A stretch of 32,000 nucleotides of DNA from Candidatus Saccharimonadota bacterium (GTDB taxonomy: Bacteria > Patescibacteriota > Patescibacteriia > 2-12-FULL-60-25), in contig CP064964.1 in assembly GCA_016699205.1 (NCBI GenBank), forward strand, positions 720,001 to 752,000. Reading direction: 5' to 3'. The notes beneath the pieces were generated by a model. That model saw only the letters and a program-made list of their open reading frames with translations, searched no databases and was not told the origin of the DNA. How positions within the stretch are numbered: position 1 is the first letter of the stretch; every line of letters begins with the position of its first letter. This document shows, piece after piece, positions 1-32,000 of this stretch. Position numbers and translations under genes: made by a program.

Positions 1-223
1 TTGGCCGGCTTATGATTCTTCCAAATTAACGGCTGCTACTTTTGAACTTGTTGTTCAAGTGAATGGTAAGGTGCGCGGTAAGATCATCGTTGATTCATCT
101 ATTGATGAAGCTGGAGCCAAGGCTGCGGCATTATCGGATGAGAATGTGAAGAAGTATTTGGAAGGTAAAGAACCTAAGCAGGTGAGATATATTGCCGGTA
201 AATTGTTAAGTATTGTTGTATGA
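1..223 (+). CDS. leuS: Leucyl-tRNA synthetase, C-terminal fragment (5' end outside window)
   Basis: Frame 2 is open from the window edge to TGA 221-223. The translation ...FELVVQVNGKVRGKIIVDSSIDEAGAKAAALSDENVKKYLEGKEPKQVRYIAGKLLSIVV matches the conserved LeuS C-terminal tail (VQVNGKvR). The stop overlaps the galU ATG (ATGA). Confidence 0.8.
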   Translation, partial: WPAYDSSKLTAATFELVVQVNGKVRGKIIVDSSIDEAGAKAAALSDENVKKYLEGKEPKQVRYIAGKLLSIVV

Positions 224-1086
224 AGCCGGTAAGAAAAGTCGTGATTCCGGTGGCAGGCTTTGGCACGCGGTTTTTGCCGGCGACCAAGGCGATGCCCAAG
301 GAAATGTTGCCGATTATCGATAAGCCGGTGATTCAATATATTGTTGAAGAAGCGGTAGCATCAGGAATTACCGATGTTATTTTGGTGACAAGCCATACCA
401 AGCGCCCTGTCGAGGATCACTTTGATGAGAGCCCGATGCTGGAGAGTTGGCTTACGAGTCAGGGTAAGCAGCGCGCATTGGAGGAGATCAAAGAGATTTC
501 TAAGCTTGCGAATTTTGTGTACGTGCGTCAGAAAGGCCCGTATGGAAATGCGACGCCGATCATGAATGCACGGCATGTGATCGGAGATGAGCCGTTTGCC
601 GTATTGTTTGGTGATGATGTATTTGATTCTGAGCGTCCGCGCTTGCGACAATTGCTGGATGTTTACGAAAAGTATGGCGATCCAGTGTTAACGGCGATCA
701 AAACGGATGATGAAGGAACAAAGAAGTATGGAGTGATTGATCCAGGCTCGAATGTCGGAGAACGTGTTTGTCAGATTAAGGGGGTGGTTGAGAAGCCAGG
801 GCCTGAAAAGGCGCCATCGAGACTGGCGAGTGTTGGCGGATATATTCTGACGCCGGATATCTTTGAGCAGATCGAGCAATTGAAGCCTGGCGTTGGGGGA
901 GAGTATGTTTTATTGGATGCGATCTCGCTTCTTATGAAAAAACGGGCGGTGTATGCGTGTGAAATCGAGGGAGAATATCATGATACAGGTACCAAGATCG
1001 GATGGTTGAAAGCCAATTTGGCCTATGCGCTGAAACGTGATGATTTAGGCAAAGAGACGCGCGACATGCTAAAATCGATTCGTTAA
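220..1086 (+). CDS. galU: UTP--glucose-1-phosphate uridylyltransferase
   Basis: 288 aa. The N-terminal VIPVAGFGTRFLPATKAMPKEMLPIIDKP is the canonical GalU/UGPase nucleotide-binding signature. Length is typical. Confidence 0.93.
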   Translation: MKPVRKVVIPVAGFGTRFLPATKAMPKEMLPIIDKPVIQYIVEEAVASGITDVILVTSHTKRPVEDHFDESPMLESWLTSQGKQRALEEIKEISKLANFVYVRQKGPYGNATPIMNARHVIGDEPFAVLFGDDVFDSERPRLRQLLDVYEKYGDPVLTAIKTDDEGTKKYGVIDPGSNVGERVCQIKGVVEKPGPEKAPSRLASVGGYILTPDIFEQIEQLKPGVGGEYVLLDAISLLMKKRAVYACEIEGEYHDTGTKIGWLKANLAYALKRDDLGKETRDMLKSIR

Positions 1087-1100
1087 CGCGAATCGATTTT

Positions 1101-2501
1101 ATGAATCACAAAATCAAAAAGCTCATTGCCGTCGTGGCGCTTGTCGCTCTTTCCGGCCAAGGCTGCACCAGAGCGCCTTCTGCCGATGCTGTCCGCGCGT
1201 CACAGCCAGTGACTTTGAAGGTCTGGGGAGTTGTTGATGATGTTGATGTCTATCAGGATTTGCTGGCGGCTTATCGTGTGACGCATCCGAATGTTCAGGT
1301 CGAGTATCGCCGTTTTCGCTTGGAAGAATATAAAGATCAATTGTTGAATGCCCTAGCAGAGGATCGCGGACCTGATGTCTTTTTGATTCATAACACATGG
1401 ACGAGCGAGTATCTGACAAAGATTGTTCCGATGCCGCGCACCACGAGAACCGCCTATCGCACCGTTACGGGAACTATTAAGAAGGAGCTGACATGGGAAT
1501 TGCGTACAGAGCCGACGCTCGCGCTTATCGATTTCAAGAATCAGTACGCCGATGTCGTTCAGCATGATTTACTGCGTACGATTGATGTTTCCACGGATAC
1601 CAACGTGAAGGACTTTCAAGAGAAGATCATGGGCGTACCAGTTGGTGTTGATACGATGGCTCTCTACTACAATAAGGATTTGTTGAATGCGGCCGGTATT
1701 CCGACGCCGCCGGAGAACTGGGCCCAATTTTCTGATCAGGTGAAGCGATTGACCAAGCTCGACAGCCAGGGAAATGTTACGCAATCGGCGGCGGGTATTG
1801 GTACAGCAAACAATGTCGAGCGGGCAACCGACTTGGTGTCTTTGCTCATGATCCAGAATGGTCAGACGATGGAGGATGATGCGGGCTATCCGATTTTCCA
1901 TAAGATTCCTGCGGCATTGAGCCGTGATAATCCGCCTTCCTTTCAAGCGCTGGAGTTTTATACGGACTTCGCTAACCCTAATAAGGACGTTTATACCTGG
2001 AATGACACGATGCCTAACTCGCTTGAGGCATTTGTATCTGGTCGCGCTGCATTCTTCTTTGGCTACGCGTATCAATATGACTTGATCCGTGCACGGGCTC
2101 CAAAGATCAATCTTGGTTTGGCTAAAGCTCCTCAGATTGAAGGTAATCCGCAGAAAAATTACGCCAATTATTGGAACTGGGTGGTTGCCAAGAAATCGAC
2201 GAATCAGGATTTGGCTTGGAATTTCTTGATGCAGCTCACCCAGCCAGATGTTTTGCAAAAAGTTTTGGATAAGGCCAAGCGTCCGAGTGCGCGTAAGTCT
2301 TTGCTGACGGCGCAGCTGCAGGATGAGCGTGTTGGCGTGTTTGCGGCGCAGGTTTTGACGGCCACGAGCTGGTATCGCGGTAAGGATTCTGCGGCGATGG
2401 AACGATCATTCCGCGAGATGATCACGTCCGTAGTGAATGGTGTGACCGCTCTGAAGGCCGTACGGTTTGCCGCAGACCAAATCGCGTTAACGATTCAGTA
2501 A
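1101..2501 (+). CDS. ABC-type extracellular solute-binding protein (family 1-like), probable lipoprotein; no cognate permease or ATPase nearby
   Basis: 466 aa. Signal peptide ending LVALSGQGC, followed by typical sugar-SBP sequence (LKVWGVVDD..., GPDVFLIHNTW, YYNKDLL). Function assigned by family resemblance only. Confidence 0.75.
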   Translation: MNHKIKKLIAVVALVALSGQGCTRAPSADAVRASQPVTLKVWGVVDDVDVYQDLLAAYRVTHPNVQVEYRRFRLEEYKDQLLNALAEDRGPDVFLIHNTWTSEYLTKIVPMPRTTRTAYRTVTGTIKKELTWELRTEPTLALIDFKNQYADVVQHDLLRTIDVSTDTNVKDFQEKIMGVPVGVDTMALYYNKDLLNAAGIPTPPENWAQFSDQVKRLTKLDSQGNVTQSAAGIGTANNVERATDLVSLLMIQNGQTMEDDAGYPIFHKIPAALSRDNPPSFQALEFYTDFANPNKDVYTWNDTMPNSLEAFVSGRAAFFFGYAYQYDLIRARAPKINLGLAKAPQIEGNPQKNYANYWNWVVAKKSTNQDLAWNFLMQLTQPDVLQKVLDKAKRPSARKSLLTAQLQDERVGVFAAQVLTATSWYRGKDSAAMERSFREMITSVVNGVTALKAVRFAADQIALTIQ

Positions 2502-2506
2502 GTGGT

Positions 2507-3319
2507 ATGATGGGGACTATGAACAGTAAGCAAAGAACAAAGAGTATCTGGTCGGTGCTTGCCCTCCTGCTCTCTGTTTTCTTGTTCTCCGTTCCTTCCG
2601 GCGTGCTTGCTATTGAATGCCCGCCACAAGCGTCTGACTTGAACTCAGCGCAAATTGCGGCTTTTGGCGATCTCACGCTGATGAGTTGTCAGAATTTATC
2701 AGCTGAAGTATCTGGGCCTGATCGGTCGCGGCGCTGTGTTTCCGGCGCTTGTCCCGGCGGAACTGATACGATGTGCTGCATGCCAGGCACGGGTGCCTCG
2801 CGCGGATTGGGCGGGGAGGAACCGTCAGCACCAGCTGGTGGAGGCGGTGGTGGGGGTGTGCTCCGACTTCAGCTGCCGGCGTGCGTCGCGGATGGAAATT
2901 GCGGATTGGATGACATTGTTGAGACGGGTGTGAACTTTGCCAACTTCTTGTTTGGTATTTCCGGCGCGATTTTTCTTGCGATCTTTGTTTACGCCGGATT
3001 CAAGTATATTTTCTTTGCTTCTCAATCGAGCGAGGTTTCGGCAGCCAAAGGCATGCTCGTGAATGCAACGATTGGTATTATCTTGATGTTTGGTGCAAGC
3101 GCGCTTGTGACAACCGTTTACAACGCATTCCGCGCCGGTGGTTCCGGTGGGGATGCCCGCTGTACCGCGTCGTTTCCCGCAAATTCTTGTCAGCCGCTTT
3201 CTGCTAACTGGGAAGATGTGACGGCTCGCAACGCGGAAATCCGTGACAGAAGCTGTCAGCCGGGATTGTGCGGGGATGATAATCGTTTGGTCTGTTGTCC
3301 GACGGAAGCTGCTCGCTAA
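2507..3319 (+). CDS. VirB2/TrbC-like (T4SS-pilin-like) protein 1, with Cys-rich modules on both sides of the pilin core
   Basis: 270 aa. N-terminal hydrophobic signal (IWSVLALLLSVFLFSVPSGVLA), a Cys-rich stretch (CPPQ...CVSGACPGGTDTMCCMPG) and a Gly run. Central two-helix core FLFGISGAIFLAIFVYAGFKYIFFASQSSEVSAAKGMLVNATIGIILMFGASALV. Second Cys-rich tail (CTASFPANSCQ...CQPGLCGDDNRLVCCP). Confidence 0.65.
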   Translation: MMGTMNSKQRTKSIWSVLALLLSVFLFSVPSGVLAIECPPQASDLNSAQIAAFGDLTLMSCQNLSAEVSGPDRSRRCVSGACPGGTDTMCCMPGTGASRGLGGEEPSAPAGGGGGGGVLRLQLPACVADGNCGLDDIVETGVNFANFLFGISGAIFLAIFVYAGFKYIFFASQSSEVSAAKGMLVNATIGIILMFGASALVTTVYNAFRAGGSGGDARCTASFPANSCQPLSANWEDVTARNAEIRDRSCQPGLCGDDNRLVCCPTEAAR

Positions 3320-3320
3320 T

Positions 3321-4166
3321 ATGACTCGATTACACTCTCTTTCCCAGCTTATCAAGATTCTATCGATGGCGATCGTATTATTACTTGTTTTTCCGACAAA
3401 TTCTTTTGCTGCAATTGGGGCCGCTTGCGATGTAAGCGGTGAATGTGGTGCGGGAGAAAATTGTGATAATGAAGCGGGTGGCTCGAGAACCTGTCGGCTG
3501 CCCATCGGAGCAGCTTGTACATCAAGTGCACAGTGTAGATTGGAAAGTCCTTGTACAGCAGGTACGTGTACACCCTCATCAGGTGCCCCTCCCTCGGCCC
3601 CTGTTCCAGCACCGTCCGCTGGAGGAAGTTGTCCATGCACATGTACGATTCAAACGGGTACCGGCCCGCAAAGTGTTTCTATTAGCGGAGGGATAACCGG
3701 CGTAGGTACTCCGACCGGTCCGGCGACGCGTGCGGAAGCGCAGACGGCTTGTCAGACAGCGTGTCAGGCACAGGCAGCAACGAGGACTGGAACGCTAACG
3801 ACCGCGGCGCTTGAGGGGTGTCCGGCCTCTTTGTTTGGAGCGGGCGGAGCCGGTACCGGTGCGTCAGGGACGGGAGACGGCTCAGGGAGTGGGGATGCCG
3901 GCTCCATTGCTCTGTATAATCCTCTGGACGCCGAGGTCGGCGTTGCGGAATTTATTAGCCGTGGTTTGCGCGGGGTTATTGGTTTTGTGGGTGCGCTCGC
4001 CTTGCTCATGTTTGTGTACGGCGGTGTGATGTGGATGACGGCGGGGGATAGCAAGCGTATCGATACCGCCAAGGAGATTTTGAAAAACTCGACCATTGGG
4101 CTTGTGCTGATCTTTTTCTCGTATAGCATCGTTTCCGTTGTCTTCAGTCTTTTGGGGAGCTCGTAA
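3321..4166 (+). CDS. VirB2/TrbC-like (T4SS-pilin-like) protein 2, with an N-terminal Cys-rich extension
   Basis: I chose ATG 3321, 2 nt after the upstream stop; the track ORF start 3243 lies inside gene 1. Signal peptide MTRLHSLSQLIKILSMAIVLLLVFPTNSFA. Cys-rich region (CDVSGECGAGENCDNE...CPCTCTIQ...ACQTACQAQ). C-terminal core VGALALLMFVYGGVMWMTAGDSKRIDTAKEILKNSTIGLVLIFFSYSIV. Confidence 0.7.
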   Translation: MTRLHSLSQLIKILSMAIVLLLVFPTNSFAAIGAACDVSGECGAGENCDNEAGGSRTCRLPIGAACTSSAQCRLESPCTAGTCTPSSGAPPSAPVPAPSAGGSCPCTCTIQTGTGPQSVSISGGITGVGTPTGPATRAEAQTACQTACQAQAATRTGTLTTAALEGCPASLFGAGGAGTGASGTGDGSGSGDAGSIALYNPLDAEVGVAEFISRGLRGVIGFVGALALLMFVYGGVMWMTAGDSKRIDTAKEILKNSTIGLVLIFFSYSIVSVVFSLLGSS

Positions 4167-4167
4167 T

Positions 4168-4872
4168 ATGACTATCGTATCGCGTAAGCCGCAACTTGCT
4201 AGTCTATGGATGGTCGGTGTATTTCTTTTTTCGTTTTTGGTATCTGCGATGCCGACGAGCGTATCCGCGCAGCCATTTTGCTGGTGTAAAATTGCAGATG
4301 GAACGTGTTCACAGCACGGAGCGCGTGTTGGCGAATCGCCGCGTCAGGTGACGCAGTGCGGTGATGCTCCTGCAGGAGCATCTGATACGGATCGACTTAC
4401 GTACTGTAATACGTATTGTTCGAGCCGCGGTTGGCGTGCCGTTCACTGTGAGACGGGGTATAATAATTATTATCAATCGGATAGCACTCCTGATGAGGCA
4501 AATCGCTGTACGCCTCGCGAGGCACCGGCTCCGGCCGATTCTGGGAGCGTAGAGACGCCCGGTATGGGCGATGGCGGAGAAGATCGCACAAGTCCCAGCG
4601 ACTTTGGTTTGCGTAATCCTATCGGTTCCACGGATTTGCGCGTGATTATTAGTCGGCTTATCCGCGCGGTCCTTGGTATTGTCGGCGCGCTTTTTCTTGT
4701 GATGTTTGTGTATGGCGGAGTGCTTTGGATGACGGCTGGGGAGAGTAAGCGGATTGATTCTGCCAAGAAAACATTGATCAATGCGGTCGTCGGAATGATC
4801 ATTGTCGCCTTTTCGTACTCGATGGTTTCTTTGGTGTTTAACCTCGCTGGACAGGTTGCGGGCGGCGCGTAA
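4168..4872 (+). CDS. VirB2/TrbC-like (T4SS-pilin-like) protein 3, with an N-terminal Cys-rich extension
   Basis: ATG 4168 lies 2 nt after the upstream stop. Signal peptide ...FLFSFLVSAMPTSVSAQ. Cys-rich region (FCWCKIADGTCSQ...YCNTYCSSRGWRAVHCE...RCTP). C-terminal core VGALFLVMFVYGGVLWMTAGESKRIDSAKKTLINAVVGMIIVAFSYSMV. Confidence 0.7.
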   Translation: MTIVSRKPQLASLWMVGVFLFSFLVSAMPTSVSAQPFCWCKIADGTCSQHGARVGESPRQVTQCGDAPAGASDTDRLTYCNTYCSSRGWRAVHCETGYNNYYQSDSTPDEANRCTPREAPAPADSGSVETPGMGDGGEDRTSPSDFGLRNPIGSTDLRVIISRLIRAVLGIVGALFLVMFVYGGVLWMTAGESKRIDSAKKTLINAVVGMIIVAFSYSMVSLVFNLAGQVAGGA

Positions 4873-4879
4873 GTCCTTG

Positions 4880-4888
4880 TGGTATACT
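4880..4888 (+). promoter_or_regulatory. Candidate extended -10 promoter element (TGgTATACT) upstream of the short pilin-like gene
   Basis: tgGTATACT at 4880-4888, just after the gene 3 stop. No convincing -35. Would give a leader of about 70 nt. Confidence 0.3.
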
Positions 4889-4961
4889 TCCCTCGTCGTT
4901 CCGCGCGTTAATTGCAGAACGAAGACATATCTTTGACTATGAGAAAGGAGGTGACATACGC

Positions 4962-5357
4962 ATGACTTTACGTATGAAAAAGCTTGTTGGTTTTGCCGCT
5001 ACGGCCGGTATTCTTGCCGCCACAGCGCTGCCAGCTGTCACCTTTGCTCAGGGGGGTTTGAATGCCAACGATCTTGGTGTTGGAGCCATCCAAAACGATA
5101 TTAAGCTCGGTTCCGGCGACGTTCGCCAGACTGCAGCTCGTATCATCAACGTTGCTCTCGGTTTCCTCGGTATCATTGCCGTGGTAATTGTGCTCGTCGG
5201 TGGTTTCAAATATATGATCTCGGGTGGTAACGAAGAGAAGACATCGGAAGCCAAGAACTTGATCGTGTCCGGTATTATCGGTCTCGCCATCATTCTCTCG
5301 GCTTGGGCAATCACGAGTTTCGTGATCGGCCAGCTTCTCACCGCAACCTCTGAATAA
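4962..5357 (+). CDS. VirB2/TrbC-like (T4SS-pilin-like) protein 4, short form; candidate major subunit
   Basis: 131 aa. Strong SD AAAGGAGGTG 8 nt upstream (alternative ATG at 4974). Signal peptide ...ATALPAVTFAQGG. Core LGFLGIIAVVIVLVGGFKYMISGGNEEKTSEAKNLIVSGIIGLAIILSAWAI. C-ending codon preference (CTC, ATC, GGT, AAG) resembles the ribosomal-protein genes in this window. Confidence 0.75.
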   Translation: MTLRMKKLVGFAATAGILAATALPAVTFAQGGLNANDLGVGAIQNDIKLGSGDVRQTAARIINVALGFLGIIAVVIVLVGGFKYMISGGNEEKTSEAKNLIVSGIIGLAIILSAWAITSFVIGQLLTATSE

Positions 5358-5363
5358 TCTTGC

Positions 5364-5380
5364 ACCGGCATAGCGCCGGT
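5364..5380 (+). promoter_or_regulatory. Intercistronic hairpin after pilin-like gene 4 (possible attenuator or mRNA stabiliser)
   Basis: accggc-atagc-gccggt, a 6-bp perfect stem with no T tract, between the stop at 5357 and ATG 5390. Confidence 0.3.
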
Positions 5381-5389
5381 ACTCACTAC

Positions 5390-5947
5390 ATGTCTCGTCA
5401 CTCATTCATTACCGCTTGTCTCACCGCATCACTCGTGTTGATGCCGGTTATGGCATCGGCGCAACTCACGGCGGATAACACCGGACTTTCCGGCGCGGCT
5501 GCCGGAACGGGCTTGTCTACTTCTTGTGAAGGGACGGAGTGTTTGCTCTCGATCATCGGGAACGTGATCAACCTCGTGCTCGGTTTCCTCGGTGTCGTTC
5601 TCTTGGTCATGCTGCTCTATGCCGGCTTTCTCTGGATGACTTCTGGAGGAGACACAAAGGGCGTGCAGGCGGCCAAGACCATGATTACCAATGCCGTTGC
5701 CGGCGTGGTCATCGTCGCCATTTCCTACGCTCTCACCGCTTTTGTTCTTGGCCAGTTGGCTACGATTACGGGCGATGCGGGAGGTGCAGGCAGTGAAGCA
5801 CCTGGTGCGGGAGGGAGAGGAGCGGCTTGTTCTGCTCCAGCCGACTGTCCCGAGGTTACATGTCCTGCTGGCGGCAGTTCTCCGGTCGGACCTCATGAGG
5901 GCAGGTGTGTTCTTGGTGAATGCAGTGCTTACGTCTGCTCGCCGTAA
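5390..5947 (+). CDS. VirB2/TrbC-like (T4SS-pilin-like) protein 5, with a C-terminal Cys-rich tail
   Basis: I preferred ATG 5390 (MSRHSFITACLTASLVLMPVMASAQ signal) over the track TTG at 5360. Core LGFLGVVLLVMLLYAGFLWMTSGGDTKGVQAAKTMITNAVAGVVIVAISYAL. Tail ACSAPADCPEVTCPAGG...GRCVLGECSAYVCSP. Confidence 0.7.
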   Translation: MSRHSFITACLTASLVLMPVMASAQLTADNTGLSGAAAGTGLSTSCEGTECLLSIIGNVINLVLGFLGVVLLVMLLYAGFLWMTSGGDTKGVQAAKTMITNAVAGVVIVAISYALTAFVLGQLATITGDAGGAGSEAPGAGGRGAACSAPADCPEVTCPAGGSSPVGPHEGRCVLGECSAYVCSP

Positions 5948-6009
5948 TGACCGGACGTGTATCGAGTATCGGTGCTGTGCCTTGTAAGACTTAATTCCCA
6001 GATTGATCT

Positions 6010-6423
6010 ATGAACTTGAAAAAGCTTTATTACGCCGCCGGAGCCGGTCTGAGCGTGATGGCGGGTTCCATCCCGTTTATCGCTCAGGCTCAACCCGGTC
6101 GCAACCCGTTTGATCCAAGTGGAACTGCGGCGCAAAATGTTGGTAAGATAGGTACTCAGATTGGACAAACAGGTGACCAGTCAACAAGATTGCCAATCAT
6201 TATTGGCAATATCATCAACGTTGTTCTTGGATTCATGGGCATCGTGCTCTTGTTCTATTTACTCTACGGCGGATTCCTTTGGATGACTTCCGGAGGTGAT
6301 TCCAAGGGTGTTGATGCAGCCAAGACGATGATTCGCAACGCTATTATCGGTCTTGTCATCATTGTTTCTTCCTACGCGATTTCCAGCTTTGTGCTTGCAC
6401 AGCTGTTGATCGTTACATCGTAA
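6010..6423 (+). CDS. VirB2/TrbC-like (T4SS-pilin-like) protein 6, short form
   Basis: 137 aa. Signal peptide ...GSIPFIAQAQ. Core LGFMGIVLLFYLLYGGFLWMTSGGDSKGVDAAKTMIRNAIIGLVIIVSSYAI, closely similar to gene 5. Confidence 0.75.
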   Translation: MNLKKLYYAAGAGLSVMAGSIPFIAQAQPGRNPFDPSGTAAQNVGKIGTQIGQTGDQSTRLPIIIGNIINVVLGFMGIVLLFYLLYGGFLWMTSGGDSKGVDAAKTMIRNAIIGLVIIVSSYAISSFVLAQLLIVTS

Positions 6424-6437
6424 TTTTGCTGGCCCCC

Positions 6438-6472
6438 AAACACATAGCCCGCTACTGCGGGTTTTGTGTTTT
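6438..6472 (+). terminator. Rho-independent terminator of the pilin-like array
   Basis: Nested hairpin aaacaca-tag-cccgc-tact-gcggg-ttt-tgtgttt followed by a T-rich tail. Confidence 0.7.
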
Positions 6473-6475
6473 CTT

Positions 6476-6561
6476 GTCATTCCTGCGGTGGTAGGAGTCC
6501 ATCTGACTAAGGTTACGAATCGTCCGACCTCTAGCTGGATCCCAGCGTTCGTTGGGATGAC
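6476..6561. repeat. ~86-nt palindromic intergenic element bounded by GTCATTCC...GGGATGAC
   Basis: The terminal arms gtcattcc (6476-6483) and gggatgac (6554-6561) are reverse complements apart from one T:G pair. Size and termini match the element at 13176-13264. Confidence 0.5.
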
Positions 6562-6580
6562 AATGAAGTTATGAGATATC

Positions 6581-6658
6581 GAAAACGACCGTCGGAGCTT
6601 CTCTTGCGAGATGCTCACGACGGTCGTGATCAGAGTAGGGGCACATGGCAATGTGCCC
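6581..6658 (-). terminator. Terminator region of the minus-strand lipoprotein operon (two hairpins)
   Basis: On the minus strand just after the stop at 6667: gggcacat-tgcc-atgtgccc (6639-6658). Then a 10-bp perfect stem acgaccgtcg/cgacggtcgt (6585-6627) followed by TTTTC. Confidence 0.65.
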
Positions 6659-6666
6659 AAGTTGCG

Positions 6667-7440
6667 TCAGGGCGTTCCGGCCTGTCCGCAGTCGCCATTG
6701 GTGATCTGCCACTGCAGACCGCCAGCCATGTGGAATGGGTGAGTGCCGCGATATGCGGGAGCAGAGGCGAGCCGTCCACCTGCTGTGCGGTAGCAGAAGT
6801 AGGTGATCTCGTGACGGGGACGATCCGCGCCGTCGACGAGCGGGATGCTCATCGAAGTCGGAGACATGGGGCCCGCGCGCCGCGGGATCGCGGGCATCGC
6901 GCACATGCCGGACGTGTCGCTCACCATGAGGGGCGTTCCACCTGCAAAGGTGTGGACGACACGGCCATCGATCGCGATGGCGACATCGAAGATGGAGTTG
7001 TTCTGGACCAAGTAGTCCATGCCGTCCATCGTGTATGCTCCCCACGGCTCGGAGCCGGTGGAGAAGGCCATTGTGGAGGTCAGCATGCCCGAGGTGAGCA
7101 TGCCGGCACCGTCGACGCCGTCGCACATCTGGAGAACGCCAGGCATGCCGGTCGACGTCGTTCCGATGGGCGTCATGAGCGGGGCGCCCACGATGGGTGC
7201 GACGGGAGCGGATGCCACGACCGGAGCCGTGTCACCACCGCTGGTCTCGGAAGCGGGCTCGCGGCCGGCCATGAGGTCGGCGCGATCACGCTCGAGACGA
7301 GCGTTCTCCTCTTCCGCTTCCGTGGCACGTGCCTCGGCGCGGTCGAGACGCTCCATGATGGAGCGCATGTCGACGCTGCCGCCGCAGCCGATGAGGGTGA
7401 AGCAGGCGAGCGCGAACACGAACGAGAGGTGCTTGATCAT
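6667..7440 (-). CDS. Hypothetical lipoprotein with a short N-terminal coiled-coil (GC-rich cassette a)
   Basis: I chose ATG 7440 (MIKHLSFVFALACFTLIGCGG, lipobox LIGC). It is followed by RSIMERLDRAEARATEAEEENARLERDRADL, then a Met/Gly/Thr-rich region and a C-terminal domain with no family I recognise. The track ORF extends in frame to 7584 but lacks signal logic there. Confidence 0.7.
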   Translation of the reverse strand: MIKHLSFVFALACFTLIGCGGSVDMRSIMERLDRAEARATEAEEENARLERDRADLMAGREPASETSGGDTAPVVASAPVAPIVGAPLMTPIGTTSTGMPGVLQMCDGVDGAGMLTSGMLTSTMAFSTGSEPWGAYTMDGMDYLVQNNSIFDVAIAIDGRVVHTFAGGTPLMVSDTSGMCAMPAIPRRAGPMSPTSMSIPLVDGADRPRHEITYFCYRTAGGRLASAPAYRGTHPFHMAGGLQWQITNGDCGQAGTP

Positions 7441-7602
7441 CTGGGCCTCGTAGGGTTTTGGGTTGTTGTTTTGAGGAACGTTGGTCGTCTCAGGTTTGAG
7501 ACTTCCCTCCAAGTCATGAAGCTTGTTCATGATCATGTTCATGAATCGGAGGGAAGGAGCTCCAGGTGTAATCCCGGAGCTCACTTGCCAGAGTGATGTG
7601 TG

Positions 7603-8089
7603 TCAGCGAGAGCGAGGTGCGTGGTCGGCGCGGAGCTGGTCCTCGACGGCCTCGATGCGCGCCTCGAGCTCGGGGTCGGAAGTGACCTCGGCTTCGGGGA
7701 GCGGGCAGCTCCCGTCTGCGCAGGGCGACGATGTCATCGGCACGGAGGGAACGGCGGCCGAAGCTGCCATCCACTCGGCACGCCGAGAGGCTGCCATCAT
7801 CGTGAGCTCCGGGTTGGTGTACCCGGTGCCGTAGTAGGCCGATCCGCCGTAGGGCGAGATGCGGCCGCGCGCGCCCACGGGGAGCGCGCCTGCGGTGGAA
7901 ACCGGGGACGCCGACCATGGGGCCGGCTGCCATCGGACCGCCGACGCCGCCGCCTGCGGATCCGTAGGGACCCGAGCCGTAGCCGACGCCGCCGTAGGCG
8001 CCCATTCTGCCGCGGCCGTAGAGACCGCCGCAGCCGGACGCCATCGCGAGGAGCATGAGACCGAGGATCATCATGAGGTTCTTCATCAT
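7603..8089 (-). CDS. Hypothetical Gly/Tyr-rich lipoprotein, frame-broken in this assembly (cassette a)
   Basis: SD AAGGAG then ATGATG at 8089/8086. MMKNLMMILGLMLLAMASGCGG lipobox, then GLYGRGRMGAYGGVGYGSGPYGSAGGGVGG. Near 7880-7907 (G4 at 7904-7907) the plausible sequence continues in the +1 frame: ...ISPYGGSAYYGTGYTNPEL...DPELEARIEAVEDQLRADHAPRSR, stop 7603-7605. The length of 487 nt is not a multiple of 3. Confidence 0.55.
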
Positions 8090-8109
8090 CTTCTCCTTGT
8101 TCATCGAAT

Positions 8110-8535
8110 TCATCGAAGTCCGGGGGTGATCGAGAGGGTGGGAGAGGCGCCCCAGGCGTAGCCGAAGCCCATGCCTGGGGAAGCCGTTCATGTTCCAGCC
8201 CGCCATGCCGAATCCGCTCGTCTGCTGAAAGCAGGTCTGCTGGATGTCGGTCATCTCGGCCCAGTTGAGAACTCGGCCGGAGCGGTAGACGGGCATGAGT
8301 TGAGTGCGAACAGCGAGACAGCGCTCGTAGTCCGCGTCGGCCTCAAAATCCTCGTTGTACTCGGTGACGAGACCGCCGGCGTAGCTTGCGCTACGCATGG
8401 TGGTGTCGCCGCCCGGCCGCGTCGCGTGACGCTGGCCGTGTGGCTGCACCCCGAGATGCTATAGATGGCTACACCGATCAAGATGATCGGAAGCCACGAG
8501 ATCACGATCCAGAGACATCCTTCACGGTTGGGCAT
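8110..8535 (-). CDS. Hypothetical secreted protein or lipoprotein, two compensating frame breaks (cassette a)
   Basis: SD AAAGGAGGG then ATG 8535. Signal MPNREGCLWIVISWLPIILIGVAIYSISGC. The protein-like sequence continues in another frame (TTMRSASYAGGLVTEYNEDFEADADYERCLAVRTQLMPVYRSGRVLNWAEMTDIQQTCFQQTSGFGMAGWNMNGFP). It shifts again at the G4 run 8177-8180 to GMGFGYAWGASPTLSITPGLR, stop 8110-8112. That stop lies just upstream of the next gene's SD. Confidence 0.5.
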
Positions 8536-8624
8536 TTTCGCCCTCCTTTCTGTTAGACACACATGTTGTCCAAAGAACTTGTTGAGCTGTTTTGGCACCA
8601 TGCCTACTCCAACTCCAACGTAGT

Positions 8625-8653
8625 AATATAACATAAATAATGCCTTTTGTCAA
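8625..8653 (-). promoter_or_regulatory. Sigma70-type promoter of the minus-strand lipoprotein operon
   Basis: The minus strand reads TTGACA-17 nt-TATATT (-35 = 8648-8653, -10 = 8625-8630). It lies about 90 nt upstream of ATG 8535, in an AT-rich spacer. Confidence 0.7.
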
Positions 8654-8666
8654 GCTCATTATACTG

Positions 8667-8698
8667 TAAGGTTAGCCAAATAATCATGGCTAACCTTA
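8667..8698. promoter_or_regulatory. Perfect 11-bp inverted repeat between the divergent promoters (candidate operator)
   Basis: taaggttagcc (8667-8677), a 10-nt spacer, then ggctaacctta (8688-8698). It sits between the two -35 boxes. Confidence 0.45.
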
Positions 8699-8723
8699 GC
8701 AAAAATAAACGTGTTCACCTTTA

Positions 8724-8752
8724 TTGACAAAGGGGGCAATTTGTGCTATATT
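8724..8752 (+). promoter_or_regulatory. Sigma70-type promoter of the plus-strand operon of cassette a
   Basis: TTGACA (8724-8729), 17 nt, TATATT (8747-8752). These are the same hexamers and spacing as the divergent promoter. Confidence 0.7.
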
Positions 8753-8853
8753 ATTGTGTTCATTCTGGAGGATTGTCTCTTCCGGAATGGCGCTGTTTCA
8801 CAGCATGAGTTTGTAACAATCAACAGTTCCTCCGCCAAAAGCGGCGGAGAAAG

Positions 8854-9653
8854 GTGTCCCATGCCCCCAACGTGCCCCGTGTCGCCTCCTCGGGTCTCAG
8901 CAAGCTGTACCTCACTGAAGCATCCGGCTTCATTTCTGGACGGCTCGGCGAGCTCATCTTCAAGGCGGCTCCTCCTGCGCTCATCAGCAAGGCCGCGGGA
9001 ATGGTCCCCGATGGCATCCTCGATACGCCGGACCGTCAGAAGAGCTTCGCGTTCGCGCTCGGAATGTTTGCGCTTACGCTCTCCCAATCGGCGGCAGTCG
9101 CACAGGTCACGGAGAAGTTCTTGATTGAGTCGCTCGAGGAGCTCGCCCTGCGTAAGGGTGAGCTCGTCGGCAACGACGCCAAGAAAACGGCGATCATCAA
9201 GGATGTCTTCAACAAGCACGCTGCTCCGATCGACGCGTTGCGAGCAAGCATGTCCCGGGCGACGGCTCCTGGCCGGAACTTGTGGGACACGCTGGCCGTG
9301 CTCTCGGCGGACAAGCAGACCGCTTTCTGGGACTGGTTTCAGCTTCAGGAAGATGCCTTCCGCAAGGAGGTGCACGAGTCTGGTGCCGGAATCGTGGTGA
9401 GCGAAGAGCGTCTGCTCTCGTTCATCAGCGCGCCCGACAAGGTCAAGGCGGAATCGATGGAGCATCTGCTCAGGAAGAGCCCCAAGCTCGGACCGGGCAA
9501 GAGCGCTCTCGAGCGCTTCTTCGGAGACATCCGTGGCAAGGGGAAAAGTACCTCGAGCCGGATGGACCCGAGATGGTCGACTTCGCGACCAAGGCCACGG
9601 CCCGCGCCACCGATCGTAAGGATCGGGTGAAGGCTCGCAGCCGCATGTTCTGA
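8854..9653 (+). CDS. Hypothetical soluble, probably all-helical protein, frame-broken near its 3' end (cassette a)
   Basis: The high-GC3 frame runs from GTG 8854. Alternatively, ATG 8861 has better SD spacing if the C5 run at 8864-8868 carries an indel. At G4A4 (9540-9547) the plausible sequence moves to the -1 frame (...FFGDIRGKG / EKYLEPDGPEMVDFATKATARATDRKDRVKARSRMF, stop 9651-9653). No family recognised. Confidence 0.55.
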
Positions 9654-9751
9654 TCCATTGGCGTCCGCGCATCCTTTGTCCATGTTGGACGGGGATTGAG
9701 CGCGGACGTCATCCAACGATAAAGCGGGACATTGTCCCGAGAAGAGGGTTC

Positions 9752-11396
9752 ATGGACAAGCTCAAGGAAAGATCGTCGAGTGGGGAGAGGCTCTGCTCGC
9801 CCCGTTCATCCTGTTTCTCTACCGAGACCAGGTCTCGGCGCTCGCCAGCGATGTCTCGTCCTTCATGGTCGAGCATGTGCAGCTGGCGCGGATCTGGTGG
9901 AACTACAATCTGCCGGGCCGCGTTCGTCCGCTGCTGCTTCCCGTCCTCCTGATGACGATGCTCAGCTGGTTCGCCGGCTCGCTCGTCTTCTGGGGCATGC
10001 ATGTTCCGGAGGCGGGCTTCATCACCTACGTGTGCTGGACGGTTTGGAGCCTCGTGCTCGGAATCGTCATCCAGCGCGAGCGAGTGAAGCTCGGAAAGGT
10101 CAAGCCGATCACGCGTGCCGATCTCGAAAAGCTCGAGGCCGACACCGTGAACATGACCGATGCGGAAGCGCGTGCCGAGCGTGAGCAGCGCTTTGGTCCG
10201 ATGCGAGTCCTTGGACTTCGAGCCTTCGCGCTCGTGATCCTCGGATACTTGCTCATCGGCATCGGTCTCGCGCTCATGGGTAGCTTCTCCAACCTGGAGG
10301 GCAATCCCTGGCCCGTGACCGCACAGTTCATCCTGTTCGCGATCCTCGCGGCTTTCATCTCGCTCTTTGCAGCGATGCTGACGGCCGTGATCCTCGGTAC
10401 GGCGTTCCGCGTGGTCGGATCGATCGTGGTCGCCCTGTTCAAGGGCGGCTGGGACTCGGTTCTGACCATGCTGCCCAATGTCGAGGGGAAGAGGCCAAGG
10501 AGCTTCTGCCCAAGGATCTCGACAAGCAGCTCGCGCAGACGTGGAAGCTCTTCAAGGAATTCCTACTCAGCGCTCCCGGTGTCCTCATTCTTGGCGTGTT
10601 TGCGCTCGGGATTGTGTGGCATCACCCGCTCATCGTCTCGCTCCTGCTTCTGGCCTTCATCGGCCTCATGAGCACGACGACGTTTTCCATCGCGATGGGG
10701 AACGACGAGGCTCCGGCGCGCAAGCGTGCGGGCAAGATCGTCGCCTGGTTTTTCACCGGCGGCTTTCTCTACCGCTGTGCGGAGATGTGGTACTTCGGCC
10801 TCCCTGGAGGAACGTGGTACTGGAACTACGACAGCGTCGATTCGCCGCTCGCTCAGACGTGGAACCGAATCGTTCCTTGGTGGAATGGTTTCATGAACAT
10901 GAGCTGGTGGCAGGCGCTGCTCGTGGTCGCGGTTCTCGTGATCGCGATCATGTGCATCCTCAAGATGCCGGGTGGCAAGTGGTTCGAGCGTCTCAAGTAC
11001 GGACTGGTTGGCGTTTGCGGTGCTCTCATCGCGGCGACCATGATCGGCTTCATCGCGAACCGCGCTTCCGTGGATGCTTCGATCTCGACCATCGAGATCC
11101 CTGCGACTACGGAGAGCACTGACGCTACGACCGAAACGGCCGAGGCTCCGGCACATGTGCCCGACGCGATCGAACGGATGACGGGAACGGCGGAAGCGCC
11201 CACCCGGATTCCGCCGACCGCCCCGGTCGTGCCTGCAGCCGTGCCGGCGACTCACGTCGTCGAGCGCCGCTCTACGGAACGTGCAAGCGCTCCGTCTGCG
11301 GCCTCCGCCGATCCGTGCGAGAGCCTCGAGCGCTCGACCGGACTCACGGACCTGTTCCGTGAGAGCATGCGGCGCCGCTTCCACTGCGGCGGCTGA
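9752..11396 (+). CDS. Hypothetical polytopic membrane protein with Trp-rich loops and a Thr/Ala/Pro-rich tail; two frame breaks (cassette a)
   Basis: Three ORF segments (9752-, 9865-10671, 10596-11396) join into one protein if single bases are missing at A3 (9768-9770) and G4 (10485-10488). About 10 hydrophobic segments. Loops such as GGTWYWNYDSVDSPLAQTWNRIVPWWNGFMNMSWWQ. The start is uncertain; ATG 9865 is the alternative. Confidence 0.55.
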
Positions 11397-11433
11397 AACA
11401 ACGCACCTTCGTCCGCAAGGACACAATCTGATG

Positions 11434-11470
11434 AGCGCCCGTTCCAATTCTGGAGCGGGCGCTTTTCGTT
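11434..11470 (+). terminator. Rho-independent terminator closing cassette a
   Basis: agcgcccg, a 14-nt loop, then cgggcgct followed by TTTTCGTTT. Confidence 0.7.
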
Positions 11471-11488
11471 TCTGCTAAGATCTCGGAC

Positions 11489-12987
11489 ATGTTCAAGTGG
11501 CTCCGTTTTCCAGTTGCATTCTTTCTTGGCTCGGCCTGGTTCTCTTTGTTCCAGATCTGGGGTTCTTTTCCTGATCCGGATGCGTTTTATCATGCAAAAA
11601 TAGCCTCCTTGATGCTGGAGCGTGGGCCATTGCTGTCATTCCCGTGGCTGGATTTAACGGTGCTTCATTCTGGATTCAACGATCAGCATCTCTTGTTCCA
11701 TTATTTCTTGATGCCGTTTGTGAAATGGCTGGGGTTTTGCCGGGGCGCAGATTGCCGCTGTTGTGGCTGGAGGTCTATTTACGATGCTTGCCTTATGGGT
11801 GATTGAGAAGCTCTCGATACGTCATGCTTGGTTTTGGACCATCGTGATGATTGCCATGCCACCGATGATGACGAGGCTTTCTCTGGGTAAAGCATCGCCA
11901 TTTGCGATCGGGCTGTTTCTTTTGGGGATACTCGCCTGGAAAAAGAATACGCGCGTTTGGGCATTTTTAATCGGCGCTATTTATGCGTTCACGCATGGCG
12001 GCTGGCCATTGCTGATCGGTGCACAGATCGTTCTTTCAATGGGAATGTGGGTGTATGCGCGCTTTGTTAATGAAGAGCATGTTTGGCCTGATATGCGTAT
12101 CGCGATCGCGACATTGGGCGGGGGATTGTTTGGATCGTTTATTCATCCGAATTTTCCGGAGACCATTCCGTATCTTTGGGTTCAGATTTTTCAGATTGGT
12201 GTTGCGACGCCGATCGGACGGGTGATCATGGGAACGGAATGGTACCCATATGCGCCAATGGAGCTGCTTATGCATCTGTCATTGCTGATTGTGATCGGAT
12301 GTATTGCCGTTATTGGTTTTGTCAGGGCTCGTAAAAGCCAACTGGATGTTGTGCAGGCTTCATTTACGATTGGCTTGGGGTTACTTTCTGCGATTTTTTT
12401 GGCGCTTACGTTTAAGAGTGCGCGTTTTGTGGAGTATCTCGTTCCTGTTTCTGTTTTGTGGTTTGCAAGTTTGTTTCAGCAGATCGATGAGATGCAGCTC
12501 ATTGCTTCATTACGAAAATTGTTTCGGTATCTGCCGCATATTTTTGTGGTTGCGATGTTGTTTATCGTCGGTAAAGGCGCGATTGCGACGCGGCAGCAGC
12601 TGCGAGCGTCGGCTAAATCATTTACACGCTTTGAAAAATCGATACAGATTGTTTCTGATGAATTAAAACCAGGCGAACGATTGTTTCATTCCTGATTGGG
12701 GCCAGTTTCCTTTGCTGTGGAACAAGAATGATTCTTTGCGTTATGTCGCGGGACTTGATCCGGTGTTTTTATTGCAGGCTTCATCGACCTTATCTGATGC
12801 GTATACCGATTTGACTCTTGGAAAAAATACATCGACCGCCTTTGAAGTCATTTCCGGACTATTTGATTCGCGCATGGTTCTTGTTGAACGGAAGCCTGGT
12901 CAGAAGCTGGAGGAGATTTTGAAAAATGATCTGCGCTTCCAACAAGTGTATGCCGATGAAGAGGCCGTGATCTTTCGTTTGAAGTAA
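11489..12987 (+). CDS. GT-C-fold membrane glycosyltransferase-like protein (ArnT/PMT/STT3-like), split into three ORFs by two +1 frame breaks
   Basis: The segments 11489-11806, 11763-12695 and 12712-12987 read continuously if one base is removed near 11731-11738 (ctggggtttt) and one near 12688-12693 (cattcctga gives ...FHSDWGQFPLLWN). First-loop motif FPDPDAFYHAK. More than 10 TM segments and a soluble C-terminal domain. Family assignment is by motif and topology only. Confidence 0.55.
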
Positions 12988-13142
12988 CTTATCCACCGAG
13001 GGCATTTGACTCGGTCGGACGGTATGATAAGAAGTTTGGGTCAGTTCAGCACTTCACTCTCGCGAGAAACGTAATCATTCGTTTGTCGCGAGCGAGGGCC
13101 GAGCTCCTCGCGTTCGTCGGTTCCATGCTTGCCGACGAATAT

Positions 13143-13170
13143 AAAAACATCCCTTCATTGGGATGTTTTT
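13143..13170. terminator. Bidirectional rho-independent terminator
   Basis: aaaaacatccc-ttcatt-gggatgttttt: an 11-bp perfect stem with A and T tracts on either side. Confidence 0.7.
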
Positions 13171-13175
13171 AATTT

Positions 13176-13264
13176 GTCATTGCGAGGAGTCCGACGACGA
13201 AGCAATCTTGAGCGTAGGAGCGGGATCAAGATTGCTTCACCCGTTGCTACGGGTTCGCAATGAC
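13176..13264. repeat. ~89-nt nested palindromic element bounded by GTCATTGCGA...TCGCAATGAC
   Basis: Outer 10-bp perfect arms (13176-13185 and 13255-13264). Inner 13-bp perfect arms gaagcaatcttga/tcaagattgcttc (13199-13211 and 13226-13238). Its right arm supplies the last codons of the minus-strand ORF 13247-13483. Confidence 0.55.
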
Positions 13265-13483
13265 ATCATCAGGTTCATCATCTTTGAGGAGATCTTCCAG
13301 CGTCGGTTCACCCCAGAGATTGAATTCGCGTAGGGATTTGTCGATCAGATCTTCTGATTCATCGATGTCCATCATTTCATCGAGAATGCATTTATTAATC
13401 ATCTCGGCGCGGACCTCGGCTTTGGGGCGGACGGTTCCTGCCTCGTCAAAACACATGGCGCGGAGTTGCTCTTTAGTGATCAT
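13247..13483 (-). CDS. Small acidic hypothetical protein (78 aa)
   Basis: MITKEQLRAMCFDEAGTVRPKAEVRAEMINKCILDEMMDIDESEDLIDKSLREFNLWGEPTLEDLLKDDEPDDVIANP. It looks protein-like, whereas the opposite-strand ORF is Ser/Arg junk. No family recognised. Its start is only 10 nt from the divergent 13494 gene. Confidence 0.5.
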   Translation of the reverse strand: MITKEQLRAMCFDEAGTVRPKAEVRAEMINKCILDEMMDIDESEDLIDKSLREFNLWGEPTLEDLLKDDEPDDVIANP

Positions 13484-13493
13484 AGAGTAGGCT

Positions 13494-14714
13494 ATGGCTA
13501 GTATGAAGTCGTGGACAGCGTATTACAAGCAGGCGGCGACTTGGATGATTTGGGGACTGCCTTTGGCGCTTCCGTTGTATTTGGTTCGATTCAAGATTGG
13601 ACCGTTGCCGACGACGGTACTTGAAGCGTATTTATTGGTTTTGTTTGTTGCTGCGACATTGGGATTTGGAATTGGTATTTGGAAAAAGGGATGGAAGGAA
13701 ATAGGGGAGTGGAAATGGCCTGTCGCGTTATGGTCGATTGCGACGTTGGCGGCGGTGTTTTGGTCGCCATCGATCGTGACCGGGCTTGGATTGTGGCGGG
13801 CGTATGTTTTGGAACCGGTGCTCGTTTTTATTTTGTTGTTTGGATTGCGCGAGGTTGTTGATCGGAAGCGGATCGAGCAAGCGATGAGGCTGGTGATCAC
13901 GATCGTTGGCTTTTGGGCGATTTATCAGTTCATTACGGGGCAAGGGATTCCGAGTCCTTGGAATGTTTCGATCGCGGAAGGCAGGCGCGCGACGGGACCG
14001 TTTCCGTATCCGAATGCGCTCGCGTTATTTGTGGTGCCGATGGGAGCGTATCTCTTTGCTCGAGCCACCTCTCCCTCGGTCCCTCTCCTTCGTAAGGAGA
14101 GGGAGGATTGGTTGGGGTTAATTAGTTGGGCGATGGCGGGGCTCTCGGCGTTTCTTGCGAAGAGTGATGGGGGAATGTTGGCGCTCGCGTCTGCGACTTG
14201 GTTCGTTCTTTTTGCGCGAAAGGAGACGCGACGGGTGGCGATCGCTCTAGCTGTTGTTGGAGTTGTCTTGATCGCGCTTGTCGCGCCGCTTCGAAATGCT
14301 TTTATCGAACAGGCGACGTTCTCTGGGTGGTCGGGGAGAGTTCGGACTTGGACTTGGACGGAGACTTGGAACATGTTGAAGGATAGGCCGGTTTTGGGTG
14401 CAGGATTTGGCGGGTATCCGACGGTGTTTAAGCCGTATCATGAGAAGACGTTTATCGAGATATTCCAGTATCCACATACGATCGTTTTTAATGTGTGGAG
14501 CGAAGCGGGATTGGTCGGTTTGTTTGTCTTTGGATGGATTGTCGTGACGTGGGTGCGTCGAAGGGTTTCTTGGATAGCGATGGCGCCTCTTATCGCCATC
14601 TTGATTCATGGCTTGGTGGACGTCCCGTACTTCAAGAATGATCTTGCGATTGCGTTTTGGTTGTTGGCTTTTTTAGCGACCATTCAGCTTGACCGAGAGG
14701 CCATTCGTCGATAG
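13494..14714 (+). CDS. O-antigen ligase (Wzy_C)-like polytopic membrane protein
   Basis: 406 aa with about 10-12 hydrophobic segments. N-terminal ...RFKIGPLPTTVLEAYLLVLFV and loop ...DRPVLGAGFGGYPTVFKPYHE are typical of the O-antigen-ligase-like family. Confidence 0.65.
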   Translation: MASMKSWTAYYKQAATWMIWGLPLALPLYLVRFKIGPLPTTVLEAYLLVLFVAATLGFGIGIWKKGWKEIGEWKWPVALWSIATLAAVFWSPSIVTGLGLWRAYVLEPVLVFILLFGLREVVDRKRIEQAMRLVITIVGFWAIYQFITGQGIPSPWNVSIAEGRRATGPFPYPNALALFVVPMGAYLFARATSPSVPLLRKEREDWLGLISWAMAGLSAFLAKSDGGMLALASATWFVLFARKETRRVAIALAVVGVVLIALVAPLRNAFIEQATFSGWSGRVRTWTWTETWNMLKDRPVLGAGFGGYPTVFKPYHEKTFIEIFQYPHTIVFNVWSEAGLVGLFVFGWIVVTWVRRRVSWIAMAPLIAILIHGLVDVPYFKNDLAIAFWLLAFLATIQLDREAIRR

Positions 14715-14738
14715 TATCCTGCTGCCTATCGACCAAAT

Positions 14739-14828
14739 GGAGAGGTGGCAGAGTGGTCGAACGCGCTGGACTCGAAATCCAGTATAGCTTCACGGCTATC
14801 GAGGGTTCGAATCCCTCCCTCTCCGCCA
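14739..14828 (+). tRNA. tRNA-Ser (anticodon CGA), type II with long variable arm, CCA encoded
   Basis: Acceptor GGAGAGG/CCTCTCC. Anticodon stem-loop ctgga-CTCGAAA-tccag. Variable arm atagc/gctat. T arm gaggg-TTCGAAT-ccctc. Discriminator G plus CCA. The D stem has one A:C mismatch. Confidence 0.9.
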
Positions 14829-14865
14829 CGTAAAAACGACAGCCTCACGCTGTCGTTTTTACGTG
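14827..14865. terminator. 17-bp perfect-stem hairpin abutting the tRNA 3' end (bidirectional terminator)
   Basis: cacgtaaaaacgacagc-ctcac-gctgtcgtttttacgtg. Confidence 0.7.
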
Positions 14866-14957
14866 CCCCGTGATCCGAGTAGCAACGAGGATTTTACGGG
14901 GCTCCGTTGTGCTGTCGTTCACGTGGCGCAGCCAGCCGTCAATCGTGTTAGGATTGA

Positions 14958-15320
14958 ATGAATATGAAAGTAGTCGTCGATTTATTGGGGCTTAAGACCG
15001 AAAGGGACGTGCTTCTTAAGTTCGGAGAGGTTTTTGAGTTCGGAGGTCCTGACGGAAATATTCCGGCAAGAGGTAATGTGCATGGGATAGGATGGGGGTG
15101 CAATTGGGACGCGATGAATGATTCTCTATACTCACTTGAAGAAGGTGGTATTTGGGCAACGAGTAAGAAATTTAGTTTTCCATTGGAAATTGAGGTGACT
15201 AATTTTAAAGAATTTGAAGAGAATGATCCTAGGCGCTTTCAAACTCTTAAGGAAATCCTCGACGCTCATATCAATGAATATCAAAAGGAAGGAAAAGTCA
15301 TGTCAGTTACGTTTATTTAA
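14958..15320 (+). CDS. Barstar-like ribonuclease-inhibitor family protein (orphan; no barnase-like gene adjacent)
   Basis: 120 aa. The pattern VVDLLGLKTERDVLLKFGEVFEF...GWGCNWDAMNDSL...FPLEIEVTNFKEF aligns by eye with barstar (...[30 protein letters not shown]...YPLVLEWRQFEQ). Markedly A+T-rich (21/60 G+C at 15181-15240). Confidence 0.6.
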   Translation: MNMKVVVDLLGLKTERDVLLKFGEVFEFGGPDGNIPARGNVHGIGWGCNWDAMNDSLYSLEEGGIWATSKKFSFPLEIEVTNFKEFEENDPRRFQTLKEILDAHINEYQKEGKVMSVTFI

Positions 15321-15394
15321 AAATTTTTATGTAACAAATCGCCCGAAAGGTCGGTTTTCTTTTTTGTTATCGTCGTATTATGCTATCGATTGAT

Positions 15395-15646
15395 ATGACC
15401 CATACACTTCAAGGTAGCTGCGAAAGCTGCCTCATGCCTTTTTCCAAGGATCCAAAGGGCGCAAACCGTGAGCATGAAAAGTATTGCTCTTATTGCTATC
15501 GCGACGGCAAACTCGTTTACGACGGTAATGATCTCGCTGAGTTCAAGCGCGCGATGATTGACGCGATCGTTGCGAGAGGCGAACCGCGTTGGAAGGCAAG
15601 ATTTTTTGCCTTTATGGCTGGCTTCGCACCTCGTTGGAAAAAATAA
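15395..15646 (+). CDS. Putative zinc-ribbon domain protein
   Basis: CESCLMPF...EKYCSYCYRDGKLVYDGNDLAEFKRAMID matches the 'putative zinc ribbon' family layout (CxxC ... YCxxCY). The start is ATG 15395 or the track start 15380. Confidence 0.6.
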   Translation: MTHTLQGSCESCLMPFSKDPKGANREHEKYCSYCYRDGKLVYDGNDLAEFKRAMIDAIVARGEPRWKARFFAFMAGFAPRWKK

Positions 15647-15722
15647 ATATTATTTTTACTTCTATTTGATTTGAAGCGCCGTGGCTTACGGCGGTTTCAA
15701 AGCGATCGTACAGCGTTAAATG

Positions 15723-15749
15723 AAAAACCGCCCATGAGGGCGGTTTTTT
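15723..15749 (+). terminator. Rho-independent terminator
   Basis: aaaaaccgccc-atga-gggcggtttttt. Confidence 0.8.
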
Positions 15750-15778
15750 GTATTCTCGTGTACGATATCGCCATTGAT

Positions 15779-16480
15779 ATGGCCTCACTTGTTTTGGTTC
15801 GTCATGGGGAGTCCCGTTGGAATCTTTCGAATCGTTTCACAGGCTGGATCGATGTTCCGTTGAGTGAAAACGGTATTCGCGAGGCTCGCGCTTGTGCCAA
15901 GCATTGCGATGCATATGATTTTTCTGCGGCTTACACGTCCAAGCTTGAACGTGCTCACCTTACATTGTTTCTTTTGCTTGCGAATCAGAATCGCACAGGG
16001 ATTGTTCAGCACGAGCATGATGCGAAGTATTATCGCTGGACCAAGCATTCCAATGGGTATGGTACGAGCGAAATCCCGGTCTTTGAGAGTACGTCTTTGA
16101 ATGAACGTTATTATGGAGCGTTGCAGGGACTCGACAAGCAGCAGGCGGTAGAGCGATATGGCGCGGCAAAAGTTCTCGCGTGGCGCCGCGGGTATCATGC
16201 ACGTCCGCCGGGAGGGGGAGAAAGTCTTGAAGACACGTTAAATCGCGCACAGCCGTTTTTGGTGAAGCAGATTCTTCCTCGCGTGCGTAAAGGAGAGGAT
16301 GTGCTTGTGGTCGGGCATGGGAATACGCTTCGAACGGCCATCAAATATCTGGAGGGAATTAGTGACGATGACATCGCTTTTCTTGATCTGCCTAAGGCAC
16401 ATCCGCTTGTTTATACGTTTGTGCGCGGAAAGTGGAAGCGTACTTCCGGGGAATTTACGTTTCATCGACCGTTGCGATAG
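15779..16480 (+). CDS. gpmA: 2,3-bisphosphoglycerate-dependent phosphoglycerate mutase
   Basis: Starting from ATG 15779: MASLVLVRHGESRWNLSNRFTGWIDVPLSENG (RHGE histidine-phosphatase signature), then ...ERYYGALQG..., ...VVGHGNTLR. The track start at 15671 would run across the upstream terminator. Confidence 0.88.
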   Translation: MASLVLVRHGESRWNLSNRFTGWIDVPLSENGIREARACAKHCDAYDFSAAYTSKLERAHLTLFLLLANQNRTGIVQHEHDAKYYRWTKHSNGYGTSEIPVFESTSLNERYYGALQGLDKQQAVERYGAAKVLAWRRGYHARPPGGGESLEDTLNRAQPFLVKQILPRVRKGEDVLVVGHGNTLRTAIKYLEGISDDDIAFLDLPKAHPLVYTFVRGKWKRTSGEFTFHRPLR

Positions 16481-16497
16481 GGAGTGAAAGGGGTATC

Positions 16498-17605
16498 ATG
16501 ACTGAATCTATGAATGCTGTTTGTGAAGTTCCAAAACAACGTTCGTTTTGGCTGCGTTTCTGGCAGGCGCTGCTCGCCGTGGCGTTGGTTTGGTTTGTTT
16601 GGAAATGGATGATTTCGCCGTTTCTATTTTTGCTTCCGAGCGCGTCCGTTGGGCCGTCGTATGCCGCTATGTTTATTCTCGGTTTGGTGGCGAGTGTTTC
16701 CACGTGCCTCGCATCGACCGGTGCATTCCTCATCGCGTTTAGCGGAAAGGATTCGATGAGCGTGGCTCTTACTCATACCGGACGATTGGTTGCGTTTGTC
16801 GTTGGAGGTGCGTTACTCGGCGGTATCGGCCAGGGGATTGCGCTGTCTGTGGGCGCATACGGTATTGTCGGTATCATTCTTGGTTTCGTGCTTGCGGGGG
16901 TTGCTTTGTATCTCCTCGATCTTTTGCCGCGCAGTCTTGTGTCTCTTCCGATGGCCTTTGGCCGCTTTGCGCATGGCGTTGCGGGCAAGCACGGTAAGGC
17001 GATTCCGCCATTGGTTGGAGCCGTGACATTTTTGCTTCCTTGCGGATTCACGCAGGCCGCACAAACTATGGCTTTGGCTTCCGGTTCCGCTCAAGTCGGA
17101 GCGACGATGATGGGCGTTTTCGCTCTCGGTACGTTTCCCGTTTTGGTCGGGTTGAGTTTGTTTGGATCGATGGCATCGATGAAGAGTCGGGCGATTCAGC
17201 TTGCGACCGGAGGTATGCTCGCCTTGTTTGCGGTGGCGCAAATTGACGGCGGGCTAACCGTGCTTGGATCGCCAGTGACGCTAGAAGGTGCGATCGTTTC
17301 CGTGGGCGGTGCATTGACGGTTGCGCCGGTACAAGCGGAAGAGCAAATCGTGAGTATGCGGGTTGCGTATGGGACCTTTAGTCCGAGCCGTTTTGTTTTG
17401 AAACGGGGAGTACCCGTACGTTGGGATATTGAAGGTGTCGACGTCAGTGGCTGTGCGGAGTTCGATTGTCGCGCCGACCATCGGAGTAAATCAGAGCCTT
17501 GTTCTTGGGATGAATACGGTTCGATTTACGCCGTCTCGTACTGGTACAATTCCGTTTTCCTGCGCGATGGGTATGATTCGCGGTTCATTCCAAGTTGTCG
17601 ATTAA
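16498..17605 (+). CDS. DsbD_2/TauE-like polytopic membrane protein fused to a C-terminal cupredoxin-like domain; one +1 frame break
   Basis: ATG 16498 (MTESMNAV...), about 7 hydrophobic segments. After ...VPVRWDIEGVDVSGCA (about 17457) the conserved end is in the +1 frame: SSIVAPTIGVNQSLVLGMNTVRFTPSRTGTIPFSCAMGMIRGSFQVVD, stop 17603-17605. It lies immediately upstream of copA. Confidence 0.6.
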
Positions 17606-17609
17606 TGCT

Positions 17610-19747
17610 ATGAAAACTCAATTAAAGATTCTTGGGATGCATTGCGCTTCATGCGCGCTTACGACCGAGCAGGCTTTGAAGAAGGTTCCGGGAGTCATCG
17701 AGGCAAGGGTTAACTACGCGAGTGAGCGTGCCTCTATTGAGCATGGCGAGCACGTCCACTTGGAAACTCTCGTGAATGCCGTGCGGGATAATGGATATGA
17801 TGCGGTTGATGAGCATGCAAAACATGGAGAGAGCCATCTGACGCATGGCGGATACATCGATATGCGCGGGCTTGTGATCGCCGGAGTCCTTGCCTTGCCT
17901 TTGATCGCCAGTATGTTTGTGATGTTACCGACGCCTGTCCTTGCGATCAGTGCTTGGATTTTAGTTCTCGTGCTTGGTTGGAAATTTCATGTTGGAACTT
18001 GGAATGATGTTCGGCATTTCCGAGCGGGAATGGATGCCTTAGTGACGGTCGGAACGGGTTCCGCGCTTTGTGGAGTACGTATGCGATGCTGATTGGTTCT
18101 GCCGATGTGTATTTTGAGGTTGCTGGCATTGTCGTATTCTTCTTACTGCTTGGGAAATGGTTGGAGGCGCGTCAGCGTATGCAGGCAGGTACCGCGATCG
18201 AGGTTTTGCTTTCTTTGCATGCCAAGGAGGCGCATTGTTTGAAGCCGGATGGAACAACGGAGGATGTAGACGCGGCTTTGCTCCGGCCGGATGATCGATG
18301 TCTTGTGAAAAGCGGTGAACGCATTCCGATGGATGGCGTGATCGAAAAGGGCCATTCATCCATCGACGAGTCTATGCTGACGGGGGAGTCGATTCCTGTT
18401 GAAAAGCATGCCGGCGACTTGGTGTACGGTGCGACGGTGAACGGTACGGGATCGTTTACGATGAAGGTGACGGTTAAACCGGGTGAGTCGGCGTTGGATG
18501 CGATTGTGGCAACGGTTCAGCATGCGCTTGCGACTAAGTCGCCTGTCGAAAAGCTTGTCGACAAGATCTCCGGTGTTTTTGTTCCGATCGTTATTGTCTT
18601 GGCGATCGTGACGTTTGGTGTTTGGTTATGGGTTATGGGTACTGGGTTGGGTGAAGCGATTAAGCATGCCGTAACCGTTCTTATCGTTGCCTGTCCTTGT
18701 GCGCTCGGATTGGCGACACCGGCTGCCATTATGGTCGGGACGGGTGCGGGGGCTAAGCGCGGGATTCTTGTGAAGGAAGGATCGGCGCTTGAGGCGGCGC
18801 GGCGTGTGAATCTTGTGATGTTTGATAAGACGGGGACGCTTACGGAAGGGAAGCCGACGGTTACGGACATTATTCCTGCGGAAGGTGTATCGGAGAAGGA
18901 GTTGCTTTCCCTTGCCGCCGGTCTCGAGCTTGCCTCGGAACATCCGCTTGCGAGTGCCGTGCTTGCGGTGGCGACGGAGCGCGGTGTATCGGTCGCGCAC
19001 ATCGAGGAGTTTAAGGCGATGACAGGTAAGGGCGTACAAGCGATGCATGAGGGTCACGAAGTTCGTTTGGGAACGGAAGCATTTTTGAAGGAGGTGGGAG
19101 CAATATTGTCCTCAACGGATGCAAATCAGCTCACGGTTCTCCGTCATGAAGCCAAGACGGTGATTCTTGTCGCAAAGGATGGGAAATATCTTGGAGCGAT
19201 TGCGGCGCGTGACAGATTAAAGAGCGATGCGGCGGGAGCGATTAAGAAGCTTCGTGAACATGGCATTGAAACGGGGCTCATCACGGGCGATCATCGCATG
19301 ACGGCGGATGCTGTCGCCAAGGAACTCGGTATCGATATGGTTTTGTCTGAAATTTCACCGTCGGGAAAGTCGGAGGAGGTGAAGCGGCTTCAGGAGGCTG
19401 GAAAAAAAGTCGCGTTTGTTGGCGATGGGATGAATGATGCGCCGGCACTTGCGCAGGCCGACCTTGGAATCGCCATGGGAACGGGAACGGATGTGGCGAT
19501 TGCGACCGGACAGATCGTACTCATGAATGGTTCGCCGTCCAAAGCGGCTGACGCGCTCTGGCTTGCACGTAGAACCTTCCAGACGATACGCCAGAATTTG
19601 TTTTGGGCGTTTGCGTATAACGTTGTGTTGATTCCGCTTGCGATGACTGGCGTTGTGAATCCGATTTTTGCCGGACTTGCCATGGCGTTCTCGAGTGTTA
19701 GTGTACTGGCCAATAGCTTACGCATTTCGCGAAGTCTACACGCTTAA
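17610..19747 (+). CDS. copA: Copper-translocating P1B-type ATPase; one frame break (missing base at TTT 18067-18069)
   Basis: HMA domain LGMHCASCA; TGES (MLTGESIPV); CPC ([12 protein letters not shown]); DKTGT ([10 protein letters not shown]); [17 protein letters not shown]. The ORFs 17595-18092 and 18068-19747 join as ...GTGSAL(L)WSTYAMLIG... Confidence 0.9.
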
Positions 19748-19752
19748 GTTCT

Positions 19753-20193
19753 ATGATGAATAACATGCGCCCATATCTTTATCCCGTCGCATTTCTACAA
19801 GCGGTTGTGGCCATGACGGGGAGCTTGTACTTCAGCGAGGTGATGCACTTGGTGCCGTGCGTCTTGTGTTGGTACCAGCGCATCACGATGTATCCGCTGG
19901 TCGCGATCCTGTTTGTTGGAATGTATTTTAAGGATTCGAAAGTGTATCGATACGTTTTGCCGCTCGCGATTATCGGTCTTTTAATTGCGACTTACCACGT
20001 TGTTTTGTACTACGCCGTGAATTGGGGGATTCGTCCGGATTGGGTGGGGCCGTGTGTTGCGGGCGTTTCTTGTACGACGCGGTATATTGAGTGGCTTGGG
20101 TTTATCACGATTCCACTTTTGTCTTGGGTAGCGCACTTGGTTATTGCGGTTTTGATGGGGTTGGCTTGGAAATCGGAGAAGCGGGTGGGTTGA
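19753..20193 (+). CDS. dsbB: Disulfide bond formation protein B (DsbB/BdbC family)
   Basis: 146 aa with four hydrophobic helices. CVLCWYQRITMYP motif plus a second Cys pair (CVAGVSC). Confidence 0.85.
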   Translation: MMNNMRPYLYPVAFLQAVVAMTGSLYFSEVMHLVPCVLCWYQRITMYPLVAILFVGMYFKDSKVYRYVLPLAIIGLLIATYHVVLYYAVNWGIRPDWVGPCVAGVSCTTRYIEWLGFITIPLLSWVAHLVIAVLMGLAWKSEKRVG

Positions 20194-20217
20194 CAATTTG
20201 CTTATTTTCTGTAATAT
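20190..20217 (+). promoter_or_regulatory. Sigma70-type promoter for GC-rich cassette b
   Basis: TTGACA (20190-20195, containing the dsbB stop), 16 nt, TAATAT (20212-20217). A leader of about 110 nt runs to the SD GGAGG and ATG 20332. Confidence 0.55.
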
Positions 20218-20331
20218 CTTATTGCTCGTTGAAACTTATCGTTTCATCTTTGCTTACGGATAGGCAGGCCTCAAGTTCTGCACACGTTGTGTGGAATAGG
20301 GAGGTAAGCCGAGCGTGATCGGAGGTGCCGC

Positions 20332-21003
20332 ATGGCACGCAAGAAGAGTGAGTTTCTGTCTGCGTACGGAGTCGCGTTTCAGGTTCTGAAGTCCATCACC
20401 GACGCGGTGCTGGCGGAGGGAGGATCGGATGAGGATCTGCGGTCGCTGCTGAGCGATTCTGAGAAGTGTAGGCGCGTGGCGATGGAGATCGTGGGTCATA
20501 AGCCGCGCGAGCAGAAGGGTACGTCCTACCGCGGTGACGTATCTCCTGCTGCTACCGGCTTCCGCGCCGAGGTCATCTACGTCCAGCCCTCCTACGCCGA
20601 TCTCAAGAAGGTGTTCGACTGTGTGTACGACGGCTACAAGAACGCCGAGTTCAAGCCGATCGACATCTGCAAGGATGTCTCGGTTGAGAACCGTGAGATC
20701 GAGTTCGAGCTCGTGCATCTGAACAAGGATGTGAGCACGGACAAGGCTCTCGCGGAGCTCGACAAGCAGGGCCTGTGCCCCGCTCTCTACGAGGAGCTGC
20801 TTGCCTTCGCGGCGAAGTATCCGGAGCTGCAGAAGCAGTTCCCGATCGTGGCCTTGGGCTCGGTGTGTCGCTACGACGACGACCTCTACTCTCCGTACGT
20901 CCTCTGGAACGACGTTGAGCGGGGCCTCGACTTCTACTGGATCGACGACGACTGGGACGGCCGCTACCGGTTCCTCGCCGTGCGCAAGCAGCCCAGCGCT
21001 TAG
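20332..21003 (+). CDS. Hypothetical protein (cassette b) with a conserved-looking C-terminal module ...FPIVALGS...WIDDDWDGRYRFLAVRK
   Basis: 223 aa. SD GGAGG 6 nt upstream. High GC3. No signal peptide or TM segment. No family I can name. Confidence 0.7.
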   Translation: MARKKSEFLSAYGVAFQVLKSITDAVLAEGGSDEDLRSLLSDSEKCRRVAMEIVGHKPREQKGTSYRGDVSPAATGFRAEVIYVQPSYADLKKVFDCVYDGYKNAEFKPIDICKDVSVENREIEFELVHLNKDVSTDKALAELDKQGLCPALYEELLAFAAKYPELQKQFPIVALGSVCRYDDDLYSPYVLWNDVERGLDFYWIDDDWDGRYRFLAVRKQPSA

Positions 21004-21044
21004 CGCTCGGTCCCTTAGCTCTTTCCCACAGCACTTACTCATTC

Positions 21045-21084
21045 GGCCCTTAACACTTCTGTTAGGGGCCGTTTGAATTTCTTT
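21045..21084 (+). terminator. Rho-independent terminator of cassette b
   Basis: ggcccttaaca-cttc-tgttaggggcc (one T:G pair), followed by gtttgaatttcttt. Confidence 0.6.
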
Positions 21085-21097
21085 GAGCAATCATTGC

Positions 21098-21126
21098 TTG
21101 ACAAATACCTTTCATAAACGTAAATT
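21098..21126 (+). promoter_or_regulatory. Sigma70-type promoter of the Rrf2/Fe-S operon
   Basis: TTGACA (21098-21103), 17 nt, TAAATT (21121-21126). Small palindromes follow (cccag-N7-ctggg, ccgcc-tga-ggcgg) before ATG 21171. Confidence 0.6.
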
Positions 21127-21170
21127 CCCAGCTACTAACTGGGTATTTCCGCCTGAGGCGGATCCTTGAT

Positions 21171-21578
21171 ATGAATTCGCTTTTCCGCGTGTCTGAACGC
21201 AACCATTTTGGCCTTATTTTTATGACCCAGCTGGCAAGTTTGCCGGCTGATGGGTTCTTGAGTGTGAAAGATGCCGCCAAGGCCATGAACATGGCGGAAG
21301 GGTATTTGGAGGAGGTGGCGGGGAGTTTGAAGAAGGCGGGGCTTGTGGCCGGTCGTCAGGGGCCGGGAGGGGGTTACAAGCTCGCTAAGCCTGCTACGGA
21401 GATCACGGCGGAGGAGATCGTGGTTGCGCTGGAGGGACCGGTTTCCCTCGTGCCTTGTCTTGAGTCGCATGGATGCCCGGTGGAATCAAAGTGCCAGAGT
21501 AAAAAGTTGTGGGGGTTTTTGCAGAAGGATGTTCTTGCGACACTACGGAAAACCAAGCTTCAGGAAATTGCCGTATGA
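21171..21578 (+). CDS. Rrf2-family transcriptional regulator (IscR/SufR-like position)
   Basis: 135 aa. Winged-HTH region ...LSVKDAAKAMNMAEGYLEEVAGSLKKAGLVAGRQGPGGGYKLA. Cys cluster PCLESHGCPVESKC. The stop overlaps the next ATG (ATGA). Confidence 0.85.
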   Translation: MNSLFRVSERNHFGLIFMTQLASLPADGFLSVKDAAKAMNMAEGYLEEVAGSLKKAGLVAGRQGPGGGYKLAKPATEITAEEIVVALEGPVSLVPCLESHGCPVESKCQSKKLWGFLQKDVLATLRKTKLQEIAV

Positions 21579-22801
21579 AATCGACCAAAATAATTTATCT
21601 TGACTGTGCCGCAACCACGCCGCTTGATAGCCGTGTGCTTGAGGCGATGAATCCGTATTTTTCGGATGATTTTGGGAATCCGTCTTCATTTCATAGCGTT
21701 GGCATGCAGGCCAAGGATGCGGTGTCCGATGCGCGTGGAACGATTGCGCGTTTGATTGGTGCGCATGAAGAAGAGATTATTTTTACTTCCGGTGGAACCG
21801 AGTCGGATAACTTGGCCGTGATTGGCGTGCCTCGATATCACACAAAAGCTTTGATGGAAAAGTTGCAGGCATTGCCGCACGTCATCACGAGTGCCATCGA
21901 ACATCATGCTGTGCTTGAGCCGTTGATTGCTATGGATCGTAAGAAGGAAATTGAGCTGACGATCGTTGGCGTGAATCGTGAGGGGCAGGTTTCTGTCGAT
22001 GAAGTTGTTGCGGCTTTGAAGCCGAACACGGTTTTGATTTCCATCATGACGGCCAACAATGAAATCGGAACGATTCAGCCGATTGGCGACATCGGTCGCG
22101 AGATTTTGAAGTGGCGTAAGGCAAAGGAAACGGTGTTTCCTTATCTGCACACCGATGCGTGTCAGGCGACGGGGTATCTTGACCTCAATGTCGAGAAATC
22201 TCATGTCGATTTGCTCACGCTTAACGGATCGAAAATGTATGGACCGAAAGGAATCGGCGCTTTGTATGTTCGGAAGGGCGTGAAGCTGCAGCCGTTCTTC
22301 ATCGGGGGAGGGCAGGAGCGGAATATTCGATCGGGGACGGAGAATGTACCTGGAATTGTTGGGTTGGCTAAGGCGCTGGCGCTTGTGCAGGCGGATCGAG
22401 AAGTTGAAAGCGCGCGACTGACGGCGTTACGTGATCGACTCGCCGACGGATTAATGAAAATCCCAAAAACCATTCTGAACGGCCATGCGACGGAGCGTTT
22501 GCCGAATAGCGTGAATGTCTCGTTTATCGATATTGAGGGAGAAGCGGCTGTTCTGTATCTCGATGCGGTTGGGATTATGGCGTCGACGGGGTCGGCTTGT
22601 GCATCGACCTCGCTTGATCCATCACATGTGATTCTTGCGACGGGGCTTTCTTATGAAGCGGCGCATGGATCGATTCGATTCACTCTTGGGCACTCGACCA
22701 TGCAAGAAGATGTCGACTATGTGATCAAGGAAATGCCGGCCATTGTCGAGAGACTGCGCATGATGAGTCCCGTTAACATGGATATGAAATATTTTACATA
22801 G
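21575..22801 (+). CDS. nifS: Cysteine desulfurase (class V aminotransferase, NifS/IscS type)
   Basis: Starting from ATG 21575: MKSTKIIYLDCAATTPLD, ...FTSGGTESDN..., PLP-Lys region LNGSKMYGPKGIGALY, active-site loop STGSACAS. Confidence 0.9.
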   Translation: MKSTKIIYLDCAATTPLDSRVLEAMNPYFSDDFGNPSSFHSVGMQAKDAVSDARGTIARLIGAHEEEIIFTSGGTESDNLAVIGVPRYHTKALMEKLQALPHVITSAIEHHAVLEPLIAMDRKKEIELTIVGVNREGQVSVDEVVAALKPNTVLISIMTANNEIGTIQPIGDIGREILKWRKAKETVFPYLHTDACQATGYLDLNVEKSHVDLLTLNGSKMYGPKGIGALYVRKGVKLQPFFIGGGQERNIRSGTENVPGIVGLAKALALVQADREVESARLTALRDRLADGLMKIPKTILNGHATERLPNSVNVSFIDIEGEAAVLYLDAVGIMASTGSACASTSLDPSHVILATGLSYEAAHGSIRFTLGHSTMQEDVDYVIKEMPAIVERLRMMSPVNMDMKYFT

Positions 22802-22827
22802 AGCATTGACCATAGAACATTAAGCAT

Positions 22828-23514
22828 ATGAATAATTCAGTTACACCGGCCACCAATGACGCTCGTAAGGGTGATGTTGTTGCACCTACAAAGGAAAAGG
22901 GCTGGTTCTACACGGATACCGTGAAGGATCACTTTTTTCATCCGAAGAATTTTCTTGAGGATGAGGCAGGATATGGCGATGCGTATCTTGGAATGGTGGG
23001 ATCGCCGGCCTGTGGTGATGCGATGAAGGTTTGGTTGAAGATCGAAAAGGAGGCGGATGGGACGGAGCGCATCAAGGATTTCAAATGGAAGACATTTGGA
23101 TGTGCTTCCGCGATTGCATCGACCTCGATGTTGTCTGTCATGGTTACGGAAAATGGTGGAATGCCGATTGAAGCGGCCTTGGCGTTGCGTCCGCAGGATA
23201 TTATGGAGCGACTTGGAGGACTGCCGGCGAGAAAAGTTCATTGCTCGGTGCTTGGCGACAAAGCGTTGCGTAGCGCGGTGATGGATTACTATCGCAAGAG
23301 CGGGCAGATCGACAAAGTCGAGGTGGAGGCGGGGCGTTTGATCGACAAAGTATTGAAAATTACGGATCACGATATTGAAGAGGCGGTGTTGGAGGGTGCG
23401 GATACGCTGGAGAAAGTGCAGGCTCGTACAAAAGTTGGAACGGGGGATCCGTCTTGTATTCCTGAGGTCGAGAACTTGATCCGGTTTTACAAAGAGAAGT
23501 ACTTTGGGGCATAA
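22828..23514 (+). CDS. nifU: NifU/IscU-type Fe-S cluster scaffold with a C-terminal extension
   Basis: The three scaffold Cys are in the usual contexts (GSPACGD, FGCASAIAS, KVHCSVLG). The C-terminal ~70 aa resembles a BFD-like domain layout, but I see only one Cys. Confidence 0.85.
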   Translation: MNNSVTPATNDARKGDVVAPTKEKGWFYTDTVKDHFFHPKNFLEDEAGYGDAYLGMVGSPACGDAMKVWLKIEKEADGTERIKDFKWKTFGCASAIASTSMLSVMVTENGGMPIEAALALRPQDIMERLGGLPARKVHCSVLGDKALRSAVMDYYRKSGQIDKVEVEAGRLIDKVLKITDHDIEEAVLEGADTLEKVQARTKVGTGDPSCIPEVENLIRFYKEKYFGA

Positions 23515-23526
23515 TCGCCGCACTGT

Positions 23527-23745
23527 ATGAAGATTTCCAAGATCGTCGTTGATCGCGACCTCTGTATCGGGGCTGCTCCGTGCGTGACGGTTGCTCCGGG
23601 GGTGTTTCAGCTCGATGAAGAAAATAAGGCTTACGTCGTTGACCCAAAGGCAGCGGATGACGAGACGATTTTGCTCGCGGCCCAGGCATGTCCCGTGCAA
23701 GCCATCATCTTGTTTGATGAAGAAGGTAAGCAGATTTATCCGTAA
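23527..23745 (+). CDS. Small single-cluster ferredoxin
   Basis: 72 aa. DRDLCIGAAPCVTVAPGVF...AAQACPVQAI pattern of short 4Fe-4S/3Fe-4S ferredoxins. Confidence 0.75.
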   Translation: MKISKIVVDRDLCIGAAPCVTVAPGVFQLDEENKAYVVDPKAADDETILLAAQACPVQAIILFDEEGKQIYP

Positions 23746-23751
23746 ATGACG

Positions 23752-23782
23752 AGCGCCCCGTATCAGATCGATACGGGGCGCT
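23752..23782. terminator. Bidirectional hairpin terminator between ferredoxin (+) and cassette c (-)
   Basis: agcgccccgtatc-agatc-gatacggggcgct, a 13-bp perfect stem. Confidence 0.7.
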
Positions 23783-23787
23783 TTCAG

Positions 23788-24675
23788 TCAGAGCTGGATG
23801 CCGGTGGTGATGCGCAGTGTGTGCAGGAAGGAGAGGAGCTTGAAGCCAGTGGTGGCGACGAGCGGATCCTCCGAGTTCTGCATGTCCTCGAACAGATGTC
23901 CGTACGAGGCGATCGCCTTGGTGAGTTCGAGATAGTCGTCCTTGTACATCCCGGTGATGCTCAAGGCGCTTTCGAGTTCCGCGACGCGGTGGCTGAGCGT
24001 GAGCTCGAGATGCTTGATAACCTCGCGCTGACGTAGGATCTCGTGGGAGAGCAGGCGGCCGTTCTCGCGATGATCGCTGTTCTGCTGCTTGATTCGAGCG
24101 AGCGTGCTCCGGATGCCATCGAGCGCGGTCATCTCCTTGCGGAGTTCGCCGAGCTCTTCTGATGCACGGACGAGCCGGTCGCGGGACTGGCTGCCGTAGC
24201 TGATGGCGGCTTCACGAACCAGCTGGTTGGCAAAGCGCGTGAGCATCGGGTTGTGCTCGTGCTCGATGGAGGCGAAGTCGATGACGCGGACGGTGACGTC
24301 CGTTTTGGCGACGACGCGCGAGCATTGGCTGAGCCCGATGATGTCGGTGGCGTTCAGACTGCGCTCGTCTGCCTCGGGGAGGCCCCGAGAGGTGAGCACG
24401 GATTCAGAGGCGCGACCGCTCTCGATGAAGTAGAAGATCTTGGAGATCTTTTCCTCGCTCACGATGATCTCACCGCGGGCAAAGCGCTTCTCCGGGAGCG
24501 CGAGGAGCAGGGTCTCCTCGTTGTCCGGTTTGCTCGGAGCGCCCGTGATCGGGATCTCCATGCGTACGGTTGGCGGTCCCTCGGTTTCGAAGGACACCGT
24601 TTCATCCCTACGCGGGGACCTCACGCGAGGTACCAACGCGAGATGCGTGGGCTTGGGCGTGTTGCTGTTACCCAT
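23788..24675 (-). CDS. Hypothetical protein with a cyclic-nucleotide-binding-like domain and a C-terminal coiled-coil (cassette c)
   Basis: ATG 24675 is preceded by SD AAGGAGG (6-nt spacer). FARGEIIVSEEKISKIFYFIESGRA...ATDIIGLSQ...AKTDVTVRVIDFASI fits the cNMP-binding beta-roll pattern by eye. A heptad-rich stretch follows (ELGELRKEMTALDGIRSTLARIKQQ...HLELTLSHRVAELESAL). Confidence 0.6.
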   Translation of the reverse strand: MGNSNTPKPTHLALVPRVRSPRRDETVSFETEGPPTVRMEIPITGAPSKPDNEETLLLALPEKRFARGEIIVSEEKISKIFYFIESGRASESVLTSRGLPEADERSLNATDIIGLSQCSRVVAKTDVTVRVIDFASIEHEHNPMLTRFANQLVREAAISYGSQSRDRLVRASEELGELRKEMTALDGIRSTLARIKQQNSDHRENGRLLSHEILRQREVIKHLELTLSHRVAELESALSITGMYKDDYLELTKAIASYGHLFEDMQNSEDPLVATTGFKLLSFLHTLRITTGIQL

Positions 24676-24729
24676 TAACGTCCTCCTTAAAGGTGGGGCG
24701 TTCCCGGAATCATATCCGGAGAACAAAAG

Positions 24730-24758
24730 AACTTACAGGAAAACGGGGCTTTTGTCAA
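24730..24758 (-). promoter_or_regulatory. Sigma70-type promoter for cassette c
   Basis: The minus strand reads TTGACA (24753-24758), 17 nt, TAAGTT (24730-24735). Confidence 0.55.
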
Positions 24759-24770
24759 TCCATGACGCCC

Positions 24771-25931
24771 TTATTTTTTCATCAAAATCACGATTTTTCT
24801 GCGAACATGCTGGTCAGGACGCGCGTAGGTTAGCGGTTTTCCGATGAGGGTGTAGCCGGCTTCTTCTGCGGCCTGAATTGGGTTTACGGAGAAGGTCCCA
24901 TGCGAGGCGATGAGATCTGGCCAAACAGCCACAAGCCGGCCGCCAGAGGGCTGAAGGTCGGCTAAAACAGGCAGGGCTTCACTCCAGAGTTCCTCGATCT
25001 CCCGCTGTTCTTTTTCAAGCGTTGAGCGGCTTTCGTTTCCGGAGAGCGGTGTACCCAAATAACCTTCCGTCACGATGGCATCAAATTGTTTGCCGGTGAG
25101 ATGTTTGCCAATTTCTTGAACCGGAGCGATGTTCCAGCTGATGCGGTCGGCGTCTGCGCGGCGGATAAGCTCTTTGCTCATGAGCCATTCGGTATTTTCT
25201 TGGGCGCCGGCGATTTGGCGCGCATCAATATCGGAACCGACGAGTTGGAGATCTTTATGTAAAAGCGCGGCTTCCATGATGACGGTACCGCTGCCGCAGA
25301 ATGGATCGAGCAAAGCCTGTTTTGGCGCGGCCAAATTAACCATCATGCGTGCGAGCTTGGGCGGGAGCATGCCGGTTTTTGCATCGCGGAATGGACGGCC
25401 AAAATCGCGTAAGCTCCAGGCATCGATGTTCTGAACTTGGGTTGTGAGACCGATGGAAACGGTTTTGCCGTGAATCGCAATAACAAAATCGTAGCCATCG
25501 GTGGTGAGGCCCATTTTGGAAATGGCGGCAGGGGAGAGGATGCCGTTGTCGCCCGTGACCCAGCGCACGGAGCGCCCACGTTCTTGGAGTTCGCGCTTTA
25601 ATCGGATGGGGAGATGTTTGAGTGCTTGTCGATCTTTATTGGTACCGCCGATGATGGTGATGCCAAAAAGGACACGTTCACCGCGCGGGCGGGCATCGAT
25701 ATGGTCGGCGAGAACCTTTCCGTCATCGAGTACATCTAGGGTTCGTTCATCGATAATATCGCCGAGCTTCACGGTGCCGGCTAAACGGTTTTGGAGATCG
25801 GCGCTGTCCCAGGTGGCGGCTTCAAAGATGGCGACGGAATCGACCATAACGGGCTTGAGATCGCCAAGGACGGCCCGAGTCTCCGCAAGGGAGATTTCAG
25901 GATGAGTTCCGTATACAAGAAAACGCTTCAT
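24771..25931 (-). CDS. SAM-dependent RNA methyltransferase (Trm11/UPF0020-like)
   Basis: 386 aa. N-terminal RNA-binding-like domain. Motif I LLDPFCGSGTV. Motif IV-like IVTEGYLGTP. Specificity not determinable from sequence. Confidence 0.6.
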   Translation of the reverse strand: MKRFLVYGTHPEISLAETRAVLGDLKPVMVDSVAIFEAATWDSADLQNRLAGTVKLGDIIDERTLDVLDDGKVLADHIDARPRGERVLFGITIIGGTNKDRQALKHLPIRLKRELQERGRSVRWVTGDNGILSPAAISKMGLTTDGYDFVIAIHGKTVSIGLTTQVQNIDAWSLRDFGRPFRDAKTGMLPPKLARMMVNLAAPKQALLDPFCGSGTVIMEAALLHKDLQLVGSDIDARQIAGAQENTEWLMSKELIRRADADRISWNIAPVQEIGKHLTGKQFDAIVTEGYLGTPLSGNESRSTLEKEQREIEELWSEALPVLADLQPSGGRLVAVWPDLIASHGTFSVNPIQAAEEAGYTLIGKPLTYARPDQHVRRKIVILMKK

Positions 25932-25939
25932 TAAGCCGT

Positions 25940-25969
25940 ATTTTAGCCATAGAATGGCGGAGAATGCAA
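25940..25969 (-). promoter_or_regulatory. Candidate promoter of the methyltransferase gene (near-leaderless)
   Basis: The minus strand reads TTGCAT (25964-25969), 18 nt, TAAAAT (25940-25945). Only 8 nt separate the -10 from ATG 25931. Confidence 0.4.
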
Positions 25970-26086
25970 CCTTGACATTTCTCCTAATGTATGATGAGCT
26001 GAACCGTCGCTTTCCGGGTCTGCCGGAGGCGATCGGTCCGCTCCTTCGAACCGAATAAAGAAGAAGGAAGAGAAAGGGAGTCCGTC

Positions 26087-28420
26087 ATGCCGCGTTTCCT
26101 CACCGCTCTCGTTGCGGTCTGTATCCTCGTTCTTGGGTCGACGACAGCGTCGGCGCAGGATCAGCCCATGCCGGGCCGGGGAGAGATCCTCGAGCTACGG
26201 CGTGATGACCCGCGTAACACGGACGGCTACCGAAGCTTCATCTTCGGCAGCTGGACGTCTGGCATGGGAGGTCTCCGCGACATCCTCGACCGCGTGAATG
26301 CGGATCTCGAGGGTGACTCGCGCGTGACCTGGGAGCAGCTCGACGCTGCCAACCCCTGCATCATCATCTATCGCCGCAACGGCCACCGCTTTGGCCACAA
26401 CGGAAGCTGCAGTACCAACTCGACGGAAGAGCGCGTCACGTACGCCTCGTACTGCGAGGGGGATCCTACCTGTGCCCGCTGGCCGATGGCTGGCCGTGTG
26501 TACCGCATCCCGGCTCGTTCTCGGCTCACGCCGGGAGAACGCGCCGAGGAGATGGTACGGACGCTCGACGAGACGACGGTGACCGAGACGGTCCCGGCGC
26601 CTGCCGAGATGGGCGGTTGGCTTACCGAGCTCTCTGACCTCATGGGTGAAGAGCAAGGTCCGACCTATGATCAGGTGCGTAGTGTCCTCGGAGCTGTTGG
26701 TCGTACGCTTACGCGTGCGGAGACGGCATCAGCTGGAACGGGTGCTCACGAGGCATCTGAACCTGCTGCCACGGCGGACACGCACGCGGATATGACGTTC
26801 ACCGATGAGAGTCTCCCGGGAACGTCTGAAGATGAAGCTGCTCTGCGCCCGACGAGCGCAGAAGACGGTACACTTACCTCGTCAACATCCGATGGAGCTG
26901 CCACCTCCATTCTGATGAACCCTCAACTCCTGTGGCTCATCATCGCGATCATGTCCGTCGCGTTGATTCTCCTTCTTCTTAAGGACAAAATCCGAGCATG
27001 GTACAGGCCCACGCTTTCGGATCACGATCATGATTTGCCTGAAACGGGACCTGTCCCCCCGGCTCTCACCAAAGAGCAAGAGCAGGACATCAGGCTGGCC
27101 ACCGGCCTCAAGCGCCGTTGGAAGCAATACTTCCGAGATCTCAAGCGCAACGACCAGTTGACGCTCGAGACTCTCTTCCTCTTCTTTGATACGGCTGCGA
27201 CCAATCACGCGTTGGTCGACGATCGTGAGAAGAAGATCAAGGAGCTGGAAGAGCTCAAGGAGAAGGTTGATCGGCTCAGCGTCGCTCAGACGGCATTGCC
27301 GATCGAGGATCCCCGGATCCCCGAGCTCGAGCGTCAGCTGCGTGAAGCGACTGACGCCAAGGATCGCGCCGAGTCGGCCAAGAGCACCGCGGAAGCCATG
27401 GCGCTTCGTCTTGGTCTCGAGCATCCCACGGCCCTTCGTAAGAAGGACGAGGAACATGCGGTCACCAAGGCCGCGCTCGAGTCGCTCCAGAACGAGTTCA
27501 AGGCTTTCAAGGCCAATGGGCTCAAGCTGCTCGAGTTGTTTTACCAGGATGGCGCTGCCAACCTGGAACTCGCTCTCGACCATGCGTCGCGTAGCGGCGA
27601 GATCTCCACTCCGTCCTTCGTGACGATCATCGAGCGCGTCTCGTCTGCACGAGATCTCTTCAAGGGGATGGTTCGCGGGGTCCTGAACGACCTCATGATC
27701 CTCTTCGAGTCGGATCTCGCGATGGTTCCGGCACCGGCGGCGAATGCTCCTTTCGCGGGAGCGTCTGCTCAGACCCCTGGGTTTGGTGGTAGCACTGATT
27801 CCTGGGAACGCTCGCTCGATGAGAGCGGGTCGGATCTGGCAACCGATCCGACGCAGCATGGTGTACGGGTGCCGGGATTTGGCGGATATGCTCCCGCTCA
27901 TGAACCGGCGTCGGTACCTCCCGAAGAGCCGGCTGTGATTCCGCCCGTGGAGTCGCTTTCACTCAAGGGGGAGGCGACCAATCCCGGGATTCCGGCTCCT
28001 GATAACGTCACGTTCCGCATGAGCCAGCACGCGCCTCCGCCGCCCGAGCGACCGAATGGCAAGAAGCGCAACCGTGATCGCAAGACCACGGACAGCTTCG
28101 AGCGTCAACCGGTCGCCAAGGCGCTCGAGGAGCGCCGAGACGAGAAGACGGCAGTGATCGATCCGAAGGATCTCGAGCACAAGAAGCTCGAGGCCCGTAC
28201 CGGGAAGACCATCTCGCCGGGCATGACTGCCGCCGCTCGCGACGACAGTCCGATCCCCGGATCGCTCGTTCCGCCGCCTCCGCCGATCGTCACGCTCGAC
28301 GCCAGCAATGGTGAAGAGCCGGACGTATCGCGGCCTGCATCACTGAGTATCTTCGATGACCTTACTGGGTCGGGTGGAGAGACGGGTGTCACGGTCAAGC
28401 GCGCGATCGGCAAGGACTGA
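26087..28420 (+). CDS. Large bitopic protein: signal peptide, Cys-containing LysM-like ectodomain, TM, long coiled-coil, Pro-rich disordered tail (cassette d, paralog 1)
   Basis: 777 aa. SD AAGGGAG. Signal MPRFLTALVAVCILVLGSTTASAQ. Ectodomain ...LRDILDRVNADLEGDSRVTWEQLDAANPCIIIY...MAGRVYRIPA. TM LLWLIIAIMSVALILLLL. Heptad-rich 27.0-27.7 kb, then a P/E/S-rich tail. A TTGACA lies at 25972-25977 without a convincing -10. Confidence 0.7.
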   Translation: MPRFLTALVAVCILVLGSTTASAQDQPMPGRGEILELRRDDPRNTDGYRSFIFGSWTSGMGGLRDILDRVNADLEGDSRVTWEQLDAANPCIIIYRRNGHRFGHNGSCSTNSTEERVTYASYCEGDPTCARWPMAGRVYRIPARSRLTPGERAEEMVRTLDETTVTETVPAPAEMGGWLTELSDLMGEEQGPTYDQVRSVLGAVGRTLTRAETASAGTGAHEASEPAATADTHADMTFTDESLPGTSEDEAALRPTSAEDGTLTSSTSDGAATSILMNPQLLWLIIAIMSVALILLLLKDKIRAWYRPTLSDHDHDLPETGPVPPALTKEQEQDIRLATGLKRRWKQYFRDLKRNDQLTLETLFLFFDTAATNHALVDDREKKIKELEELKEKVDRLSVAQTALPIEDPRIPELERQLREATDAKDRAESAKSTAEAMALRLGLEHPTALRKKDEEHAVTKAALESLQNEFKAFKANGLKLLELFYQDGAANLELALDHASRSGEISTPSFVTIIERVSSARDLFKGMVRGVLNDLMILFESDLAMVPAPAANAPFAGASAQTPGFGGSTDSWERSLDESGSDLATDPTQHGVRVPGFGGYAPAHEPASVPPEEPAVIPPVESLSLKGEATNPGIPAPDNVTFRMSQHAPPPPERPNGKKRNRDRKTTDSFERQPVAKALEERRDEKTAVIDPKDLEHKKLEARTGKTISPGMTAAARDDSPIPGSLVPPPPPIVTLDASNGEEPDVSRPASLSIFDDLTGSGGETGVTVKRAIGKD

Positions 28421-28431
28421 TCCCACAACTG

Positions 28432-28478
28432 AAGGCCCCGTATCGCATTTCTGCGGTACGGGGCCTTGACTTTTTCTT
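28432..28478 (+). terminator. Rho-independent terminator between the two cassette d genes
   Basis: aaggccccgta, a 14-nt loop, then tacggggcctt followed by gaCTTTTTCTTT. The 3' arm overlaps a TTGACT box. Confidence 0.7.
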
Positions 28479-28529
28479 TAAATATTGTCCAAATGAGGCT
28501 GGGTCTTTCATACCCAGAGGGAGTCATTC

Positions 28530-30461
28530 ATGAACGGATACCGGCTGACGCTCGGCTGCATGATTGCGGTCGTTTGCGCGACCGCCTTCATGACCTTTTC
28601 CACGACCGCCGAAGCCCAGGTGCGCGTCATCGAACGCGATACCGATGGCTTCACTGTTCGCATCGAGTCTGGTGCCCGTTTGCGGCATCTTGCGCACGCG
28701 ATCGGCATGGAGCCGGACATGGATCAGATCGCCCGGAGCAATCCGGGCCACATCATCTATGTCTGCCGCGACAATATGCCTGGTGAGCGGCCCTACATGA
28801 GCCGTGATCCGGAATCGTGGAATGCTTGCCAGCATTTTTCGCGGGAACGGTGGCTGTTGGCCGGTGTCACGTATTACGTGCCCCTGCGGTTCGAGTCGGC
28901 GCCTGTTGCCTCGGATGCTCCGCCTGCCGAATCGCTTTGGCGGGAGGAGGGGCTGCGTTCACACAACCGTCTGCTCGAGCGTCGCATCACTGAACTCGAG
29001 ACGGATCTCGAGACGGCGCATAATGCTTTGATCGAAGCAGATGACCGGGCCGACGAAGCTGCAGCGTCTACGGCGTTGCTCCGCGACAGCAATGCCCGCC
29101 TCGAGAGCGACATGACGGGAATGGGCTGGCTCGCCGCCTTGTTCTCCCTGCTGTTTCTGCTCATGGGGTTCGGAGCGCTGTATGTGCTCTGGCGAACGCG
29201 TCTCATGTTGCGGCGTATCATGGATTCTGCACGGCGCGAACGTGTCGCTTGGAGCCAGTATGCCGACAAGATGCGCCGCAATCGCGACGAGATCATTGGA
29301 ACGCTAACCAGCAAGGTTAGCAGCCTGAACAGTCAGATCGAGATGCTTAAGCGCAACATCTCGGAGACTTCGAACGAACTAGCGCAAACGCAAACGCAGC
29401 AAGGACGGCTGCGGCGGCGTACCAATCTTCTTCTCGTCCAATTGGCCAAGTACCGGAAGTTGCTTCGCCAATGCTATTCAGCCATTCAACACTTCCAGCG
29501 GCGTCTGTCAGAGGAGACAGCACACCGTGAACGCCTTCCAACACTCCTCAAGTCAGTGGATGATGCGCGTCTCCAACTGATCTACGCAAATAATGCGCGC
29601 GCCCGCGTCGACATGGTTCGTCGATGGCTCATGTATGTCTACTCACGACGACGTACGATGGCTCCGACCATGCGCAAGATCACGGTGCTTGCGTACTTGG
29701 GTGTCATTGCCCAGTATCGCAAGCAGCAAAGGGAGTTCGAGCAAAAGGCTCGCGAGTTGGAGCCTGCCAAGCTTGAAGCGATCGAGACGATCTACAAGCT
29801 GACAGGTATTCGCGCCGATCACCTCGATCCGGAAAGCCGATTGAAGCGCTCCATGGAGGCGGCGGATAAAAACGCCGAGCTGCTCGACTCGCAGACGCAA
29901 GCTCTCAACGAGCTCATTCAGATCCAGATCCGCCTGCAAGGCGAGTTTGATGCCCGTGAAAAGGGGATCGAGTCGCGTGAAGAGCAGCTTGGAAAAGCGG
30001 AAGCTGAATACGTCGAGCGTCTTCACAAGCAAGGCCTACGCGAACGCGAGCATGCGGCACAGGTCGATGCTTGGAACAAGGAGCTCGAGCTCAAGAAGGA
30101 GATCGACGCTTGGTCGGGCGCTGCTCTCAAGGCAGAGACCACCGGCAAGCTCTCGGATGTCGAGAGGCGCATGAGCGAGATGGAAGGCCGCATGAACGGG
30201 TATGAGCGTCGTGCGATTTCCGCTGAGAAGGATCTCGACGAAACCAACGATTTCCTCGAAGTGGCCCGCAAGGAGTTCAAGGCGGCCAAGGAATTGATCG
30301 AAGGGATCAAGAAGGGTCCCAATTTCCTGGAAGCCAGAACGGCGCAGATGGCCGAGTACATTTCCCAGCTGGAGGAGAAGCTCGGGATCGAGCGTAAGTC
30401 CATCTGGGCTGGCTTGCCCGACTTGGCCTACGGCTCGGTTCCGCCCAAGGCAAAGGCCTAA
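28530..30461 (+). CDS. Large bitopic protein: signal peptide, LysM-like ectodomain, coiled-coil, TM, very long coiled-coil (cassette d, paralog 2)
   Basis: 643 aa. Signal MNGYRLTLGCMIAVVCATAFMTFSTTAEAQ. Ectodomain FTVRIESGARLRHLAHAIGMEPDMDQIARSNPGHIIYVC...LLAGVTYYVPL. TM WLAALFSLLFLLMGFGALYVLW. The remaining ~420 aa are heptad-rich (E/K/R/L/Q). Confidence 0.7.
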   Translation: MNGYRLTLGCMIAVVCATAFMTFSTTAEAQVRVIERDTDGFTVRIESGARLRHLAHAIGMEPDMDQIARSNPGHIIYVCRDNMPGERPYMSRDPESWNACQHFSRERWLLAGVTYYVPLRFESAPVASDAPPAESLWREEGLRSHNRLLERRITELETDLETAHNALIEADDRADEAAASTALLRDSNARLESDMTGMGWLAALFSLLFLLMGFGALYVLWRTRLMLRRIMDSARRERVAWSQYADKMRRNRDEIIGTLTSKVSSLNSQIEMLKRNISETSNELAQTQTQQGRLRRRTNLLLVQLAKYRKLLRQCYSAIQHFQRRLSEETAHRERLPTLLKSVDDARLQLIYANNARARVDMVRRWLMYVYSRRRTMAPTMRKITVLAYLGVIAQYRKQQREFEQKARELEPAKLEAIETIYKLTGIRADHLDPESRLKRSMEAADKNAELLDSQTQALNELIQIQIRLQGEFDAREKGIESREEQLGKAEAEYVERLHKQGLREREHAAQVDAWNKELELKKEIDAWSGAALKAETTGKLSDVERRMSEMEGRMNGYERRAISAEKDLDETNDFLEVARKEFKAAKELIEGIKKGPNFLEARTAQMAEYISQLEEKLGIERKSIWAGLPDLAYGSVPPKAKA

Positions 30462-30485
30462 TCATCGCACTTTTTCTACTCTTTG

Positions 30486-30531
30486 CCGCCCGGTCCGTCA
30501 GCCTCTCAGGGTTGACAGGCCGGGCGGTTTT
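30486..30531 (+). terminator. Rho-independent terminator closing cassette d
   Basis: ccgcccggtc (30486-30495) pairs with ggccgggcgg (30518-30527), with one T:G pair, followed by TTTT. The loop contains the rpsF -35 box. Confidence 0.6.
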
Positions 30532-30540
30532 GGTTAAGGT
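30512..30540 (+). promoter_or_regulatory. Sigma70-type promoter of rpsF-ssb-rpsR
   Basis: TTGACA (30512-30517), 17 nt, TAAGGT (30535-30540). A leader of about 75 nt containing small hairpins follows. Confidence 0.55.
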
Positions 30541-30619
30541 TTGGCCACTAAAAAACCTAGCGTGACTGGCCAATCTGCTTTACAGCAGAGCCCCAAATAG
30601 GGGACATGTCACAACAACT

Positions 30620-31111
30620 ATGTCTGACGTATTATCGTCATCCAAGTACGAGCTCATGTACATCATTCCGGCCACTCTTTCTGAAGAAGAGGCAGGAGCG
30701 GTGGAGACCAAGATCTCGGCACTTATTACCAAGTACGGTGCGACGGTTGAATCGACCAAGCGCCTCGGCAAGTTTCGTCTTGCTTACATCATCCAGAATC
30801 AGCGCCATGGTTACTACATGCTTGTCCGTTTCTCGGCCGAGCGTACGGCCATGAACAAGATCGATGAGAACCTTCGTATCTCGACCGACATCACCCGCCA
30901 CATGATTTTGCGTGCGGAGGAAGCTGGCGAGGGCAAGTACAACTTGGTGGAATACAAGGAGATCAACCTTGATAACAAGGAGGATCGTCCGCGCCGCCGT
31001 ACCGATACGGCCAAGGCTGAAGACGCCAAGCCTGCTGAGGGCGAGAAGACCGAAGCCAAGGCCGAGACCGCTCCTGAAGCGGCCTTGCCGGAAGCCGGCA
31101 CCAATGCCTAA
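30620..31111 (+). CDS. rpsF: 30S ribosomal protein S6 with an acidic/Lys-rich C-terminal extension
   Basis: YELMYIIPATLSEEEAGAVETKISALITKYGATVESTKRLGKFRLAYIIQNQRHGYYMLVRF is the canonical S6 sequence. Sits in the conserved rpsF-ssb-rpsR order. Confidence 0.92.
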   Translation: MSDVLSSSKYELMYIIPATLSEEEAGAVETKISALITKYGATVESTKRLGKFRLAYIIQNQRHGYYMLVRFSAERTAMNKIDENLRISTDITRHMILRAEEAGEGKYNLVEYKEINLDNKEDRPRRRTDTAKAEDAKPAEGEKTEAKAETAPEAALPEAGTNA

Positions 31112-31122
31112 ACTGGTTCTAT

Positions 31123-31587
31123 ATGGATTTGAACCGCGCCATGATCATCGGTAACGTGACCCGCGACCCGGAACTCCGGACAACGGCCACGGGACAAAAT
31201 GTTTGTTCTTTTGGCATCGCTACCAACCAGCAATGGACGGATGCGCAAGGCCAAAAGCAGCAGCGCGCGGAGTATCACAATATTGTCGCTTGGGGAAAGC
31301 TCGCAGAAATCTGCGGCCAGTATCTCGGCAAAGGCCGCAAGGTCTATATCGAGGGACGTCTGCAGACACGCGAGTGGGAAACCCAGGATGCACAAAAGCG
31401 TCAACGCACCGAGATCGTCGCAGATAACATGATCTTGCTCGATCGTAAGGACGTTGGTTCCCAGGCTCCGAGCCGTACGCCCTCGCCGGCATCGATTCCG
31501 GCCGGTGAATCTCCTGAGCCGACGGTTGCGCCCATGGACAAGTCCATCGGTGACAATGAAATCCGCCTTGAAGATATTCCATTCTAA
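31123..31587 (+). CDS. ssb: Single-stranded DNA-binding protein
   Basis: MDLNRAMIIGNVTRDPELRTTATGQNVCSFGIATNQQW...YHNIVAWGKLAEICGQYLGKGRKVYIEGRLQTREW forms the OB fold. Disordered linker and C-terminal acidic tip ...RLEDIPF. Confidence 0.93.
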   Translation: MDLNRAMIIGNVTRDPELRTTATGQNVCSFGIATNQQWTDAQGQKQQRAEYHNIVAWGKLAEICGQYLGKGRKVYIEGRLQTREWETQDAQKRQRTEIVADNMILLDRKDVGSQAPSRTPSPASIPAGESPEPTVAPMDKSIGDNEIRLEDIPF

Positions 31588-31651
31588 ACTCAACATTATT
31601 TATTTCATCCCGCGCGTTTCCGGCTGATTCGTTCCCAACGCGCCCACACTT

Positions 31652-31873
31652 ATGCAACACAAGAAAAGCACTCCGCGAACCTGTTTCTTCTGCCAACAGA
31701 ACGTAACTGAAATCAACTACAAGGATACCGATACGCTTCGCCGCTACCTTTCCTCGTTTGGAAAGATCGTGCCGCGCAAGCGCTCCGGTGTCTGCGCCTG
31801 GCATCAGCGCAAGCTGGCTAACGCGATCAAGCGCGCCCGCTTCATGGCCTTGGTTCCGTACTTGGTTCGCTAA
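31652..31873 (+). CDS. rpsR: 30S ribosomal protein S18
   Basis: CFFCQQNVTEINYKDTDTLRRYLSSFGKIVPRKRSGVCAWHQRKLANAIKRARFMALVPY is the canonical S18 sequence. Confidence 0.93.
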   Translation: MQHKKSTPRTCFFCQQNVTEINYKDTDTLRRYLSSFGKIVPRKRSGVCAWHQRKLANAIKRARFMALVPYLVR

Positions 31874-31877
31874 ACAC

Positions 31878-31904
31878 AAATCCCCCGGAAACGGGGGATT
31901 TTGT
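31878..31904 (+). terminator. Rho-independent terminator after rpsR
   Basis: aaatcccccg-gaaa-cgggggatttt. Confidence 0.8.
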
Positions 31905-31918
31905 TATACTTGGAATAT

Positions 31919-32000
31919 ATGAACGAGCAACGGAATATGCCGGCAACGGATTGGGAAGGGGAGGGAGTACAGATTTTCCGACCGGAAGATTTGGTGCGCA
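31919..32000 (+). CDS. 5' end of an unidentified ORF running off the window
   Basis: ATG 31919 is open to the window edge (MNEQRNMPATDWEGEGVQIFRPEDLVR...). Too short to assign. Confidence 0.3.
   Translation, partial: MNEQRNMPATDWEGEGVQIFRPEDLVR

Follow-up and report, generated by a model that had tools for sequence, protein, structure and literature searches.

A six-gene array of VirB2-like (PF18895) pilin homologs with a conserved candidate bulk subunit and disulfide-rich partners in Candidatus Uhrbacteria

Six adjacent genes sharing one two-helix core in the complete 1.08-Mb genome of an ultra-small bacterium (Patescibacteria, Candidatus Uhrbacteria) raise the question of what their products build, and whether the six are variants of one another or partners with separate roles. 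Patescibacteria, which live attached to host cells, comprise a large share of bacterial diversity. Arrays of this kind were published between 2023 and 2025: 441 VirB2-like arrays of 2-11 genes were reported from 383 Patescibacteria assemblies (Quinonero-Coronel et al. 2025, PMC12102498), and in Southlakia epibionticum ML1, the one species tested, the T4SS and the six-pilin series in its gene cluster are essential (Wang et al. 2023, PMC10633639; PMC12857230). What appears to be new here, and is undescribed in the accessible Patescibacteria array literature, is a fixed positional orthology of the members together with one conserved and, judging from its codons, highly expressed member.

The six ORFs were located at positions 2507-6423, all on the plus strand of the window, i.e. 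the whole stretch of 32,000 nt that was analyzed. They are g1 (2507-3319, 270 aa), g2 (3321-4166, 281 aa), g3 (4168-4872, 234 aa), g4 (4962-5357, 131 aa), g5 (5390-5947, 185 aa) and g6 (6010-6423, 137 aa); a TTG at 5360 would extend g5 to 195 aa, but its orthologs begin at ATG instead. Alignment of the six revealed a common core of about 75 aa, consisting of a hydrophobic helix, a short GG..K..AK loop and a second hydrophobic helix, with core identities of the paralogs to g1 of 22-29%. The genes g1/g2 and g2/g3 are separated by exactly 1 nt each. An earlier note, made from the sequence alone, had described six same-strand genes with one two-helix core, 1-nt spacing among genes 1-3, and Cys-rich modules that flank the core in g1, precede it in g2 and g3 and follow it in g5; alignment and ORF coordinates agreed with this description throughout.

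All six proteins matched the Pfam model T4SS_pilin (PF18895) with E values of 1.8e-5 to 2.3e-11, far beyond chance. The scores were 33.4 (g1), 36.9 (g2), 44.1 (g3), 42.7 (g4) and 29.4 bits (g6), against a gathering score of 26.6 bits, while g5 was above this value in the genome scan (26.9 bits) and below it as a protein (25.2 bits). The layout expected of the family, a leader and two hydrophobic helices with a short loop, was observed by hydropathy and in the AF2 model of g4 (hairpin H52-86/H91-130, pLDDT ~90). The gathering score of TrbC/VirB2 (PF04956), 27.9 bits, was reached by none of the six (g1 22.0 bits, E 1.9e-4; g2 13.3 bits; others unmatched). TrbC cross-matches at E<0.01 were found for 14 of 109 short relatives and 6 of 11 g1 orthologs (best relative E 2.8e-6); other membrane families show similar cross-match rates. 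With NCBIfam NF045849 (the Mbov_0395 family of pilin-like conjugal transfer proteins from mycoplasma ICEs) all six gave E<0.01; g4 scored 42.8 bits, over the curated cut-off of 40, and the other five 16-32 bits, under it, in agreement with a scan of the genome. A profile of 109 family sequences matched no PDB chain at E<=10, and hence no solved pilin. Foldseek gave nothing significant (best matches E 0.95 and 1.1, no pilin among them), because a two-helix hairpin carries little information and barely discriminates. The VirB2/TrbC-like pilin reading of the earlier note, which had proposed such HMM searches, was thus clearly supported by PF18895 for all six proteins, with weaker TrbC/VirB2 and NF045849 cross-matches (except g4 over the NF045849 cut-off). 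Based on these matches, the six genes are assigned to the Patescibacteria VirB2-like (PF18895) pilin arrays as their putative Uhrbacteria-lineage version.

Each protein begins with a hydrophobic leader ending in an AxA/AQ-type site, as read from the sequence by hydropathy, and the number of Cys residues after the leader is even in every case (14, 14, 8, 0, 8 and 0 from g1 to g6). In g1 the leader is followed by an N-terminal 6-Cys module (residues 37-93), a Cys pair (C126/C132), the hairpin (~134-208) and a C-terminal 6-Cys module (208-270). The N module was matched by an HMM built from the C modules (domain E 1.5e-3) and both have the same H-E-H-E order in AF2 models; a 6-Cys knot of one type flanks the hairpin at either end. 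The six Cys of the C module are invariant among 30 orthologs with a mean identity of 25%. The g2 protein carries a distal 8-Cys double unit (residues 31-88), a second Cys-containing region, a Gly-rich linker and the hairpin (~207-279), g3 an 8-Cys N-terminal domain and the hairpin (~154-228), and g5 a Cys pair ahead of helix 1, the hairpin and a C-terminal 6-Cys tail. The unit C-x5-C-x5-C-x7-9-SR-x-C occurs within the genome only in g2 and two other pilin-core proteins. Conserved even-numbered Cys modules on both sides of the hairpin imply that both termini must face outward and that the hairpin therefore spans the membrane twice, which is the VirB2-type topology. The genome encodes DsbA/DsbB-type proteins: a DsbB-family gene (19753-20193, plus strand; Pfam DsbB 46.8 bits), a context for disulfide formation outside the cytoplasm, and a DsbD_2 match (16432-17613) lie in the window, and DsbA-like genes directly adjoin two further Cys-rich pilin-core genes elsewhere.

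The earlier note had regarded the Cys-rich modules as swappable, and comparison with close relatives bore this out for the outermost modules of g1-g3 and g5. Orthologs of g2 in four related loci (L001, L002, L009 and L078) are without the distal unit while the remainder aligns, the g3 ortholog in L009 has an additional Cys-rich N-terminal insertion of ~70 aa, and the C-terminal tail of g5 varies. Omega was 0.15-0.21 for g2 and g3 compared with 0.04-0.05 in neighboring genes. The membrane-distal, presumably disulfide-bonded modules of these four proteins evidently change fast and are replaced between close relatives.

The array itself is far more stable. In 79 related loci it nearly always has 6-8 genes in identical order. 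In a core tree of 23 genomes, with cores labelled by array position, 11 changes of position label were counted versus 89 when the labels were shuffled, i.e. the cores cluster by position and not by genome; recent duplication or homogenization was not indicated among these genomes. The position-4 clade is monophyletic (SH-aLRT 100%) and the superclades {p1-p3} and {p4-p6} are supported at 97%. The fixed order and the grouping by position indicate old, non-interchangeable paralogs; the six genes are ancient positional orthologs whose order has been conserved. The upstream neighbor is a gene for an SBP_bac_1 solute-binding lipoprotein (1101-2501, plus strand; 93.7 bits). Only 5 nt separate its end from g1, and it probably shares a transcript with g1-g3. 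Its homolog precedes the array in 57 of the 62 related loci with sufficient upstream sequence, and the chromosomal synteny galU-SBP-array is kept across species.

Among the six, g4 stands well apart, ranking first in both conservation and codon adaptation, and it has its own conserved promoter-like element and Shine-Dalgarno (SD) site. It is short and Cys-free, as is g6. Identity of g4 across relatives is 60-99% (75-100% among the 120 clusters listed of 1000 hits), and relative to the closest relative, L001, dN is 0.007 and dS 0.47, the neighboring genes having a dS of ~1.6. Its CAI of 0.682 corresponds to the 95th percentile of 910 genome ORFs, that of the other five being 0.43-0.58. The SD site GAAAGGAGGTGA (4943-4954, plus strand) is the strongest of the array and nearly invariant in 12 relatives. 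Upstream of it an extended -10-like element, TGGTATACT (4880-4888, plus strand), was tentatively identified as a promoter; TG-n-TATACT or TATCCT is aligned in 11 of 12 sequences between variable flanks. A 6-bp stem-loop without a T-run (5364-5380, plus strand; MFE -10.7 kcal/mol) directly follows the g4 stop, and about 18 of 45 relatives have a stem-loop, unrelated in sequence, at the corresponding site; these structures may have a role in differential expression. A terminator-like hairpin with a T-rich tail (6446-6473, plus strand) follows g6 and is suggested by its position alone, since the region contains no more sites of this kind than shuffled sequences do. The strong SD and highly-expressed codon style had led the earlier note to name g4 as candidate major subunit; conservation, dN/dS, the position-4 clade, CAI and the conserved promoter-like element and SD all agree, and g4 is likely the bulk subunit.

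A profile search of the window detected no VirB4, VirB6 or VirD4 gene, as had been noted. Elsewhere in the genome a VirB4-like ATPase ORF was identified (107963-109861) with matches to conju_CD1110 (350 bits, cut-off 325) and P-loop_TraG (96.9 bits); against the mycoplasma ICE VirB4 model it scored 271 bits, under the 590-bit cut-off. The preceding ORF is VirB4-N/TrsD-like, and two T4CP-like (coupling-protein-like) ATPases are present. A polytopic membrane protein of 970 aa adjoins the VirB4-like gene; as it matched no family in profile searches, it stays a candidate VirB6. A Patescibacteria-type T4SS core (VirB4, VirB6-like candidate, T4CP) is thus encoded. The pilin reading was to be dropped if HMM support were missing, or if T4SS assembly genes were absent and another fold assigned; because the complete genome does contain such genes outside the window, it stands. 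The array (722.5-726.4 kb) is not near virB4 (108-110 kb), the distance being about 610 kb, or about 470 kb the opposite way if the contig is circular; two other pilin-core genes lie ~12 kb from virB4. Proximity to virB4, found in 1135 of 1948 assemblies, is typical rather than defining (PMC12102498). No PF03432 or PF08751 relaxase was found in a profile search of the genome, and the chromosomal array does not have the setting next to virB4 and relaxase of NF045849-type ICEs.

On balance, we consider it probable that the PF18895 array gives rise to a VirB4-built surface filament or stalk, composed mainly of g4, with five minor partners bearing outward modules. The genes g1-g3 would be translated in a coupled manner from a transcript shared with the solute-binding lipoprotein gene, and g4 (perhaps with g5 and g6) would gain additional transcription from a promoter of its own. 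Once the proteins had been exported by Sec and their disulfides formed, a VirB4-driven T4SS would pull the hairpins from the membrane into a structure consisting mostly of g4. By analogy to minor pilins, the other five would be non-redundant, low-abundance partners whose disulfide-knotted modules point outward and touch the host cell surface. Polymerization into one filament, and a tip location of the modules, would follow from this scheme. Against it stand the position of the array, far from virB4 and beside a solute-binding protein gene instead of secretion genes, the sub-threshold TrbC matches and lack of a solved pilin found by sequence, and the report that T4SS pili are as yet unobserved in Patescibacteria (PMC12857230). 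The distance from virB4 and the unseen pilus are in keeping with the main rival explanation, in which the two helices of the hairpin do no more than anchor outward domains, and all six proteins remain in the membrane, possibly gathered into a hetero-oligomeric patch. The genome encodes five further proteins in which the hairpin is fused to an SLT transglycosylase, a GDSL/DUF459 hydrolase or Big_5/Big_7 Ig-like domains, and in relatives decorations on hairpin proteins reach 800 aa and position-1 proteins up to 950 aa; such large and enzyme-bearing proteins are hard to fit if every one is a filament subunit. A cargo-less anchor is, however, hard to explain, and g4 and g6 are cargo-free, g4 being the most conserved and codon-adapted of all and scoring above the threshold of NF045849, a pilin-like family associated with conjugation; more than a thousand assemblies also link PF18895 proteins to virB4 (PMC12102498). 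Display anchors are therefore regarded as possible but rather unlikely.

Other readings fit less well. The low inter-copy identity and the fast outer modules would suit interchangeable pilin variants that diversify antigens or host range, a role proposed for VirB2 amplifications of the Bartonella/Anaplasma type and brought up in PMC12102498, but the positional grouping of the cores, the unchanged order in nearly every relative and conserved position-specific architectures (for example, the 6-Cys knot at the C-terminus of position-1 proteins) make this very unlikely. The matches of all six to NF045849, which holds their nearest named relatives, would also suit inner, not extracellular, T4SS channel components of the VirB3/PrgI type, if Mbov_0395 is assumed to be one of mycoplasma ICE CDS13 and CDS15. 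Both are called VirB3-like in a T4SS review. Cleavable-looking leaders and conserved disulfide modules at both termini nevertheless place the ends outside the cell, six copies plus five elsewhere exceed any known VirB3 requirement, and PrgI/VirB3 homologs were scored apart from VirB2-like proteins in Patescibacteria (PMC12102498), which leaves a channel role hardly credible. It is also conceivable, if quite doubtful, that the six hairpins form an obligate hetero-oligomeric surface organelle with the solute-binding lipoprotein, a conduit for host contact and nutrient harvesting and not a conjugation pilus, in which the exchangeable knots set host specificity. Such an organelle of a monoderm cell would combine a VirB2-like bulk subunit with five partners of fixed role, and would be co-expressed with the solute-binding protein.

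With g4 named as the likely bulk subunit, this locus recasts what was a loose notion of divergent pilin copies as a model that can be tested. The roles of the five partners would have been fixed before the species of the lineage split, and the small disulfide-knotted modules swapped between close relatives are the most likely host-recognition surfaces. In this genome the pilin hairpin is also used generally as a scaffold for exported domains, which bears on whether any such protein forms a filament.

The closest known systems are other Patescibacteria VirB2-like arrays, which share PF18895, tandem same-strand genes, six copies, an inter-copy identity of about 25% and a genome with a relaxase-poor, monoderm-type T4SS; unlike them, the present array is distant from virB4 and adjoins a gene for a solute-binding lipoprotein, and four of its six members have disulfide-rich outer modules. 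The TrbC/VirB2 pilins of diderm T4SSs (PF04956; F, RP4 and Ti-type) likewise have a leader, two hydrophobic helices, a short loop and termini outside, and are weakly cross-matched by the present proteins. They differ in that the scores here are under the Pfam threshold with no solved pilin matched by sequence, the present system is monoderm with ectodomains fused to the termini, and a VirB5-type tip protein is not known. The Mbov_0395 family of mycoplasma ICEs is also monoderm and includes g4 above its cut-off, whereas the present genes are chromosomal, diverged into six copies, not virB4-adjacent and without a PF03432/PF08751 relaxase. Type IV pili and type II secretion pseudopili are unrelated in fold and assembly machinery and offer a functional analogy only: an abundant conserved subunit encoded together with non-redundant, low-abundance paralogs whose variable parts are directed outward.

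Six genes on the forward strand, together spanning 2507-6423, match the Pfam T4SS_pilin family PF18895 (cut-off 26.6 bits). These are g1 (2507-3319, 33.4 bits), g2 (3321-4166, 36.9 bits), g3 (4168-4872, 44.1 bits), g4 (4962-5357, 42.7 bits), g5 (5390-5947, 25.2 bits, and 26.9 bits in the genome scan) and g6 (6010-6423, 29.4 bits). A core of about 75 residues is common to all six products, with 22-29% identity to that of g1; it consists of two hydrophobic helices joined by a short loop that bears the signature GG..K..AK. Each product begins with a hydrophobic leader closing in an AxA/AQ-type site, after which g1 and g2 carry 14 cysteines each, g3 and g5 eight each, and g4 and g6 none. The alignment and the PF18895 matches bear out the earlier note, which had described six same-strand genes with one two-helix core, and the 1-nt gaps separating g1, g2 and g3 were likewise confirmed. 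The genome, of which the window is bases 720001-752000, is a single contig of 1.08 Mb (completeness 97.9%), and the best matches of the window genes are to Candidatus Uhrbacteria and other Patescibacteria.

The pilin-type reading of the locus is correct, and this kind of locus has already been published. Quinonero-Coronel et al. 2025 (PMC12102498), who applied PF18895 and PF04956 to 3,035 genomes of Patescibacteria, described 441 VirB2 arrays; these came from 383 assemblies, comprised 2-11 genes each and had an average identity of 25%. In S. epibionticum a predicted pilin series in a T4SS cluster is essential (Wang et al. 2023, PMC10633639); a 2025 review (PMC12857230) gives the number of these pilins as six and describes a pilus as an "intriguing possibility". 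Disulfide-rich fusions to the pilin core are not mentioned in PMC12102498, PMC10633639 or PMC12857230. PF18895 was present in 120 of 121 sampled Patescibacteria genomes, with 2-15 matches per genome. What goes beyond the published accounts consulted is the fixed orthology of the six positions, the signature of g4, the turnover of the modules and the linkage to a solute-binding protein gene.

The surroundings of g4 orthologues, 79 loci in all, were searched with an HMM built on the six cores, and nearly all complete loci contained 6-8 core genes on one strand and in the same order: Cys-rich decorated genes at positions 1-3, the short Cys-free g4 at position 4, then two or three short genes. When 138 cores, taken from 23 loci, were placed in a tree, they clustered by position rather than by genome. 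Position 4 formed a single clade (100% SH-aLRT), 22 of the 23 members of position 1 fell into one clade (99%), and positions 1-3 and 4-6 formed two superclades (97%). The tree required 11 changes of position label, versus 89 after shuffling. Recent tandem duplication was ruled out by this tree, and g1-g6 are, as judged from these sequences, old paralogues with fixed places, neither recent duplicates nor homogenised copies.

The SBP_bac_1 lipoprotein gene upstream ends 5 nt before g1, and a homologue precedes the array in 57 of the 62 loci with enough sequence; the order galU, SBP, array is retained in L001 (the closest relative), L002 and L044. Downstream, the region 6570-11450 has a G+C content of 0.60-0.67 versus 0.47-0.56 around it, and contains long ORFs on both strands, none with a Pfam match. 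One of these (6667-7584, minus strand, 305 aa) has a lipoprotein-like leader and a coiled-coil segment and shows 66% identity over 158 aa to L009. A horizontally acquired high-GC island at 6.6-11.4 kb was rejected, since L001, L009 and L007 are colinear here. Farther along, two large forward-strand genes at 26087-30461 encode products of 777 and 643 aa, neither with a Pfam match, both combining a leader and a membrane segment with long coiled-coil or low-complexity tails, and similar to each other in the N-terminal domain. A Barstar-family (barnase inhibitor) gene lies at 14958-15320, with no obvious barnase-like partner seen adjoining it.

The proposal of the earlier note that gene 4 is a candidate major subunit was upheld on several grounds. 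Identity of g4 was 75-100% in the 120 clusters listed of 1000 matches. Against L001, dN was 0.007 and dS 0.47 for g4; in the same comparison galU and SBP had dS of 1.6-1.8, and g2 and g3 had dN of 0.25-0.34. With a reference set of 15 genes of the translation apparatus (EF-G and 14 for ribosomal proteins), the CAI of g4 was 0.682, the 95th percentile of 910 ORFs, and the other five ranked at the 13th-75th. An extended -10-like element, TGGTATACT (4880-4888), and the Shine-Dalgarno sequence (4943-4954), the strength of which was confirmed, are both kept upstream of g4 orthologues, among which the spacer outside these two elements varies. A stem-loop (5364-5380) follows the g4 stop, and about 18 of 45 relatives have a stem-loop at this point as well, though of unrelated sequence; a terminator-like hairpin lies 3' of g6. 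Taken together, these sequence features are consistent with one subunit that is abundant and under expression signals of its own.

Between the promoter-like element and the g4 Shine-Dalgarno sequence, a stem CGTTCCGC ... GCAGAACG was observed at 4889-4926; it is retained in L001, L002, L004 and L009 with some changes in both arms, and may be a stabilising or regulatory hairpin of the 5'-UTR. EF-Tu was called as two overlapping ORFs of 267 and 152 aa (genome coordinates G000:C1:897774-898962), which could reflect a tuf frameshift or an assembly error.

The decorations were examined position by position. Position 1 typically has an N-terminal module and a C-terminal tail of about 60 aa with six cysteines. 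In g1 this tail is a conserved mini-domain, whose six cysteines do not vary in 30 orthologues with a mean identity of 25%. Searched against 1.84 billion representatives, its profile detected 87 clusters, with the match almost always at the very C-terminus; PF18895 is present in 72 of them as well. The same profile detected the g1 N-terminal module (domain E 1.5e-3), and both modules are helix-strand-helix-strand in the AF2 model (low confidence; mean pLDDT 61); therefore the same knot flanks the g1 hairpin on both sides. Since conserved modules with even numbers of cysteines lie on either side, both ends should be extracytoplasmic and the hairpin is expected to cross the membrane twice.

Position-1 genes of 906-953 aa, with 58-62 cysteines N-terminally, occur at L013:2314-5064, L043:2307-5216 and L074:1696-4653, and retain the hairpin and the C-terminal six-Cys knot. 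One protein with the position-1 knot contains beta/gamma-crystallin domains (PF00030, E 5e-49) and another matches peptidase inhibitor I36 (both A6, P0121-P0207); foreign ectodomains have therefore been recruited onto the scaffold.

The outermost eight-Cys unit of g2 (residues 31-88) has no counterpart in the L001, L002, L009 and L078 orthologues, the remainder of which aligns well. Within the genome, its repeat (C-x5-C-x5-C-x7-9-SR-x-C) is confined to three proteins, all with the pilin core; it is also present in g3 of L009, which has an additional Cys-rich insertion. Pfam matches of g2 were insignificant (Dickkopf_N, E 0.064; defensin-like, E 0.099), and the tails of g5 are unlike between close relatives. 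Such replacement thus supports the term "swappable" of the earlier note for the membrane-distal ends. No whole gene had dN/dS above 1, so the evidence is of module replacement and raised omega, not of positive selection on the modules.

Enzymes to form such disulfides are encoded in the genome. A same-strand run at 16432-20193, 10-14 kb downstream of the array, links copper handling and disulfide formation: a DsbD_2 membrane protein gene (16432-17613), a heavy-metal-associated ORF and a P-type ATPase (17595-19747), and a DsbB gene (19753-20193). Membrane-anchored DsbA-like genes at G000:C1:125696-126367 and 560459-561202 both lie directly upstream of other Cys-rich pilin-core genes; the six-gene array has no such pairing.

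Profile searches of the window matched no T4SS ATPase and no channel component, as had been stated beforehand. Elsewhere in the genome, about 610 kb from the array, a VirB4-like ATPase was identified at 107963-109861 (P-loop_TraG 96.9 bits; NCBIfam conju_CD1110 350 bits, cut-off 325). It is preceded by a 234-aa ORF matching the N-terminal part of VirB4 and TrsD, and upstream of these ORFs is a 970-aa polytopic membrane protein without a family match, putatively VirB6-like from position and topology alone. Two coupling-protein-like ATPases are encoded at 251398-253551 and 390583-393153. T4SS-type assembly genes therefore exist in this genome, and the reading of the earlier note survives the refutation test that it had set on their absence. 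VirB4 was detected only by P-loop_TraG, AAA_10 and NCBIfam models; PF03135 (CagE_TrbE_VirB) and PF04610 (TrbL) had zero matches across the genome, and no relaxase was found there with PF03432 or PF08751.

On balance, the array proteins are somewhat favoured to be subunits of a putative filament. The main rival, that the PF18895 hairpin is a mere two-helix anchor for exported domains, is rather unlikely. Its strongest point is that the five other PF18895 proteins, among 11 matches in the whole genome, bear other domains: an SLT transglycosylase fusion, a C-terminal domain of no assigned family, Big_5 and Big_7 Ig-like domains adjoining a 1852-aa Cys-rich ORF, and a DUF459/GDSL hydrolase with Cys-rich repeats. 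However, g4 and g6 have no cargo, and still it is g4 that is under the strongest constraint of all members. We give little credence to the six being interchangeable pilin variants, and slightly less to a VirB3-like role in a channel.

For pilus subunits, likeness to known pilins was sought by sequence and by fold. The T4SS-pilin model matches all six genes, as the earlier note had anticipated; its further assignment to TrbC/VirB2 held only in part, with a g1 match (E 1.9e-4) that was below threshold. Of 109 short relatives, 14 matched TrbC/VirB2 at E<0.01, as did 6 of 11 g1 orthologues, but cross-matches came at similar rates from other membrane families. A profile built from 109 members of the family had no match among all PDB sequences, so that no solved pilin was found by sequence, and Foldseek searches of the PDB with the g4 and g1 models returned only generic helical hairpins (E ~1), neutral on a VirB2 fold. 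The link to bona fide pilins is weak, not absent. Some likeness to mycoplasma ICEs was also found: the VirB4 of the genome matches the corresponding VirB4 model at 271 bits, under its 590-bit cut-off, and g4 passes the model for the pilin-like conjugal transfer protein (NCBIfam NF045849) at 42.8 bits against a cut-off of 40.

Follow-up and report, generated by a model that had tools for sequence, protein, structure and literature searches.

Four G+C-rich gene blocks in an Uhrbacteria genome are probably a native codon class rather than acquired islands

Two described phenomena come closest to the pattern considered here. Major-codon bias, as captured by indices of the CAI type, sets apart within one genome a class of genes with a fixed set of mainly C-ending codons, common to ribosomal-protein and elongation-factor genes. 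Highly expressed genes usually evolve slowly, and strong translational selection is unexpected in CPR bacteria, which have small genomes and presumably grow slowly. Genomic islands of atypical G+C content are the second phenomenon. The window analysed in this work, a stretch of 32,000 nucleotides from contig CP064964.1, contains four blocks, termed a to d, that resemble such islands in lying about 0.1 in G+C above their flanks, in being bounded by spacers and in lacking housekeeping functions, and one of them, b, varies in presence among related species. Nonetheless, we believe that the blocks are native Uhrbacteria genes and make up the upper of two modes into which codon usage falls in this genome, with expression-linked selection on synonymous codons as the likeliest cause, a reading that we regard as probable.

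Composition and codon usage

The G+C content of the blocks is 0.616 (a), 0.591 (b), 0.617 (c) and 0.600 (d), against 0.495-0.544 in their 800-nt flanks, and when blocks of equal size were placed at random the observed mean was attained in just 3 of 20000 placements. GC3 is 0.69-0.83 in the 10 ORF segments of the blocks and 0.38-0.63 in the 22 backbone genes, with no overlap between the two groups (Mann-Whitney U = 220 of 220, p = 4e-6). These values bear out the first-pass annotation of this DNA, which had described four G+C-rich blocks set in flanks of lower G+C and whose spot counts (45/60 at 7621-7680, 32/60 at 12001-12060 and 21/60 at 15181-15240) are exact. The excess is restricted to the reading frames and lies chiefly at third codon positions. 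The spacers that lie within the blocks or next to them (1117 nt) have a G+C content of 0.472, compared with 0.494 for backbone spacers; the embedded ones, 75-325 nt long, range from 0.38 to 0.56 individually and reach 0.47 when pooled. In blocks b and c, GC1 and GC2 are at backbone level and GC3 alone is raised. Block a is not uniform but has an AT-rich core (8536-8860, G+C 0.42); in the more distant relative L090 the divergent genes likewise flank a corresponding AT-rich gap.

The shift in codon frequencies from backbone to block genes follows the shift from backbone to translation genes (r = 0.86, p = 1e-18, 59 codons, strand held constant), the latter being a small reference set of 1404 codons from ribosomal-protein genes (rpsF, rpsR), EF-P and ssb. 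On the same strand, the correlation is 0.75 among G/C-ending codons and 0.87 among A/T-ending codons. At the third base, C rises by 0.28 in the blocks and 0.24 in the translation genes, T falls by 0.21 and 0.17, and G changes by 0.00 and -0.04, respectively. Block genes prefer ATC, TTC, TAC, AAC, GAC, CTC, GTC, GGC, GCC, ACC and AAG and avoid TTG, GGG, ATT and CTT; CTC is favoured over CTG, as in the ribosomal-protein genes of the host, and C-ending codons go up while GGG, GCG and TTG go down. Given that the excess is confined to ORFs and that its codons are those preferred by translation genes, we consider it a by-product of codon choice and not a mark of foreign DNA. The second of two readings offered in the first-pass annotation, in which the blocks are a native class with the C-ending preference also seen in rpsF, ssb and rpsR, is thereby supported, and GC3 in rpsO, rpsR and rpsF is itself 0.67-0.79 (rpsO 0.78; rpsR 0.69-0.79).

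When codon usage in 75 genes drawn from four loci was subjected to principal component analysis, all block genes scored +1.75 to +6.4 on PC1 (31% of variance), compared with 0 to +1.6 for translation genes; scores of backbone genes were nearly all negative, apart from five genes, on the minus strand or from L001, at 0.15-1.97. Block genes are thus more biased on this axis than rpsF, ssb and EF-P, and T-ending four-fold codons are rarer in them than in translation genes (CTT 0.13 vs 0.32; GTT 0.18 vs 0.25). Because of this stronger bias and greater avoidance, there may be some additional push toward G+C in the block genes. Further genes with no recorded Pfam hit also have high GC3: the sister genome L001 has 5 such genes among 17, and L091 and L092 add several others.

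Genes, products and transcription signals

The blocks hold nine genes (Table 1), where seven products had been claimed; block a has five genes, b and c have one each, and d has two. Three products are lipoproteins, one is secreted, one is a polytopic membrane protein, two are bitopic coiled-coil proteins, one (c) combines a weakly cNMP-binding-like segment with predicted helices and one (b) is soluble. The description of all products as lipoproteins or secreted, membrane or coiled-coil proteins therefore fits most of them but not the protein of block b, in which neither a signal peptide nor a membrane helix nor a long coiled coil is present. None of the nine matched Pfam or NCBIfam at the curated threshold and none had a credible match in PADLOC or PHROGs, in agreement with the earlier view that no recognisable housekeeping function is encoded.

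Table 1. Features of blocks a to d, in window coordinates.
Feature	Position	Strand	Description
a1	6670..7530	-	Lipoprotein, 286 aa (257 aa if start at 7440); GC3 0.79; frame assigned from GC3
a2B	7606..8086	-	Gly-rich lipoprotein, 160 aa, lipobox ASGC; 1-nt homopolymer indel near 7899
a2A	8113..8535	-	141 aa, N-terminal membrane/lipobox segment (ISGC); 1-nt indels near 8415 and 8177
AT-rich core with two divergent promoters	8625..8752		TTGACA-17-TATATT with TG extension, both promoters
Core promoters of block a	8653-8625; 8724-8752	-; +	Each 11/12; best promoter matches in the scanned regions
a3	8861..9650	+	Secreted protein, internal signal-like segment SFAFALGMFALTLSQSAAVAQ; start uncertain (8861 or 8998)
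a4a5	9751..11396	+	Single polytopic membrane protein, ~549 aa
b unit	20190..21080	+	Promoter TTGACA-16-TAATAT (20190-20217), 5' UTR ~110 nt, ORF 20332-21003
c	23788..24675	-	295 aa, GC3 0.82; promoter TTGACA-17-TAAGTT at 24758-24730
d1	26087..28420	+	777-aa bitopic protein; -35 box TTGACA at 25972-25977
d2	28530..30461	+	643-aa bitopic protein, architecture like d1
Hairpin terminators at 3' ends	11433-11464 (a4a5); 21044-21071 (b); 23750-23785 (c); 28432-28467 (d1); ~30487-30533 (d2)		

Several genes of block a are interrupted in the window and intact in the conspecific strain L094. The lipoprotein a1, which is 95% identical to an intact 286-aa gene of that strain and has only 11 relatives among 1.84 billion representatives, consists of a lipobox (LIGC), a short Ala/Glu/Arg-rich helix and a Cys-containing globular domain. 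For a2B, tblastn places the intact L094 gene (GC3 0.86) over two window frames, as residues 1-62 and 55-160, with the indel in a GGGG run; a homologue in L090 is 58% identical. The reading of a2A is likewise broken, as seen from frame switches and from mapping to the intact L094 gene; a Shine-Dalgarno sequence, GGAGGG, lies ahead of it, and it is 59% identical over 80 aa to a syntenic gene of L090. The secreted protein a3 (GC3 0.74-0.79; 1-nt indels near 8864 and 9540) is 99.6% identical to its L094 counterpart over residues 43-269, after which the frame changes. Finally, a4a5 (GC3 0.79-0.82) is split in the window into ORFs 9865-10671 and 10596-11396, with 1-nt indels in A/G runs near 9768 and 10485, and is one ORF in L094 (549 aa) and L090 (562 aa).

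The product of b, a 223-aa protein (GC3 0.83), is predicted to fold with a mean pLDDT of 87.9, and the sole outcome of a fold search with this structure was a weak similarity to C-type lectins (E 0.07). Protein c appears to have a beta-rich N-terminal half and, by a low-confidence helix prediction, a helical C-terminal half. Its N-terminal half weakly resembles cNMP-binding domains: the match to PF00027 (cNMP_binding; E 5.5e-4, 20.3 bits) falls below the cut-off of 27.5, a profile search against PDB returned the cyclic-nucleotide-binding domains of HCN, PKA and PKG at E 0.008-0.5, a precomputed Pfam cNMP hit is listed for the orthologues P0083 and P0085, and JGI names an identical protein 'CRP-like'. 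The structure model of c, at a mean pLDDT of 47.7, is too poor for fold comparison. In d1, a signal peptide, an ectodomain of ~130 aa, an acidic/Ala-rich linker, one membrane helix and a cytoplasmic tail are predicted in that order, the tail being long, helical (coiled-coil-like) and of low complexity. The ectodomains of d1 and d2 are marginally similar (25% identity over 150 aa, E 0.011), and d2 gave only generic coiled-coil family matches.

The blocks carry TTGACA -35 boxes at their 5' ends; a, b and c also have a good -10 box, which d lacks. Promoters match at 10-11 of 12 positions and Shine-Dalgarno sequences are strong. What had been said of promoters before a, b and c thus stands; hairpins mark the 3' ends of the blocks and -35 boxes the 5' ends, and the hairpin beyond c is bidirectional, shared with a small ferredoxin gene. 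The genes fall into five or six separate transcription units whose common feature is codon style only, which does not sustain the idea of one coordinated system. The term self-contained cassette applies literally to b, a complete unit absent at its junction in three other species, and not to the other blocks.

Descent of the blocks and the cause of their codon bias

Blocks a, c and d occupy the same positions, with a GC3 excess, in sister species (L085, L088) or more distant relatives (L005, L090), so that synteny extends over four other genomes, down to ~65-70% backbone amino-acid identity. Orthologues of c are 78-81% identical in L085 and L088, with a positional orthologue at 26% in L005; those of d1 are 53-55% identical in L085 and L088, and the L005 orthologue is 50% identical over the N-terminal 210 aa; and those of d2 are 39-45% identical in L085 and L088. 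In these two sister species GC3 is 0.84 in c, 0.74-0.75 in d1 (0.70 here) and 0.70-0.71 in d2, compared with 0.54-0.57 in IscS, NifU and CopA. The corresponding values in L005 are 0.58-0.60 for c and d1 (d1 0.58) and 0.50 for d2 against a local backbone of 0.40-0.45 (0.42 beside d1), and those in L090 are 0.67-0.79 for block a against 0.38-0.51. Homologues of b have a GC3 of 0.87 in L001 and 0.77 in L003. The bias is restricted to synonymous sites and kept in orthologues or homologues in five other genomes. Values of dS are 0.46-1.27 for block genes and 0.53-1.35 for the backbone, whereas dN/dS is 0.21-0.43 in block genes, the highest in the region (0.35-0.43 in d2), and 0.04-0.17 in the backbone; block proteins have evolved 3-15 times faster while synonymous sites co-diverged. 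Based on the shared positions, the GC3 excess in relatives and the backbone-like dS, a, c and d have been inherited vertically and are fast-evolving genes, not recent imports.

By the same comparisons, only b among the four blocks has moved within the genome. Its unit is missing between dsbB and rrf2 in L006, L088 and L005 and is found at that junction in the conspecific L097 (99.2% identity), so that the insertion is confined to this species among the genomes compared. L001 has a copy at another locus in which promoter, UTR, ORF and terminator can all be aligned, with a dS of 0.58, inside the orthologue range. Both junctions carry TTGACAA, at 20190 and at 21098. In our reading b, which belongs to the same codon class as the other blocks, has in addition been moved in one piece, from promoter to terminator, into the promoter region of rrf2 in this species, probably via illegitimate recombination at the common TTGACAA box.

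According to our model, nine lineage-restricted genes are written almost wholly in codons that the organism itself prefers, most of them ending in C, and the most likely driver would be selection on synonymous codons tied to high expression. High expression, which we infer to be the best explanation of the codon bias, is in keeping with promoters close to consensus, strong Shine-Dalgarno sequences and well-defined terminators, and the products would then be abundant envelope and structural proteins. There are observations that point the other way: dN/dS is high, dS is not lowered in d1 and d2, in contrast to the slow protein evolution and lowered dS of a typical major-codon class, and the bias goes beyond that of rpsF, ssb and EF-P. 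The high dN/dS and unreduced dS lessen our confidence in the link to expression and leave the description of the codon class unaffected.

A process linked to recombination or otherwise unconnected with translation might instead keep GC3 high independently of expression; GC-biased gene conversion is one candidate, selection on G+C because of mRNA properties another. The excess of bias over rpsF, ssb and EF-P and the fuller loss of T-ending codons would suit such a process, as would the status of the block proteins as the fastest-evolving in the region. So would active recombination, to which mosaic strain comparisons point: the window is 90-92% identical to L091 over iscS and, starting at 23174, 98-100%, and its segment 7082-9332 hardly differs from L094, compared with differences of 3-10% in the flanks of that segment. 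However, these breakpoints are not specific to the blocks, the embedded spacers have been spared, which is unexpected for a process that acts on tracts and reaches noncoding DNA, and the rise is limited to C-ending codons, with G-ending ones unchanged or reduced, which is not a strand-symmetric shift from AT to GC. The shift also agrees with that of translation genes codon by codon, even among G/C-ending codons. We therefore think this alternative unlikely.

Acquisition from a donor of higher G+C, be it a host, a neighbour, a phage or a plasmid, with too little time since to drift to the host composition, was the other reading of the first-pass annotation. It draws on the sharp change in composition, the boundaries in spacers, the separate promoters and terminators, the lack of recognisable functions, and the presence or absence of b among related species and its different location in the sister genome. 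For a, c and d this reading is contradicted by synteny, dS and spacer composition; orthologues at the same places with the same GC3 excess are what the annotation itself had named as evidence against acquisition, and presence and absence at one junction is seen only for b, whose divergence from the L001 copy is also that of an orthologue. The noncoding parts are not G+C-rich and the codons are those of the host. Searches of the window against Pfam, PADLOC and PHROGs matched no integrase or transposase, no repeats were found bounding the blocks, the sole tRNA of the window (14739-14828) adjoins none of them, and viral-contig scans and PHROGs gave no match for them. All homologues detected for block products are from CPR bacteria, as are all source-named members among the 79 homologues of b. 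Taken together, we consider acquisition very improbable. A chimeric assembly of two organisms or strains, to which several 1-nt indels in homopolymers, most of them in block a, could point, is hardly credible, as the gene order and composition contrast recur in independent JGI, NCBI, ENA and Logan assemblies (L085, L088, L091-L094, L097, L090), which are colinear across those block boundaries covered by a fetched contig.

Significance and comparison with known systems

Preferring a native codon class removes a false lead, namely that the G+C-rich blocks of this CPR genome are imports from a host or neighbour. It also offers a way to separate import from native codon class from sequence alone, through the noncoding DNA of a block, its same-strand codon match to ribosomal-protein genes and its dS relative to a sister. 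The nine uncharacterised genes, and similar ones elsewhere, probably encode abundant, fast-evolving envelope and structural proteins and are reasonable targets for proteomics and structural work. More tentatively, a codon bias at least as strong as that of ribosomal-protein genes might mark this conserved, fast-evolving envelope and coiled-coil set as the dominant expressed proteome of the Uhrbacteria lineage, and diversifying selection could be acting on the block proteins as components of, for example, a surface or attachment apparatus. If they do dominate the proteome, GC3 and codon class would be a proxy, available from DNA only, for central uncharacterised proteins in uncultured CPR bacteria, and strong translational selection would work in a ~1-Mb genome, contrary to expectation.

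Individual products recall known families in part. Like Lpp and OprI, a1 has a lipobox followed directly by a short Ala/Glu/Arg-rich helix, but the match to these alanine-zipper lipoproteins is weak and sub-threshold (E 0.0026, 18 bits, cut-off 43) and a1 has a large additional globular domain. Protein c shares with cyclic-nucleotide-binding proteins a beta-rich segment of sub-threshold similarity, but no DNA-binding domain could be detected in it, and its C-terminal region is predicted to be helical. Block b is, like integron or promoter-carrying cassettes, a self-contained single-gene unit found at different loci in related genomes; it differs in that no attC-like repeat, flanking repeat family, inverted repeat, array or integrase-like ORF was found for it in the window, the duplicated TTGACAA -35 box being the sole junction feature. 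As such, it offers a clear example of an entire transcription unit that has changed its position with no recognisable mobility machinery.

At the level of the blocks, the absence of mobility genes, repeats and tRNA targets, the host-like noncoding DNA and codons, and the vertical descent of a, c and d set them apart from genomic islands of atypical G+C. They differ from classical major-codon genes too, in that the strongest members here are lineage-restricted, have high dN/dS, lack an assigned function and are not housekeeping genes, in that the link to expression is indirect, and in that the host is a CPR bacterium of ~1 Mb, where strong codon selection is unexpected. Like major-codon bias, however, the pattern affects synonymous positions only and is conserved in orthologues.

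Composition and codon usage of the blocks

The first-pass annotation had described four blocks, a to d, as far richer in G+C than their flanks, and this contrast is real and statistically solid. Its three single-line G+C spot counts were exact on recount. The blocks have a G+C content of 0.59-0.62, against 0.495-0.544 in their 800-nt flanks, with 0.546 for the whole window, and 3 of 20000 size-matched random block placements reached the observed mean. Furthermore, the excess is confined to reading frames. The ten block ORF segments have G+C at third codon positions (GC3) of 0.69-0.83, and the 22 genes of the backbone (the remainder of the window) span 0.38-0.63, with no overlap. Non-coding block sequence, made up of promoters, untranslated regions and intra-operon spacers and totalling 1117 nt, has a G+C content of 0.472, and backbone spacers one of 0.494. 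In b and c, GC3 alone is raised, GC1 and GC2 being backbone-like, while in a and d1 GC2 is somewhat raised too, which fits linkers rich in Ala, Gly and Pro.

Nine block genes were modelled from frame-specific GC3 and from the intact genes of L094, a contig of a conspecific strain (GCA_963851785.1; 95-97% nucleotide identity). The other contigs used for comparison come from conspecific strains (L091, L097), from sister species (L006, L085 and L001, all GCA_021413945.1, and L087/L088) and from more distant relatives (L005, L090).

Coordinates and properties of features, on the window scale unless a contig is named
Feature	Position	G+C or GC3	Remark
PF18895 (T4SS_pilin) array	2507-6423	GC3 0.49-0.58	six tandem genes
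Block a	about 6570-11470	G+C 0.61-0.73 (6600-8600), 0.60-0.68 (8800-11600)	two divergent operons
Block a, minus-strand operon			a2A (141 aa), a2B (160 aa, lipoprotein), a1 (286 aa, lipoprotein)
Block a, plus-strand operon			a3 (secreted), a4a5 (about 549 aa, polytopic)
1-nt G/C/A homopolymer differences from L094	7899, 8177, 8415, 8864, 9540, 9768, 10485
Strong terminator	11433-11464		end of plus-strand operon
Split membrane-protein gene	11489/11763/12712; 11489-12987		single 500-aa ORF in L090
Wzy_C ORF	13494-14714
Hairpin-forming element	14063-14113		about 50 nt, core CCCTCTCCTTACGAAGGAGAGGG
HMA domain	17595-18092		one 737-746-aa gene with the next in L087/L088
P-type ATPase	18068-19747
b 5' UTR	20218-20331		about 110 nt
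Block b	20220-21040	G+C 0.605 (20400-21000)	one 223-aa soluble protein
Block c	23785-24700	G+C 0.62-0.64 (23800-24600)	295-aa protein, C-terminal half predicted helical
Block d	26087-30461	G+C 0.56-0.66 (26000-29200)	d1 (777 aa), d2 (643 aa), both bitopic
b-family members, L003	8829-9422, 10001-10705		40% and 66% identity to window b
Hairpin element copy, L001	10758-10809		85% identical
Other high-GC3 genes, L001	25-1077, 3244-4308, 14059-14505, 17831-18715	GC3 0.70-0.89
Other high-GC3 genes, L091	13909-15911, 16472-16681, 19999-20376	GC3 0.70-0.89

In pooled codon tables, ATC, TTC, TAC, AAC, GAC, CTC, GTC, GGC, GCC, ACC and AAG are raised in the blocks, and GGG, GCG and TTG are lowered. An argument that only C rises was dropped as proof of selection, as it is confounded by the strong replication-strand skew of the backbone; for this reason the comparison was redone with single-strand genes. 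With strand held constant, the shift of the block genes from the backbone correlated with that of a translation reference set (rpsF, rpsR, ssb and EF-P, each against the backbone) at r = 0.86 (p = 1e-18, 59 codons), and at 0.75 and 0.87 in G/C-ending and A/T-ending codons, respectively. A principal component analysis of codon usage covered 75 genes, drawn from the window and from three related loci. Its first component (31% of variance) placed all block genes at the positive end and the translation genes in the middle; nearly all of the backbone fell on the negative side, the exceptions being five genes, on the minus strand or from L001, with slightly positive values. Ribosomal-protein genes also have high GC3 (rpsO 0.78, rpsR 0.69-0.79, rpsF 0.67-0.73). 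The block codon set is the organism's own set of preferred codons, used at least as strongly as in these genes. Since the block shift tracks that of rpsF, rpsR, ssb and EF-P, the suggestion that the blocks form a native, C-ending codon class holds. Other high-GC3 genes for which the gene calls record no Pfam hit lie in unrelated parts of the L001 and L091 genomes, indicating that the class is genome-wide and not special to the window.

Codon selection and recombination

The high GC3 of the block genes is best fitted by expression-linked codon selection, in which preferred codons would be selected because the genes are highly expressed, expression being inferred. The excess is specific to coding sequence, it matches the translation genes closely codon by codon, it has been kept across genomes of differing base composition, and it is found with strong predicted expression signals. 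The link to expression calls for caution on three counts: codon bias is stronger in the block genes than in rpsF, ssb and EF-P, with T-ending four-fold codons shed more completely than in those genes; their dN/dS is high; and dS is not lowered in d1 or d2.

The main rival is a recombination-linked drive towards G+C. Recombination is clearly active, as the mosaic identities between strains indicate frequent homologous recombination in the population. L091 (JGI 3300056827) aligns gap-free over 21574-32000 at 97.85% identity, yet is 90-92% identical over iscS (21574-23173) and 98-100% identical thereafter (23174-32000); likewise, L094 is nearly identical over 7082-9332 and differs by 3-10% in the flanks. 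However, the spacers embedded in the blocks have been spared G+C enrichment and G-ending codons are flat, and we favour expression-linked selection over such a drive.

The homopolymer length differences from L094 break a2B, a2A, a3 and a4a5 in the window, where the L094 ORFs are intact. These frameshifts are probably assembly or sequencing errors; real pseudogenisation is less likely.

Inheritance of blocks a, c and d and relocation of block b

The first-pass annotation had also put forward, as one of two readings, that the blocks are cassettes acquired, for instance, from a high-GC source; this reading fails for a, c and d, whose loci and GC3 excess recur in relatives and whose dS is that of the backbone. 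L085 and L088 have c, d1 and d2 in the interval from nifU/ferredoxin to rpsF, with GC3 of 0.84, 0.74-0.75 and 0.70-0.71, respectively, against 0.54-0.57 for IscS, NifU and CopA. At the same positions L005 has diverged orthologues with GC3 of 0.60 (c), 0.58 (d1) and 0.50 (d2), against a backbone of 0.40-0.45, and in L090 block a precedes the same membrane-protein gene and keeps its divergent layout (GC3 0.67-0.79 against 0.38-0.51). When the window is compared with L088 or L085, block genes have a dS of 0.46-1.27, in the backbone range of 0.53-1.35. Given this and the shared positions, these blocks have been inherited vertically and have diverged together with their flanks. Orthologues at the same position with a GC3 excess over the local backbone were found for all three, an outcome that the first-pass annotation had listed as a refutation of accessory or acquired blocks. 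In the same comparisons dN/dS is 0.21-0.43 in block genes and 0.04-0.17 in the backbone; the blocks encode the region's fastest-evolving proteins. An argument from saturated synonymous sites between the window and L088 was dropped in favour of the dS comparison, four-fold sites being about half-way to saturation. Recent horizontal transfer of a, c and d is effectively excluded, as is chimeric assembly as the source of their contrast. An origin from phages or plasmids was rejected, as scans of viral contigs for b, d1 and a4 were empty and PHROGs and PADLOC gave no credible match to any block product, only generic coiled-coil matches for d2.

For b, the acquired-cassette idea survives only as relocation: besides being of the same codon class, b has changed its place as an entire transcription unit. 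Between dsbB and rrf2, L006 and L088 have a spacer of 48-72 bp, which is about 900 bp longer in the window and in L097 (99.2% identity over 20084-21234); in L005, rrf2 directly follows the ATPase gene. The left junction of b is a TTGACA box overlapping the dsbB stop codon, and a second TTGACAA lies upstream of the orthologous rrf2 promoter. A copy in a sister genome (68% protein identity) is flanked by a tRNA-synthetase gene and the RNase J gene, is alignable with the window unit through promoter, 5' UTR, ORF and terminator, and has a dS of 0.58 from it, within the orthologue range. No mobility machinery was recognisable at b. L003, from the same contig as L094, carries two further members of the family elsewhere in that genome, close to each other with one small gene between them, making the family multi-copy. 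GC3 is high in the sister-genome copy and in the L003 members, except for the weakest L003 paralogue (0.68). The b 5' UTR is partly conserved with the L001 copy at a different locus and might hold a regulatory RNA structure; it had no Rfam match at gathering thresholds.

Gene content, functional leads and known systems

Among public genomes, MAGs of Candidatus Uhrbacteria are the nearest relatives. In window order, the backbone comprises galU, a solute-binding protein, the pilin array, Wzy_C ligase, tRNA-Ser, barstar, a zinc-ribbon protein, histidine phosphatase, DsbD, copper-type P-type ATPase, DsbB, Rrf2-IscS-NifU, a small ferredoxin, UPF0020 methyltransferase and rpsF-ssb-rpsR. The pilin array, with GC3 at backbone level, is about 80% identical between conspecific strains against 96-97% for the flanking genes, and is thus evolving faster than its flanks. 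The block a operons diverge from an AT-rich core, each with a TTGACA-17-TATATT promoter carrying a TG extension, and d1 and d2 each have a signal peptide, a small ectodomain, a single membrane helix and a long coiled-coil tail.

None of the nine block products matched Pfam or NCBIfam at curated thresholds. PDB sequence searches with b, the d1 ectodomain, a1 and a3 gave no match, and exact-sequence look-ups of d1, IscS (GTG start) and DsbB returned no record. The block families are narrow: b has 79 homologues, every source-named one from CPR bacteria; c has 6, and a1 has 11 among 1.84 billion representatives. A metagenome scan with a5 gave no close relatives and one 29-aa C-terminal match, which led to the syntenic L090. 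The a1 N-terminus has a sub-threshold likeness to Lpp/OprI-type lipoproteins, and c has a cNMP-binding-like region scoring below threshold, with an unreliable structure model (mean pLDDT 47.7). The model of b is confident (mean pLDDT 87.9), and a fold search with it matched C-type-lectin-like structures only weakly (best E 0.07; TM about 0.3 and 0.5); its modelled C-terminal domain has a weak resemblance to C-type lectin folds, a lead and no assignment. The block genes belong to uncharacterised families, whose products are probably abundant, rapidly evolving envelope or structural proteins in Uhrbacteria. Cooperation of the blocks as one system is not shown by any of these results.

The hairpin-forming element lies in frame within the O-antigen-ligase-like Wzy_C gene, to which it adds about 8 residues (SPSVPLLRKERED); it is missing from the L090 orthologue, and its copy in L001 occupies an intergenic spacer of that sister genome. 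It is similar to small palindromic elements that become inserted in ORFs. A literature search found no paper on such a codon class in CPR bacteria; the phenomenon itself is of a known kind.

Follow-up and report, generated by a model that had tools for sequence, protein, structure and literature searches.

A candidate cell-envelope module encoded by a conserved five-gene block beside a pilin array in Candidatus Uhrbacteria

What kind of system is encoded by a compact, G+C-rich block of five genes that resembles none of the described ones? This question is raised by positions 6570-11470 of the window, i.e., the whole stretch of 32,000 nucleotides analysed here. An earlier note had described the block as divergent operons of three lipoproteins versus a soluble protein and a polytopic membrane protein, and had suggested either an envelope or surface machine or an export/immunity module.

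Architecture of the block

Five genes were resolved by GC3 frame plots and three-frame translations, with A, B and C on the minus strand and D and E on the plus strand, and the anatomy of two divergent operons was confirmed by ORFs, lipoboxes and hydropathy. Shine-Dalgarno-like sites were found upstream of all five starts, in agreement with those already noticed in the leftward operon (A, B and C). The G+C content is 0.59-0.69 across window positions 6501-11500, the control region excepted (0.48), and about 0.44-0.55 in the flanks. On the left, a double hairpin on the minus strand, 3' of gene A (6581..6658), is the likely terminator of the leftward operon; read as RNA (6658-6581), it folds at -47.1 kcal/mol (z = -7.9), and its second stem is followed by UUUUCG. 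On the right, the rightward operon ends at an intrinsic terminator on the plus strand (11433..11464), which has a 14-bp stem with nine G-C pairs, a 4-nt loop and a T-run (fold z = -5.5). The G+C scan and the fold z-scores hence bear out the description of a G+C-rich block with a terminator at each end.

The AT-rich centre with mirrored promoters, also claimed previously, corresponds to the divergent control region at 8536..8860. Here, P(+) (8724-8752, plus strand; -35 at 8724-8729, -10 at 8747-8752) and P(-) (8653-8625, minus strand; -35 at 8653-8648, -10 at 8630-8625) both have the form TTGACA-17-TATATT and carry a TG extension; each agrees with the consensus at 11 of 12 positions, and together they make up the arms of an imperfect inverted repeat of 37 nt. 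A scan of the region returned four promoter-like sites, with 1.2 expected. Between the two -35 boxes lies a perfect 12-nt palindrome, TAAGGTTAGCCA-N8-TGGCTAACCTTA (8667-8698). Across nine lineages whose flanking proteins are only 25-40% identical, no change occurs in the promoter hexamers or in the TTAGCC/GGCTAA half-sites. In addition, the region contains a short uORF (8787-8816) and a hairpin (8827-8852) that overlaps the Shine-Dalgarno site of D. Overall, the block was shown to comprise two divergent operons with predicted mirror-image, near-consensus promoters and a conserved TTAGCC palindromic site between them.

Encoded proteins

A lipoprotein was recognized by a positively charged n-region, a hydrophobic h-region and a lipobox of the type [LVI][ASTVI][GAS]C. 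On these motifs, A, B and C all qualify as putative lipoproteins (Lgt/LspA substrates), so that the earlier count of at least two clear lipoboxes rises to three (LIGC, ASGC and ISGC); moreover, the lipobox is kept, with an invariant Cys, in the homologues of A, B and C across all lineages. Gene A (6667-7440, minus strand; ORF and translation) encodes a 257-aa protein that starts with MIKHLSFVFALACFTLIGC, and its signal peptide has the lipobox FTLIGC. Behind an Lpp-like coiled coil (residues about 25-57) come a disordered linker of the Pro/Ala/Thr type and, at the C-terminus, a beta-sandwich domain in which Cys is conserved; this architecture is alike in all 20 A homologues, none of which matched a Pfam domain. 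The AF2 model of A shows the same order, with the coiled coil as one long helix over residues 25-57, at low confidence (pLDDT 63.4), and a Foldseek search with it against PDB and BFVD gave nothing significant. Gene B (7603-8089, minus strand) encodes a protein of about 161 aa with the lipobox ...LLAMASGC, the Gly/Tyr-rich low-complexity region seen before, a conserved S.Y.G(T/S)GY..P motif and, at the C-terminus, a segment that resembles a coiled coil. An alternative ATG, at 8113, shares bases with the stop codon of C; in loci L003, L004 and L010, 4 nt are common to the stop of C and the start of B. Translation of gene C (8110-8535, minus strand) gave a protein of about 141 aa with the lipobox ...AIYSISGC, two conserved Cys and an aromatic/Gly-rich C-terminal part, to which the repeats noticed earlier belong (GFGMAGW...GMGFGYAWG...ITPGLR); its extreme C-terminus, ...PG(L/I/V)R, is conserved.

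In the rightward operon, D (8861-9653, plus strand) encodes a cytoplasmic protein of about 264 aa without signal peptide, Cys or conserved TM segment, consistent with the soluble protein expected at this place, and with a basic C-terminal tail. It is always directly upstream of E, even in the most distant relative, L012. Gene E (9752-11396, plus strand) encodes a polytopic membrane protein of 548 aa with about nine TM segments, for which an N-in/C-out, 9-TM topology is predicted from hydropathy and positive-inside counts. The length, the WW-rich loops and the T/A/P/E-rich tail that had been ascribed to it are all present in the corrected protein. The Trp-rich loop (residues 348-388, with VPWWNG and SWWQ) is predicted to be external, as is the tail, which has an invariant Cys...Cys mini-domain at its end; conserved Cys pairs thus occur in A, C and the tail of E, and none in D. 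The most conserved segment of E is the cytoplasmic motif LFKGGWDS..LPNVEGEEAKELLPKDL, and WHHP and GFLYRxAEMW are further motifs. The AF2 model of E is poor (pLDDT 56.6), and its family comprises 14 clusters in 1.84 billion (1.84e9) representatives.

Searches with A-E in Pfam, NCBIfam, PHROGs, PADLOC, PDB sequences and Foldseek, together with VirB6 profile comparison, returned no hit; the best E-values, each for one protein and non-significant, were 0.061 in PADLOC and 0.029 in PHROGs, and Foldseek found nothing for E. The earlier statement that no described system matches was therefore upheld, with no confident homology to a known system in family, profile or structure searches, and A-E are, as judged by these searches, outside every known protein family.

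Distribution and evolution

The block is known solely from one group of ultra-small Candidatus Uhrbacteria (Patescibacteria/CPR). Wherever a related contig extends far enough, the gene order is the same, namely SBP_bac_1, five to six T4SS_pilin genes, C-B-A(-), D-E(+), F, G(-) and Wzy_C, with the block at a fixed position, and this order persists down to 23-31% identity of the block's proteins. The five genes thus stay together as a set at a single place in the chromosome. Upstream, the block adjoins an array of VirB2-like pilin genes; downstream lie a gene for a membrane protein of 500 aa and then the Wzy_C gene. F, which like Wzy_C comes after the block, is a GT-C-looking membrane protein. 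Clearly unrelated genes (LeuRS, copper ATPase) also keep their order in the clade, and because of this the adjacency of the pilin array is weak evidence of shared function.

A-E diverge more rapidly than the genes on either side: between L009 and L003, flanking genes are 71-77% identical and A-E 25-62%. The divergence of A-E follows the same order among lineages as that of the flanks. Breakpoints of recombination tracts fall inside D and around A; in the comparison of the window with L009, identity is 81-84% for pilins 3-6 and A, and 96-97% for the flanks. Gene D is recombinationally mosaic and the fastest-evolving of the five; its product is cytoplasmic, which a simple 'exposed surface' argument leaves unexplained.

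Codon usage and expression

The ratio C3/(C3+T3) is 0.74-0.89 in A-E versus 0.28-0.47 in ordinary neighbours, and reaches 0.81 in rpS15 and 0.61 in rpS6. G3/(G3+A3) shows a modest increase, four-fold codons ending in G show none, and GC3 of A-E is raised in all lineages; the pilin genes do not have this codon bias. The high G+C of A-E consists mainly of a preference for third-position C over T, as in the two ribosomal protein genes. This suggests a codon signature of high expression, and not of foreign origin, because the preference is common to these two genes, both small and the basis of the comparison, and is kept in all lineages. The raised GC3 could also stem from GC-biased gene conversion in a hot spot of recombination.

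Proposed role

Based on these results, the block may well be a vertically inherited, lineage-specific cell-envelope module of a Candidatus Uhrbacteria subclade, encoding an abundant surface complex of five proteins, an interpretation to which we would give an even chance of being right. Of the two variants put forward in the earlier note, the envelope or surface machine is retained as the most reasonable reading, because the lipoboxes are kept, the Cys pairs are extracytoplasmic, and the tail of the N-in/C-out protein E is Pro-rich and external; the export/immunity variant is not. A, B and C would be lipid-anchored at the outer face of the cytoplasmic membrane, with the coiled-coil stalk and linker of A keeping its beta-sandwich head off the membrane, and E would expose its Trp-rich loop and its Pro-rich, disulfide-capped tail outside the cell. 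On the inner side, the most conserved, acidic loop of E would face D, and the five proteins would assemble into one stoichiometric, abundant membrane-anchored complex. Its role would lie at the exposed cell surface, as suggested by how fast these genes evolve, by their mosaic recombination and by the co-variation of A with the VirB2-like pilin genes next to it; most plausibly, it would consist in host-cell contact or attachment, or else in forming a wall-spanning scaffold, and the block may act together with the pilin array and the glycan genes (F, Wzy_C) nearby.

A bolder and doubtful extension is that A-E represent an unrecognised, very abundant, Uhrbacteria-specific envelope machine, which would form, together with the VirB2-like pilins and the glycan genes, a host-contact organelle, e.g., the missing membrane platform or anchor for CPR VirB2-type filaments encoded far from VirB4, with a dedicated regulator at the TTAGCC palindrome as a switch.

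Alternative explanations

The block could also encode the assembly or anchoring platform of the adjacent pilins, an analogue of the inner-membrane parts of a T4SS, in which E would be VirB6-like and the small lipoproteins VirB7-like, exclusion-lipoprotein-like or VirB8-like. VirB6 proteins are polytopic and have an external loop that contains Trp and a hydrophilic extension at the C-terminus, and E resembles them in this general look; moreover, the array of five to six T4SS_pilin genes always directly adjoins the block, and A co-varies with the pilins between close strains. According to PMC12102498, VirB6 and VirB8 are rarely found or escape detection in several classes of Patescibacteria, 'suggesting extreme sequence divergence', and pilin arrays are frequently distant from virB4. 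Nevertheless, the platform reading seems unlikely. TrbL/VirB6 (PF04610) gave no Pfam match among 19 members of the E family, even at E <= 10, and hhalign of E profiles with a 5-sequence MPF_T VirB6 alignment gave probabilities of 0.1-0.2%, so that E was rejected as a VirB6/TrbL protein. No T4SS chain appeared in the PDB profile search, and the pilins lack the block's codon bias. The block was likewise rejected as a T4SS gene cluster: neither the 32-kb window nor the relatives' loci out to +/-10 kb encode an ATPase of the VirB4 or VirD4 type. In Pfam scans, 30 of the larger ORFs in the window gave no VirB4/CagE/AAA_10 domain, and the genes called over that distance in L002, L003, L009, L010 and L022 include no VirB4.

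Alternatively, A-E might be a membrane transport system that takes up or exports, e.g., lipids, glycans or other components needed to build the envelope, with E as the channel, D as its cytoplasmic partner and A-C as substrate-handling lipoproteins. Transporters are commonly laid out as a polytopic protein with accessory lipoproteins, conservation in E is highest at charged or polar motifs by TM segments (GND, WHHP, R..AE, EGEEAK), and the GT-C-looking F and the Wzy_C gene are found downstream. CPR cells would, in addition, need to scavenge lipids. However, no transporter superfamily (ABC-2, MFS, RND, MOP and others) was matched in Pfam or NCBIfam, no ATPase or recognisable binding protein is present, and E has no internal repeat or pseudo-symmetry (hhalign of N-terminal versus C-terminal half, probability 0.25%); together with the empty Foldseek result, this makes a transporter rather unlikely.

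Very improbable is a horizontally acquired G+C-rich island, whether it would serve exclusion, immunity or defence or be what is left of a prophage. A G+C content 10-20 points over the flanks with borders sharp at the terminators, the mosaic recombination between strains, and the fact that entry-exclusion lipoproteins adjoin virB6 in MPF_T plasmids would all fit such an origin. However, the position of the block is identical in all lineages and its divergence is ordered as in the flanks, which also speaks against the self-contained cassette implied by the terminator-bracketed block. Pfam scans found no integrase, transposase or recombinase domain, IMG/VR, phage and plasmid collections hold no relatives, and neither PADLOC nor PHROGs gave a hit. 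Moreover, the G+C excess is still there at 23-30% protein identity and is mainly one of C3 over T3 with unchanged G-ending four-fold codons, unlike an import from a high-GC donor; the export/immunity module loses its footing on the same evidence.

Single-base indels, seven in total, interrupt each of B, C, D and E in the assembly: an extra A at 7899 in B, indels at 8176 and 8415 in C, and missing bases at 8864 and 9540 in D and at 9768 and 10485 in E. The earlier note had called for indel correction and had named decayed ORFs as a finding that would count against its reading. The indels were reverted against L009 (96-97% identical to the window), which made all five ORFs whole again, and the corrected E is 99% identical to the intact 548-aa NCBI protein P0001. 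Because gene F, outside the block, carries two further indels, the frameshifts are general assembly errors, without gene decay. Decayed pseudogenes, for which the seven frameshifts within five genes would speak, are already essentially refuted, as five of the seven are single-base homopolymer deletions, the HMA/ATPase gene beyond the block is split like F, intact versions exist at 99% (P0001), about 96% (L009) and 89% (L002) identity, codon-position G+C structure is strong throughout, and seven single-base edits suffice to regain every ORF.

Comparison with known systems

Protein A recalls the Lpp/OprI alanine-zipper lipoproteins (NF040598, PF11839) in that its lipobox Cys is directly followed by a coiled coil, about 30 residues long, that is rich in Ala, Glu and Arg. 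Membership was rejected, as the scores are far under the curated cut-offs: A matched NF040598 with E = 0.0026 and 18.3 bits against a cut-off of 43, and four of the 20 homologues matched PF11839 weakly (best E-value 0.029). Unlike Lpp, A is 257 aa long and adds a disordered linker and a Cys-containing beta-sandwich; moreover, the organism is presumed to be monoderm, with no outer membrane and no Lpp-type peptidoglycan tether.

The likeness to systems with VirB6/TrbL and VirB7 or EexN goes beyond the look of E described above and extends to small, fast-evolving lipoproteins and adjoining VirB2-like pilin genes. However, E has about nine TM segments and 548 aa, MPF_T VirB6 having about 350 aa, and sequence or profile similarity between them was not found; the block lacks a nearby VirB4, VirB3 or VirB8, and its lipoproteins, unlike VirB7 and EexN, are encoded divergently, outside the pilin operon.

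Finally, 441 VirB2-like pilin arrays of Patescibacteria are described in text of PMC12102498, in which a term search met neither a gene set like A-E nor the word 'Uhrbacteria'. The proteins of the block differ from these arrays in not being pilins, Pfam having given no match to PF18895 or PF04956, and share with them the genomic neighbourhood and a hypervariable, recombining behaviour between strains.

Gene Layout and Correction of the Reading Frames

The cassette (window positions 6570-11470) is distinguished by its base composition, with a G+C content of 0.59-0.69 over 6501-11500, falling to 0.48 at 8501-9000, as compared to approximately 0.44-0.55 in the flanks. Codon-position G+C plots and three-frame translations placed the coding signal from 8535 to 6667 on the minus strand and from 8861 to 11396 on the plus strand; in the assembled sequence, the reading frame shifts repeatedly inside this span. 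Indels were therefore located by alignment to L009, a related locus (96-97% identical) on a 1.11-Mb JGI contig, and seven non-triplet differences were found (7899, 8176, 8415, 8864, 9540, 9768 and 10485), five of which are single-base deletions within runs of G, C or A. The indel correction proposed in the earlier note took seven single-base reversions, which restored five uninterrupted ORFs: A (6667-7440), B (7603-8089) and C (8110-8535) on the minus strand, and D (8861-9653) and E (9752-11396) on the plus strand. After correction, E matches P0001, an intact 548-aa homologue from NCBI, at 99% identity along its entire length.

Outside the block, gene F, immediately downstream of E, is also split (indels at 11735 and 12691), and so is the HMA/copper-ATPase gene, which indicates that the frameshifts are most plausibly assembly errors across the window, and not decay of the cassette. 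For the latter gene, an HMA domain (17595-18092, +) and a P-type ATPase (18068-19747, +) appear in the window as separate overlapping ORFs, while relatives carry a single 714-aa protein, a further sign of assembly indel errors. The alternative that the ORFs are decayed pseudogenes is effectively refuted by the intact P0001 and by the restoration of A-E upon indel reversal. The block is real and, apart from the indels, had been described accurately, with five genes, outward promoters and terminators at both ends.

Codon Usage and the High G+C Content

In all five lineages examined, GC3 is raised in A-E (0.58-0.90) relative to the flanking genes (0.30-0.67), so that the G+C anomaly appears to be old and maintained. 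The shift consists mostly of C-ending over T-ending codons, together with fewer A-ending codons, and four-fold codons ending in G are almost unchanged between cassette and flanks. In L009, Phe TTC stands at 0.82 in the cassette versus 0.28 in the flanks, Tyr TAC at 1.00 versus 0.28, Gly GGC at 0.61 versus 0.23, and Leu CTC at 0.70 versus 0.26. Gene by gene, A-E have C3/(C3+T3) values of 0.74-0.89. The ratio falls to 0.28-0.47 in LeuRS, SBP, F, Wzy_C, NifS, the ATPase and all but one of the six pilins, the remaining one standing at 0.56; the two ribosomal protein genes that make up the comparison, rpS15 and rpS6, reach 0.81 and 0.61, respectively. Moreover, the C-over-T effect follows the coding sense on both strands. 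We read this bias as translational selection of the kind acting on highly expressed genes, a reading that fits the near-consensus promoters, and GC-biased gene conversion could contribute to the G+C content. An island-like, G+C-rich block can be a conserved codon-bias signal instead, a point to consider when islands are predicted in CPR genomes.

Composition was also recorded for other genes of the window. An ORF of 312 aa (23788-24726, -) has a GC3 of 0.81 and a C3/(C3+T3) of 0.84, a bias equalling that of the cassette, and its sole match is a weak one to a cNMP-binding domain. Two large adjacent genes (26087-30461, +; 777 and 643 aa), with GC3 raised to 0.70, share a common layout of signal peptide, ectodomain with a similar ...NP(C/G)(I/H)IIY... 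motif, a single TM segment and, on the cytoplasmic side, a long coiled coil; neither matches a Pfam family, and they may represent another lineage-specific envelope pair. A 223-aa ORF of very high GC3 (0.83; 20332-21003, +) lies between DsbB and Rrf2-like genes, and as these two are directly adjacent in a relative of the L003 type (L003 being another related locus), it is a strain-specific insertion.

A Shared Control Region

The intergenic region 8536-8860 holds two outward-facing promoter-like sites (8653-8625, -; 8724-8752, +), each matching 11 of the 12 positions of TTGACA-17-TATATT and carrying a TG extension, and together they make up the two arms of an imperfect inverted repeat of 37 nt. 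Between the -35 boxes lies a perfect 12-nt palindrome, TAAGGTTAGCCA-N8-TGGCTAACCTTA (8667-8698). In a control-region alignment of nine lineages, neither set of promoter hexamers varies, nor do the TTAGCC/GGCTAA half-sites, while the proteins on either side are only 25-40% identical across the same lineages, which gives strong evidence, at the level of sequence conservation, for a shared and conserved control element. As it is located upstream of either -35 box, the palindrome is a putative DNA site rather than an RNA structure. The invariant divergent promoter and its palindrome constitute a testable regulatory element, useful by itself.

The leftward operon ends in a double hairpin (6658-6581, -; z = -7.9) and the rightward one in a terminator with a 14-bp stem and a T-run (11433-11464, +). 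The 5' leader of D contains a short uORF at 8787-8816 (+; MALFHSMSL*) and, at 8827-8852 (+), a hairpin in which the D Shine-Dalgarno sequence is paired; lineages L003 and L006 begin a longer D protein at the ATG of the uORF. Against Rfam, the window matched nothing but a tRNA, and the leader holds no known riboswitch.

Distribution and Neighbourhood

The genome that carries the window belongs to Candidatus Uhrbacteria (Patescibacteria). Among GTDB representatives, relatives of E were found in two Ca. Uhrbacteria MAGs, and one homologue of A also carries the name Ca. Uhrbacteria. An exhaustive profile search of 1.84 billion representatives delimited the E family to 14 clusters at 50% identity, and a second representative search with a broader alignment returned nothing beyond these, all belonging to the same family. 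Synteny was then evaluated at 20 related loci, searched with profiles of A-G. As for the gene-neighbourhood check suggested earlier, the C-B-A/D-E unit is kept in every sufficiently long contig, always in the order SBP_bac_1, five to six T4SS_pilin genes (PF18895), C-B-A on the opposite strand and D-E, followed by F (a 500-aa polytopic protein), G (small, acidic, on the opposite strand) and Wzy_C. Only the L003/L001 lineage lacks F, and the D-E pair is present even in the most distant member found.

In the window, SBP_bac_1 is followed by six tandem VirB2-like pilin genes (T4SS_pilin, PF18895; 2507-6423, +). F (11489-12990, +), which lies in three pieces, is a conserved polytopic protein of approximately 500 aa with ordinary codon usage, an invariant N-terminal-proximal motif F.DPDAFYHAK, and no Pfam or PDB match. 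G (13250-13522, -) is a very acidic protein of 68-77 aa (MCF..G.V.PKA..RAEMINK.ILDEMMDIDE...) without a family match, whose identity of 66-87% is top or near-top among the tested genes in each lineage comparison. Farther downstream, a tRNA gene (14739-14825) precedes a Barstar-like gene of low GC3 (0.38; 14958-15320); relatives carry a GIY-YIG or Zn_ribbon_2 gene at this spot, which suggests a small site of variable insertions at 14739-15320.

Inheritance and Recombination

Divergence of A-E ranks the lineages in the same order as the flanks do, which argues for vertical inheritance of the cassette, but it proceeds at a faster pace. Between L009 and L003, flank identities are 76% (SBP), 71% (last pilin), 77% (G) and 74% (Wzy_C), and those of the cassette are 62% (A), 47% (B), 36% (C), 25% (D) and 42% (E). 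No relatives were found in IMG/VR, phage or plasmid collections. Given this result, the fixed locus order and the divergence that tracks the flanks, origin as an island, phage or plasmid is effectively refuted.

Sliding-window identities made recombination tracts visible. At 8743-9330, covering the 5' half of D, the window is 95-97% identical to locus L007 and 54-72% identical to locus L002, whereas outside this tract identity to L002 is 88-96% and that to L007 60-84%. Compared with L009, A and the last pilins show 72-86% identity, and the remainder 96-100%. Taken together, pilins 3-6 and A are only 81-84% identical to a locus that elsewhere reaches 96-97%, and therefore form a hypervariable block.

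Predicted Properties of the Encoded Proteins

Each of A, B and C begins with a charged n-region that leads through a hydrophobic stretch to a lipobox (LIGC, ASGC and ISGC, respectively), which is retained with its Cys in all homologues examined. The AF2 model of A (257 aa) contains a long helix at residues 25-57, then a disordered Pro/Ala/Thr linker (60-100) and, at approximately 140-250, a beta-sandwich with conserved Cys. Gly makes up 18% of B, whose G/Y-rich segment is accompanied by a conserved S.Y.G(T/S)GY..P motif and, at the C-terminus, a heptad-like segment. C carries two conserved Cys; its C-terminal part is aromatic/Gly-rich (GFGMAGW...GMGFGYAWG), and its terminus is a conserved PG(L/I/V)R. 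D lacks a signal peptide, Cys and any conserved hydrophobic segment. E has about nine hydrophobic segments, and Lys/Arg counts in its loops fit an N-in/C-out topology. In that arrangement the loop at 348-388, rich in Trp (10 residues), and the T/A/P/E-rich tail, which bears an invariant Cys pair, would face outward; the best-conserved motif of the family, LFKGGWDS..LPNVEGEEAKELLPKDL, is predicted to be inside. Neither an internal duplication in E nor a paralogous relationship between E and F was upheld.

Altogether, the results support a conserved, co-regulated envelope module that is probably abundant. Such a module would combine three lipid-anchored extracytoplasmic proteins, a cytoplasmic partner and a polytopic protein that is partly exposed, and its surface exposure would account for the fast evolution and recombination. 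Its location suggests that it may act together with the neighbouring pilins and glycan genes.

An attached life on other cells is generally assumed for Patescibacteria, and to our knowledge the molecules of their cell-cell interface are known only for a few cultured Saccharibacteria. The cassette is compact, tightly co-regulated and made up of envelope proteins only, bears a codon signature of very high expression and adjoins a pilin array. An orphan cassette is less surprising given how often CPR genomes carry genes without annotation. Nevertheless, its strictly conserved five-gene unit, invariant mirrored promoters and palindrome, maintained codon bias, recombination and pilin neighbourhood place it above the average candidate for a so far unknown surface structure in an uncultured lineage. 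Should it prove to be a surface complex, it would be a concrete candidate for a role in the host attachment or the envelope architecture of a major uncultured lineage. A pilin array has been reported as essential in one cultured relative (PMC12102498).

Comparison with Known Systems

The earlier note had matched the set to no described system, and searches of Pfam, NCBIfam, PHROGs, PADLOC, PDB and Foldseek likewise ended without an assignment. All matches of A-E from four lineages to Pfam, NCBIfam, PHROGs and PADLOC were within noise. When the 19 aligned E sequences and the 20 aligned A sequences were scanned one by one at E-values up to 10, no family recurred, with the one exception of a sub-threshold Alanine_zipper match in four of the 20 A proteins. 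PDB sequences yielded zero matches to profiles of A, D, E and F. Foldseek, which the note had proposed for models of all five proteins, was run on the AF2 models of A and E, with no match at E-value <= 0.001 for either against PDB, or for A against BFVD; matches of the A beta-sandwich are generic Ig-like folds, and the E model (pLDDT 56.6) is too poor for its negative result to mean much.

As the cassette adjoins VirB2-like pilins, E was compared by hhalign with an alignment of MPF_T VirB6, the polytopic T4SS subunit, from R46 and four other plasmids. The probability of 0.1-0.2% shows no relationship to this MPF_T alignment, and E as a divergent VirB6 was rejected. No VirB4-type ATPase was found in the window or in the vicinity of the related loci. 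That the cassette serves as the assembly platform of the neighbouring pilins is ranked below the envelope module, as are a transporter in which A, B and C would be accessory lipoproteins and an exclusion/immunity module, the last akin to the export/immunity role once considered. Pilin arrays of Patescibacteria are documented, with VirB6 and VirB8 often undetectable, and a term search of that article gave no gene set like the cassette (PMC12102498). Judged by these comparisons, the block is unassignable to any known system, its five families being lineage-restricted orphans; should it form a surface complex, all five protein families would be new.
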